Shown here: positions 1 to 54,689 of the stretch, piece by piece
Numbering within the stretch: position 1 is the first letter of the stretch
How the letters are laid out: each line of letters starts with the position of its first letter
Origin: Betaproteobacteria bacterium
GTDB lineage: Bacteria > Pseudomonadota > Gammaproteobacteria > Burkholderiales > Burkholderiaceae_C
Direction of reading: 5' to 3'
NCBI GenBank assembly: GCA_009925925.1
Contig: RFQA01000001.1
Location: 1 to 54,689, forward strand
DNA: 54,689 nt
Translations under genes and position numbers: made by a program
Notes under the pieces: model-generated
What the model was told of the DNA's origin: nothing
Database searches by the model: none
Seen by the model: the letters and a program-made list of their open reading frames with translations, nothing else

Positions 1-2
1 GG

Positions 3-1193
3 CCGCTTCGGCCTGCACCAGCGCAAGCCGCGCTGGTGCAGGCCGAAGCGGCCAATATCGCCAAAAGCCGCTTTCTGGCGATGATGAGCCACGAAATCCG
101 CACCCCCATGAATGGCGCCCTCGGACTGACCGAGTTGCTGAAAACCACGCCCCTGAATAGCGAGCAGGCCGGCTATGTGGACAACATCCTCATCGCAGGC
201 AACGCATTGCTTAGTTTGATCAACGACATCCTTGACTTCTCCAAAATTGAAGCCCATCAGATGGAGTTGGAACGCATTCCCTTCAATCCCCGGCAGGTCG
301 TGCAGGACACCTTGGCCTTGTTCCGCACCCAAGCGGAAACCAAAGGTTTAGCCTTGCACGTGGACATCGATGATCACGTGCCCGACCGCGCGACCGGCGA
401 CCCGAACCGCTTGCGGCAGGTTTGGATGAACCTGGTGGGCAATGCACTCAAGTTCACGTCAGAGGGTGAGGTCCGCATTGCACTGCTCTGCACACCAGAG
501 GGTTTGCGCTGCAGCGTGAAGGACACCGGTATCGGCATGAGCGCGGAGGTGATGTCGCAGTTGTTCGAGCCTTTCAAGCAGGGGGACAGCTCCATTTCCC
601 GCAAGTTCGGCGGCACCGGTCTGGGTCTGGTGATTTGCAAGGCGCTCATTGGGCAGATGGGCTCCGATTTGCAGGTGCAAAGCACGCCCGGGGTCGGTAC
701 CGAGTTCAGCTTCACCCTGTCGCCCGCTGCCCTGGGCTTGTCTGCGCCTGAAGCTTGGACGCGACCCGCAGAAGTAGCCGTGGAGGCAGCACCGGCAACC
801 TTGATAGACCTGTCCGGTCTGCGCATCCTGCTGGTAGACGACCAGCCCCTCAACCGCCTGCTGGCACGTAACCAGCTCAAACAGCTGGGCTGCCCACCGC
901 GCAAAGAGGCCGAGAACGGCCTGCTCGCCCTGGAGCGACTCCGGGAGGCGGAATTCGATGTGGTGCTGATGGACATGCAAATGCCGGAGATGGACGGCAT
1001 CACCGCAGCCAAAGCCTTGCGTGCCATGCCTTTGGCCCGTCAACCGCTGGTCATCGCCATGACGGCCAACGCCTACGCGGAAGACCGGTTAGCCTGCATG
1101 GATGCCGGCATGGATCTGTTTTTGAGCAAGCCCGTCCAACTCGACACCTTGCGCCAGGCATTGAACCAGGCAGGCACCCTGCGGGCTTCCTGA
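3..1193 (+). CDS. Hybrid sensor histidine kinase/response regulator (5'-truncated by window edge)
   Basis: H-box [16 protein letters not shown]-box [11 protein letters not shown]-boxes DTGIG/GGTGLGL, C-terminal receiver (LLVDD...DMQMPEMDG...SKP). Frame is open back to base 3, so the real start lies upstream. Confidence 0.93.
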
Positions 1194-1240
1194 TTTCCTA
1201 GCCGGAGTTTGGAACGCCGCTTCTGTAGCGGTCGCAAAAA

Positions 1241-1255
1241 ATAGTTTCTATCTAT
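1241..1255. promoter_or_regulatory. Putative OxyR/LysR-type site ATAG-N7-CTAT
   Basis: ATAGtttctatCTAT in the AT-rich region upstream of the rubrerythrin operon; matches the OxyR half-site pattern. Confidence 0.5.
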
Positions 1256-1352
1256 AGATTAGTCAAATGCGATTGGCTTTATTGTTGCGCAATGCCTACC
1301 ATTCACTCCATGCCGCAGAAATGGTTTCTGTAGCCACCGCCAGGAGATGACC

Positions 1353-1835
1353 ATGAGCACCGCACAACGCCCCGAGATCAAGACATTTGCCAATCTGGAA
1401 GCCGCCTTCGCCGGCGAGTCCATGGCGCACATCAAGTACCGCTATTTCGCCAAGCTCTCCCGCGAGATGGGCGATGAAGCGACGGCCCGCGCCTTTGAAG
1501 AAACCGCTGACCAGGAGGTCATGCACGCATTCGGTCACTTGGACTTGCTGTACCCCAAGGCCACCATGACGCCGGCCAAGGCCTTGCAGATCGCCATCGA
1601 CGGCGAGACCTACGAGTACAGCGAGATGTACCCCGGCTTCCGCGCTACGGCAGAGGCCGAAGGCAATGCCGCCGCCGTTGCCGAGATGGACGAGCAGATT
1701 GAAGAAAGCAAGGTGCACGCAGCCCAGTTCAAAGCCACCTTGGAGAAAGCCCAGAAACGCTTTGCCGCCCTGGCCCGCGTCGAGGAGCGCCACGCCAACC
1801 ACTACAAGGCGCAACTGGCAACTCTGACCGCTTAA
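1353..1835 (+). CDS. rbr: Rubrerythrin family ferritin-like di-iron protein
   Basis: [20 protein letters not shown], ExxH motifs (EVMH, ESKVH, EERH); AGGAG RBS upstream (alternative ATG at 1347). Confidence 0.9.
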
Positions 1836-1860
1836 GCCAGTATTCATCCCGCCCCATTAC

Positions 1861-1916
1861 GCTACGTTTTTAATAGCGGTTTACGCATATTCCACGAGCG
1901 CCAGCAGCACTTTTTA
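1861..1916 (+). repeat. GCTAY-N7-RKAGC dispersed motif, copy A (intergenic)
   Basis: gctac gttttta atagc ggttt acgc atattccacgagc gcc agcagcacttttta. Confidence 0.75.
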
Positions 1917-1935
1917 CCTTCAACTACTGATCACC

Positions 1936-2100
1936 ATGAAAACATATATCTGTATCGTTTGCGGCTTTGTGTATGACGAAACTGCCGGCCGCCCCGAAGA
2001 CGGCATTGCGCCCGGAACCTTGTGGGCCGATGTGCCCGAGAGCTGGGAGTGCCCGGACTGTGGCGTAGCCAAAGCGGACTTCGAGGTCGTTACGATCTAG
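1936..2100 (+). CDS. Rubredoxin (54 aa; below the ORF-track cutoff)
   Basis: Manual translation [54 protein letters not shown], with two CxxCG knuckles. Confidence 0.96.
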
Positions 2101-2204
2101 GCCATCCGGCCTCCAGTCCACCCACAGGAAATCACGATGAATCGCAACGTCCCACCGACCCCACCCCGCCCGACTGCCCACAGCCATCGCACAGGAGCCC
2201 GCGC

Positions 2205-3392
2205 ATGAGCGGCTCTCCTGTCATCGTGATCGGTAGCGGCGTGGCCGGGTGGACCACGGTGCGTGAGTTCCGCAAGCTCGACGCCAACACTCCGGTGGTA
2301 CTGGTGACTGCAGACAGCGGGGACTTCTATGCCAAGCCCACGCTTTCCAACGCTTACGCCCAAAAGCGGGGTCCGGCGCAACTGGTGACGACCCCCGCCG
2401 CCAAAATGGCCGAGACCCTGCAAGTCACGCTGATGGACCATTCACGTGCGGAAAGCCTGGACACAAACGCCAAGACCCTCACGGTGCGTCAGGGTGACAC
2501 AGCGCAAACCTTGAGCTACCGCCAGCTCGTACTCGCCACCGGTGCTCACCCGATTCGCATTCCCTTGCAGGGCGACGCTGCAACCCAAGTGCGCTCCATC
2601 AACACACTTGACGATTTCGCGGGTTTCCACGCCGCACTGGGTGTGGATGCCACCGTGCCCGGCAGTGGCGAAGGTAAAACCGTAGTAGTGATGGGTGCCG
2701 GCCTGATCGGCTGCGAGTTTGCCAACGACCTCGCGCTAGCCGGTGTCCATGTCCATGTAGCGGACCCCTCTGCACGCCCATTGGCTGCCTTGTTGCCCGC
2801 CAAAGCTGGCGAACAATTGCAGGCCGCTTTGTCCGGCCTGGGCGTGCAATGGCACTTCGGCACCTCGGTCGCGTCTGTGAATGCGGATGCCAACGGAAAG
2901 CTGCTGGCCACCCTGGCGGATGGCAGCATCGTACCGGCCGATCTGGTGCTCAGCGCCATTGGCTTGCGCGCCGATACCGCTCTGGCACTGGCTGCAGGGC
3001 TGGCCTGTGAACGGGGTGTTCTTGTGAACACTCGCTTGGAAACGTCCGCCGCGGATATCTACGCCCTGGGCGACTGTGCCCAGTACGAGAGTGCCGGTCA
3101 ACGCACCCTGCCTTACGTCATGCCTGTGATGACCGCAGCCCGCGCACTGGCCGCCACCTTGGCAGGCACGCCCACCGTAGTGGTGTTTCCCTTGATGCCC
3201 GTCAGCATCAAAACACCGGCTTTGCCCATTGTGGTGGCTGCAGCGCATCCCGCCACGGCGGGCCAATGGGAGGCTGAAGGCGGTGAGGGTGCCTGGCGTT
3301 TTGTGGATTCGGCCGGTCAGCAAAGGGGCTTTGTGCTGGCAGGCAAAAGCACCGCGCGCCGCATGGAAATGGCCAAACTCACCACCGCGTAA
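2205..3392 (+). CDS. Rubredoxin-NAD(P)+ reductase-like FAD-dependent oxidoreductase
   Basis: GSGVAG FAD motif, YAKPTLS, GAGLIGCEFANDL, IYALGDCA; adjacent to rubredoxin; AGGAG before ATG 2205. Confidence 0.88.
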   Translation: MSGSPVIVIGSGVAGWTTVREFRKLDANTPVVLVTADSGDFYAKPTLSNAYAQKRGPAQLVTTPAAKMAETLQVTLMDHSRAESLDTNAKTLTVRQGDTAQTLSYRQLVLATGAHPIRIPLQGDAATQVRSINTLDDFAGFHAALGVDATVPGSGEGKTVVVMGAGLIGCEFANDLALAGVHVHVADPSARPLAALLPAKAGEQLQAALSGLGVQWHFGTSVASVNADANGKLLATLADGSIVPADLVLSAIGLRADTALALAAGLACERGVLVNTRLETSAADIYALGDCAQYESAGQRTLPYVMPVMTAARALAATLAGTPTVVVFPLMPVSIKTPALPIVVAAAHPATAGQWEAEGGEGAWRFVDSAGQQRGFVLAGKSTARRMEMAKLTTA

Positions 3393-3548
3393 GGATGCCA
3401 AAGGACTGGTCATAACCCCATACGCCATTCGCATAAAGTTGGCCTCCTCTCTAGCGGGGAGTTAGAGAGCCACGCCTACAATGCAAAGCCCATTACCGTG
3501 CTGGGGCACGCCTCGTGTTGCGAGAGCCCCGGCCACAGAGGAAGCCGA

Positions 3549-5827
3549 ATGACAGACCAGACCACGCCGCTCACGCCACGCCCCCCTGTTTCCAATTCCG
3601 CTGAAAAGAAAGCCCAGTTGCGGCAAGCGGCGCTGGAGTACCACGAGTTTCCCACCCCCGGCAAAGTAGCGATTAGCGCGACCAAGCAGCTCATCAACCA
3701 GCATGATCTGGCGCTGGCGTACTCCCCCGGCGTGGCAGCCCCGTGCGAAGAAATCGTCAAAGACCCGAACAACGCCTTCAAATACACCAGCCGCGGCAAC
3801 CTGGTGGCCGTGATCACCAACGGCACTGCCGTGCTGGGTTTGGGCGACATCGGCCCACTGGGAAAAACGACCTCGACAAGCTGGTCGACATCATTGCATC
3901 GCTGGAGCCCACCTTCGGCGGCATCAACCTCGAAGACATCAAGGCGCCCGACTGCTTTTATGTGGAACGCAAGTTGCGCGAGCGCATGAAGATCCCGGTG
4001 TTCCACGACGACCAGCACGGTACCGCCATTTGCGTGGGCGCCGCCATCCTGAACGGCTTGAAGATTGCTGGCAAAGATCCCAAAAAGGTCAAGCTCGTGA
4101 CCTCGGGTGCGGGTGCTGCGGCATTGGCCTGCCTCGGCTTGCTGGTCAAGCTGGGCATTCCACGCGAAAACATCTTTGTGACCGACTTGGCAGGCGTGGT
4201 CTTTGAGGGCCGCACCGAGCTCATGGACGAGGACAAGATCCAGTTCGCCCAGAAGACCGATGCCCGCACATTGCGTGAAGTCATCGCAGGTGCAGACATC
4301 TTCCTGGGCCTCTCCGCCGGCGGCGTGCTCAAGCAGGACATGGTCAAGTCCATGGCGGACAAACCTCTGATTTTTGCGCTGGCCAACCCCACGCCCGAAA
4401 TCCTGCCGGAAGAAGTCAAGGCCGTGCGCGACGACGCCATCATGGCAACCGGCCGTACCGATTACCCCAACCAGGTCAATAACGTCCTGTGCTTCCCCTA
4501 CATCTTCCGCGGTGCATTGGATGCCGGCGCATCCACCATCACCCTGGAAATGGAGATTGCAGCTGTCCATGCGATCGCCGAACTGGCACAAGCAGAGCAA
4601 AGTGAAGTGGTGGCAGCCGCCTATGTCGGCGAGCAGCTCGCTTTCGGCCCGGAGTACCTGATTCCCAAGCCTTTCGATCCGCGCTTGATGATGAAAATTG
4701 CACCGGCGGTGGCGCAGGCTGCCGCTGACAGCGGTGTAGCGTTGCGCCCCATCCGGGACATGGATGCCTACCGCGAGAAGCTGCAGAGCTTTGTGTATGC
4801 CTCAGGCACCACCATGAAGCCTATCTTCAATGCTGCCAAAAAAGCCCTGAAGAAGCGCGTGGCCTACGCCGAGGGCGAAGACGAGCGCGTATTGCGTGCC
4901 GCCCAGATCGTGGTGGACGAGCGCCTCGCACTGCCCACTTTGATCGGACGCCCTGCGGTGATTGCCGAGCGCATCGAGAAATTTGGTCTGCGCCTGAAAG
5001 AAAACGTGGACTACAACGTGGTGAACGTCGAGCAGGACCACCGTTACCGCGACTTCTGGCAGTCCTACCATCGCATGACCGAGCGCAAAGGTGTCACGGT
5101 TCAAATGGCGAAGATTGAAATGCGCCGTCGCCTGACTCTGATTGGCGCCATGTTGCTGAGCAAGGGCGACGTGGACGGCCTGATCTGCGGCACCTGGGGC
5201 ACCACCGCCACGCACTTGCATTACATCGACCAGGTGATCGGCAAACGCCACGGTGGAAGCCCAAGCACCCCGCAGGATGTACAGATTTACGCCTGCATGA
5301 ACGGCCTGATGCTGCCCAACCGCCAGGTCTTTCTGGTGGACACCCACGTCAACTACGACCCGACCGCCGAACAGCTGTGCGAAATCACGGTCATGGCCGC
5401 CGAAGAAATGATGCGCTTCGGCTTCAAGCCCAAGGCTGCATTGCTGAGCCACTCCAACTTCGGCAGCAGCAACGAACCCAGCGCCATCAAAATGCGCCGC
5501 ACCCTGGAACTGCTGCGCGAACAAGCCCCGTGGCTGGAAGTGGACGGCGAGATGCACGGCGACGTCGCACTGGATGGCGCAGCCCGCAAGGCGCTGATGC
5601 CCAACAGCACCCTGCATGGGGATGCCAACCTGTTGGTTCTACCGAATATCGATGCGGCCAACATTGCCTACAACCTGCTCAAAACGGCAGCAGGCGGCAA
5701 TATCGCCATCGGGCCGGTGCTACTGGGCGCGGCCAAACCGGTGCACGTGTTGACGGCGAGCACGACCGTGCGCCGCATCGTCAACATGACTGCTCTGACG
5801 GTCGCAGACGCCAACGCTACACGCTGA
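3549..5827 (+). pseudogene. maeB: NADP-dependent malic enzyme/PTA fusion with an internal frameshifting deletion near 3861 (true pseudogene or assembly artefact)
   Basis: N-part ...[10 protein letters not shown]...[15 protein letters not shown] is in one frame and [29 protein letters not shown]...HDDQHGTA plus the PTA domain is in another. The conserved intervening [25 protein letters not shown] segment is absent. Confidence 0.85.
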
Positions 5828-5871
5828 GTTTTCGGGGCAGTTAGTGCCCACTCAGCTTGTAAAATTTGTGT

Positions 5872-5910
5872 AAGGGCTTGCTTATTTATTGAGCAAGCCC
5901 TTGCTTTTTT
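5872..5910 (+). terminator. Intrinsic terminator after maeB
   Basis: aagggcttgct / agcaagccctt inverted repeat followed by gctttttt; a second hairpin gctgagt/actcagc lies at 5823-5856. Confidence 0.7.
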
Positions 5911-5978
5911 GTGCCGAATACGCGACACTAGCGGCTTACTTTTTCGGGTTAACCCGCGGTAGTCGTAAAGGATTCTGG

Positions 5979-6371
5979 GTGCACAAGGGAGTTATCAAGT
6001 TAGTACTTACTGGCTTGTTTTTGACGGTGGCATGGTCTGCCGGTGTCTCCTCTGCCAAAGAAGCTTCGGCTTTTGTAGCAGAGTCGACTGTTGCACTTGC
6101 CAGCCTGCCCCCCCAAGCCCGAACGACCTACAACCTGGTCCTGCAAGGTGGTCCTTTTCCCTACGACAAAGACGGCGACGTCTTCGGTAACCGGGAGCGG
6201 ATTCTGCCCTTGCAGCCCCGAGGTTTTTACCGCGAATACACCGTGAAGACGCCCGGAGCGTCCAACCGGGGAGCCCGAAGAATTGTGTGTGGCGGCAAGC
6301 AAGTCACTGCACCTCAAGCCTGTTATTACACGGCCGATCACTATGCGAGTTTTCGCAAGATCGTGCCTTGA
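5979..6371 (+). CDS. Secreted guanyl-specific ribonuclease (barnase/RNase Sa family)
   Basis: Signal-peptide-like N-terminus; GGPFPYDKDGDVFGNRE, YREYTVKTPG, RGARRIV, YYTADHYASF. GTG start is inferred. Confidence 0.88.
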   Translation: MHKGVIKLVLTGLFLTVAWSAGVSSAKEASAFVAESTVALASLPPQARTTYNLVLQGGPFPYDKDGDVFGNRERILPLQPRGFYREYTVKTPGASNRGARRIVCGGKQVTAPQACYYTADHYASFRKIVP

Positions 6372-6405
6372 GCCGAATTTTGTACTTTGAGAAAGAGAAT
6401 CGGGG

Positions 6406-6807
6406 ATGGATACGCCACTTCGAACTGTCAGAACGAATATCGTTCAATCGATCCGCGCTTTTCGCGTGTCGGACCTGCAGGAAGCCGCACAAGGTCTGGG
6501 TCACCACTTTCTGTACGCCAACCTGGCTAACGCCCAGACCAAACAGGATGTGCTGGACATGATCGGCCAGCAATTCATGCTGCCGACCACCGTCAGCAAG
6601 AATTTTGACGCGCTGTACGACAACCTGACCGACCCTGTGCACAAGTCGGGCCCTCAGCCCGGTTTTGTAGCGGTGCTGGAACACATTCCCGCGAACGTCA
6701 AGTTCGACAAGGAGGCGCGCGAGCAGCTCTTGGACATTTTCCGTGACACCGCGGACTACTGGGGAGACCGGAAAATTCCTTTCCGATGCTTCTATTCTTT
6801 TCTGTAG
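6406..6807 (+). CDS. Barstar family ribonuclease inhibitor
   Basis: KNFDALYDNLTD motif; directly downstream of the ribonuclease. Confidence 0.88.
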   Translation: MDTPLRTVRTNIVQSIRAFRVSDLQEAAQGLGHHFLYANLANAQTKQDVLDMIGQQFMLPTTVSKNFDALYDNLTDPVHKSGPQPGFVAVLEHIPANVKFDKEAREQLLDIFRDTADYWGDRKIPFRCFYSFL

Positions 6808-7001
6808 CCCGTTCTGCACAAACCAGCCAAGCAGAACGGGCGAACGAGGCAAGCAGCGAAGCCGTGGCAGACATTGCCATTACCGAGCCGATTACCGACA
6901 TCGGCGAAAAAATGCCGACCGACAAGTTGTTGGATGTGTCGCCCCTGGCGCTGCGCATGAGCAGCCCCTTTAACGCGGGATACTGGTTGGCAGCCGCCTG
7001 A
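6786..7001 (+). CDS. Small hypothetical ORF in the -1 frame of barstar (alternative start ATG 6912, 29 aa), ending WLAAA
   Basis: Coding-like codons; ends just before a terminator; start uncertain. Confidence 0.45.
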   Translation: MLLFFSVARSAQTSQAERANEASSEAVADIAITEPITDIGEKMPTDKLLDVSPLALRMSSPFNAGYWLAAA

Positions 7002-7018
7002 TCAGTACGGTAGGGAAG

Positions 7019-7050
7019 CAAAAAGGCCTGTTTGTGACAGGCCTTTTTTC
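7019..7050. terminator. Bidirectional intrinsic terminator
   Basis: aaaaaggcctgt / acaggcctttt stem with A/T tails between convergent genes. Confidence 0.8.
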
Positions 7051-7087
7051 ATAGGGGCTCCAAAAACAGGCGCGCTCTAACGGGTAG

Positions 7088-7882
7088 TTAAGCCTTCAGC
7101 GATTGCACCAAAGCCACATACTCTTCCACCGGAACCTCCTGGGCTCGACGTTGCACGTCAAACTGGCCTGAAAAACCCTGCTGCTCCAGCCAGGCCCCCA
7201 GTGTGTGGCGCAGCAACTTGCGGCGCTGGCTAAACGCCACCTGCACCATTTCCGAAAACAGCGCCACATCCAGCACCGGCGGCTGGGCCAGAGGCACCAT
7301 GCGCACCACGGCACTGTTGACCCGGGGCGGAGGGTCGAAGCATTCCGGAGGAACAAACAGCACGTCCTCCATCGCATAGCGCCATTGCAGCATCACACTC
7401 AGGCGACTGAAGTCGGAGCTGTCAGGCGGGGCCACCATGCGATCAATCACTTCCTTTTGCAGCATGAAGTGCTGGTCTTCAATGCACTCCACGTAGTCCA
7501 GCAAATGGAAAAGGATGGGCGTTGAGATGTTGTAGGGCAGGTTACCCACCACCCGCAGTTTGCGAGCTGATGTATTGACCGCTACATTTTCAGGAGCTGT
7601 TGGCGCAATGTCGGTGCGGCTGAAGTCCACGTTCAGCACATCTGACTCAATCACATGGAGCTGAGGATGACTGCGCAGGCGTTTGGCCAGATCACGGTCC
7701 AGCTCAATCACGGTCAGGCGACCCAAGCGCTCCACCAAAGGTTGGGTCAACGCCGCCAGACCGGGGCCGATTTCCACCATCGGGTCGCCGGGCTGCGGAT
7801 TGATCGCCTGAACGATCGCATCAATGATGCCGGAGTCCGACAAAAAGTGCTGACCGAAACGCTTGCGCGCCAGATGCTTCAT
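7088..7882 (-). CDS. rsmA: 16S rRNA m6,2A1518/1519 dimethyltransferase
   Basis: [34 protein letters not shown]. Confidence 0.96.
7581..7630 (+). repeat. Dispersed motif, copy F (inside rsmA, antisense)
   Basis: gctac attttca ggagc tgttg gcgc aatgtcggtgcg gct (N12 variant); encodes the loop [14 protein letters not shown]. Confidence 0.65.
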
Positions 7883-9198
7883 TGCGGGGCCTCACGCATA
7901 TCCACAAAGGCACGGGCGCGCACGTCGCGAGCCCAAGCGGTGTAGGCCTCTTCATAGCGGCTCTGGCGCAACTGAGCGCGAACGGACTCGCGGATCTGTT
8001 GGGGGCTCAACTCCACGCGGCGCTTATCCACCAACTGAATCAGGTGTACACCGAAGCGCGACACCACCGGCGGACTGATAGCGCCTTCGTCCTGCAAGCG
8101 GTTCATGGCCTCTTCAAACTCAGGCACAAACATGCCCGGTGTTGCCCAACCCAAATCACCCCCTTGTTCGGCCGACGAGTCTTGCGACATCTTGCGGGCC
8201 ATGGACGCGAAATCGATCTTTCCGCTCACGATCTGTTGGCGGGCATCGGCCAACCGGGCAATCGCTTGGGCTTGGGGAAGCTGGGGCGAATTGCGCAACA
8301 AAATGTGGCGTGCACGCGTTTGAACCATGGTCTGGACCAGGCGGGTCGGCGCCTTGCGCTCCACCAGCTTGAGGATGTGGAAACCCGCACCGGTACGCAC
8401 CACGTCCGCAATCTCGCCCACTTTCAAGCCTTGGGTGGCGTTCACAAACGAAGGCGGCAACCGGTCACCGCGGCGCAGACCGATCTGTCCACCGTTGTTG
8501 CGGTCAGCCGAGGAAAACTCTTGGACCAGCTTATTGAAGTCCTCGCCATCGCGCGCACGTTGCAGCACTTTTTGGGCCTTCAGGTACAGGGCTGCGGCTT
8601 CTTCGCCATTGGCCTTCTCAGGGACCACAATCAGGATTTGCGCAAGATTGAGTTCCTGGGCGAAGGGGTCCGTGTTGTTGGCCTGCTGCTCCTGAATCGC
8701 ACGGTCCACATCCACATCCGACACCTTGATGGAGGACTCCACCTCGCGCTCATGCAAGCGGCTCAGGGTCAGCTGATCGCGCAGGCCATCGCGGAAGCCC
8801 TGCACCGTTACACCGTCCTTGGCGAGCTTCTGACGCAGGGCCACCACATCCACACCGTTTTGGCTGGCCACATTTTGCTCGGCGCGATCGATAGCGCCCG
8901 CATCCATGCGGATACCCAACTCCCGGGCTAGTTGCAGTTGCGCTTTGTCATTGATCATCCGCTCCAACACCAAGCGGCGCAATTCCTCAGGCGCAGGGGC
9001 GGCCTGGGCTTGTTGCGTCAATTGCTGCGACACACGCCGGACTTCAATGCTCAGCTCCTGAAAAGTGATGGGCTCGGAGTTCACTACAGCAACGATGTAG
9101 TCACCCGGAAGGGCCTGCTGGGCCATCAGGGCCGGGGTTGCCGCTGTCAGGAGGCACGCCAAGGCCCAAGCGCGTACGCTGGATTTCATGGTTTTCAA
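7879..9198 (-). CDS. surA: Periplasmic chaperone/PPIase SurA
   Basis: Signal peptide, [11 protein letters not shown], two parvulin domains ([19 protein letters not shown]); lies between lptD and rsmA. Confidence 0.93.
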
Positions 9199-11567
9199 TC
9201 GTAGTTATTGAAGCGGCTGTTAGAGCCACCTGTTTCACGCAAGTTCTGGTAACGCGAAATATTGGATTTCAGGGTCTGCAAGGGGCTGACTCCCAAGCGG
9301 GTAAAGCCGACGAACTCCAGCTCGAATTTGATGCTGCTGGTCGAGGATGTGCTGCTGGTTTGCACACGCCCCACCACGACCCGGGCCAGCCAGCAGCCCG
9401 CATCGTACTCGACGCCCAGCAGGGTATCGACCATGCGACTTTCATTCAAGCTGTAGTTGAGTCGGCCCACGGCATAGTAGCGGCCTTCGCCAAGGCCCTT
9501 GCCGGTTCCGGAGAACTGATCCGCATCTCCCCGCAAATCATTCAAAGGCCATTGCCAGCTGAAATCGATCTGCTCACTGACGTCGCGCTGGAAACGATAG
9601 GCAGCGTTGAATACCCGGTACGGCGATGGCGTGTAACGCGCGCCCACGGTGGCTCGGCTGGACTGGGCCGTCAACGGGTTGTACTGCACGGTAGAGTCCA
9701 GACCCCATTGGCGCGAGAAATTGACACCTGCGCCCAACATCACATCGCTCCACCCCGCCAAAGCCGGGGACGCAGTCGAGTTCAAGGTGACCAACTGGTC
9801 TTCAAACCGGTAACGCTGGGCCACTCCAAAGCGGGCCAGTTGCTCCCCAGTCTGCGCGTCCAGGAAGCGGGTGGTCAGACCGAAAGTGACCAGGTTGTTG
9901 TCAGAAATCTTGTCGTGACCGACATACGCGTTCTCGGTAAAGATACTGGCGAAATTGAAGTCGCTGGCAGCCGTGTCGTAATTGGGCAAGTAGCTTTGGT
10001 TACGGTAAGGCGTGCGCACATAGAACAGGCGCGGTTCCAGGGTCTGGACCATATCCCGGTCACGCCAGGCGGTCTCGCGCTCAAAGACCAATCCGGCATC
10101 CAAACTGAAGGTCGGTACCGTGCTGTCGGCGGAGCGATTGCCATTGCTGAGCGTTGAGTCAAATTGGTATGCCGATGTATGCAACTGCAACTTGGGCGTG
10201 ATGTAGCCCTCCGGTGCAATGAACGGCCGGCTCACTTGAGCCAAGCCATACAACCGCTGAGTATTTGGTTGTTTGGTCAGACTTTTATCGGACTCAAACT
10301 GCGACATATCGCCTTGCACAGACCAGTCAAAGCCGCGGTCGTTGAGCTGGCTGTACAGCACATTCAACTGGGTCTGGTCGTAGGGCGGCGTAATCACCGA
10401 ACTGCTGGACTGCAAGGTTTGCCACTTCAGGGAACGTCCTGTCACGGTGTAGCCTGAGCGCGCCCACGTCGCTTGCATGTCATTGGCCAGGGTACGCGAC
10501 GTCAGGGACCCAATGCTGCTGAAGTCACTCCAATAGTTGTCATCACTCACCCGGTTCAGGTTCAGGGTGTAGGCCACATTTCCGAGGTCCGTTCCGAGAT
10601 TGCCGGTTTGGTTCACCGTCGCGCCCCAACGGTCGGCGCTGCGCAGTTTGTCCGATGGCATGTAATTCGCCCGCAGCACACCGGAATAGGTGGGCTCGAG
10701 GTAACTGAACTCACCGGCCACGGTCACGCCCCGGGCCGTCATCACCGTAGGGGTAACCGTCGCAGCCCTGTTGGGCGCAATATTCCAGTAGTAAGGCACA
10801 CTCAGTTCGGTGCCATTCACGTCGCCTAGCCCGATGGTGGGCGGCATGATACCGGATTTGCGGGCGTCGCTCAAAGGGAAGCTGATCGCCGGCACCGGCA
10901 GGATGGGCACATCCATGAAGTGCAGGTAAGCGCCATGGGCAATGCCCACATCTTCGCCGGTATCGAACTCGATTTCCGCTGCCCGCAAGACCCAGTCAGG
11001 CACCCCAACAGGTCCCGGTTTACGCCGGCAGGTGGTGTAGGTGGCATTGCGCACGACGGTGCGGTCCGGATCAATGAACTCCGCCTTGGACGCATCACCA
11101 TGTGCATCGTTCTGCACAAAACGATAGGTCGGTGACTCGAATGTCCCCTCAAAGGCTTCGACCTTGAGGTCCAGCGACGGACCCTCAAACACATTGCCAT
11201 TGCGGTTGATGCGGACGTTACCAAAAGCCCGAGCCCGGTCGTCCGGTGCGTAGTACTCCAGCCGATCCGCTTTGATCACGGTACCGGGCTTGCGCATTTC
11301 CGCCTGGCCCTGGACGATGGTTTCCAGGTCAGGACGTCCGGTGATCTGCTCACCCATCAGGAAAACTGGCACGCCATCCCGCTGGGCTGGGCTTAGGCCC
11401 TCCTGCAAGCGCGGAGAGCTGTTGAGCGTGAGTGGTGTTTCGTCCGGAGTTTCCTGCGCCTGAACGGACATCTGCGCGCATGCCAAGGCCACCAGAGCCA
11501 CAAGGCGGGTCAGCGGTGGCCGGCAGACGGGCGCCCCGGGGGGCAGGGCGCGCAAAGGAAAAAGCAT
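9195..11567 (-). CDS. lptD: LPS assembly outer-membrane protein LptD
   Basis: OstA-like N-domain, YTTC, PYYWNIAPN, TLEPRLFYV, EYDAGCW; upstream of surA. Confidence 0.94.
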   Translation of the reverse strand: MLFPLRALPPGAPVCRPPLTRLVALVALACAQMSVQAQETPDETPLTLNSSPRLQEGLSPAQRDGVPVFLMGEQITGRPDLETIVQGQAEMRKPGTVIKADRLEYYAPDDRARAFGNVRINRNGNVFEGPSLDLKVEAFEGTFESPTYRFVQNDAHGDASKAEFIDPDRTVVRNATYTTCRRKPGPVGVPDWVLRAAEIEFDTGEDVGIAHGAYLHFMDVPILPVPAISFPLSDARKSGIMPPTIGLGDVNGTELSVPYYWNIAPNRAATVTPTVMTARGVTVAGEFSYLEPTYSGVLRANYMPSDKLRSADRWGATVNQTGNLGTDLGNVAYTLNLNRVSDDNYWSDFSSIGSLTSRTLANDMQATWARSGYTVTGRSLKWQTLQSSSSVITPPYDQTQLNVLYSQLNDRGFDWSVQGDMSQFESDKSLTKQPNTQRLYGLAQVSRPFIAPEGYITPKLQLHTSAYQFDSTLSNGNRSADSTVPTFSLDAGLVFERETAWRDRDMVQTLEPRLFYVRTPYRNQSYLPNYDTAASDFNFASIFTENAYVGHDKISDNNLVTFGLTTRFLDAQTGEQLARFGVAQRYRFEDQLVTLNSTASPALAGWSDVMLGAGVNFSRQWGLDSTVQYNPLTAQSSRATVGARYTPSPYRVFNAAYRFQRDVSEQIDFSWQWPLNDLRGDADQFSGTGKGLGEGRYYAVGRLNYSLNESRMVDTLLGVEYDAGCWLARVVVGRVQTSSTSSTSSIKFELEFVGFTRLGVSPLQTLKSNISRYQNLRETGGSNSRFNNYD

Positions 11568-11657
11568 GAGACGAAGGGCAGAAACCAGGAGTTGGATCAG
11601 GAACCCACACGGGGCCGCACAAGGCAGCAGAGCGTGGCTTTGTAGAATGGATTATCC

Positions 11658-12875
11658 ATGACCCCAAGCCCTCACACCGTGTCCTCAGCCACGCTCCCTT
11701 CCCTTACCGCCTCCGCCGCTCCCGCCCTGCAAGCGATTGTCTGGGCTGATACTGCCCGCGAACAACGCTTCCACGCGTGGTTCAAAAGCCTGAAATCCGG
11801 TTTTTCGCTGGAGCCGGCGACGCTGGGTTTGGCCTCCGCCGATGCCAGCTTTCGCCGCTATTTCCGGGTGCAAAGCGGTCGGGGCAGTCTGGTGATCATG
11901 GATGCCCCCCCTGAGAAAGAGAACTGCAAACCTTTCGTCGACATTGCCGCCCTGCTGAACCACGCGGGGCTGCGTGCCCCGAAGATACTGGCTTGGGACG
12001 AAGCCGACGGCTTCATGCTGCTCACCGACTTGGGCACGCTCACCATGATGCAGACCATAGACCCGGCAAAGCCACCGCTGGACCTGTACCTGCATGCCGT
12101 CGACACCCTGGTGCAATGGCAGCTGGCCTCGGCCCCGGGTGTACTGCCGCCGTATGACGAAGCTTTACTGCGCCGCGAGCTGGAGCTTTTTCCTGAGTGG
12201 TACATAGTCCGCCACCGGAACATCACCCTGGATGCACCCATGCGCAAGACGCTGGACGACACCTTTGCCCTGTTGATCCAGAACAACCTGTCCTGGCCGA
12301 GTGTCTATGTGCACCGGGACTTCATGCCGCGCAATCTGATGGTGCCGGATCACAACATGGCCCCCACGCTCCCCGCTGTGCAGGGTTCGCTGCCCCCCGA
12401 GGGGGCGCAACCCGCCTTGGGACGGCCCGGCGGCGGGTTCGGTGTCCCTGCAACCGACCCGCGCTACCTCGGTGTGCTGGACTTCCAGGACGCCGTCTAC
12501 GGCCCCATCACCTACGACATTGCCAGCCTGATGCGCGATGCGTTTTTGACCTGGGACGAGGACTTCTGCCTGGATGTGACCATCCGCTACTGGGAAAAAG
12601 CCCGCAAAGCCGGCTTGCCGGTAGGCGACGATTTCGGCGAGTTTTACCGTGGCGTGGAATGGATGGGCCTGCAACGCCACCTCAAGATTGCCGGCATTTT
12701 TGCCCGCCTGACCCTGCGCGATGGCAAGCCCAAATACCTGGCCGACACGCCCCGCTTTATCGACTACATCCGCAGCACCTGCAGCCGCTACATCCAGCTC
12801 AAGCCCTTGCTGCGTTTGGTGGAAAAGGTGGAGGGCATTGAGGTGCCGAATGTGTTCGCCTTCGGTCGCTCTTAG
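11658..12875 (+). CDS. amgK: Aminoglycoside phosphotransferase-family kinase (anomeric MurNAc/GlcNAc kinase AmgK-like), with an internal insertion
   Basis: ASADASFRRYFR, MDAPP, HRDFMPRNLM, LDFQDA, QRHLKIAGIFARL; divergent from lptD as is typical for amgK. Confidence 0.85.
   Translation: MTPSPHTVSSATLPSLTASAAPALQAIVWADTAREQRFHAWFKSLKSGFSLEPATLGLASADASFRRYFRVQSGRGSLVIMDAPPEKENCKPFVDIAALLNHAGLRAPKILAWDEADGFMLLTDLGTLTMMQTIDPAKPPLDLYLHAVDTLVQWQLASAPGVLPPYDEALLRRELELFPEWYIVRHRNITLDAPMRKTLDDTFALLIQNNLSWPSVYVHRDFMPRNLMVPDHNMAPTLPAVQGSLPPEGAQPALGRPGGGFGVPATDPRYLGVLDFQDAVYGPITYDIASLMRDAFLTWDEDFCLDVTIRYWEKARKAGLPVGDDFGEFYRGVEWMGLQRHLKIAGIFARLTLRDGKPKYLADTPRFIDYIRSTCSRYIQLKPLLRLVEKVEGIEVPNVFAFGRS
12358..12440 (+). 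repeat. GC-rich palindromic element inserted in-frame in amgK
   Basis: gccccc-cga-gggggc hairpin (12392-12406) and aacccgcc/ggcgggtt inverted repeat (12409-12416 / 12432-12439); encodes MAPTLPAVQGSLPPEGAQPALGRPGGG. Confidence 0.65.
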
Positions 12876-12876
12876 T

Positions 12877-12931
12877 GAAATCATGCCCTGGCTCCCGTCG
12901 AATGTGCGCGTGCAGCTCCTGAATTTATAGC
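12877..12931 (-). repeat. Dispersed motif, copy E (amgK-rsmE intergenic)
   Basis: Reverse complement: gctat aaattca ggagc tgcac gcgc acattcgacggga gcc agggcatgatttc. Confidence 0.75.
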
Positions 12932-12951
12932 AAGCTCCGGCTTCCCTTTTT

Positions 12952-13677
12952 ATGCCCCGTTTTTTCTGCGCTGCGGCGCTGGTCAGCGACACCGCTCTGG
13001 AACTGCCAGCCGGTGCCGCGCGCCATGTGCAGGTGCTGCGCCTGCAACCCGGCGACAGCATCACCCTGTTTGACGGGCAAAGTGCCGACGAGTTTGACGC
13101 CACCGTCACCCGCATGGGCCGCAGCGATGTAGCGGTTCAGGTCAGACAGCGCCGCACCGTGGCCCGCGAGCCGGCACGTCAGATTCATCTCGCCGTGGGC
13201 ATGCCCGCCAACGACCGCATGGACTGGCTGGTGGAGAAGGCCACCGAACTCGGTGTGGCCAGCATCCAGCCCCTGATGACGGAGCGCAGCGTGCTCAAGC
13301 TCAGTGGCGAGCGGGCTGAGAAGAAAGTGGCTCACTGGCAAAGCGTAGCGGTGGCGGCCTGCGAACAGTGCGGTGGAAACCTGGTGCCGGTGGTACATCC
13401 CCTGCAAACGTTGGCTCAGTGGCTCAAAGGCCTGAGCGCGCAATCAGTTACCCCGCAACGTTTGCTACTCTCTTTGCGTCCCGGTAGCACCCCGGTAGCT
13501 TCCTTGCCAGCCGGACCGGCACCGGCCTGGTTTCTATCCGGTCCCGAAGGGGGCTTGAGCAGCCATGAAGAAGAGGCCGCTATTGCTGCCGGCTTCTCCC
13601 CCGCCTCTCTGGGTCCCCGCGTTCTGCGGGCCGAAACCGCTGCACTGGCAGCACTCACCTTACTGACTCAACCATGA
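12952..13677 (+). CDS. rsmE: 16S rRNA m3U1498 methyltransferase
   Basis: HVQVLRL, EKATELGV, AACEQCG, GPEGG, LGPRVLRAETA. Confidence 0.95.
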   Translation: MPRFFCAAALVSDTALELPAGAARHVQVLRLQPGDSITLFDGQSADEFDATVTRMGRSDVAVQVRQRRTVAREPARQIHLAVGMPANDRMDWLVEKATELGVASIQPLMTERSVLKLSGERAEKKVAHWQSVAVAACEQCGGNLVPVVHPLQTLAQWLKGLSAQSVTPQRLLLSLRPGSTPVASLPAGPAPAWFLSGPEGGLSSHEEEAAIAAGFSPASLGPRVLRAETAALAALTLLTQP

Positions 13678-14843
13678 ACCGCAGCCTTTGGCTACTCGCT
13701 CTGTGCCAAGGGCTATTCCTCACCAACAACGTCACCTTTATTGCCATCAACGGCCTGGTGGGTTTGAGCATGGCCCCCTACGGGTGGATGGCGACTTTGC
13801 CTGTCATGGGCTATGTGGTGGGCGGTGCTTTGGCGACGCCCCTGGTGGCCGCTACGCAGGCGCGCTTCGGGCGACGCACCTCTTTCCAGATCGGGCTGGC
13901 AGTGGCCGTGGCATCCGCGCTGGCCGGCGCGTGGGCCGTGGCTGCACATCAGTTCTGGGGCCTGGTCGCCGCGACCGTCGTAGCCGGCTACTACAGCGCC
14001 AACGGCCAGCTCTACCGTTTTGCAGCGGCAGAACTGGCATTGCCTGCCTTCCGGGAAAAAGCTGTTTCTCTGGTGCTAGCGGGCGGCCTCATCGGTGCGA
14101 TTGCCGGGCCCAACCTCGCGGCCCGCACACGCACGCTCATGGAGGTGCCGTTCACGGGTGCCTACCTGGTGCTGGCCGGCGTGGGGCTGCTGGCCATGGT
14201 GCTGATGGCGTTCGTCCGTTTCCCGGCACATCAGGCGCCGAATGCGGCAACCTCTACCGGTCGCCCCCTGAGCGAGATCGCGCAGCAGCCGGCATTCGTC
14301 GTGGCTTGCCTGAGCGCCGCCATGGGCTACGGAGTCATGAATCTGCTCATGGCAGCCACGCCGTTGGCCATGCAGCAATGTGGTCTGGGTTTTGACGACG
14401 CAGCCTTCGTGCTGGAGTGGCATGTCATCGGTATGTTTGCACCGGGGTTTTTCACCGGTCACCTGATCAAGCGCTTCGGCACCTTGCACATCATGGCCGT
14501 CGGTGTGGCGCTCAATCTCTTGTGTGTGGCCATCGCGCTGAGTGGTGTGGAACTGCAGCAGTTTGTGCTGTCTTTGTTCCTGCTGGGTGTAGGTTGGAAT
14601 TTCTTGTTCACCGGCAGCACCACATTGGCGCTGACGGCTTATCGCCCCGAGGAAAAAGACCGGGCCCAGGCGGCCGTCAACTTCTGCGTGTTTGCCGTGA
14701 TGGCTCTGAGCTCATTGGCCTCAGGCGCACTGGTGGTGACGCAGGGCTGGACATGGCTGAACATCGGCTCCATCCTTCCACTGGTCATCACCGCAGCTGG
14801 CCTACTGTGGCTGCAGGTCAAAGGCCGAGCAGCGCGTCCTTGA
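13674..14843 (+). CDS. MFS transporter
   Basis: About 12 hydrophobic segments; RFGRR loop, YRFAAAE, GWNFLF. Confidence 0.88.
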   Translation: MNRSLWLLALCQGLFLTNNVTFIAINGLVGLSMAPYGWMATLPVMGYVVGGALATPLVAATQARFGRRTSFQIGLAVAVASALAGAWAVAAHQFWGLVAATVVAGYYSANGQLYRFAAAELALPAFREKAVSLVLAGGLIGAIAGPNLAARTRTLMEVPFTGAYLVLAGVGLLAMVLMAFVRFPAHQAPNAATSTGRPLSEIAQQPAFVVACLSAAMGYGVMNLLMAATPLAMQQCGLGFDDAAFVLEWHVIGMFAPGFFTGHLIKRFGTLHIMAVGVALNLLCVAIALSGVELQQFVLSLFLLGVGWNFLFTGSTTLALTAYRPEEKDRAQAAVNFCVFAVMALSSLASGALVVTQGWTWLNIGSILPLVITAAGLLWLQVKGRAARP

Positions 14844-15417
14844 GCTTGAAGTCGGCCGGGACCGGGCCGATCCAGATCTTGAGCACCATGTCGAAAAACT
14901 CAGCGTCTCCGATGGGCGCGCCTTGGGCTTGGCCTTGAATGTAAAAGGTAGTGCCTTTGCCGGGCACAAATTCCATGGCGAAGGTATCGCCTGCCGTGAG
15001 CTTAGGCTTGCCCGAAAAAATCTCGATCAAGCGGGTGCTGGATGCGGCGTGCTTTTGCACTTGGTCCGCCGGCGAATTGCTGGACAGGCCTTTGATGAAA
15101 GCGATACCGAGGTCCGTGCCCGGCAGATCGCGCAGCGCCACGAAACTGAGGCGCTTGGGGCCCGGCATCGCAATGATGGCCTCAGGGGTGTTGCCCTTGG
15201 CAGAGGTATACAGCGCCATGTCGTACACACGGAAAATCGCCTTGTAGCGGGTACCCGCGCCATTGAGCTGCAAAGGCACGCCCTGCACCGCGGCTTTCGC
15301 TTCGAAGTTGCTGCTCACCGTCGCCGCATGGGCTTGCACTGCCACCGTCCCGATGGCACTCCAAAGAGCCAGTGTCAGGACACTGGCGCAGAGGTGATGG
15401 TGTGTTGGTGTTGTCAT
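14818..15417 (-). CDS. Chalcone isomerase-like periplasmic protein
   Basis: Signal peptide; LQLNGAGTRYKAIFRVYDMALY, IWIGPVPAD..LKDALLG; GGAGA RBS before ATG 15417. Confidence 0.8.
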   Translation of the reverse strand: MTTPTHHHLCASVLTLALWSAIGTVAVQAHAATVSSNFEAKAAVQGVPLQLNGAGTRYKAIFRVYDMALYTSAKGNTPEAIIAMPGPKRLSFVALRDLPGTDLGIAFIKGLSSNSPADQVQKHAASSTRLIEIFSGKPKLTAGDTFAMEFVPGKGTTFYIQGQAQGAPIGDAEFFDMVLKIWIGPVPADFKLKDALLGL

Positions 15418-15446
15418 CTTTTTCTCTCCCTTTTCGCTTGTAAAAA

Positions 15447-17504
15447 TTATGTTCGTCGGTTCAGGAGCCACTGCTCCAAGGCCTCCACCGTCAGTGGTTT
15501 TGCGATCCAATAACCCTGCAGGGTGTGACAGCCGATGTCCTGCAGGAAGGCACGCTGCTCTTCGGTCTCCACCCCCTCAGCGACCACATTCAGGCTTAAG
15601 GCCTCGGCCAATCCCACCACGCCTTTGACAATGGCGCGAGAGTCGCTGTCGGTGGCCGTATCGTTAACGAAAGAGCGGTCGATCTTGAGCTGGTTGGGTC
15701 GCAGGCGCTTGAGATAGGCCAGCGAGGAATAGCCGGTACCGAAGTCATCAATCGCAATGCCGACACCGATCTGGCGCAAGCGTTCGATGATGCGCTGGCT
15801 GGTTTCGGTTTCCGCCATCAGCACACTCTCGGTGATCTCAATTTCAAGGCGCTGCGGGGGAATGCCACTGGCGTCCAGCGCGGCCTGCAGACTGTCGAGC
15901 AAGCGGTGGTCACGGAACTCCAGCGCTGACACATTGACCGCCATGTTGCCGATATGGATGCCACGCGCGGACCAGTCCGCCAACTGGCGGCAAGCTTCCC
16001 GGAGAGTCCAGACACCCATCTCGGCAATACGCCCCGACTCTTCTGCAAGCCCGATGAACTGGGCGGGATACAGCAGGCCACGGGTCGGATGCTGCCAGCG
16101 CACCAGTGCCTCTACCGCTACCATCTCGCCGGTTTTGGCGCAGACCTGCGGCTGGTAATGCAGCACCAGCTGGTCATGGCCGATCGCGTAAGCCAGCTCC
16201 TGCTCCAACTCCAGGTTGGCCTGCAGGCGGGAATTCAGCTCGGAGTGGAAGTAGCTGTACCTGGCGCGCCCCAGCGTCTTGGCTTGGTACACCGCGATAT
16301 CGGCATGCTTGACCAAGGTCTCAAAGTCCTGCCCATCTTCGGGGTAGAGAGAAATACCGATGCTGGCTGACACCTTGACGGGGGCATTGGCCAACACCAC
16401 CGGTGCCTCAATCGAGCGCAAGACCCGCTGCGCCATTTCGCCCAGAGACTCCCAGTGCTCAATGTCACGCACTAGCACCAAAAACTCATCGCCGCTCTGG
16501 CGGCAGACCACATCCACCTCGCGCAACACCTCGCGCAATCGACGCGCCACTTCAATCAGCAAGGCATCGCCGGCCGCGTGACCCATGGAGTCATTGACGG
16601 CCTTGAAGCGGTCCAGATCGATGAAAAAGATGCCAAATTGCTGTTGGTTGCGCTGTGCAGACAGCATTTCACGCTGCACCAGATCGATAAACAGCGAGCG
16701 GTTCGGCAAGCCGGTCAGCTGGTCGTAAAACGCCATTTGCTGCAGCTGCGCATTCTTGTTACCGAGCTGGGTGAACAGGCCGCGCAACTCCTCTTGCACA
16801 CGGCCCAAATGGCGACCTAACAGACCGAGCTCGTCCTGCCTGCGCCATACAAACACCTGGCCCGGGCCGTCGTCCCGACTGTGGTCCAGCAAAGCGCTGG
16901 CGTGTTCTTTCAGTCGCTCGATAGGCCGCAGCACGCGGGACACTAGCACCGGCATCAGCACCGCCAGAATGGCCAGCACCTGCAAGGCCACCAGCACCAG
17001 CATCTGGTCGCGCCGCGCCTGCAACAGGCCCTGGCCGTAAGAAGCGTCAAACCAGACCACCAGTGTGCCCAGGGGCTCCCCTGATCGGATCACACTTTGC
17101 GTGCGGCGGGTCAGTCGGCCGGCGGCCGTATCTTTGTCCAGTGAGCCCGCAAAGTCCGGCCGGATGCGCTCCATCTCCGGGGTATTGGCCAGCCCGTCCT
17201 CGATACGTACCGCTACGACTTGCGGGCTCTCCAGCAAGCGGGCGGCAGCGGCATCCAGAGCCACGCGATCCACCACCCACATCGGCTCGGCAATGGACAC
17301 ACTGCCGATCTTCATCAGCGCAGTTTCACTCTGGGCCAGCAAGGCTTTCTGGGACTTTTCCGCCAGTTGCTGCTCGAGGGTGAGCAACAGAATCGCAGGC
17401 AGAGTCACGCCGATCACCACCACCAACATCATGGTGTAGCGCAGGGGCAAGCCCTCGCGGATTCGCAAGCGCAACTTCTTCCAGCTCAACGGAATGGATG
17501 CCAA
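15447..17504 (-). CDS. Membrane-bound HAMP-GGDEF-EAL protein (diguanylate cyclase/phosphodiesterase)
   Basis: Two TM segments, HAMP (DELGLLG), DQLTGLPNR, SGDEF variant, EAL, DDFGTGYSS, LKIDRSF. Start uncertain. Confidence 0.9.
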   Translation of the reverse strand: MASIPLSWKKLRLRIREGLPLRYTMMLVVVIGVTLPAILLLTLEQQLAEKSQKALLAQSETALMKIGSVSIAEPMWVVDRVALDAAAARLLESPQVVAVRIEDGLANTPEMERIRPDFAGSLDKDTAAGRLTRRTQSVIRSGEPLGTLVVWFDASYGQGLLQARRDQMLVLVALQVLAILAVLMPVLVSRVLRPIERLKEHASALLDHSRDDGPGQVFVWRRQDELGLLGRHLGRVQEELRGLFTQLGNKNAQLQQMAFYDQLTGLPNRSLFIDLVQREMLSAQRNQQQFGIFFIDLDRFKAVNDSMGHAAGDALLIEVARRLREVLREVDVVCRQSGDEFLVLVRDIEHWESLGEMAQRVLRSIEAPVVLANAPVKVSASIGISLYPEDGQDFETLVKHADIAVYQAKTLGRARYSYFHSELNSRLQANLELEQELAYAIGHDQLVLHYQPQVCAKTGEMVAVEALVRWQHPTRGLLYPAQFIGLAEESGRIAEMGVWTLREACRQLADWSARGIHIGNMAVNVSALEFRDHRLLDSLQAALDASGIPPQRLEIEITESVLMAETETSQRIIERLRQIGVGIAIDDFGTGYSSLAYLKRLRPNQLKIDRSFVNDTATDSDSRAIVKGVVGLAEALSLNVVAEGVETEEQRAFLQDIGCHTLQGYWIAKPLTVEALEQWLLNRRT

Positions 17505-17537
17505 CGGAGTTACCCCGGGTTCAATGCTGGACTGCGC

Positions 17538-18380
17538 TCAAAACCGCTGTTCCAGCCAGCTGCGCATGGCGGCAAACACCGGTGTGGCATCTTTCTCATT
17601 GAAGATCTCATGGTACAGCGCATCAAAGCAGACCGAGGTCACCTGGTCTTTGGGAGCCGCAGCCACAAAGTCACGGCTGCCCTGCGGGTTCACCAGACGA
17701 TCATCCCCTGCATACATCAGCAAGGTGGGAACCTTCCATTGCGGGGCGGCGGCAACGGTAGCCGGCCCCTCGGTAGAGAAAAAGCGGGCCAAGCGGGCGG
17801 AGATGCGGTCATGCACCAGTGGGTCCGTGGTGTAGGCCTTCACCACGGCGGGGTCATGCGAAATGAAGGTGGGGTTCAGGCCATTGCCTACGCGCAAGTT
17901 AGGGGCGATTTTCGGCAACACCGCAACTAGGAATTTCTGGAAGGCATTCATGCCCGGATTCAGGGCAGGGGAGGACATGATGAGCGCCTCTACCTTGCGT
18001 AGACCTAAGGACACAAAGCGCCCGGTCACCAAACCGCCCATGCTGTGTCCCAACAGAATCAGCGGAGTGGCGGGTTCCATGCGGGCACGTGTACTGTCGA
18101 TGATGTCGGCCAGGTCATCCAGCATGCGGGTGTCGGAGGGCAGACTACCGGGCAAGCCGCTGCTTTCGCCGTGGCCGCACTGGTCGTAGCCGCGCACTGC
18201 AAAGCCCCAGGCATTGAGTTGTTGCGCGACATGGTCATAGCGTCCGGCATGCTCGCCCAGCCCGTGGACGATGAGCACAACGCCGCGGGGCGTCACGCCC
18301 GGCTCCAATGGCCAATCCTGGACGGCGAGGTTTTCGCCGTCGCTGGCGGTGAAGGTACTCAGAGTGGATTCAGAAGCCAT
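17538..18380 (-). CDS. Alpha/beta hydrolase (lysophospholipase-like)
   Basis: HGLGEH, GHGES, GHSMGG nucleophile elbow, YHEIFNE. Confidence 0.9.
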   Translation of the reverse strand: MASESTLSTFTASDGENLAVQDWPLEPGVTPRGVVLIVHGLGEHAGRYDHVAQQLNAWGFAVRGYDQCGHGESSGLPGSLPSDTRMLDDLADIIDSTRARMEPATPLILLGHSMGGLVTGRFVSLGLRKVEALIMSSPALNPGMNAFQKFLVAVLPKIAPNLRVGNGLNPTFISHDPAVVKAYTTDPLVHDRISARLARFFSTEGPATVAAAPQWKVPTLLMYAGDDRLVNPQGSRDFVAAAPKDQVTSVCFDALYHEIFNEKDATPVFAAMRSWLEQRF

Positions 18381-18394
18381 GCGTTGCTACCGGT

Positions 18395-19873
18395 TCAAGG
18401 AAAACGGGAAATCACCTGTGCCACTGCGGCAGTGAGTTTTTTGGCATACGGCACATGCAAAAACTCATTCGGTCCATGGGCATTGCTCTTGGGGCCCAGC
18501 ACACCACACACCATCATCTGTGCTTTCGGGAAGCCCTTGGACAGCATGTTCATCAGCGGGATCGTACCGCCCTGACCAATGTGGCCACAGGGTGCACCGA
18601 AGTTCGCATTTGAGGCGTCGTTCAGCGCTGCATCAAACCAGGGCGCGGTATCCGGAGCATTCCAGCCGGTGGCGCTGGACAGCCCTTCAAACGTGACTTT
18701 GGCTTGGTAAGGCGCGTTGTCTTCCAAGAGCGTCTTCAACTCCTGGACGGCAGAAGCCGCCTCCACCAAAGGTGGCAGACGCAAGCTCAACTTGAACGCG
18801 GTGTAAGGCCGCAGCACGTTACCGGCATTTTTGATGTCGGGAAAGCCATCTGCCCCGGTGACACTCAGCGTGGGCTGCCAAGTGCGCTTGAGCAAGGCCT
18901 CCAGCGGGTCCGAGGTGGTGGGCAACGCGAAGGTAGTGGCGCCACCGCAGTCGTAGTGCGCCCAGGGGAAGCGCTTGAACAATTCATCACCCAAGATTCC
19001 TGCAGTCGCCCGCGCCTGCTGCATGCGCTCGGCAGGGACTTCGCAGTGGAAATTGGCCGGCAGCAGATGGCCGGTTTTGCTGTCCTCCAGGCGGTCCAGC
19101 ACCTGGCGCAGGATGCGGAAGCTCGAAGGCACCAGGCCACTGGCGTCCCCCGAGTGAATGCCTTCGGTCAGGATCTCGACCTTCAACACGCCGCTGGCCA
19201 TACCACGCAGGCTGTTGGTCAACCACAACTGGTCGTAATTGCCGGCTCCGGAGTCCAGGCACACCACCAGCCCCACATCACCCAAGCGGGGCTTGAGAGC
19301 ATCCACATAATGCAGCAGGTCGTAAGAGCCGCTTTCCTCGCAGGTCTCGATCAGGCCGACCACACGCGGGTGACGCAGCTTCTGATCTTTGAGCGCCTGC
19401 AGTGCGGCAATCGCCGCATAGGCAGCGTAGCCGTCATCCGCGCCGCCACGGCCGTAGAGCTTGCCGTCCTCGTATTTGGGGGTCCAAGGACCCAGGTCGT
19501 TGCGCCAACCCGAGAACTCGGGCTGCTTGTCCAAGTGGCCGTACATGAGCACGGTTTCGCCGGATGCAGGCACCTCGCCTGCTTCACCACCACTGGCAGG
19601 AATTTCAAAAAAGATGACCGGGGTACGCCCCTCGAGCCGGATGACCTCCAGCTTCAGGCCGGGAACTTTCTGGGCCTCGATCCATTGGGCGGTATTGCGC
19701 ACCACGGTGTCCAGCAAACCAGCTTCCGACCATTGCGCGTCAAACATCGGCGACTTGGCCGGAATACGGATGTATTCCTCCAGACGGTGAACGATGTCGG
19801 TGTCCCAAGCGGCACTGACGTGCTCCAGGGCTTGGGCGGTGTTGAATACAGAGGGTGGAACGCGGGCGTTCAT
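18395..19873 (-). CDS. M20/M25/M40 family metallopeptidase
   Basis: YGHLDKQP, GRGGADDG, CEESGS, SNAHGPNE; AGGAG before ATG 19873. Confidence 0.92.
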   Translation of the reverse strand: MNARVPPSVFNTAQALEHVSAAWDTDIVHRLEEYIRIPAKSPMFDAQWSEAGLLDTVVRNTAQWIEAQKVPGLKLEVIRLEGRTPVIFFEIPASGGEAGEVPASGETVLMYGHLDKQPEFSGWRNDLGPWTPKYEDGKLYGRGGADDGYAAYAAIAALQALKDQKLRHPRVVGLIETCEESGSYDLLHYVDALKPRLGDVGLVVCLDSGAGNYDQLWLTNSLRGMASGVLKVEILTEGIHSGDASGLVPSSFRILRQVLDRLEDSKTGHLLPANFHCEVPAERMQQARATAGILGDELFKRFPWAHYDCGGATTFALPTTSDPLEALLKRTWQPTLSVTGADGFPDIKNAGNVLRPYTAFKLSLRLPPLVEAASAVQELKTLLEDNAPYQAKVTFEGLSSATGWNAPDTAPWFDAALNDASNANFGAPCGHIGQGGTIPLMNMLSKGFPKAQMMVCGVLGPKSNAHGPNEFLHVPYAKKLTAAVAQVISRFP

Positions 19874-19961
19874 GGGGCTCCTGGTACAGATGCGGCGCGG
19901 GGCATCCATCATGCCATGCGCAGCCTGAATCTTGCTGGAGGCTTACCCGCAGTCGACTGCT

Positions 19962-20543
19962 TTAACGTGCCAATTTGTACACAGAAGTGCCGGCCCGAAG
20001 GTTGGGCAGGAAGCGGACCGTCTGACCATCCTGCAAACCAAAGCTGTCCAACACGCGCAAACCATTGCGCTGCGCCAGAACAACCAGGTCCGCATGGGTG
20101 CCGACGCGGATGTTGGGCGTGTCGTACCACTGGTAGGGCAATCGCTTGGTTACGGGCATGCGCCCTTGCAAAATGCTCAGGCGGTTGGGCCAATGGGCAA
20201 AGTTGGGGAAGGCCACAATGCCCACCCGTCCGACACGGGCCGTCTCAATCAACATGGTTTCGGCATTGCGCAGGTGCTGCAGGGTGTCGATCTGCAGCAC
20301 CACATCGAAGCTGGCGTCCTCAAACACGGTAAGCCCCTGGTCGAGGTTAAGCTGCAGCACATTCACGCCGCGTTTGACACAAGCCAGCACATTGGCATCG
20401 TCCAGCTCCACGCCGTAGCCGCTGCAGCCCCGCTCGCGCTGCAGGTAGTCCAGCATGGCGCCATCGCCACAACCGAGGTCGAGCACCCGGGAGCCCTGGG
20501 GCACCAAGCTGGCAATCGCGTGCAAAGTGCTTACATCCGTCAT
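19962..20543 (-). CDS. metW: Methionine biosynthesis protein MetW
   Basis: [24 protein letters not shown]; coupled to metX. Confidence 0.95.
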
Positions 20544-21688
20544 GCCTTGGACTCCAAACCATTGAAAATGCTATCAAAATAAGAGCGCATCACGCTCATA
20601 TAACGGGCGTCATCGAGCAAAAAGGCGTCGTGACCGTGGGGTGCATCGATTTCAGCGTAACTGACCTCGCGCTTGTTATCCAACAAGGCCTTCACCACCT
20701 CGCGGCTGCGTTGGGGGCTGAAGCGCCAATCCGTCGTGAAGCTCACCAGCAAAAACTTGGCGCGCGTGCGGGCCAGGGCTTGGCTCAGGTCGCCGCCTGA
20801 GGCTTTGGCAGGGTCAAAGTAGTCCAGAGCGCGGGTAATCAGGAGATACGTGTTGGCATCAAAGTACTCGGCAAACTTGTCGCCCTGGTAGCGCAGATAG
20901 CTCTCGATCTGGAACTCCACTTCCTGCGTGCTGTACTTGTAGCCGTTGGCGCTGGCCAGCACTTTGTCTTTGAGCTCGCGGCCGAACTTGGCGTTCATCA
21001 CGTCATCGCTCAGGTAGGTGATGTGGCCGATCATGCGGGCAATGCGAAGGCCCCGCTTGGGGATGACGCCATGCTCGTAAAAGTGCCCGCCATGGAAGTC
21101 GGGGTCGGTCACGATGGCGCGGCGCGCCACTTCATTGAACGCAATGTTTTCCGCATTCAGGTTGGGCGCACTGGCCACCACCACCGCGTGGCGCATGCGC
21201 TCAGGATATTGCAGTGTCCAGCTCAGGGCCTGCATGCCGCCCAAGCTGCCGCCCAAGACCGCAGCCAGCGTCTGGATGCCCAGCGCGTCGAGCAGGCGGG
21301 CTTGGGCGTTCACCCAATCTTCGACAGTAACCACCGGAAAGTCCGCGCCATAGACCTTGCCCGTGTCGGGGTGGGTGTGCATGGGGCCGGTGGATCCGAA
21401 ACAAGAGCCCAGGTTGTTGATGCCGATGACAAAGAATTTGTCCGTATCCACCGACTTGCCCGGGCCGATCATGTTGTCCCACCAGCCTTCGGACTTGTCC
21501 TGCCCCTCGTAAACGCCCGCTACATGGTGCGAGGCATTCAGGGCGTGGCACACCAGCACCGCGTTGGATTTGTCGGCATTGAGCGTGCCGTAGGTCTCGT
21601 AACTCAGGGAATAGCCGTGGATGGACGCCCCGCTTTGCAACTGCAAAGGGGCGTCAAAGCGCATGGTTTGGGGCGTGGCAATCAGCAT
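20540..21688 (-). CDS. metX: Homoserine O-acyltransferase MetX
   Basis: [33 protein letters not shown]. Confidence 0.96.
20570..20624 (+). repeat. Dispersed motif, copy I (inside metX 3' end, antisense)
   Basis: gctat caaaata agagc gcatc acgc tcatataacgggc gtc atcgagcaaaaag. Confidence 0.6.
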
Positions 21689-21726
21689 AAAAACAAAACC
21701 CGGCAACACTAAACGCGGGCCGGGTT
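21689..21726 (-). terminator. Terminator-like hairpin in the metX leader
   Basis: Minus strand aacccggc-loop-gccgggtt followed by ttgttttt, immediately before the metX ATG. Confidence 0.65.
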
Positions 21727-21745
21727 GAAATGCCAGAAGGCGGGT

Positions 21746-21797
21746 CCGTGTTTAGCTGAATTTATTAAGCGCCCGCAAGCTGGAGCAAATTGGCGCT
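21746..21797 (-). ncRNA. SAM-II class riboswitch
   Basis: Minus strand AGCGCCAAUUUG...UUGCGGGCGCUUAAUAAAUUCAGCUAAACACGG: P1 agcgcc/ggcgcu, UUU..UUGC loop and AUAAA..GCUAAA tail typical of SAM-II. Lies upstream of metX, with a TATACT -10 at 21808-21813. Confidence 0.85.
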
Positions 21798-21868
21798 GTG
21801 AGTGGCGAGTATAGCAAGGGACGCCTTTTTCGGGGTCTAACTCATAACCACGCACCAGCTTGGAATGC

Positions 21869-21885
21869 TTGGCGTGTTTTTTGCT
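21869..21885 (+). promoter_or_regulatory. Sigma-54 (-24/-12) promoter of amt
   Basis: TTGGCGTGTTTTTTGCT has GG-N10-GC spacing; NtrC-like GCACC boxes nearby (21851-21867, 21882-21898, 21921-21937). Confidence 0.7.
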
Positions 21886-21958
21886 TTATTTTGGTGCGCA
21901 AATTCATTTTTAAATGGTTTTGCACCAATCCAAAGCATTTATCGACCAAAGGACTCGT

Positions 21959-22986
21959 ATGGAAGCACTAAAACAGGGCGCGGATGCCTTGTTCATTTTG
22001 TTGGGCGCAATCATGGTGCTGGCCATGCACGCCGGTTTTGCCTTTCTGGAACTCGGCACCGTGCGTCGCAAGAACCAGGTGAACGCGCTGGTCAAGATCC
22101 TGGTGGACTTCTCGGTGTCTACCGTGGTGTATTTCGTGGTCGGGTACGCCGTGGCCTACGGCACCACCTTCTTTGTCGGTGCCGTGTCTGGAACCAGCAC
22201 TTAGGTGTGCAGGCCTGGATCAAGGCGCTGACCGGCGACGAGTTTCACGACTTTGCCGGCAGCGTGGTGGTCCACGCCGTGGGCGGCTGGATTGCCTTGG
22301 GCGCCGTGCTCTTGCTGGGTGCGCGCAGCAACCGCTACCGCAAAGACGGCGCGATGTCGGCTCATCCGCCAAGCAGCATTCCCTTCCTTGCCTTGGGCGC
22401 GTGGATTTTGATCGTGGGCTGGTTCGGCTTTAACGTGATGAGCGCACAGCTGCTCGACAAAATGTCCGGCCTGGTGGCGGTGAACTCGTTGATGGCCATG
22501 GTGGGCGGCACGCTGGTGGCCCTGCTCATGGGCAAAAACGACCCTGGCTTTGTGCACAACGGCCCGCTAGCCGGTCTGGTAGCCGTGTGCGCCGGTTCCG
22601 ACCTGATGCACCCGCTGGGCGCACTGGTGGTGGGCGGTGTGGCCGGCGCCATTTTTGTGGTGATGTTCACCCTGACCCAGAACAAATGGAAGATTGACGA
22701 CGTGCTGGGCGTCTGGCCCTTGCACGGCCTGTGCGGTACCTGGGGGGGTATTGCAGCAGGCATTTTCGGAAGCACTGCATTCGGCGGCTTGGGTGGCGTC
22801 AACTTCATGGCCCAGCTCATCGGCACTGCCATGGGCGTGGCATGGGCAGCCGCGGCGGGCTTTGTGGTCTACGGACTGCTCAAAGCGACCGTGGGCCTGC
22901 GCCTGAGCCAGGAAGAGGAATACGACGGCGCAGACCTCTCCATCCACAAAATCAGCGCCACGCCAGAGCGGGAAGCCAACTGGTAA
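21959..22986 (+). pseudogene. amt: Ammonium transporter with an internal frameshifting deletion near 22184 (pseudogene or assembly artefact)
   Basis: N-part MHAGFAFLELGTVRRKNQVNAL...FFVGA is in one frame and VWNQH...HDFAGSVVVH, GWFGFN, DDVLGVWPLHG is in another. The conserved F..A...ISG..AER...YP segment is missing. Confidence 0.85.
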
Positions 22987-23006
22987 TCGGGCTGTTAAAG
23001 CAGGTT

Positions 23007-23062
23007 GCTATGCTTTTCATAGCTACCTGCACTAATTTCATGGGCGCTAGCGCCCATTTTTG
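23007..23062 (+). repeat. Dispersed motif, copy B (after amt, overlapping the DoxX stop)
   Basis: gctat gcttttc atagc tacct gcac taatttcatgggc gct agcgcccatttttg. Confidence 0.78.
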
Positions 23063-23532
23063 TTGATAAACCGGTCTGCCGCCCACGCGCCGGGGCCATA
23101 CAAAGCCAGAGTCAGCAACAACACACCCCAAGTGATGTGCTGTTGCAACGCTGCGGGCGCAATCTCGCTCAGGGACAGCACCGCCATCACGTTGACCACA
23201 CTCAGGCCCAGGGCCGCGAACCGGCCGCCCAAGCCCAAGACTAACAAGACTGGCAATACGAGCTCACCCGCAGTGCCCATCCAGGCTGCCAGCTCCGGAG
23301 GCAGCAGGGGTACGTGGTATTCGTCCATGAACAAGGACAGTGTGATGTCCCAGTCGCGCAGCTTGGTCAAGCCGGACGAGAAAAATGCGTTCGCGACATA
23401 CAGCCGCGCCAGCAAGGCGGCAGGTGCTTGCAAAGCGTCCAGCAGGCGATGGCCACTCGCCACAAGCTTCGACACGCGCGTGAGCCAATGGCCGCTACCG
23501 GCGCGGGATGAGGTTGCCAATAGAGATTTCAT
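23047..23532 (-). CDS. DoxX family membrane protein (BufD-like)
   Basis: LLARLYVA..FFSSGLTK, LFMDEYHVPLLPP, ELVLPVLLVLGL, GPGAWAAD. Confidence 0.85.
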   Translation of the reverse strand: MKSLLATSSRAGSGHWLTRVSKLVASGHRLLDALQAPAALLARLYVANAFFSSGLTKLRDWDITLSLFMDEYHVPLLPPELAAWMGTAGELVLPVLLVLGLGGRFAALGLSVVNVMAVLSLSEIAPAALQQHITWGVLLLTLALYGPGAWAADRFINKNGR

Positions 23533-23563
23533 ACAGACTCTTTTCAAACACAGGACATAGCGA

Positions 23564-24337
23564 TCACTCGCCGGAATGCACCGCCAACAACAAGCCGCTT
23601 TGAACAGCCACGGTCAGCCACTGCGAGACATCCAGATGAGGCACTGCATCCAAGGCCTCACCCAGGCTGCGGCCCGCTAGCAGGGCGTGAAGGAACACAG
23701 CTTCCCCCTCCAAGGCCACACGCACACAGGGCTTGAACCCCTGCCGCCAGACCACTGCATCCTCGCCCGCTTTGGCTTGCAACAAACGACCGACCTCTTC
23801 AAAGCTGGGGCCGTTCTCACGATGCGCCGCATGGATGGTGGCAACCGGCCAATCACTGCACTGCACTGCGGCACCGGGCGATAGGCGTAAGCACAACATG
23901 CCGGAGTCTTGGGTACTCAATAGCGTCAAGGTGTTCAGCTCCGAGTTCGCGTTTTCCAGCGTGGCCATGCTGTGCAGGGCCCATTCCAAACGCGCCACAT
24001 CGGGGAGAAAAGGCGTGTCCTGCAGCTGGCTGCTACTCGCCACAAAGTCGGCCAAGCTTTCGCCCCATTGCGCCACGTCGCCGCGCACTGGGGGGTGGGC
24101 ATGCCAGTAGGCGCGGGCCAAGTCGCCCATGCTTTCCACGCCTAATAGTTGGGTCAACACCGGATAAGCGGCCTGCAGCGCGCGTTCTGCCAGCGCATGC
24201 GCATTCGATTGATAGGCTTTCAGGCCTCTGGCGCCCGGATCTATTGCGCGAGCAGCTATGTTTTTCATAGCATCTTCCGCAGGCCAATCACAAAGCGCTG
24301 CTACCAACGCTTGTTGTTGCTGTGCCAGGGTGCTCAT
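23564..24337 (-). CDS. DUF2063 / BufC-HvfC-like partner protein
   Basis: [39 protein letters not shown]; ATGA-coupled to the DUF692 gene. Confidence 0.85.
24217..24271 (-). repeat. Dispersed motif, copy G (inside the DUF2063 gene, sense)
   Basis: Reverse complement: gctat gaaaaac atagc tgctc gcgc aatagatccgggc gcc agaggcctgaaag; encodes [18 protein letters not shown]. Confidence 0.8.
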
Positions 24338-25263
24338 GCGTCGCACGCCTCGGCTTGCTGCAAGGCGGTTTGAGCCATCTGGCGCGCCAACTCGGCTTCA
24401 CCCAGCAGCACTTCCAAGGCGGGCACGTCGGTGTCCCACTCCATTAACGTAGGTACCGCGCCGAAGCGCCGGATGGCATGGCGGTAGACCGCCCACACCG
24501 CGTCGCAGACTCGGCTTCCGTGGTCGTCGATCACGATGTGGCCATGCGCGTCATTCACCTCGCAATGGCCGGCCACATGCAACTCGCCCACCGAGGCGGA
24601 GTCGATGGCATCCAGCCAGGCACAGCACGAGGCCACCGGATCACGGGTATCGCCCTGCAGTTGTGCGTTCAGGGCATTGACGTAGATGTTGTTCACATCG
24701 ACCAGCAACTCGCAGCCGGTACGCCGGGCCAAGGCATTGAGGAAATCCGGCTCAGTCCATTCCTGCTCGCCCGGCACCGGACGCCACCGCAGATAGGCCG
24801 ACAGGTTTTCCACCATGAAGCGACGCTGCAAGCGGTCTTGCACACACTGCACGTTGGCACAAAGCGTGTCCAGCGCTTCGTCGCTAAACGGTAACGGCAG
24901 GAGATCGGCAGCATGCACCATGGCGACCGAACCCCAAGGCGCGCGGGCAAAGCTGGCATGGTCGCTGACCCTCACCGGGTCGATACGGCGTACCAGTGCA
25001 TCCAATTGGTCCAAATGCCAAAGGTTCAGCCCCGCGGCAGAGCCTAAGGACAGGCCCACGCCGTGCAGGCTGACCGGGTACAGGGCGCGCCCCTGTTCCA
25101 ACACAGCCAGGCTGGCTCCACCGCGGGCAAAAAAATTCTCGGAGTGGACTTCCAGAAAGTCCAGCGAGGGCTGCTGTTGCAGCACCTGCGCGTAATGGGG
25201 GTGCCGCCACCCGATACCGGCCCGAATGTCGCCGGACAGCGCCGGAGCATGTGGTGTTTGCAT
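24334..25263 (-). CDS. DUF692 multinuclear non-heme iron oxidase (MNIO, BufB-like)
   Basis: [63 protein letters not shown]. Start placed at ATG 25263. Confidence 0.93.
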
Positions 25264-25310
25264 GAGCGGGTATGCGTGGGGGCGGACTTGGAAATGCAAT
25301 CGATGCAGAT

Positions 25311-25568
25311 TTACATCTTGGGCGCCATGAGGCTGCCCTTCATTTTTTCGCAAGTGCCTTTGGCCACATATTTCCATTCGCCTTTGTCCATGTCCACTTT
25401 GGACTGGCCGGCGCACGAATGAGCGCCGGAAGCGTTTGCGCAGTCGTTTTGACCGGCCTTGGCGATGCCGAAGCATTTCTCTTTTTCCTGGGCGGCAACG
25501 GGGGCAGACGCCAGGGTGAGGGACATCAGGGTGGCAGCGGTAGCGGCAAGCAGGGCACGTTGGTTCAT
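25311..25568 (-). CDS. DUF2282 bufferin-type precursor peptide (BufA1-like)
   Basis: Signal peptide, then [14 protein letters not shown]...HSCAGQ...W.YV..GTC (C-x10-C-x8-C-x20-C); AGGAG RBS. Confidence 0.9.
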
Positions 25569-25650
25569 GTCGAAACTCCTAGAGTAATTGCATCAATGAA
25601 AACAACCATTCAGCCTCCGGTGCGGTGCGCTCCAGCGCTGTGGTTGACGT

Positions 25651-25679
25651 TTAGTCCTGCTGCAAGGTGCTTTCTTACA
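25651..25679 (-). promoter_or_regulatory. Putative ECF sigma promoter for the DUF2282 operon
   Basis: Minus strand TGTAAG-N16-GGACTAA, resembling GTAA-type ECF promoters; lies between the operon and its divergent ECF gene. Confidence 0.5.
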
Positions 25680-25741
25680 CTCCGCGCAAAAAAATTTAAA
25701 ACTCGCCCAGTACACTGCGCATCACACTCCGCGAGCACCCC

Positions 25742-26311
25742 ATGACCCGCTACGAAAACCAGGTCGCAGAACATCGCGACTATCTCTACAAGTTCGCCCG
25801 ATTGCAACTGCGCAATGAAGCGTGGGCAGAGGATGCTGTCTCCGAAACCCTGCTGGCCGCGCTCGCCAAACCGCAAGCATTCGACAACCGGTCGCAGCTC
25901 AAAACTTGGCTGGTTGGCATCCTCAAACACAAGGTCGTGGACGCGTTGCGCCACCACGGCCGGGAAGTCACGGGATTGGGCAGTTCGGAGGATGAAGATA
26001 CAGATCCGTTGGAGCTGCTGAACTTCAAGGCGGATGGGCACTTTGTAGAAACACCTGCGGATTGGGGCAACCCGGAACAGCAAACCAGCAGCCGGCAGTT
26101 CTTTGAAATTCTGGAAGCCTGCACGGAAAAACTACCCGCCGTGCAAGGGCGGCTGTTTCTGATGCGCGAATGGCTGGAGTTGTCTAGCGAAGAAATTTGT
26201 AAGGAACTCGATCTGACACCGACGAATCTCTACGTCCAACTCCACCGTGCCCGCTTGAGGCTCAGGGAATGTCTTGAAATGAATTGGTTCCAGAAAGCGG
26301 GTGCCTTGTGA
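25742..26311 (+). CDS. ECF sigma-70 factor
   Basis: AEDAVSETLLAAL, TWLVGILKHK, EICKEL, LHRARLRLRECL. Confidence 0.93.
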   Translation: MTRYENQVAEHRDYLYKFARLQLRNEAWAEDAVSETLLAALAKPQAFDNRSQLKTWLVGILKHKVVDALRHHGREVTGLGSSEDEDTDPLELLNFKADGHFVETPADWGNPEQQTSSRQFFEILEACTEKLPAVQGRLFLMREWLELSSEEICKELDLTPTNLYVQLHRARLRLRECLEMNWFQKAGAL

Positions 26312-26520
26312 AGCTGTTGCGCCGTACATGCAAAGAAGCTACCGCCTTGATGGTGGCGAGGGAAGATCGCGTCCTGCCGGTGGCAGACCGCGTCGCTTTG
26401 TATTTCCATCTCGCAGCCTGCAAGGCCTGCCCCCGCTTTGAAAAGCAGATGCTGACTATGCGCAACAGCATGCGCCAGTGGCGCCATTACAGCGAAAAAG
26501 ATGCCGATTCTGCCGGCTAG
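26308..26520 (+). CDS. Zinc-finger (zf-HC2/ZAS) anti-sigma factor
   Basis: TCKEA...HLAACKAC (Hx3Cx2C); GTGA overlap with the sigma stop. Confidence 0.88.
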   Translation: MKLLRRTCKEATALMVAREDRVLPVADRVALYFHLAACKACPRFEKQMLTMRNSMRQWRHYSEKDADSAG

Positions 26521-26705
26521 CCTGAAAAAACAAGAAAAACTAGGATTCCTCAACAAAGTAACGCATAATGGTTTGGCATTGCCGAAATATCGGTGTGCAA
26601 GTTTGCGGTGATTAGTCAGTTTCGCGTCTGCTTTAAGTCTTCAATGGTTTGTTGATTGCGGTTAAAGACTCCATCGCGTTTTGAGTTATTTTGAGGAGTC
26701 CATCC

Positions 26706-27137
26706 ATGGGCAACAAACTTTACGTAGGCAACTTGCCTTATTCTTTCCGTGACGAAGACCTGCAACAAGCGTTTTCCCAGCACGGTTCCGTTTCCAGCGC
26801 CAAAGTCATGATGGAACGCGACACCGGTCGCTCCAAGGGCTTCGGCTTTGTGGAAATGGGCAGCGATGCTGAAGCACAAACTGCTATCAGCGCCATGAAC
26901 GGTCAACAGTTCGGCGGCCGCGGTTTGGTCGTGAACGAAGCACGTCCCATGGAACCACGTCCTCCCCGTTCCGGCGGCTTCGGCGGCGGCGCTGGTGGTG
27001 GCGGTGGCTACGGCGGCGGTGGCCGTTCCGGTGGTGGCGGCTTCGGCGGCGGCGGCCGTTCCGGTGGCGGCGGCTACGGTGGCGGCGGTGACCGTTCCGG
27101 TGGCGGCGGCTACGGCGGTGGCCGTTCCAGCTACTAA
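26706..27137 (+). CDS. RRM RNA-binding protein with Gly-rich tail
   Basis: RNP2 LYVGNL, RNP1 KGFGFVEM, repeated GGGG(Y/F)GGGGRS; GAGGAG RBS. Confidence 0.95.
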   Translation: MGNKLYVGNLPYSFRDEDLQQAFSQHGSVSSAKVMMERDTGRSKGFGFVEMGSDAEAQTAISAMNGQQFGGRGLVVNEARPMEPRPPRSGGFGGGAGGGGGYGGGGRSGGGGFGGGGRSGGGGYGGGGDRSGGGGYGGGRSSY

Positions 27138-27160
27138 GCCAGGAACTGCTTCTGCAGATC

Positions 27161-27190
27161 AAAAAAGGGACCTTCGGGTCCCTTTTGTTT
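27161..27190. terminator. Bidirectional intrinsic terminator
   Basis: aaaagggacc-ttcg-ggtccctttt. Confidence 0.88.
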
Positions 27191-27209
27191 TACATGTCTC
27201 ACACGTCGG

Positions 27210-27986
27210 TTACGCCTCATCGATCCGACGCTTGCGGGGGCGCCCCGCCAAAGCTTTGTCAAACAAGGCATTCGGCAAAGCACGCAATAGCCTGGCCACC
27301 CAGCCCATTTGCCAAGGAATCACACGGTAACGAACACCCTGCGTGATAGCGGCAAATGCCCGCTGCGCGAAAGCATCGGCGGTCATCAGAAAAGGCATGG
27401 AGTAACGGTTCTGGCGGGTCAACGGTGTGTCGATGTAACCGGGACAAATGGTGACAACTTTGACGCCGCTGGCACGCAGTTCGCCCCGCAGTGATTCGCA
27501 ATAGGCAATCACAGCCGCCTTGCTTGCACAGTAGGCTCCGTGCCCGGGCAAGCCACGGATGCCGGCCACGCTGCCTATTCCGACCAGCCGGCCCGAACCG
27601 CGCTGTTCCATGGCAGCAATAAAGGGATGGAAAGTCGCCGCCAGGCCGATGTTATTGGTGGCAAAGGTCCGTTGCATGACATCAATATCACCACGAATGC
27701 TCGTATCCATACCGATGCTGATGCCGGCATTGGCCACTACTACATCCGGTACGCCCTGTGCACTCAAACAGGCATGACCCGCAGCCACAATGCTGTCAGT
27801 TTCTGCCACGTCTGCGCTGTAAACCTTGAAGCGCTGTGGGTTGAGCTGTTCAGTGGCCGCCCAGCGCTCAATCTCGGCGGTTCGCCTCGCCACCAATGCC
27901 AGCGAATAGCCTGCGTCATAAAAGCGTTTGGCCAAGGCCTGGCCAATTCCGCTGGAAGCGCCGGTAATGAAAATAAGCGGTGGCAT
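27210..27986 (-). CDS. SDR family oxidoreductase
   Basis: TGASSGIG, NAG, YCASK, PGYIDT. Confidence 0.93.
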   Translation of the reverse strand: MPPLIFITGASSGIGQALAKRFYDAGYSLALVARRTAEIERWAATEQLNPQRFKVYSADVAETDSIVAAGHACLSAQGVPDVVVANAGISIGMDTSIRGDIDVMQRTFATNNIGLAATFHPFIAAMEQRGSGRLVGIGSVAGIRGLPGHGAYCASKAAVIAYCESLRGELRASGVKVVTICPGYIDTPLTRQNRYSMPFLMTADAFAQRAFAAITQGVRYRVIPWQMGWVARLLRALPNALFDKALAGRPRKRRIDEA

Positions 27987-28006
27987 AAATTTCCTTGAAA
28001 ACTGAC

Positions 28007-28624
28007 CTAGCGTGTAGCCGGGATCAAGGTGCCGCGAACGCGACCTTGAAGCCGAATCACTTGCTGCACATTGTCATAGTCCATGGCATCTGCGGTGAAG
28101 ACATCGTTGCCGCGCCGCAATTCAACCGGCTTGTTCGACTTCAATTGCTCCGTGTCTATGAAGGCATGCAAGAACTCACCCCGATATTCGGTTCGTACCT
28201 GTTCCGGATTGTTCTTGCTTGCCAGTACCGCTTCGCGCACCACGACCGCATTTCCAATCAACTGCACTTCAGAGCCGTCCTCATTGGTCAGGCCGCGGTT
28301 GGCTGTTGCGGTGGTGAGGCGCCCTTTGGCATCGAAGGACCGGATTCGAATGGCGTCTATCTCCAGCCATTGGGTGTCGGGATAATGGCGGGCCACATCG
28401 CCCATCACCTCTGATCTGAGCTTGCCCGCAGGATCGAAGGACTTCACGCTGAAGCCATGCATGAAGTAGTCCGGTTCGTGCCCCCGTACCCGTTCAGGTG
28501 CATGGGGTTCAACCACAGGTGTACTGCGGACCAACCAATAAGTTCCCAGCGCCAACACCCCCATCACCAAAACGGGGAGGTACAGCATCAGCCGTTCCCA
28601 TGCGCTGTAAAGAAAGTTTTTCAC
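28007..28624 (-). CDS. lptC: LPS export periplasmic protein LptC
   Basis: Single TM, HEPDYFM, RHYPD, jelly-roll strands, L.GRVRG; GTGA overlap with kdsC. Confidence 0.88.
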   Translation of the reverse strand: MKNFLYSAWERLMLYLPVLVMGVLALGTYWLVRSTPVVEPHAPERVRGHEPDYFMHGFSVKSFDPAGKLRSEVMGDVARHYPDTQWLEIDAIRIRSFDAKGRLTTATANRGLTNEDGSEVQLIGNAVVVREAVLASKNNPEQVRTEYRGEFLHAFIDTEQLKSNKPVELRRGNDVFTADAMDYDNVQQVIRLQGRVRGTLIPATR

Positions 28625-29166
28625 GAAAGGTAGGGCTCTAAAAGATCCACATAGCGCCCACTGGCCACCATCAGCAGATCGCAAACCTCACGCACGGCTC
28701 CATGGCCGCCCGCCGCGCTGGTGACATAGTGAGCCCGCCCACTAACTTCCAAATGCGCATTCGCCGGTGCAGCAGCAAAAGCACACCGCAACATCATCGG
28801 TAAATCCGGCCAATCGTCCCCCATGGCGGCAGCCTGCTCCCAGCCCAAGCCCAATGCGTTCAGGATTTCTTGCGCTGCCGGATGCTTGTCTTCAGTGCCG
28901 AAACGGGCCTGTTCGATGCCCAGGGCTTGAAGGCGCAACCGCAGGGCCGGCGAATCCCTGCCGGTCACCACCGCGGGCGTAACTCCAGCCTTTTGCAGCA
29001 ACTTGAGGCCATGGCCGTCCAAGGTGTTGAAACGCTTGCTGGTCTCACCCTCCGCTGTAAAGTGCAATCCACCATCTGTGAGTACACCATCCACATCCAG
29101 AAAAAGAACGCGGATGTTCTGCGCTTTCAGCAGCAGATCCGGCGGTAAATTCAGCAGTGGTTTCAT
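28621..29166 (-). CDS. kdsC: KDO 8-phosphate phosphatase
   Basis: DVDGVLTDG, DGHG, GDDWPD, GGHGAVREVCD. Confidence 0.94.
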   Translation of the reverse strand: MKPLLNLPPDLLLKAQNIRVLFLDVDGVLTDGGLHFTAEGETSKRFNTLDGHGLKLLQKAGVTPAVVTGRDSPALRLRLQALGIEQARFGTEDKHPAAQEILNALGLGWEQAAAMGDDWPDLPMMLRCAFAAAPANAHLEVSGRAHYVTSAAGGHGAVREVCDLLMVASGRYVDLLEPYLS

Positions 29167-30167
29167 CAAATCACCTTGGCCCGCATCAAATCATTGCTAT
29201 TGATAGCACCGCATAAGCGCCCGGCATCGTCCACCACCAGCACACTGGTAATGCGGCGGGCTTCCATCAGGTCAGCCGCGTCCACCGCCAAAGCGTGGGC
29301 CGGGATGGTGCAAGGATTGGCATGCATCACCTCCACCGCAGTCTTGGCACGTAGATCCGTCCCTTGTTCCACCAGCCTTCGCAAGTCTCCGTCGGTAAAG
29401 ATGCCCATCAAAGTCTCGTCTTCGGTCACTACTGCGGTAGCGCCCAAGCCCTTCGTGCTCATTTCGCGCATCAGTTCGCTGAATGTCGCAGTGGGCCATA
29501 CGCGCGGAATCGCGTCCCCAGTCCGCATGACGTCTGATACATGGGTCAGCAGTTTTCGACCCAAGGCTCCACCCGGGTGCGAGCGGGCAAAGTCCTCTGC
29601 GCGGAAGCCCCGGGCATCCAGCAATGCCACGGCCAAGGCGTCGCCCATGGCCAGTTGTGCTGTGGTGCTCGCTGTAGGCGCGAGATTCAAGGGGCAGGCC
29701 TCTTTACTCACGGCGGTGTCGATCCAGCAATCGGCATGCTGGGCCATGGTGCTGCGTGCATTGCCCGTCATGGCGACCAACGGTACTCCCAAGCGCTTGA
29801 GCACTGGAAGAATCGCCGCCACTTCCTGGGACTCTCCGCTGTTGGAAATCATGAGCACCAGATCGGCGGCGGTCACCATGCCCAAATCACCATGACTCGC
29901 CTCAGCAGGATGCACAAACATGGCGGGGGTACCGGTGGATGCGAGAGTAGCGGCAATCTTGCGGCCCACATGACCGCTTTTGCCCATACCCATGACCACC
30001 ACGCGCCCCGAGATCGTCAACACCCGTTCCACCGTCCTCACAAAGCCTTCACCAAGACGACTTTTCAGCCCCTGAACGGCTGCAGCTTCGATGTCGAAGG
30101 TTTCGTTGGCGAGGGCCATGGCGCGCTGCGCATCAAAGCTGGATGCAATGAGGGAAGGTACTGTCAT
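29166..30167 (-). CDS. kdsD: Arabinose 5-phosphate isomerase (KpsF/GutQ)
   Basis: GMGKSGH, HPAEASHGDLG, EACPLNLAPTASTT, HPGGALG, CBS pair. Confidence 0.95.
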   Translation of the reverse strand: MTVPSLIASSFDAQRAMALANETFDIEAAAVQGLKSRLGEGFVRTVERVLTISGRVVVMGMGKSGHVGRKIAATLASTGTPAMFVHPAEASHGDLGMVTAADLVLMISNSGESQEVAAILPVLKRLGVPLVAMTGNARSTMAQHADCWIDTAVSKEACPLNLAPTASTTAQLAMGDALAVALLDARGFRAEDFARSHPGGALGRKLLTHVSDVMRTGDAIPRVWPTATFSELMREMSTKGLGATAVVTEDETLMGIFTDGDLRRLVEQGTDLRAKTAVEVMHANPCTIPAHALAVDAADLMEARRITSVLVVDDAGRLCGAINSNDLMRAKVI

Positions 30168-30210
30168 CCGGGCATTTTATAGAGCGCATGTCTCTTGCTA
30201 GTATCCGTTT

Positions 30211-32199
30211 ATGACCGGTTTAGAAATCACCCTGCTTTACCTCTTCGCCGCCGTGCTGGGAGTGGTGATCTGCCGCACATTGAAATTGCCGCCCATGCTG
30301 GGCTATCTGGCTGTCGGCGTGGTGATTGGTCCCAATGCTCTCGCGTTGTCCCAAAACTCGGAGGCCGTACGGCACCTGGGGGAATTCGGCGTCGTGTTTC
30401 TGATGTTTGTGATCGGGCTGGAGTTCAATTTGCCGCGTCTACGGGCGATGCGCCAGCACGTGTTCGGCTTGGGGCTTTTGCAAGTGGCCTTGACCATGCT
30501 GCTGGCTACTGGGCTCATGCTCGGCCTGTCTATCTGGTTGTCAGGCGCTTGGCATCTGGGTTGGCAAGCGGCGCTTGCCCTGTCCAGTGCGCTGGCCATG
30601 AGCAGCACCGCGATTGTGGTGAAGCTGATGGTGGAGCGGCTGGAAATGGAGTCTGAACACGGAAAACGCGTGATGGGCGTTTTGCTGTTTCAGGATTTGG
30701 CCGTGGTGCCACTGCTGGTGTTGATTCCCGCCCTCAGTGCATCTGGGGAGCGCTTGATGGAAGCGTTGGCGCTCGCGGCCTTCAAAGCCACAGTGCTAGT
30801 CACCGTTTTGCTGGTAGGTGGGCAGCATGTCATGCGCCGCTGGCTGACGGTCGTAGTGCGCCGCAAGAGCGATGAGCTGTTTGTACTCAATCTGCTGCTG
30901 ATCACGCTGGGCCTCTCCTGGCTCACGGAGTTGGCTGGCTTGAGCCTGGCCTTGGGCGCCTTCATTGCGGGCATGCTGATTTCGGAGACGGAATACAAGC
31001 ACCAAGTGGAAACCGACATCCGGCCTTTCCACGACGTACTGCTGGGGCTTTTCTTTATCAGTATCGGGATGCTGCTGGATTGGCGTCTGGTCCTGGAGCG
31101 CTGGCCACTGGTTTTGCTACTGCTGGTGGTACCTACCCTCTTCAAGGCTACGTTGGTAGCGCTGATCGCAAGAGGCCTCGGCGCAACAGCCGGAGTGTCT
31201 TTGCGTACCGGGCTCTATCTTGCACAAGCCGGCGAGTTCGGATTTGTGCTGCTGACCCTGGCCCAGAAAAATGCCTTGGTCCCACCCGAACTGCTGAACC
31301 CCATTCTTGCGGGCATGGTGCTATCGATGCTGGCGACCCCCTTCATCATCATGAATGCCAACCTTATCGTCATGAAACTGGTCAGCAGCGAGTGGCTGCA
31401 ACAGTCCCTGCAAATGACGACGATTGCGCGCAAGTCCATCAACGCCAACCAGCATGTCATCATTTGCGGCTACGGGCGCTGCGGCCAGAATCTGGCACGC
31501 ATGCTGGAGGGCGAAGGGATACCTTATATGGCGCTGGACCTTGACCCGGATCGGGTGCGTCAGGCTGCAGCAGCGGGGGATTCCGTGGTGTTCGGAGACG
31601 CAGCCCGCTTGCAAGCCCTGATGGCAGCGGGTCTTGCGCGCGCCAGCGCCGTGGTCATCACCTATCTGGATACCAATGGCGCTCTCAAGGTACTTGCCAA
31701 CACGCGTTCACACGCACCGCAGGTGCCTGTCATTGTTCGCACCCAGGACGACCAGAATCTGGAAAAGCTACAGGAAGCTGGCGCCACTGAAGTGGTTCCC
31801 GAGGCCATCGAGGGCTCACTCATGCTCGCGAGCCATGCGCTGGCACTGGTGGGTGTGCCCATGCGGCGGGTGATCCGCATCGTTCAGGATCAGCGTGATG
31901 CACGGTACAACCTCTTGCGCGGTTTCTTCCACGGTGCGGATGACAACTCTGTCGATGAACTGCAGAACGAACGACTGGCCACCGTGAGTCTGCCCATGGG
32001 GACGAAATCCGCCGGGAAATTGATAAGCGATTTCGGTCTGGAACGCTTGAGTGTACGTTTGGTCAGTTTGCGACGTGCGGATGGCAAAACTGTCTCACCC
32101 GATGCGCAGACCCGCCTTATGGCGGGTGATACGCTGGTCTTGAGCGGCAAGGCCGTCGAGTTGGCAAGTGCTGAGCAAAAACTGCTCAAAGGTGCTTAA
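30211..32199 (+). CDS. CPA2 monovalent cation:proton antiporter (KefC/YbaL-like) with TrkA-N and TrkA-C domains
   Basis: FLMFVIGLE, SSTAIV, LFQD, GAFIAG, QAGEF, GYGRCG. Confidence 0.92.
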   Translation: MTGLEITLLYLFAAVLGVVICRTLKLPPMLGYLAVGVVIGPNALALSQNSEAVRHLGEFGVVFLMFVIGLEFNLPRLRAMRQHVFGLGLLQVALTMLLATGLMLGLSIWLSGAWHLGWQAALALSSALAMSSTAIVVKLMVERLEMESEHGKRVMGVLLFQDLAVVPLLVLIPALSASGERLMEALALAAFKATVLVTVLLVGGQHVMRRWLTVVVRRKSDELFVLNLLLITLGLSWLTELAGLSLALGAFIAGMLISETEYKHQVETDIRPFHDVLLGLFFISIGMLLDWRLVLERWPLVLLLLVVPTLFKATLVALIARGLGATAGVSLRTGLYLAQAGEFGFVLLTLAQKNALVPPELLNPILAGMVLSMLATPFIIMNANLIVMKLVSSEWLQQSLQMTTIARKSINANQHVIICGYGRCGQNLARMLEGEGIPYMALDLDPDRVRQAAAAGDSVVFGDAARLQALMAAGLARASAVVITYLDTNGALKVLANTRSHAPQVPVIVRTQDDQNLEKLQEAGATEVVPEAIEGSLMLASHALALVGVPMRRVIRIVQDQRDARYNLLRGFFHGADDNSVDELQNERLATVSLPMGTKSAGKLISDFGLERLSVRLVSLRRADGKTVSPDAQTRLMAGDTLVLSGKAVELASAEQKLLKGA

Positions 32200-32262
32200 T
32201 CTTATCGGCGCTTCGGCGCACAATAGCGCGGCGCCACTCTGGCGCCTTTTCTTTGAATTCCT

Positions 32263-32817
32263 ATGCAACACCTCAGCATCAATCAGTACCTCCGTGACCA
32301 TATCCGCACTGTCCCCGACTGGCCAACGCCAGGCGTGCAGTTCCGTGACATCACGCCGCTTCTGCAGGATGCCAAGGTTTTCCGGGTGCTGATTGACGCC
32401 TTTGTGCACCGCTACATGGACCCCGCCATGCGACCGGACGTAGTAGCCGGGCTTGACGCGCGCGGTTTCATCCTTGGGGCCGTGGTGGCCTACGAATTGA
32501 ATATCGGTTTCGTACCCATCCGCAAGAAAGGCAAGTTGCCTTTCACCACGGTCGAAGAAACCTATGAGCTGGAATACGGCAGCGCCACTGTGGAGCTCCA
32601 TACCGACGCAGTGAAAAAGGGCGACCGAGTGCTGCTGATTGACGACCTGATCGCGACCGGCGGGACCATGATGGCAGGCAAGAAGTTGCTGGAGCGCTTG
32701 GGGGCGCACGTCATGGAAGGTGCCGCCATTGTGGACTTGCCGGAATTAGGCGGATCCGACAAGCTGCGGGAAACCGGTCTGCCTTTGTTCACCTTGGTGG
32801 ATTTCGCAGGTCACTGA
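32263..32817 (+). CDS. apt: Adenine phosphoribosyltransferase
   Basis: [33 protein letters not shown]. Confidence 0.96.
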
Positions 32818-32838
32818 GCTGTGAAATCGGCGTCGCCC

Positions 32839-33522
32839 TCAGTTTAACTCGCCATATTGGGTGCCACTGAGGGGAGATTGGCGTTCGTCAATCTCTGTAT
32901 CGGTGAATCGGGATGGCTGCGGATTGCGGCGGGATGACTTCATGATCTCGCCGGGCGCCGACAACTTGGCCGGCACCGGCACCGACGCCAGTGCTTGCTT
33001 GAACGCGGCAACTTCCGAGGGTTGCAAAGGTTCGAAGCGACGGGGTGTCGGTAGCGTACGGACATAATCGTCCTGCGTATGCGACAGGCTGGAGCTCACA
33101 TGCTCATTCACCCGCCAGTAGACAGCCGTTACCAACAGGTCATGGCGGGTTTTGGCGATTTTGGCGATTTGTGTTTCTATTCCAGCCAGTCGAACGGGAT
33201 CGCTGACATTGCGGGCCGCCATATCCATCATGATCAGGTACTGGCGTCCGCGAGAATCCAACGACAGCACCTTGAATTTGTAGCTGCTCGACAGCATGCC
33301 GGCGCCTGTCATGGATTCACGCACCACGGCGTACAACAACTCTCGCCGCTCAAGCCGCTCACTGCGGCGGGCAGACGTTATTCCCGATGACGCGACTGAA
33401 GCCGATTTGCTCCGGCCATGGCGCGCAGAGGTATGGTCACCATCTGTATGACCAAGGCCCGAGTGACGGGTGCCGAGTGTGTTGTTGGAACTCGTCCGGG
33501 TGAACCAGCTGAATAGTGACAT
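32839..33522 (-). CDS. Hypothetical protein
   Basis: Clean ORF from MSLFSWF with an ordered core (RRELLYAVVRESM...YKFKVLSLD...AVYWR) and low-complexity flanks; no family recognised. Confidence 0.7.
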   Translation of the reverse strand: MSLFSWFTRTSSNNTLGTRHSGLGHTDGDHTSARHGRSKSASVASSGITSARRSERLERRELLYAVVRESMTGAGMLSSSYKFKVLSLDSRGRQYLIMMDMAARNVSDPVRLAGIETQIAKIAKTRHDLLVTAVYWRVNEHVSSSLSHTQDDYVRTLPTPRRFEPLQPSEVAAFKQALASVPVPAKLSAPGEIMKSSRRNPQPSRFTDTEIDERQSPLSGTQYGELN

Positions 33523-33562
33523 AGGTGAGTGACTCCTGTGCGACGCCAGAGTGTAGTGCAGG

Positions 33563-34972
33563 CTATTTGCCAATACAGAATTTTGAAAAGATGACACCCA
33601 GCAGGTCATCCGCGCCGAATTCACCGGTGATGCTGTTCAGGGCGTTCTGGCCCAACCGGAGTTCTTCCGCCAACAGGTCCAGCGCAGCACTACCGGAGGC
33701 CAGCAATTCCGACGCCATGTCCAAATGCTGACCCACCAGATGCAAGGCCTGTACATGGCGTTGGCGGGCCATGAAAGCGCCACTCTGTGCGGGTTGCCAC
33801 CCTGCCGCTGTGAGCAGGTTTTGCCTCAATGCATCGAGGCCAACGCCGGTCTTGGCAGAGAGAACGATACCCTCCAAACTAGTTTCCGGAGTCACTGCGT
33901 CAGACTTGTTCCAGACATGGATCACCGGTATGGATGCAGGCAGTTTTTCGGCGATAGCGCCCGCTATATCTGCGTCTGCAGCTATGTATTCGATAGCAGA
34001 ACTACGTGTCAAATCATGCAGGAACAGGACGGCGTCTGCGGTTTCAATGGCCTGCCAAGCGCGTTCGATACCGATTTTCTCCACGGCGTCATCACTGGCA
34101 CGCAAACCGGCCGTGTCGATGATGTGAAGAGGCACACCTTCGATTTGGATAGTCTCCTGCACCTTGTCGCGCGTAGTACCTGCGACGGGGGTCACGATGG
34201 CCAATTCAGCACCGGCCAAGGCATTCAGGAGAGACGACTTGCCGGCATTCGGTTGCCCGGCAATAACCACTTTCAAACCTTCACGGAGCAAAGCCCCTTG
34301 GGTCGCTTTGGCCAGTACTTGTTGGAGAGCTTGCTGCAAGCGTTGCAACTGCCCCACCGCGTCCGCTTTCTGCAGAAAGTCAATTTCCTCTTCGGGGAAA
34401 TCGAGCGTCGCCTCTACCAGCATGCGCAAATGAATGAGCGCATCCCGCAAGATGCCGATTTCCTTGGAGAAGGCGCCGGACAAAGACTGACTGGCACTGC
34501 GTGCTGCCGCTTCCGTGCTGGCGTCGATGAGATCGGCGATGGCCTCTGCCTGGGCCAGATCGAGCTTGTTGTTCAGGAAGGCACGTTGGGTGAACTCGCC
34601 CGCCTCGGCGATGCGCAAACCAGGCAACAGAACGCTGGAGACGCCCTCTGTTTGCACACTGTTTGCCAGTGCAATACAGCGGGCGACCAGCAACTGCAAC
34701 ACCACAGGACCGCCATGAGCCTGGAGTTCCAGTACGTCTTCACCTGTGAAGGAATGGGGGCCCGGAAAAAACAAGGCCAGCCCATAGTCAATAGGCTGGC
34801 CTTTTTCGTCAGGGAAAGGGAGATAGGTCGCTTCGCGTGGCCGCAGGGCTTTGCCCAACAAGGCCTGCGTGAAAGCTCCGAGGCTTTTTCCACTCAACCT
34901 TACTATGCCGACAGCGCCGCGGCCTGAAGCTGTGGCGATGGCGGCAATAGGGTCAGAGTGACGTGAGAGCAC
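33563..34972 (-). CDS. mnmE: tRNA modification GTPase MnmE
   Basis: [45 protein letters not shown]. Confidence 0.97.
33943..33997 (-). repeat. Dispersed motif, copy H (inside mnmE, sense)
   Basis: Reverse complement: gctat cgaatac atagc tgcag acgc agatatagcgggc gct atcgccgaaaaac; encodes [18 protein letters not shown]. Confidence 0.75.
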
Positions 34973-34987
34973 GCTGCGACCGGCCCT

Positions 34988-36685
34988 TTACTTGAACTTG
35001 GGCAGGTTGAACTGCGGTGGCACACCCATGCGGGTGTTGATGATCCACTGCTGCGCAATCGACAGAATGTTGTTGGTAATCCAGTACAGCACCAAACCGG
35101 ACGGGAAGAAGAAGAACATGACGCTGAAAGCCAGCGGCATGATCCACATCATCTTGGCTTGCAAGGGGTCCGGTGGCGCAGGGTTGAGCGCCGTCTGCAG
35201 CAAGGTCGTCAAAGTCATAACAACCGGCAGGATGAAATAAGGATCAGGCGACGACAGGTCGTGAATCCACATGACCCATGGCGCATTGCGCATTTCCACC
35301 GTGGACAACAGCACCCAGTACAAGGCAATGAACACAGGAATCTGGATCATGATGGGGAAACAGCCACCCATGGGGTTGACCTTTTCCTCGCGGTAGATCT
35401 TCATCATTTCCTGCTGCATCTGCTGCGGATTGTCTTTGAGGCGCTCACGCATCTCCATGATGCGCGGGTTCACCGCCTTCATCTTGGCCATGCTGGCGTA
35501 AGCCTTGGCATTCAGCCAATAAAACGCAATTTTCAACAATAGCACCAAAGCTACGATGGACCATCCCCAGTTCTGGATGAAGCCGTGCAGCTTGTCGAGC
35601 AACCAATACAAGGGCTTGGCCAGAATCGTCAACCAGCCGTAGTCCTTCACCAGCTCCATGCCAGGCGCCAATGCCTCCAGCTTTTTTTCTTCTTGGGGAC
35701 CAACAAACAATTTGGCCTCCACTGATTTGGTTTGCCCCGGGGCCACGGTTTCCAAGGGCGTGATCATGGTGGCCCGGTAGCAGCAATCAGCGACGGTCGC
35801 CCCCACATCTTTGGCATCCAGAGAGAAGGACCGCTTCACGTCCGCAGGCAAAAGCCAGGCACTGGCGAAGTAATGCTGCACCATGGCGATATAGCCATTG
35901 GCGCTCTCCTTTTCAAAATCAGCACTCCCTTTTTTGATAGCGCTGAACTCCACCTTCTGGTACTTTTTGTGGTCGGTATAAACCGCAGGGCCTGTGAAGG
36001 TGGAATAGAACGAGGACTCGCCTGCAGGCTTGTTGCCGTCACGTACCAGCTGCAAATACAACTGGGGGTTCAGTGCTGTTGCACCGGTATTGACGACTTC
36101 GTGCTTGACCGCAATGTCATATGCACCACGGCGCAAGGTGTAAGTCTTCACCAGCTTGATGCCACCGGTGTCTTGTGAGGTGAAAACAATCTTGAGTTCG
36201 TCCTGCCCATCTTTGAGCGACTTGTCACCACTTACTGCCATGACCGACTTATGGGTCGGAAAGCTGTCAGGCGCAGCGCCACCGATCAGTCCAGTCTGGG
36301 CTTGGTAGTAACGGTCCTTGGTGTCGTCCAGCAATACGAAATTGCGAGTTTTGTCGTTGGAATCAAGGTACTGCAGGAATTCAGAACGAACCAGCGAACC
36401 ACCCAGAGTGTCAAACGTCAGTTTGAGCACATCGGTGCTGACCTCAAAGCGCTCAGACGCTAGGGCTGGAGCCGATGTGGAGACCGGTGCCTGCCCTGCC
36501 GCCACTGGTGCAACAGGTACGCCTGCCGGAGCACTCACCGCGGGAGCCGGAGCTGAGGCCGCTTTTTGTGCAGGGTTAGGGAAGAAAGTGGCTTGCTTTC
36601 CATTGTGGATCTGCCACTGGTCCCACAAGAGAACCATGGAGAACCCAAAGATCACCCACAAAATGGTGCGGCGAATATCGTTCAT
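34988..36685 (-). CDS. yidC: Membrane protein insertase YidC
   Basis: QHYF, DYGW, NWGWSI, NPMGGCFP, DPYFILP, GLVLYW. Confidence 0.97.
   Translation of the reverse strand: MNDIRRTILWVIFGFSMVLLWDQWQIHNGKQATFFPNPAQKAASAPAPAVSAPAGVPVAPVAAGQAPVSTSAPALASERFEVSTDVLKLTFDTLGGSLVRSEFLQYLDSNDKTRNFVLLDDTKDRYYQAQTGLIGGAAPDSFPTHKSVMAVSGDKSLKDGQDELKIVFTSQDTGGIKLVKTYTLRRGAYDIAVKHEVVNTGATALNPQLYLQLVRDGNKPAGESSFYSTFTGPAVYTDHKKYQKVEFSAIKKGSADFEKESANGYIAMVQHYFASAWLLPADVKRSFSLDAKDVGATVADCCYRATMITPLETVAPGQTKSVEAKLFVGPQEEKKLEALAPGMELVKDYGWLTILAKPLYWLLDKLHGFIQNWGWSIVALVLLLKIAFYWLNAKAYASMAKMKAVNPRIMEMRERLKDNPQQMQQEMMKIYREEKVNPMGGCFPIMIQIPVFIALYWVLLSTVEMRNAPWVMWIHDLSSPDPYFILPVVMTLTTLLQTALNPAPPDPLQAKMMWIMPLAFSVMFFFFPSGLVLYWITNNILSIAQQWIINTRMGVPPQFNLPKFK
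35888..35941 (-). repeat. Dispersed motif, degenerate copy J (inside yidC, sense)
   Basis: Reverse complement: gctat caaaaaa gggag tgctg attt tgaaaaggagagc gcc aatggctatatc; same register, middle blocks diverged. Confidence 0.5.
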
Positions 36686-36954
36686 GAAGACTTCTTCTCA
36701 GATGGGGATTGAATCAAGCGACTGAACAGTCGCGGCGCATTCTCAGGCACGGGATCGTGCCCACCCGCGCACCACGGGTGACAGCGCGCGAGACGCGCAA
36801 CCATCAAATAGCTGCCTATTGTCGCACCGTGCCGCTCAAGCGCTTGCAAGGCGTACACAGAACATGTGGGGTTAAAGCGGCACGCAGAGCCCAACCAGGG
36901 GCTCAACAACAAACGATAGCCTTTGATCAGACCTATCAGCAGCCCCCGAATCAT
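36682..36954 (-). CDS. yidD: Membrane protein insertion efficiency factor YidD
   Basis: SPWLGSACRFNPTCS.Y, RCHPW..GG.DPVP. Confidence 0.95.
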   Translation of the reverse strand: MIRGLLIGLIKGYRLLLSPWLGSACRFNPTCSVYALQALERHGATIGSYLMVARLARCHPWCAGGHDPVPENAPRLFSRLIQSPSEKKSS

Positions 36955-37418
36955 GCCTGGGACTCCGGGAGAGGAGCTGGCCTGCGTGAGGGAGGGGCGC
37001 CAACAACTTGACCGAACAGATCCAGCAATTCCTGCCTGACCGCAGCCTTGAGCGCATCAGAGGTGGCACTCACGAATTGCTTGCGGTCAAAGTCCCGGCG
37101 CAGGCGGATGAGGTGCGCTTTTTCCTTGAGCACCGGAGCAAACTCGACGCCCAAGTGGTACACCTGCCGCTTGATGGTATTGCGCGTTACAGCACGTTTG
37201 GCCCAACGCTTGGGCACCATGGCACCCAGCCAGATCCCGGAAGCGGGAAACACAGGTACAGCTTCTTCAGGCACAGAAAGACCAACAGCGCAGCAATGCA
37301 AAGCAAAGTGCGCTGTTTTTGAAACCGTAGTGCCACCCAGAGCCGCTTGGAACTGGGCGCGCGTTTGAAGGCGCTTGACGGCAGGCGGTCTGCCGGTTTG
37401 CGGTTCCGCGTTCACCAA
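36951..37418 (-). CDS. rnpA: Ribonuclease P protein component
   Basis: RL..RAQF, KRWAKRAVTRNTIKR; between rpmH and yidD. Start uncertain. Confidence 0.9.
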   Translation of the reverse strand: MVNAEPQTGRPPAVKRLQTRAQFQAALGGTTVSKTAHFALHCCAVGLSVPEEAVPVFPASGIWLGAMVPKRWAKRAVTRNTIKRQVYHLGVEFAPVLKEKAHLIRLRRDFDRKQFVSATSDALKAAVRQELLDLFGQVVGAPPSRRPAPLPESQA

Positions 37419-37448
37419 AAGCCGGAAGCTTTGGTTAGCGAAGCCGTC

Positions 37449-37583
37449 TTAGACAGCCAGACGCTTGCGGCCCTTGGCGCGGCGTGCGTTGATCACAGCG
37501 CGGCCACCGCGTGTCTTCATGCGGACCAGGAAACCGTGGGTACGTGCGCGACGGATTTTGGAGGGTTGGTATGTGCGTTTCAT
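37449..37583 (-). CDS. rpmH: 50S ribosomal protein L34 (below the ORF-track cutoff)
   Basis: Manual translation [44 protein letters not shown]. Confidence 0.98.
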
Positions 37584-37784
37584 GAAATTTTCCTAACAGG
37601 CTCTGTGGGTATCTGCGCGACCCATCGATGCATTCCACCAACGGCCTAACAGCGCAGATTTCGGTCTTATCGCCCCGAACACAATCAGGGGAACCGCGGA
37701 TTATCGCAAACTTTATCAATCAGGGCAACACCTTAGGGACGAATCAGATTCTTTTGCACGAACTCTGCAACGCGGCCAGCAGAA

Positions 37785-37842
37785 TGTGGATAAAGTATTG
37801 ATAAATTAGAATCCGCTTCGCAGCAAACAACAACTATCCACA
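37785..37842. promoter_or_regulatory. DnaA boxes in the dnaA promoter region
   Basis: TGTGGATAA (37785-37793, perfect) and CTATCCACA (37834-37842, one mismatch) flank a TAGAAT -10-like hexamer. Confidence 0.75.
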
Positions 37843-37858
37843 GAAGCTGACCCGCACA

Positions 37859-39271
37859 ATGACCCAGGGCTCTCATCCCAACTCCCACGACGGCTCCAAT
37901 TTCGAACTCGGGCAAAGCCTTTGGCAAAGCTGCGTAGACCAACTCGCGCAAGAGCTTCCCGAGCAGCAATTCAACACCTGGATCAAGCCACTGACGGCCC
38001 TCGTTCACGAGGACATGTCGAAAATTACCGTGTTTGTGGCTAACCGCTTCAAACTTGATTGGGTTCGCGCCCAATACAGCCAGCGCATTGCGGGAATGCT
38101 CGAGAAGCTTTACGGACAAGCTTTTTCCGTAGAGTTAGTGATCACTCCGCGGGAGGCGCCAGTGCGTCCGGCCATGGCACCCCGTGCCGCAGAAGTGCCC
38201 ACCGCCATTGAGGAAGCGGAAGTCGGCGAGGACCGCGTGGCCGGCGGGCCCAAGAGCCGGCTCAACAGCATGTTGACTTTTGAGAGTCTGGTGGAAGGAA
38301 CCGCGAACCGCATGGCGCGCGCCGCCGCGATGCACGTGGCCACCATGCCCGGCCACCTGTACAACCCCTTGTTTATCTACGGCGGCGTGGGCTTGGGCAA
38401 GACCCACTTGATGCACGCGGTTGGTAACAGACTGCTTGTGGATAAGCCCGGATCCAAGGTACTTTACATCCATGCAGAACAATTTGTGTCGGACGTGGTG
38501 AAGGCCTACCAACGCAAAACTTTTGACGAATTCAAGGAGCGCTACCACTCCCTGGACCTGCTGTTGATTGACGATGTGCAGTTCTTTGCCAACAAAGACC
38601 GCACTCAGGAAGAGTTCTTCAATGCTTTCGAGGCCTTGCTGGCCAAGAAGTCCCACATCGTGATGACCAGCGACACCTACCCCAAGGGCCTGGCCGACAT
38701 TCACGAGCGCCTGGTGTCCCGATTCGACTCCGGCCTGACGGTAGCCATCGAGCCGCCGGAGCTCGAAATGCGGGTGGCAATTCTGATCAACAAGGCGCAT
38801 GCCGAGGGCTCTGAAATGCCCGAAGAAGTGGCCTTTTTTGTGGCCAAGAACGTGCGCTCCAACGTCCGCGAATTGGAAGGCGCACTGCGCAAAATACTGG
38901 CGTATTCGCGCTTCAACCAGAAGGAAATCTCCATCCAGCTGGCACGGGAAGCCCTGCGCGACCTGCTGTCCATACAGAACCGGCAGATTTCGGTGGAAAA
39001 CATCCAAAAAACGGTGGCCGATTACTACAAGATCAAAGTCGCGGACATGTATTCCAAAAAGCGGCCTGCCAGCATTGCACGGCCGCGCCAGATCGCCATG
39101 TACCTGGCCAAGGAGCTCACCCAGAAGAGCCTGCCCGAAATCGGGGAGTTGTTCGGGGGGCGCGACCACACCACGGTGCTGCATGCAGTGCGCAAAATCG
39201 GCGGCGAACGCCAGCAGCTCACTGAACTGAACCAACAGTTACACGTTCTGGAGCAAACCCTGAAGGGTTAA
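37859..39271 (+). CDS. dnaA: Chromosomal replication initiator DnaA
   Basis: [51 protein letters not shown]. Confidence 0.99.
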
Positions 39272-39364
39272 CAGCAAAAACACGCGCCTACCCCCGTAAC
39301 TCACTGAAAAAACAGGGAAAATGGCAGGATTGAATGTTTGGCAGAGTTTCACAAAGAGGTTGAC

Positions 39365-40471
39365 ATGATCGTATTGAAGGCAACGCAAGACAAGGTCTTA
39401 TCGGTTCTGCAATCGGTGGCCGGTATTGTCGAACGCCGCCACACCTTGCCCATTCTTGCCAACGTGCTGTTGCGCAAGACCGGAACCTCTCTTCAGCTCA
39501 CCACCAGCGACCTCGAAATCCAGATCCGTACTACGGCAGAACTGGGCGGCGACACCGGCAACTTCACCACCACCATCGGAGCACGCAAGCTGATCGACAT
39601 CCTGCGCACCATGCCCGGTGACCAGACCGTGTCTCTGGAATCCAGCCAAAGCAAAATCATCCTCAAAGGCGGCAAGAGCAAGTTCACGCTCCAGACCATG
39701 CAAGCAGAGGACTTCCCTCTGGTGCAGGAAAGCGCCAGCTTCGGCCCCGTGTTCAGCGTGCCGCAAAAAACCCTGAAGAACCTTCTGAGCCAGGTGTCCT
39801 TCGCCATGGCAGTCCACGACATTCGCTACTACCTCAACGGCATTCTTTTTGTAGCCGAAGGCAAGCAGCTCAGCCTGGTCGCCACCGATGGCCACCGCCT
39901 AGCATTCGCCTCTGCCACGCTCGATGTGGAAGTGCCCAAGCAGGAAGTCATTCTGCCCCGCAAAACGGTCATCGAATTGCAACGCTTGCTGTCTGACGCC
40001 GAAGGCGCCATCGAGATGCAATTCGCGAACAACCAGGCCAAATTCACGTTCGACGGCATGGAGTTCGTGACCAAGTTGGTGGAAGGCAAATTCCCCGACT
40101 ACAACCGCGTCATCCCCAAGAACCACAAGAACAGCATCACCCTGGGCCGCGAAGCGTTGCTCAAAACGCTGCAACGCACCGCCATCCTGACCAGCGACAA
40201 GTTCAAGGGCGTGCGCCTGAACATTGATCCCGGCAGCCTGCGCGTAGCCTCCAACAACGCCGAGCAGGAAGAAGCGGTGGACGAGTTGGACATCGACTAC
40301 GGCGGCGACAGCATCGAGATCGGCTTCAACGTGACCTACCTGATCGACGCCCTGAGCAATATGAGCCAGGACATGGTGAAAGTGGAGCTGTCCGACGGCA
40401 ACAGTTCTGCCCTGATCACCATCCCCGACAACACGACCTTCAAGTACGTCGTGATGCCCATGAGAATCTGA
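39365..40471 (+). CDS. dnaN: DNA polymerase III beta clamp
   Basis: LPILANV, RYYLNG, VATDGHRL, GKFPDY, VVMPMRI. Confidence 0.98.
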   Translation: MIVLKATQDKVLSVLQSVAGIVERRHTLPILANVLLRKTGTSLQLTTSDLEIQIRTTAELGGDTGNFTTTIGARKLIDILRTMPGDQTVSLESSQSKIILKGGKSKFTLQTMQAEDFPLVQESASFGPVFSVPQKTLKNLLSQVSFAMAVHDIRYYLNGILFVAEGKQLSLVATDGHRLAFASATLDVEVPKQEVILPRKTVIELQRLLSDAEGAIEMQFANNQAKFTFDGMEFVTKLVEGKFPDYNRVIPKNHKNSITLGREALLKTLQRTAILTSDKFKGVRLNIDPGSLRVASNNAEQEEAVDELDIDYGGDSIEIGFNVTYLIDALSNMSQDMVKVELSDGNSSALITIPDNTTFKYVVMPMRI

Positions 40472-40472
40472 T

Positions 40473-43169
<2,697 letters not shown>

Positions 43170-43170
<1 letters not shown>

Positions 43171-43853
43171 TGACGCTGAGTTCCGGAACGCCGGGGCTCA
43201 TCGGTCTGCTGGAAACCTGGAGTGCGATAGAAGTCCGACCCACCCGGCCGGACTGGGCACTCCATTGGAGCGCGTGGCTGGGGCCACTGGATGCCATGGC
43301 ATTGCGTGGCGCCTTGCCCGCCATCACCAAAGCAACCAAAGTGGTTGCATCCCGGACCGCGCATGAGCCCGACCTGAGCCAGGCATTGCAACAGCTGCGT
43401 GATGACTTGACCGGATTCATCCGGCAAGCACCGGTGCGGGCGGTGCCTGCGCAGGTGCGCGTGGCGGGCATTGCCCAAGCGGCGCCCGAACCGGCGGAAG
43501 ATGAGGACTACGGCAGCTACCGCCAGCGCTACCTGGACATCCAGCGTCGCATGGAGCTGCGCATAGGCCCGTTCCGCCAGCATTGCCGGGAGGTACTTGC
43601 CCGCACCAGCCCCCGCCTGAGCCAATTGGCCCAGATGGATGCCACCCTGGAAGACATGCTGGGTGAACGCGCTCAGGCACTGCTAGCCAAGCTCTCCGCA
43701 TTGCTGGAGCGGCGTTTTCACCGTTATCGCCAGGATTCCGCGCTCTCCATGGCCGCATTCGAGCAAGATTTTCACGACGCCCTGGTGGCGGAACTGCACT
43801 TTAGATTGGAACCCGTCACCGGCCTGGTAGAGGCCTGGCAGACCGGGGCCTGA
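43170..43853 (+). CDS. zorF: DUF3348-like protein (Zorya type III ZorF-like)
   Basis: YRQRYLDIQRRME..I...R, LAQMDA.LE, AEL.FRLEPV.GL.EA; first gene before zorA/zorB; TGATG overlap with the gyrB stop. Confidence 0.75.
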
Positions 43854-43859
43854 CACCTT

Positions 43860-45743
43860 ATGACTCAAGATATGAACCGTTTCGTCATCCCTGCCGCTGT
43901 AGGCGCAGGGGCTGTTTTTGTGGGCTGGATTGCTCTGGGCTTTGTAGGCACCAGTTATCTGGCTCTGTGCATGACGTTGCTCATAGGTGCGGTATATGCC
44001 ATCGGCCTGCGGGAAATGTCCAGCTACCGCGCCAGCACCAACACCTTGCGGCAGGCGCTCACCGACATGGGCGAACCGCTGGAGTCGCTCAGCGCATGGT
44101 TGGCCCGCGTACCCTCCGCATTGCAACCCAGCGTACGTGCGCGCATTGAGGGTGAGCGGGTGGGCCTACCCGGCCCGTCGCTCACTCCGTATCTCGTTGG
44201 CCTGTTGGTCATGCTGGGCATGCTGGGCACCTTTCTGGGCATGGTCATGACCTTCAAAGGCGCCGTCTTTGCCTTGGAGGGCTCTGCCGACCTGCAAGCT
44301 ATTCGCGCGGCGCTTGCGGCACCTATCAAAGGTCTTGGCTTGTCCTTTGGTACCTCGGTGGCGGGGGTGGCGACATCGGCTTTGCTGGGTCTGGTGTCCG
44401 CACTTTGCCGCCGCGAGCGCCTGCAAGTCACCCGCCTGCTGGACAGTCGCATTGCCACTGTGCTGCGGCCCTTCACTCTGGCCCACCAACGGGAAGCCGG
44501 GCTTCTTGCCCAGCAGCAGCAGGTGCAGGCACTGCCTGCGGTGGCAGAACAGCTCAGCCGGTTGATGGAGCAGATCGAACAACGCAACCTGGCCCTGAAC
44601 ACACGGCTGGAAGCCCAGCAGCAAGCCTTCCACGCCGACGTCGGCCGCGCCTACACCGGCCTGGCCACAGCCGTGGGGCAAAGCCTGCAAGACAGCCTGT
44701 TGGCGGGCGCCAAGCAAACCAGCGAAGCCATCGTGCCGGTGATGGAATCCGCCCTGCAGCAGCTGGTAGCCGAGACGCGCCAACAACACACGCAGATGCG
44801 TGAAGCTTTGCAAGCGCAACTCCAGGGCGTGCAAGCTGCCTTCCGCGATGGCACCCACACCCTGACGGCCGACTGGGCACGCGCCCTGAATGAGAGCACC
44901 GCCACCCTGCAGACCGAATGGCAGCGCGCGGGCGAACACGCGCAGGCGCAGCAACAGGCTTTGGCCCGCACGCTGGAAGCCAACGTGGCCACCATCACCG
45001 AGCACACCGCCAGCCAAGCGAGTGCAGCCATAGCCGGCATGGCCCGTGTGCTGACGCAATCTGAAGCGCTGGTCGCTGCCCAACAGCAGGCCGAGGCCAC
45101 GTGGGCAGAACAGCAGCAAGCCCGCATGGACCAACTTACCAACCAGTGGCGCACTGGACTGAACGACTTGCGTGCAGAAGAAGCCGCCCGCAGCGAAGCC
45201 GCCGCTGCTCGCATCAGCGAACTCACCCTGCAACTTCGCACCGGCGTGAGCCAGCTGGACGAACGTGACACGCTGGCACTGCAAGAGCGCCAACAGCTCA
45301 TGGAGCGCCTGCACGGCGTGCTGCAATCGGCCGAGGCCACCACGCAAGGCCAGCGCGCCGCCATCGACACCTTGGTCGCCAACACCGGCCGCACGCTGCT
45401 GCAAGTGCATGAGCAGTTTTCGCAAACACTGGCGCTACAAGCCGACAAGGCCGACCACTTGGCCGCGCAAGTGGGTGGCAGTGCCACCGAACTTTCCAAC
45501 CTCGGCAGCAGCTTCCAGCAAGCGGTGGAACTGTTTGTGGGTACCAGCGAGCAGCTGGTCCAAAGCCTGCGGGGGGTGGAGGCCGCATTCAACCAATCCA
45601 TGGAGCGCAGTGACGAGCAGCTGGCCTACTACGTGGCCCAGGCGCGTGAGGTGATCGACCTCAGTCTGAGCTCGCAAAAAGCAGTGGTGGAAGACCTGCG
45701 CAAGCTGCGCAATCAGGCCGTCGCTACCGCAGGGACTGCGTGA
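43860..45743 (+). CDS. zorA: MotA/ExbB-like membrane protein with long helical tail (DUF802; ZorA-like)
   Basis: TM segments with LGMLGTFLG and SFGTSVAG, then ~400 aa Q/A/E-rich coiled coil ending SDEQLAYYVAQAREVIDLS. Confidence 0.82.
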   Translation: MTQDMNRFVIPAAVGAGAVFVGWIALGFVGTSYLALCMTLLIGAVYAIGLREMSSYRASTNTLRQALTDMGEPLESLSAWLARVPSALQPSVRARIEGERVGLPGPSLTPYLVGLLVMLGMLGTFLGMVMTFKGAVFALEGSADLQAIRAALAAPIKGLGLSFGTSVAGVATSALLGLVSALCRRERLQVTRLLDSRIATVLRPFTLAHQREAGLLAQQQQVQALPAVAEQLSRLMEQIEQRNLALNTRLEAQQQAFHADVGRAYTGLATAVGQSLQDSLLAGAKQTSEAIVPVMESALQQLVAETRQQHTQMREALQAQLQGVQAAFRDGTHTLTADWARALNESTATLQTEWQRAGEHAQAQQQALARTLEANVATITEHTASQASAAIAGMARVLTQSEALVAAQQQAEATWAEQQQARMDQLTNQWRTGLNDLRAEEAARSEAAAARISELTLQLRTGVSQLDERDTLALQERQQLMERLHGVLQSAEATTQGQRAAIDTLVANTGRTLLQVHEQFSQTLALQADKADHLAAQVGGSATELSNLGSSFQQAVELFVGTSEQLVQSLRGVEAAFNQSMERSDEQLAYYVAQAREVIDLSLSSQKAVVEDLRKLRNQAVATAGTA

Positions 45744-46387
45744 TGACGGACATCGACACCATGGACGACAGCGCGGTCGATAGCGCCCCGGTCTGGGCTA
45801 CTTTTGGCGACCTGATGGCCGGCCTGCTGGGTGCGTTTGTGCTGATTCTGGTCGGGGTGTTGGTGGTACAGATGGACCTGGTCGCCAACCTGGAGTCCGA
45901 AGTCAAAAAACGCCAGCAGGAAGAACAGCGCCGCATGGCCTTGGATAAGGCCTTGGCCATCCCCTTGCAATCGGGCCGCGTTACCTTGAGTAACGGGCGC
46001 ATCGGCATCAGTGGCAGCGTGCTGTTTGCCGTCAACTCCGACCAACTGCGCTCCGACGGGCGGCAGCTGCTCAAAAGCCTGGTGCCGCCACTGCAGGTCT
46101 ACCTGGGTGAGCGGGACGAGATGCTCATGGTCAGCGGCTTTACGGACAACGTAGCCGTCTCAGGAGCCAACCGGCACTTTGCCGACAACCTGGAGCTTTC
46201 CGCCCAACGCTCGCTCACCGTGACGCGCGCACTCATTGAAGAGGGCATGCCCGCCTCGCGCGTGTTTGCTGCGGCTTTTGGCGCACAGCAGCCCGTGGCA
46301 TCGAACCAAAACGAGAGCGGCAGGGCCCTGAACCGCCGGGTGGAAATGGCCCCGGTACCCAAAGGTACGCAAGCTGCCCATGACTGA
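45740..46387 (+). CDS. zorB: MotB/OmpA-family protein (ZorB-like)
   Basis: W..FGDLM TM with the conserved Asp; OmpA_C motifs GFTD, NLELSAQR, NRRVE. Confidence 0.85.
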   Translation: MMTDIDTMDDSAVDSAPVWATFGDLMAGLLGAFVLILVGVLVVQMDLVANLESEVKKRQQEEQRRMALDKALAIPLQSGRVTLSNGRIGISGSVLFAVNSDQLRSDGRQLLKSLVPPLQVYLGERDEMLMVSGFTDNVAVSGANRHFADNLELSAQRSLTVTRALIEEGMPASRVFAAAFGAQQPVASNQNESGRALNRRVEMAPVPKGTQAAHD

Positions 46388-46832
46388 CGCGTCGCACGCC
46401 ATGCCCGCCCTGCTTAAGCGCATGCGCCATCTCCCGGCGCGGCCACGCACTGCGATTCCCCGCAAAGGCCTGGACGCCCTAAAGGCCCTGAACCGCAGCT
46501 TGCAGAGCATCGCGGCAGTCACTGAAAACGCGGCAACGGCTTCCAGCCCCACACGCACGGTGGAGATGAAAAGCGTGCAGCAATTCAGACAGTCGTGGCA
46601 ACGCATGAAGGTGCAAGACCAGGTGGAGCACGCGCTGCAACAAGGCCCCGCCAACGCCGGCCCGCTCAATTCCCACCGGCTGGTGCTGCGCACTTTGGGT
46701 CTGATGCAAGACCTGTCTCCCGCCTACCTGCACCACTTCATGAACCACTTGGACACCATGCTGCAGCTGGACACCATGACGCTGCCGCAGGCGACCAAAC
46801 CGGCAAGAGGCGGAAAACGCCGCCTCAAGTAG
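46380..46832 (+). CDS. zorG: DUF2894-like protein (Zorya type III ZorG-like)
   Basis: FRQSW...ALQQGPANAGPLNSH.LVLR.L..M..LSP.YL.HFM.H.D. Confidence 0.75.
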   Translation: MTDASHAMPALLKRMRHLPARPRTAIPRKGLDALKALNRSLQSIAAVTENAATASSPTRTVEMKSVQQFRQSWQRMKVQDQVEHALQQGPANAGPLNSHRLVLRTLGLMQDLSPAYLHHFMNHLDTMLQLDTMTLPQATKPARGGKRRLK

Positions 46833-46869
46833 GATGCGCCAAAGCGTCAAGCCCTAAACAGGATTCCCC

Positions 46870-47223
46870 ATGAACAGCTCCCCCATCCAACGCATCCACC
46901 CTGCCGCCCAATGGTCCGACGCGGTGGTGCACAACGGCACTGCCTATTTTGTGGAAGTGCCCGAAGGCGGCACAAACATCACCAGCCAATCGCAAGCTGT
47001 GTTTGCACAAGCCGAGCGCACGCTGGCGCTGGCTGGCAGTGACAAAAGCCGTCTACTGATTGCCACCATCTACCTCAAGCACATGAGCGACCGTGCTGCC
47101 TTCAATGCCGCGTGGCAAGCCTGGCTCCCAGAGGGTTGCGCACCGGCCCGGGTGTGCGTGAGCGCCGAGATGGCCAGCCCGGACTATCTGCTGGAGATTG
47201 CATTTACCGCAGCAACCGCCTGA
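46870..47223 (+). CDS. RidA/YjgF family protein
   Basis: WSDAVVHNG, IYL, FN.AW.AW, PARVCV, LLEI. Confidence 0.9.
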   Translation: MNSSPIQRIHPAAQWSDAVVHNGTAYFVEVPEGGTNITSQSQAVFAQAERTLALAGSDKSRLLIATIYLKHMSDRAAFNAAWQAWLPEGCAPARVCVSAEMASPDYLLEIAFTAATA

Positions 47224-47246
47224 ACGGTTCCACCGGTATTTTTAGG

Positions 47247-47302
47247 TAAAAAATGCCATTAGCCCTCATGAAACATGCGCAGGCTGCTTCTATTTTAATA
47301 GC
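47247..47302 (-). repeat. Dispersed motif, copy D (ridA-lacI intergenic)
   Basis: Reverse complement: gctat taaaata gaagc agcct gcgc atgtttcatgagg gct aatggcattttttac. Confidence 0.78.
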
Positions 47303-47340
47303 AAGCTGAGGGCTGACTTCTCCCCTGTGCCGAACTGTCC

Positions 47341-48360
47341 TTAAACGCTACTTCGCAGAAGGCCGGTGGAGGCCCGCACCACCAGCACCGGATCGGGCAC
47401 GTGCACGATGGTGGGTTCGTGCTGGGGGTTTTCAATCAAATCCAGCAACAGGTTGATGGAGATGGTGGCCACCTGCTCAATGCCGAGGGCCACGGTAGTA
47501 AGCGCCGGGCGCATGTCGCGCGCAAGCTGGATGTCGGTAATGCCGATGAGGGAAATGTCTTGCGGGATGCGGATGCCCCGATCGGCCAGCGCCTGGCTGG
47601 CGCCATAGGCCATCAAATCATTGGTGCAAAAAATGGCGGTGATGTCGGGGTGCTGCTCCAGCAATGAATCGGTCGCCTCATGGCCGCCGGCCACGGTGTC
47701 GCTCACATTGCGGACCATTGGCTCAGCCAGCGTAATGCCGGCGACAGACAAGGCGCTTTTGAACCCGTCCAGACGCCCAAGCTGCATGCCCTCCAGGCCG
47801 CAACCTACGATGGCACCAATGCGCTGGTGGCCCAAGTCCAGCAAATGCTGCCCTGCAATTTCGCCCGCGCGGTGGAAGTTCACCACCACATGGGGAATGC
47901 GATTGGCGAGGTCCACCTGCTCTTCGGACGCCAGCACGATAGGGGATCGCCGGGTCTTCAGCTCATTGATGTCGTCCGCGCTGATACCGGTGTGCAGCAC
48001 CAGCACGCCGTCGGCCAGCGTACCGGCAATCTGGTGCAGATACGCGCGGCCGATGTCAGGGCGCTCGTCGGTGTTGCACACCATCAGAAAGTAGTTGCGA
48101 TGCCGCGCCACCCGCTCGGCCACCCGCACGAACTCGGGGTAGAAGGGGTTGTTGATGTCGGGCAGCACCAGCGCCACCATGGACGACTTGCCTTCGGCCA
48201 GTGCGCGTGCCATGAGGTTGGGGCGGTAGCCGGTGGCGGCAATCGCTTCCTGCACCTTTTGCACCGTGGCTGGCTTCACCTTCTGCGTGTTGCGCAGCAC
48301 ATTGGACACCGTGGCGGTGGTGACTCCTGCCAGACGGGCGACTTCACTCAGGGTAGCCAT
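47341..48360 (-). CDS. LacI family transcriptional repressor
   Basis: TLSEVARLAGVTTATVSNVL HTH, YRPN..AR.L hinge, AIFCTND, PALTTV; divergent from the lac ABC operon. Confidence 0.95.
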   Translation of the reverse strand: MATLSEVARLAGVTTATVSNVLRNTQKVKPATVQKVQEAIAATGYRPNLMARALAEGKSSMVALVLPDINNPFYPEFVRVAERVARHRNYFLMVCNTDERPDIGRAYLHQIAGTLADGVLVLHTGISADDINELKTRRSPIVLASEEQVDLANRIPHVVVNFHRAGEIAGQHLLDLGHQRIGAIVGCGLEGMQLGRLDGFKSALSVAGITLAEPMVRNVSDTVAGGHEATDSLLEQHPDITAIFCTNDLMAYGASQALADRGIRIPQDISLIGITDIQLARDMRPALTTVALGIEQVATISINLLLDLIENPQHEPTIVHVPDPVLVVRASTGLLRSSV

Positions 48361-48475
48361 GGGCGCTGCAATTTCGTGTGAATTGGCATCGATTGATACG
48401 TTTTTTGATCCCTAGGACTTACCCTAGGAGCCGGTTTTTTTGCGGATACCCGTAGGTATACTCGAAAAATTGTCG

Positions 48476-48494
48476 AATTTAACCGCTTAAATTT
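48476..48494. promoter_or_regulatory. LacI-family operator, copy 1
   Basis: AATTTAACCGCTTAAATTT, near-palindrome with central CG. Confidence 0.8.
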
Positions 48495-48577
48495 TTAATT
48501 TTCGGATGTCTCCCCGGCGGGTCTGCAAGCCTTCCGGACCGGTGGCGGTACGAATGTCGACATGTGTTTCAGTCAGA

Positions 48578-48596
48578 AATTTAACCGCTTAAATTT
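48578..48596. promoter_or_regulatory. LacI-family operator, copy 2
   Basis: Identical 19-mer 102 bp downstream of copy 1. Confidence 0.8.
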
Positions 48597-48776
48597 ACGA
48601 AAGGACGCCAGCCGGTACCAGGATTCAACCCCAACTCACTCTGGTTTCATTTACAAAGGCAGAGCCAGCCCCGCCTCACATTTTTTGGCAGGCACGGACT
48701 CTGGAGACAACAGATACGCATGCGACGGTTCGCCCCGCATGACGTGCCTGACCCCCTATCAACAGGAAGACAGACT

Positions 48777-50063
48777 ATGAATTTCGCAAAACGCTTCACC
48801 ATCCGCAGCACCGCTGCCGCCATGTTGGGCCTGGCCCTGGGCACCACCGGCCTGATGGCCAGCCACGCCGCCAACGCCGGCGAAGTCACCATCTGGGCAT
48901 GGGACCCGAACTTCAACATCGCCATCATGCAAGAGGCGGCCAAGCGCTACACCGCCAAGAACCCCGGAGTGACATTCAACATCGTGGACATGGCCAAGGC
49001 TGACCTGGAGCAAAAGCTGCAAACCACCCTGGCCTCCGGCGTGACCAAGAACCTGCCCGACATCGTGCTGGTGGAAGACTACAACGCCCCCAAGTACCTG
49101 CGCTCTTTCCCCGGCGCGTTTGAATCTCTATCCGGCAAGGTGGACCACAAAGCGTTTGCCAACTACAAGGTCAACCTGATGACCATGGGCGGCAAAGTCT
49201 ATGGCGTTCCTTTCGACACCGGTACCACCGGCATGTACTACCGCAGCGACCTGATCAAGCAAGCCGGCTTCAGCGACAAGGACATGCAGAACATCACCTG
49301 GGACCGTTACCTGGAAATCGGCAAGCAAGTCGAAACCAAAACCGGCAAGAAGATGTTTGCCATGGACCCGTCCGACGGTGGTCTCATTCGCGTCATGATG
49401 CAAGGTGCCGGCCGTTGGTACTTTGACAAAGACGGCAAGCTGGACATCAAGAACAACCCCGCGCTCAAAGCCGCGCTGGAAACTCAAGTCAAGTTCCTGA
49501 AGTCCGGCATCTACAAGCCCACCTCCGGATGGGGCGAGTGGGTCGGGGCCTTGAACAAGGGTGACGTTGCATCCATAACCACAGGTGTGTGGATCACTGG
49601 TTCCGTGAAAGCCGAAGCCAGCCAATCCGGCAAGTGGGCCGTCGCGCCGACTCCGCGCTTGAATGTGCCAGGCGCTGTAAACGCCTCCAACCTGGGCGGT
49701 TCCAGCTGGTACGTGCTCTCCAGCGGCAAGGAAAAGGCAGCTGCAATCGACTTCTTGAACCAGATTTATGCCAAGGATGTGGATTTCTACCAAACCATCC
49801 TGCAGTCCCGCGGTGCGGTGGGCTCTCTGCTGGCTTCCCGCGGTGGCAAAGCCTACTCTGAGGGCGACGCATTCTTCGGTGGCGACAAGGTGTGGCAGAA
49901 GTTCAGTGACTGGATGGGCAAAGTGCCAGCTGTGAACTACGGCATGTACACCTACGAAGGTGATGCTGCTGTAGCCGCCCAGCTACCTGGCCTTGCACAA
50001 GGTGTGCCGGTCGAAAAGGCGATGGAAAACATCCACAACCAGCTCGCCTCGCAAGTCAAATAA
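48777..50063 (+). CDS. lacE: Sugar (lactose-type) ABC transporter substrate-binding protein
   Basis: Signal peptide, TIWAWDPNFN, LPDIV, NLGGSSW; in an operon with a GH2 beta-galactosidase. Confidence 0.82.
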   Translation: MNFAKRFTIRSTAAAMLGLALGTTGLMASHAANAGEVTIWAWDPNFNIAIMQEAAKRYTAKNPGVTFNIVDMAKADLEQKLQTTLASGVTKNLPDIVLVEDYNAPKYLRSFPGAFESLSGKVDHKAFANYKVNLMTMGGKVYGVPFDTGTTGMYYRSDLIKQAGFSDKDMQNITWDRYLEIGKQVETKTGKKMFAMDPSDGGLIRVMMQGAGRWYFDKDGKLDIKNNPALKAALETQVKFLKSGIYKPTSGWGEWVGALNKGDVASITTGVWITGSVKAEASQSGKWAVAPTPRLNVPGAVNASNLGGSSWYVLSSGKEKAAAIDFLNQIYAKDVDFYQTILQSRGAVGSLLASRGGKAYSEGDAFFGGDKVWQKFSDWMGKVPAVNYGMYTYEGDAAVAAQLPGLAQGVPVEKAMENIHNQLASQVK

Positions 50064-50094
50064 GCGCCCTGCAACCCTGAACTGAAGGAGCACC

Positions 50095-50994
50095 ATGGGC
50101 CTGAAGCCTACGACCAGCTACCGCCGTTTTTACGACGTCAACGGTTGGCTTTTTGTATCTACAGCACTTGTACTGATCGGGGTCTTCATGGCCTATCCGA
50201 TCGTCAAGTCTCTGTGGATGTCCCTCCACGCCGGACAGGGCACGGTGGTGGAGTTCGTGGGTACCGGGAACGTGGTGCGCCTTGCAAGCGATCCGATTTT
50301 TCTGAGGGCGTTACAAAACACCTTCATCTTCCTGATCATCCAAGTCCCGATCATGATCGTGCTGGCACTGATCATGGCAAGTTGTCTGAACATGCCGAAC
50401 CTGCGCTTCCGCGGTCTCTTGCGCACTGCAGTGTTCCTGCCCTGCGTCACATCGCTGGTTGCGTACTCGGTGCTGTTCAAAAGCATGTTTTCGTATGACG
50501 GTCTGATCAACCACGCGCTCGCGTGGCTGGGAATCATCAGTGAGCCTATCGCCTGGCTGAATGATCCGTTCTGGTCCAAAGTCGTCATCATCACGGCTAT
50601 CACCTGGCGCTGGACAGGCTACAACATGATCTTCTATCTTGCGGCCATGCAGAACATCGACAAGTCGATTTATGAAGCCGCCCGGATTGATGGCATTTCG
50701 GCGTATCGCCGCTTTGTGTCCATCACCATCCCCATGCTTAAGCCAGTGATTTTGTTTACCACAGTGACGTCCACCATCGGCACCCTGCAGTTGTTTGACG
50801 AGCCCATGAACATTACCGCCGTAAGTGGCGTGGTGTCGGACAGCACGCTCACGTTGTCCCTCTACATTTACAACCTGTCTTTCAAATTCGTACCTAATTT
50901 CGGCTACGCCGCCACGGTGTCTTACGTGATCGTAGTGCTGGTCGCCCTGCTGGCTGCCGTCCAGTTCTATGCTGCCCGGGAGCGCAATGAATGA
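50095..50994 (+). CDS. lacF: Sugar ABC transporter permease
   Basis: WRWTGYNM, EAA motif YEAARIDG. Confidence 0.82.
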   Translation: MGLKPTTSYRRFYDVNGWLFVSTALVLIGVFMAYPIVKSLWMSLHAGQGTVVEFVGTGNVVRLASDPIFLRALQNTFIFLIIQVPIMIVLALIMASCLNMPNLRFRGLLRTAVFLPCVTSLVAYSVLFKSMFSYDGLINHALAWLGIISEPIAWLNDPFWSKVVIITAITWRWTGYNMIFYLAAMQNIDKSIYEAARIDGISAYRRFVSITIPMLKPVILFTTVTSTIGTLQLFDEPMNITAVSGVVSDSTLTLSLYIYNLSFKFVPNFGYAATVSYVIVVLVALLAAVQFYAARERNE

Positions 50995-51809
50995 CTAACT
51001 GGGCTGAAAAATTCCGCATGACCGGCGTGTACCTCTTCCTCGGGGTCATGGCCTTCCTGTCGCTGTTCCCATTTGCATGGATGGTCATCAGCGCTACTAA
51101 CGCATCGGTCGATGTCACCAAAGGCAAATTTTCATTTGGCGGCGCACTGCTGGGAAATCTGGAGAAGCTCAACAAAACCTTCGACATGGTGCAGATTTTC
51201 TGGAACTCAGGAAAAATCGCGCTCGTCGGTGGATTTGTCACCCTGATGATCTCCTCGATGGCGGGCTACGGCTTTGAAGTCTTTAGCTCCAAAGCCCGTG
51301 AGCGCGTCTACAACGGCCTGCTGCTTACGTTGATGATCCCTTTCGCTGCGTTGATGATCCCACTGTTCATCCTGATGGCGCAATTTGATCTGCTGGACAC
51401 CCATATGGGGGTGATCCTGCCCACACTGGCTTCTGCGTACATCATTTTTTACTTCCGGCAAAGTACCAAGGCTTTCCCGTCCGAGCTGCGAGAAGCCGCG
51501 CGCCTGGACGGTCTCAAGGAATGGCAGATCTTCCTGTTCGTTTACGTGCCGGTGATGCGCTCTACGTACGCAGCGGCCTTTGTGATCATTTTCATGACGG
51601 CCTGGAACAACTTCCTCTGGCCCCTGATCGTTTTGCAGTCCAACGAACTCAAGACCATTACCCTGGTGTTGTCCTCCTTGGGGTCGGCCTACTTTCCTGA
51701 CTTCGGCGTAATCATGGTGGCGGCTGTGCTGGCCACATTGCCCACCCTGGTCGTCTTCTTCGCAATGCAACGGCAGTTCGTACAGGGCATGCTGGGCTCC
51801 GTCAAATAA
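50991..51809 (+). CDS. lacG: Sugar ABC transporter permease
   Basis: EAARLDG, WNNFLWPL, QRQFVQG. Confidence 0.82.
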   Translation: MTNWAEKFRMTGVYLFLGVMAFLSLFPFAWMVISATNASVDVTKGKFSFGGALLGNLEKLNKTFDMVQIFWNSGKIALVGGFVTLMISSMAGYGFEVFSSKARERVYNGLLLTLMIPFAALMIPLFILMAQFDLLDTHMGVILPTLASAYIIFYFRQSTKAFPSELREAARLDGLKEWQIFLFVYVPVMRSTYAAAFVIIFMTAWNNFLWPLIVLQSNELKTITLVLSSLGSAYFPDFGVIMVAAVLATLPTLVVFFAMQRQFVQGMLGSVK

Positions 51810-51819
51810 GGCTTTTCAC

Positions 51820-54066
51820 ATGCGTACCGTTACCAAGCTCGTCTCGGGCTGGACCTTTCACACCTCTTTTTCGTCTGAGCTCATCGCAAAGGCCGCTGCC
51901 GGTGAGGCCGTTCGGCTGCCGCACAACGCCGTTGACCTGGACATGACCTACTTCGACGAACGCGCTTTCCAAAAGGAATTTGCCTACCAGTACACCCTGG
52001 CTTGGCAGCCCGCATTTGCCGGCCGCGAAGTGGCCCTGCGCTTTGACGGCGCCATGGCCAACAGCGTGGTCTGGGTCAACGGCCAGCAAGTAGCGGCCCA
52101 CAAAGACGGCTACACACCTTTTTGCGCCCGCCTAACTGGCTTGCTGAAAGAAGGCGACAACCTCATCACCGTGAAGGTGGACGGCAGCGAGAACCCCGAG
52201 ATTCCCCCCTTCGGCGGCCAGATCGACTACCTGACCTACGCCGGCATCTACCGCGATGTGTGGCTGCAAGTGAACGACGCCGTGTCGATTGCAAACATCA
52301 AGGTCGAAACCGCTAACGAACTGAGCGACGCCAAGGGCCTCACCGTCAAAGGCTTTCTGGCCAACCCCACGCAGGCGGCCTTCACCGGCACCGCACTGGT
52401 GGAGCTGTGCAGTGTGGATGGCGCCGTGCTGCACCAGCAAACCGTGGATGTGTCTGGCGCAGAGTTCAGCGCCTCGTTTGAGTCACTGGCCGGCCTCGCG
52501 CTGTGGGAGCTGGACAGCCCTGTGCTGTATGGGGCCCGCGTCACGCTGAACACCAGCGCCGGCAGCGACCAGCACAGCACCCGCTTTGGCTTTCGCACTG
52601 CGCGCTTCACCACCGAGGGCTTTTTCCTCAACGGCAAGCCGCTCAAGATCCGCGGCCTCAACCGCCACCAGAGCTTCCCCTACGTGGGCTACGCCATGGG
52701 CCAGCGTGCCCAAGCCAAAGACGCCGACGTCATGAAAGACGTGCTCAAGTGCAACCTGGTTCGCACCTCGCACTATCCGCAGTCCACTTACTTTCTGGAC
52801 CGTTGCGACGAGATTGGCCTCCTGGTGTTTGAAGAAATCCCCGGCTGGCAGCACATCGGTGGCCAGGCTTGGCAGGACGAGTCGGTGGAGAACGTGCGCC
52901 GCATGGTCGAGCGCGACTGGAACCACCCCTCCATCATCATCTGGGGCGTGCGCATCAACGAGTCGCAAGACAACCACGACTTCTACACCCGCACCAACGC
53001 GATGGCCCGCAGCCTGGACAGCACCCGCCAGACCGGCGGCGTGCGCTACATCGAGAACAGCGAGCTGCTGGAAGACGTGTACACCGTGAACGACTTCTGC
53101 CACGTGGCCCCCCCAGAGTGGATGAAGGGCATTGCCCCCACCCCGCTGCGCCAGCCCCGTCAGGTGACCGGCTTGGCCCACGAGGTGCCGTACCTGGTGA
53201 CCGAGTTCAACGGCCACATGTACCCCACCAAGCGCATTGACCCGGAAGACCGCCAGGCCGAGCATGTGCGCCGGCATCTGGATGTGCTGAACAAGGCGTA
53301 CGAAAACCCGGTCATCAGCGGCGCCATCGGCTGGTGCATGTTTGACTACAACACCCACAAAGACTTCGGCGCGGGCGACCGCATCTGCCACCACGGCGTG
53401 ATGGACATCTTCCGCGAACCCAAGTTCGCCGCCTGGGGCTACACCAGCCAGTGCAGCCCTGCCGAGCAAGTGGTGCTGCAACCCGTAACTTACTGGGCCC
53501 GGGGCGAGAAAGACCGCTGCGAGGTACTGCCCCTGATCGTGCTCACCAACTGCGACTACGTGGAACTGCAAGTGGGCGACTTTGCACCCAAGCGCGCCGA
53601 GCCTGACCGCGAGCGCTACCCGCACCTGCCGCATGCGCCGGTCATCTTTGACAGCCGCCACGTCAACATGAACGACCTGGGCGCCTGGGGCATGCTGTGG
53701 CGCGATGCCACAGTAACCGGCTATGTCAACGGCAAGGCGGTTTCCACCATCAAGCTTTCGGGCAACCCGGTGCCCACCACGTTGCAAGTGCAGGTGGACG
53801 ACACGCAATTGCAAGCCCATGAGAAAGACGCCACCCGCGTCATCGTGCGCGCGCTGGACCAAGCCGGTCGCCTGCTGCCGTTTATGGACGACGTGGTGCA
53901 TGTGCAAGTAACCGGCGCAGCCAAGCTGCTAGGCCCCAACCTGCTCACCCTCAAGGGCGGCACCACCGGCTTCTGGCTGGAAACCACCGGCGCGGTGGGT
54001 GACATCAGCTTGTGCGTATCCACCCGCCGCATGGGCGAGCAGCGCTTGACGCTGCACGCCGCCTAA
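51820..54066 (+). CDS. lacZ: Beta-galactosidase, GH2
   Basis: GYTPF, GIYRDV, GLNRHQ, RTSHYP, NHPSII.W...NE acid/base, TEF nucleophile, WCMFDY. Confidence 0.9.
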   Translation: MRTVTKLVSGWTFHTSFSSELIAKAAAGEAVRLPHNAVDLDMTYFDERAFQKEFAYQYTLAWQPAFAGREVALRFDGAMANSVVWVNGQQVAAHKDGYTPFCARLTGLLKEGDNLITVKVDGSENPEIPPFGGQIDYLTYAGIYRDVWLQVNDAVSIANIKVETANELSDAKGLTVKGFLANPTQAAFTGTALVELCSVDGAVLHQQTVDVSGAEFSASFESLAGLALWELDSPVLYGARVTLNTSAGSDQHSTRFGFRTARFTTEGFFLNGKPLKIRGLNRHQSFPYVGYAMGQRAQAKDADVMKDVLKCNLVRTSHYPQSTYFLDRCDEIGLLVFEEIPGWQHIGGQAWQDESVENVRRMVERDWNHPSIIIWGVRINESQDNHDFYTRTNAMARSLDSTRQTGGVRYIENSELLEDVYTVNDFCHVAPPEWMKGIAPTPLRQPRQVTGLAHEVPYLVTEFNGHMYPTKRIDPEDRQAEHVRRHLDVLNKAYENPVISGAIGWCMFDYNTHKDFGAGDRICHHGVMDIFREPKFAAWGYTSQCSPAEQVVLQPVTYWARGEKDRCEVLPLIVLTNCDYVELQVGDFAPKRAEPDRERYPHLPHAPVIFDSRHVNMNDLGAWGMLWRDATVTGYVNGKAVSTIKLSGNPVPTTLQVQVDDTQLQAHEKDATRVIVRALDQAGRLLPFMDDVVHVQVTGAAKLLGPNLLTLKGGTTGFWLETTGAVGDISLCVSTRRMGEQRLTLHAA

Positions 54067-54092
54067 ACAACCGAGTCGACGAGGAATAGAAC

Positions 54093-54689
54093 ATGGCAGA
54101 CGTCAAACTCACCCAGGTCCGCAAATCATTCGGCGAGATCGACATCATCCGGGGCGTGGACCTCGACATCAAACACGGCGAATTCGTGGTGTTCGTGGGT
54201 CCCTCGGGCTGCGGCAAGTCCACGCTGTTGCGCGCCATCTCGGGCCTGGAAGACATCACCAGCGGCGAGCTGCGCATCGGCGACCAGGTCATGAACCATG
54301 TGGACCCGTCCAAGCGCGGCATTGCCATGGTGTTCCAGAGCTACGCGCTCTACCCCCACATGACGGTGCGCGAGAACATGGGCTTTGCCCTCAAGCACGC
54401 CGGTGTTCCCAAGGCCGAAGTGGCCACCAAGGTAGACGCTGCGGCCAAGATTCTGGGCCTCGAGCCCCTGATGGACCGCAAGCCCAAAGCTCTGTCGGGC
54501 GGGCAGCGCCAGCGCGTGGCCATTGGTCGTGCCATCGTGCGCGATCCACAAGTGTTCTTGTTTGACGAGCCGCTCTCCAACCTCGACGCCGAGCTGCGCG
54601 TGCACATGCGCATCGAGATTGCGCGCCTGCACCGCGAGCTGGGCAGCACCATCATTTATGTGACGCACGACCAGGTGGAGGCCATGACC
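54093..54689 (+). CDS. lacK: Sugar ABC transporter ATP-binding protein (3'-truncated by window edge)
   Basis: Manual translation [14 protein letters not shown]...GPSGCGKST...LSGGQRQR...FDEPLSNLD...[11 protein letters not shown]; GAGGA RBS. Confidence 0.9.

Follow-up and report, generated by a model that had tools for sequence, protein, structure and literature searches.

A 65-bp Motif Overlaid on Codons of metX and mnmE in a Comamonadaceae Genome, a Candidate Signal for Biased Gene Exchange

We describe here a 65-bp motif inside metX and mnmE on contig RFQA01000001.1 (assembly GCA_009925925.1), whose positions 1 to 54,689 form the window, the whole stretch of DNA analysed. Sites were scored with a position-weight matrix trained on the same genome (G000, 95% complete), and metX, mnmE, and yidC were named by NCBIfam models above cut-off. 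The window contains the following features.

1860..1923, minus strand: intergenic copy, 63.6 bits
7580..7643, minus strand: weak copy inside rsmA, 19.0 bits
12869..12932, plus strand: copy ending an amgK-like ORF, before rsmE, 59.3 bits
20540..21709, minus strand: metX (NF047916)
20569..20632, minus strand: metX copy, 31.2 bits, sense, in the C-terminal helix directly after the catalytic-His motif
23006..23069, minus strand: copy in a convergent gap, extending over one gene end, 62.0 bits
24209..24272, plus strand: copy overlapping the 5′ part of an HvfC-like ORF, 53.2 bits
33563..34972, minus strand: mnmE (NF003661)
33935..33998, plus strand: mnmE copy, 41.3 bits, running antisense within a variable G-domain loop
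34988..36685, minus strand: yidC (NF002352)
35876..35944, plus strand: yidC site, −14.7 bits, a partial likeness and not a significant copy
40472..40535, minus strand: weak copy in the dnaN/gyrB gap, overlapping a G+C hairpin, 21.7 bits
47240..47303, plus strand: intergenic copy between convergent genes, 63.5 bits

The matrix scan of G000 yielded 548 copies at ≥12 bits genome-wide, or one per ~7 kb; the reversed genome gave 0 matches at ≥8 bits. Scores are bimodal, with no surplus of weak matches below −5 bits. The geometry is fixed, with a GCT-N11-AGC dyad, an A/T centre, and a second TAGC 39 bp away. An invariant T and A lie 12 apart (T-N11-A), the A/T tracts are phased (power peaks near 11 and 22 bp), the A-tract is tolerated on either strand, and the matrix ends, judged by eye, are not complementary. 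Intragenic copies make up 43% of the total and occur in both orientations; of 222 deep genic copies, 178 fall in just two of the six reading frames (97 one sense, 81 one antisense). Convergent gaps are enriched in copies (83 over 216 gaps) and divergent gaps are poor in them (25 over 429), with no preferred orientation relative to neighbouring genes (80 versus 106). Spacing is barely more even than random (gap CV, 0.78 to 0.84), and 11 genes carry at least two copies, against 10.2 expected (Poisson). Genes shared with a relative hold 10.3 and 10.7 genic copies per 100 kb (25 in 242 kb; 33 in 308 kb), and unshared genes, some of which are assembly gaps given the 95% completeness of G000, hold 3.6 and 1.9 (4 in 111 kb; 1 in 52 kb). 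On the replichore arms of G010, with the origin inferred from dnaA, a hand count of the first 100 of 136 listed matches gave 22+/36− and 20+/22−. A single 400-kb stretch around the origin has 42 of 64 copies in one sense.

The first-pass annotation had placed the motif in metX, mnmE, and yidC, and the peptides it named are encoded on the minus strand where it put them (20567-20632, 33944-33997, and 35888-35941, respectively). The metX and mnmE sites are genuine copies, scoring far above chance. The yidC site is not a significant copy, since the reversed-genome null reaches −14.7 bits at about 2 positions per window-sized stretch and, in three closely related motif-rich genomes, the orthologous sites have −29 to −45 bits. 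The A/T-ending codons remarked upon are real, in that third-position G/C is low at all three sites relative to the remaining gene (0.59 versus 0.80 in metX, 0.39 versus 0.64 in mnmE, and 0.44 versus 0.71 in yidC), but they are not specific: 4 to 7% of same-size windows in each gene are equally low, so codon bias alone cannot identify a copy.

The claim that no indel is involved was borne out for metX and mnmE. The metX site is gap-free over 23 columns in 104 of 105 orthologues across the order (the exception is truncated) and aligns gap-free to PDB chain 2pl5_A. The mnmE site has no indel in the 17 same-genus rows spanning it; the loop is ~8 residues shorter in most other-family rows (two rows are not shorter) and 4 residues shorter in PDB chain 9hip_A, where a whole motif insertion would account for 21 to 22 extra residues. 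Outgroups do not score equally. The metX site scores at least 21 bits in 6 of 8 motif-rich genomes and at most −28 in 9 of 9 motif-poor ones, and mnmE scores at least 10 bits in 8 of 8 motif-rich genomes and at most −11 in 9 of 9 motif-poor genomes of the same genus; other-family orthologues of both genes are likewise at background. The metX score follows genomic motif abundance (rho, 0.64; 63 loci, with kin not independent). Changes toward the consensus in the two genes are synonymous and nonsynonymous alike.

Origin by substitution or conversion rather than insertion, as first proposed, is thus supported at the metX and mnmE sites; it is not supported at the yidC site and is not a family-wide rule. 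Among 23 genic sites of G000 testable against motif-free homologues, 12 are within 1 residue of the homologue's length, with native codons overlaid, 6 are longer by 3 to 10 residues, 3 are longer by 16 to 23, and 2 are shorter. The three block-like sites indicate that some copies arrived as blocks, and on these alignments the origin of the copies is apparently mixed, with overlay on native codons plus some block insertions. At one site in a mutL-like gene (named from reading), the differences from the motif-poor G005 over 69 bases are nearly all synonymous, yet the scores are 49 and −2 bits. The rsmA site scores 25 bits in G010, −42 in G004, and −44 in G005, whose loop is shorter by 7 residues. 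G000, G004, and G135 all have the motif in one loop of tex; in another genus that loop has a core match pointing the opposite way. One intergenic copy of G004 faces a 63-bp gap in G000. Copies stay put (37/37, 39/41, 31/33, and 33/36 positionally stable). No young clonal copies were found (nearest-neighbour identity, median 77%, maximum 86%), and the longest runs shared between copies are close to those of Markov-simulated sets. Hairpin covariation is absent, Watson-Crick pairing across both dyads being at expectation. Divergence at informative motif positions is 0.045, versus 0.21 at four-fold sites (n = 20), and the score change is −1.7, versus −23 under an equal number of random changes (n = 20). 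The informative positions are under purifying selection, which agrees with the initial suggestion of selection or drive on the DNA itself, and the motif is retained in double-stranded DNA against mutation.

Motif-rich genomes, with ≥20 exact GCTAT-N7-ATAGC sites, number 56 of 200 in the Comamonadaceae and 0 of 147 in other families (at most 10 exact sites each). Within the genus, 8 of 18 genomes are motif-rich and 10 are motif-poor; in-gene scores are high in the former and collapse in the latter. Lineages have dialects: the middle part is distinct in G000, G188, and G226, with spacing fixed, and the other genomes have 11 to 14 copies each. Eight of nine viral contigs with an exact pattern match bear scored copies, some inside terminase-like genes (named from translations).

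Base composition changes with distance from the copies. Genome-wide in G000, G+C at synonymous sites (GC4) falls from 0.81 within 1 kb of copies to 0.67 beyond 6 kb. Circular shifts gave P = 0.002 for every one of four 400-kb stretches, two of which are orthologous. Where G000 falls from 0.82 to 0.65, orthologues in G005 go from 0.85 to 0.84, with a single contig supplying much of the far class and two poor genomes serving as controls. The gradient is symmetric on both sides of copies, steeper around better-scoring copies, absent at copy-free convergent gaps, and fitted best by a summed-density model with a ~12-kb scale. Far from copies, A-ending rare codons rise and C-ending codons fall, unlike the pattern of high expression, and the G+C loss hits all site classes and intergenic DNA. 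The ndk-to-hflX region is without copies in 6 of 6 motif-rich genomes examined, with GC4 of about 0.5 to 0.7 (V-shaped between flanking copies in G004), versus about 0.7 to 0.9 in 2 of 2 motif-poor genomes; drive does not account for a long copy-free region common to all six rich genomes. GC4 is higher centrally than at the edges in 8 of 35 long gaps. Elsewhere, G188 and G226 have a clear gradient, G147 a weak one, and G108, G057, and G138 none (few sites, unreliable gene calls). Across genera, 22 rich metX neighbourhoods and 20 copy-free ones have the same GC4 spread among their 3-kb windows (P = 1.0).

Divergence follows the same axis. Four-fold divergence between G000 and G004 climbs with distance from 0.36-0.42 to 0.53-0.69 (three stretches), and G-C differences alone climb from 0.21 to 0.32; divergence between G000 and the motif-poor G005 likewise climbs, from 0.47 to 0.53. 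In GC-matched genes, median divergence near and far from copies differs (P = 0.001), and the share with very low divergence does not differ significantly (32/192 near versus 17/145; P = 0.22). Between G000 and G010, the gradient is gone after dropping the 15% most divergent genes.

These distance effects strengthen the resemblance to uptake sequences that the first-pass annotation raised. In published descriptions (Findlay and Redfield 2009, PMC2817400; Treangen et al. 2008, PMC2397512; Mora et al., PMC7811141), the DUS of Neisseriaceae and USS of Pasteurellaceae likewise have hundreds of family-restricted copies in both orientations, with 35 to 65% in ORFs (43% here), strong reading-frame bias, scarcity in recently gained genes, origin without ordinary transposition, sometimes facing gaps, and lineage dialects. 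The motif is not itself a DUS or USS, being ~65 bp with a different core sequence; the claim is only that it would work like one. At six times the DUS (10 to 12 bp) and twice the USS (about 30 bp), it is also sparser than the one per ~1.1 to 1.2 kb given for those signals, has a dyad, and is patchy within a genus. Mora et al. (PMC7811141) state that sequence-preferring uptake is known in just those two families, and our literature search turned up no account of sequence-preferring natural transformation in Comamonadaceae. No partner protein emerged from the families checked across rich and poor genomes. Both kinds of genome encode the competence proteins (ComEC, 71/73; ComM, 66/66), HHH_3 proteins (63/66, mostly Tex), the near-universal PilT, and ComP_DUS pilins (5/5; 3/3 rich and 2/2 poor), so that competence genes show no association with the motif. 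One Y1_Tnp gene is present in each of 5 genomes, rich and poor. A weak motif copy lies at the 3′ end of this gene in rich genomes only.

Our favoured reading, about as likely as not, is that the motif is an uptake-type signal biasing homologous gene exchange. Cells would preferentially import or recombine DNA that bears the motif when they exchange genes, and a putative protein would read the motif through sequence and shape. Biased exchange would favour alleles with the better match, a molecular drive that could rewrite codons wherever the protein tolerates change, while illegitimate recombination may seed some copies as blocks. Copy-distant DNA would recombine less, drift toward A+T, and diverge earlier. 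The full reading, to which we give a probability of roughly 0.4, is that recognition of self DNA evolved independently for a third time in Comamonadaceae, around a 65-bp signal that rewrites catalytic-domain codons of housekeeping enzymes and zones the chromosome into recombining G+C-rich zones and recombination-cold, A+T-drifting valleys.

The main rival, which we regard as unlikely, is a binding or loading site where ~65 bp are wrapped or bent by a protein of chromosome organisation, topology, or repair; ordinary selection would keep the sites, and the halo would reflect a local change of mutation rate or spectrum over several kilobases rather than gene exchange. Wrapped double-stranded DNA suits the length, phased A/T tracts, either-strand A-tract, and lack of pairing covariation, and a structural site also suits the copy density, the excess in convergent and rarity in divergent gaps, the ~12-kb summed-density fit, and G+C loss extending to intergenic DNA. 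We know of no chromosome-organising or repair protein that alters base composition over kilobases, and an essential role sits poorly with repeated loss, seen in 10 of 18 same-genus genomes. Moreover, far regions of rich genomes lie below the motif-poor level and near regions merely equal it, a GC4 pattern suiting a process restricted to motif-bearing DNA. Biased exchange could also act through another transfer route, such as phage or gene transfer agent packaging, oriT-like mobilisation, or Chi-like protection of incoming DNA. Drive and halo would be equally expected, and the copies on 8 of 9 viral contigs fit, but such routes are usually one-sided or polar, and we consider this quite improbable given a halo equal on both sides and G010 orientation not following replichores in the first 100 of 136 listed matches. 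HIP1 (cyanobacteria), Chi, and KOPS, all 8-mers spread genome-wide, likewise build up in coding sequence through substitution. Of these, Chi and KOPS have strand polarity, and the same G010 count sets the motif apart from that type.

It is improbable that the motif is a small repeat (MITE, RPE, or REP-like) that moves or is copied ectopically, inserting into or converting similar sites, without host function and with genic copies as tolerated passengers. Such a repeat would account for the 3 of 23 sites longer by 16 to 23 residues, the tex loop with its opposite-orientation match, the 63-bp gap site, and the bimodal scores without weak-match surplus. Against it, copies are positionally stable and under purifying selection, insertion is excluded at the metX and mutL-like sites, and a passenger would give no halo. 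Rickettsia palindromic elements and other in-frame insertion repeats have copies inside protein-coding genes, and a minority of motif copies similarly add about one element length in surface loops; about half of the testable sites add nothing, and maximum identity of 86% departs from the near-identical young copies of the MITE/RPE class. REP/RAYT was rejected on arms without covariation and a Y1_Tnp gene not tied to motif-rich genomes. It is highly improbable that the motif serves as a LysR- or Lrp-type operator or as a structured RNA. T-N11-A is a geometry of LysR-type sites, but 43% of copies are intragenic in both orientations, divergent promoter regions are depleted, and neighbours show no orientation preference. 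As for RNA, compensatory pairs are lacking and an Rfam search of the window gave no match at gathering score, with only subthreshold matches over two copies.

If true, the recognition reading adds a third sequence-biased uptake family, an independent test of the molecular-drive model, in bacteria widespread in freshwater, soil, and plant-associated habitats; repeated loss in one genus would be a natural experiment on recombination setting bacterial G+C. A structural site would instead point to an unknown protein shaping mutation over kilobases. Either way, odd codons and amino acid changes in hundreds of Comamonadaceae proteins are explained, as are A+T valleys in core genes that could pass for foreign DNA. 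In Yahara et al. (PMC4866539), GC and recombination had no general link in ten species. Here the motif is on or off in close relatives and synonymous G+C tracks copy distance only where it is present, a contrast that makes the disputed link testable gene by gene.

Two earlier descriptions of Comamonadaceae repeats bear on the motif. BRE (Hot et al. 2011, PMC3110155) is also dispersed and sometimes within coding sequence, but it is about 90 bp, 69% G+C in Bordetella, in tandem arrays, and in 1 to 29 copies; the motif is set apart from it by such properties, including BRE presence in Bordetella, and not by sequence. Tong, Schliekelman, and Mrazek (2017, PMC5217627) listed spaced pentamer pairs without an assigned function for Polaromonas naphthalenivorans CJ2, Rhodoferax ferrireducens T118, and Acidovorax ebreus TPSY. 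In the portion available to us the pairs are listed separately, not as one element, with no species comparison and no link to uptake or codon rewriting. They are pieces of the motif: CTAGC-N24-TATTA coincides exactly with positions of the matrix. With 140 pairs, R. ferrireducens led the genomes screened, and an average of 34% lay in genes.

The motif is a dispersed DNA element of about 65 bp composed, in order, of a T pair, an A/T tract, TAGC, a variable middle, TGC, and a GCT-N11-AGC dyad with an A/T centre. The genome of the window (G000) contains 87 exact GCTAT-N7-ATAGC sites, with 0 to 3 sites at other spacers. A 69-column matrix trained on G000 found 548 copies at ≥12 bits in that genome and none at ≥8 bits in the reversed genome; the window contains nine copies. 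Genes were called with our own simple caller (3798 genes, 89% coding), by which 226 of 530 copies at ≥20 bits lie entirely within genes, and two frames hold 178 of the 222 deep genic copies. Non-genic copies are enriched in convergent gaps and depleted in divergent ones, with no orientation preference found. Nor do the copies show consistent replichore polarity, judged in G010 from the first 100 of 136 matches. Copy density is 6 per 100 kb on atypical contigs versus 16 to 18 per 100 kb elsewhere, and copies are also sparser in genes not shared with a relative than in shared ones. The number of genes with two genic copies equals the chance expectation; these include comEC (confirmed) and, from reading translations, mutL, dnaE2, tex, and purL (contigs C71, C51, C335, C91, and C11). 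At two places (C74:681 and C432:957), copies overlap in opposite orientation, which puts a dyad at both ends.

The first-pass annotation had described stretches of metX, mnmE, and yidC as motif copies that seemed to have arisen by substitution or conversion, in the manner of uptake sequences. NCBIfam confirmed the three gene names, and two of the three stretches proved to be copies. The metX and mnmE stretches score 31 and 41 bits, respectively, with the peptides where the annotation had placed them, and its reading is largely right for both. Among 105 metX orthologues drawn from the genus, family, and order, 104 have no gap in the 23 codons and the remaining one is truncated; PDB chain 2pl5_A aligns to them without gaps as well. 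Relative to three motif-free orthologues, synonymous changes in 8 to 10 codons add 23 to 43 bits and 5 to 7 nonsynonymous changes add 34 to 40 bits. The mnmE loop has identical length in all 17 same-genus rows covering the site; most other families have about 8 residues fewer there and PDB chain 9hip_A has 4 fewer, whereas a whole inserted motif would account for 21 to 22. The yidC stretch (window 35876-35944) was rejected as a copy, since it scores -14.7 bits, a level expected by chance at about two positions per window, and the orthologues of motif-rich relatives score lower still (G010, -29; G004 and G001, -45; against -15 in G000). It could be an incipient copy, but its score does not stand out from chance, and G000 sites at -15 to -10 bits show no excess over the null (88 versus 96). 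Its third-position G+C is truly low, as the annotation had noticed, but such windows are not rare in that gene.

In keeping with the annotation's reading of metX and mnmE, in-gene scores differ between genomes with many exact sites (rich) and those with few (poor). Among 18 other genomes of the genus, 8 have 48 to 167 exact sites and 10 have 0 to 9. The mnmE site reaches 10 to 46 bits in all 8 rich genomes; the 9 poor genomes scored all lie between -12 and -64, with -12 found in a genome that has 9 exact sites. At the metX site, six of the 8 rich genomes score 21 to 32 bits and two score -14 and -19, and each of the 9 poor genomes scored is at -28 or less. In a metX tree built with the site left out, several separate clades carry low scores; its deep nodes are weakly supported, and its search seeds contained the site peptide, so sampling favours motif-bearing matches. 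Judged by those neighbours of metX that carry names (Rhodoferax, Curvibacter, Polaromonas, and others), the organism belongs to Comamonadaceae, in which 56 of 200 genomes have at least 20 exact sites; in other families, 0 of 147 genomes have more than 10.

Genic sites were compared with homologues in 1.08 Mb of motif-free DNA, where 40 of 279 site rows, some of them orthologous repeats, could be scored. Twenty are within one residue of the homologue's length, 11 are longer by 2 to 5 residues, 2 by 6 to 14, and 4 by at least 15, and 3 are shorter. Of the 23 G000 sites, 12 are within one residue, in line with overlay on native codons, and 3 are longer by 16 to 23 and look like insertions; 6 others are longer by 3 to 10, and 2 are shorter. 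One tex loop acquired the motif in block form, and apparently did so repeatedly, and an intergenic copy in G004 (L193) lies opposite a 63-bp gap in G000. G000 has lost another copy, common to G010 and G004, in a deletion that also took the flanks. Point substitution is thus not the sole route, and the origin of the motif family is mixed. Block-gained copies are compatible with an uptake-type signal because, according to Treangen et al. (PMC2397512), new DUS also often lie opposite unrelated sequence or gaps.

G+C and divergence vary with distance from copies. In G000, G+C at four-fold sites (GC4) declines from 0.80 to 0.81 in the first kilobase beside a copy to 0.76 at 2 to 3 kb and 0.67 beyond 6 kb. 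In G010 and G004, circular shifts gave p=0.002 for each of four stretches of 400 kb, two of which are orthologous. The poor-genome control comprised G005 and G011; at orthologous codons, near to far, GC4 goes from 0.82 to 0.65 in G000 versus 0.85 to 0.84 in G005. The gradient does not depend on the side of the motif, is stronger at better copies (0.76, 0.81, and 0.81), and is present also at two-fold sites, at first and second codon positions, and in intergenic DNA. The equilibrium G+C implied by recent polarised changes is 0.81 and 0.80 near copies and 0.72 and 0.76 far from them. Of 35 gaps longer than 12 kb, the centre is lower in 25, higher in 8, and tied in 2. None of the 6 rich genomes examined has a copy in the ndk-rlmN-ispG-hisS-der-hfq region (names partly from reading translations); GC4 there is mostly 0.5 to 0.7, V-shaped between flanking copies in G004, versus 0.7 to 0.9 in G011 and G005. 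Because reference genes in rich genomes themselves range from 0.58 to 0.89, the contrast is about 0.07 to 0.19 in rich genomes and 0.01 to 0.07 in the two poor ones. The copy-free core common to the six rich genomes spans 18 to 24 kb (ndk, rlmN, ispG, hisS, der, hfq, and hflXKC) and lies on G000 contig C380, in the L263 region of G004, and on L299-L302.

Far from copies, rare A-ending codons rise and C-ending codons fall, a drift toward A+T and not a mark of high expression, which this pattern rejects as the cause of the valleys (reference set of 4 genes). Operon position was rejected because copy-free convergent gaps have no halo (0.737 versus 0.746). Foreign origin of far genes fits some gaps but not ndk-ispG-hisS-der, where synteny holds across rich and poor genomes. 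Between G000 and G004, divergence at four-fold sites climbs from about 0.36-0.42 near copies to 0.53-0.69 far from them in three stretches (p=0.003 to 0.005); the gradient remains significant after G+C and protein divergence are taken into account (t=4.8; the genes are not independent) and also when G-C differences are counted by themselves.

Other results run against the halo reading. G000-G005 divergence also rises slightly with distance, the G000-G010 gradient is gone when the most divergent genes are removed, and, once G+C is matched, very low-divergence genes are not significantly more frequent near copies. Of six other rich genomes, three lack a gradient (small samples and unreliable gene calls) and one has a weak one. 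In 21 named metX neighbourhoods, near exceeds far in 16, with a mean difference of 0.03; metX neighbourhoods that are rich (22) and copy-free (20) are alike in GC4 spread. Yahara et al. (PMC4866539) report that G+C and recombination are not generally linked.

Copies are stable. Orthologous copies are kept in G010 at 37 of 37 and 39 of 41 and in G004 at 31 of 33 and 33 of 36 (400 kb each); of 61 genic sites in 1.2 Mb of G004, 55 are kept, 54 at unchanged length. Divergence at informative positions is about five times below that at four-fold sites, and free positions are nearly neutral. That the motif is a passenger repeat is unlikely; there are no clonal copies, the maximum likeness being 86% and similarity about as in Markov simulations. 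Covariation occurs among neighbouring bases only, as with an A-tract on either strand, and pairing across the dyads equals expectation. Hairpin or template copying was rejected, as long-range covariation and clonal copies are both absent. An operator or RNA element is very improbable; Rfam gave only subthreshold matches, none at gathering score. The middle part forms genome-specific dialects on a fixed frame; in poor G005, an alternative dialect was rejected, as 391 kb yielded neither matches at ≥5 bits nor any dyad that stands out. Together, constraint, stability, lack of pairing, and dialects on a fixed frame suggest that the motif is read as double-stranded DNA by a predicted protein.

An effect that reaches a few kilobases equally to either side of the motif, is absent from motif-poor orthologues, and leaves far regions below the poor-genome level is what biased homologous exchange would be predicted to produce. 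We put at roughly 0.5 the probability that exchange is biased toward motif-bearing fragments by an uptake-type signal; such fragments would be favoured in homologous gene exchange, and the same bias could drive the rewriting of codons. The main rival, local action of a chromosome-organising or repair protein, is a weaker candidate. Neither family searches nor copy-dense loci yielded a partner protein: ComEC, ComM, PilT, ComP_DUS, HHH_3, and Y1_Tnp fail to discriminate between rich and poor genomes, and copy-dense genes and 6-kb windows gave no candidate. General competence genes are in all genomes examined, so their presence argues neither for nor against uptake. Another transfer route seems quite unlikely. 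A blastn search with one copy, of low power for a motif this variable, gave no phage match and one chance plasmid match. The motif has most genomic signatures of DUS/USS in common (PMC2817400 and PMC2397512), but in length and sequence it is neither. Motif pieces are listed, uninterpreted, in the part of Tong et al. 2017 seen (PMC5217627), and the assembled element is not described in the literature searched, mostly without subscription papers. The BRE is a different repeat, judged by the features published for it (PMC3110155).

At the metX 3′ end in L034 (G010) and L035 (G014), another, G+C-rich repeat adds about 28 in-frame C-terminal residues; its 12-mers are over-represented in G000 as well, and it is possibly a BRE. 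Phage-like IMG/VR contigs (L225-L231 and L233) carry scored copies, some in genes that read in translation as terminase-like and methylase-like. Three further features lie in the window:

1-53, at the edge of the contig, a perfect inverted repeat of 24 nt that may be an assembly artefact
23047-26311, a Bufferin-type RiPP maturation cluster with HvfC-like and HvfX-like genes, an ECF sigma factor, and an MNIO maturase scoring 309.9 against the BufB cut-off of 310
43167-46832, four co-oriented genes following gyrB, possibly a Zorya-like defence cluster, with an OmpA/MotB-like gene and a weak ZorA match (E 5e-8, below cut-off)
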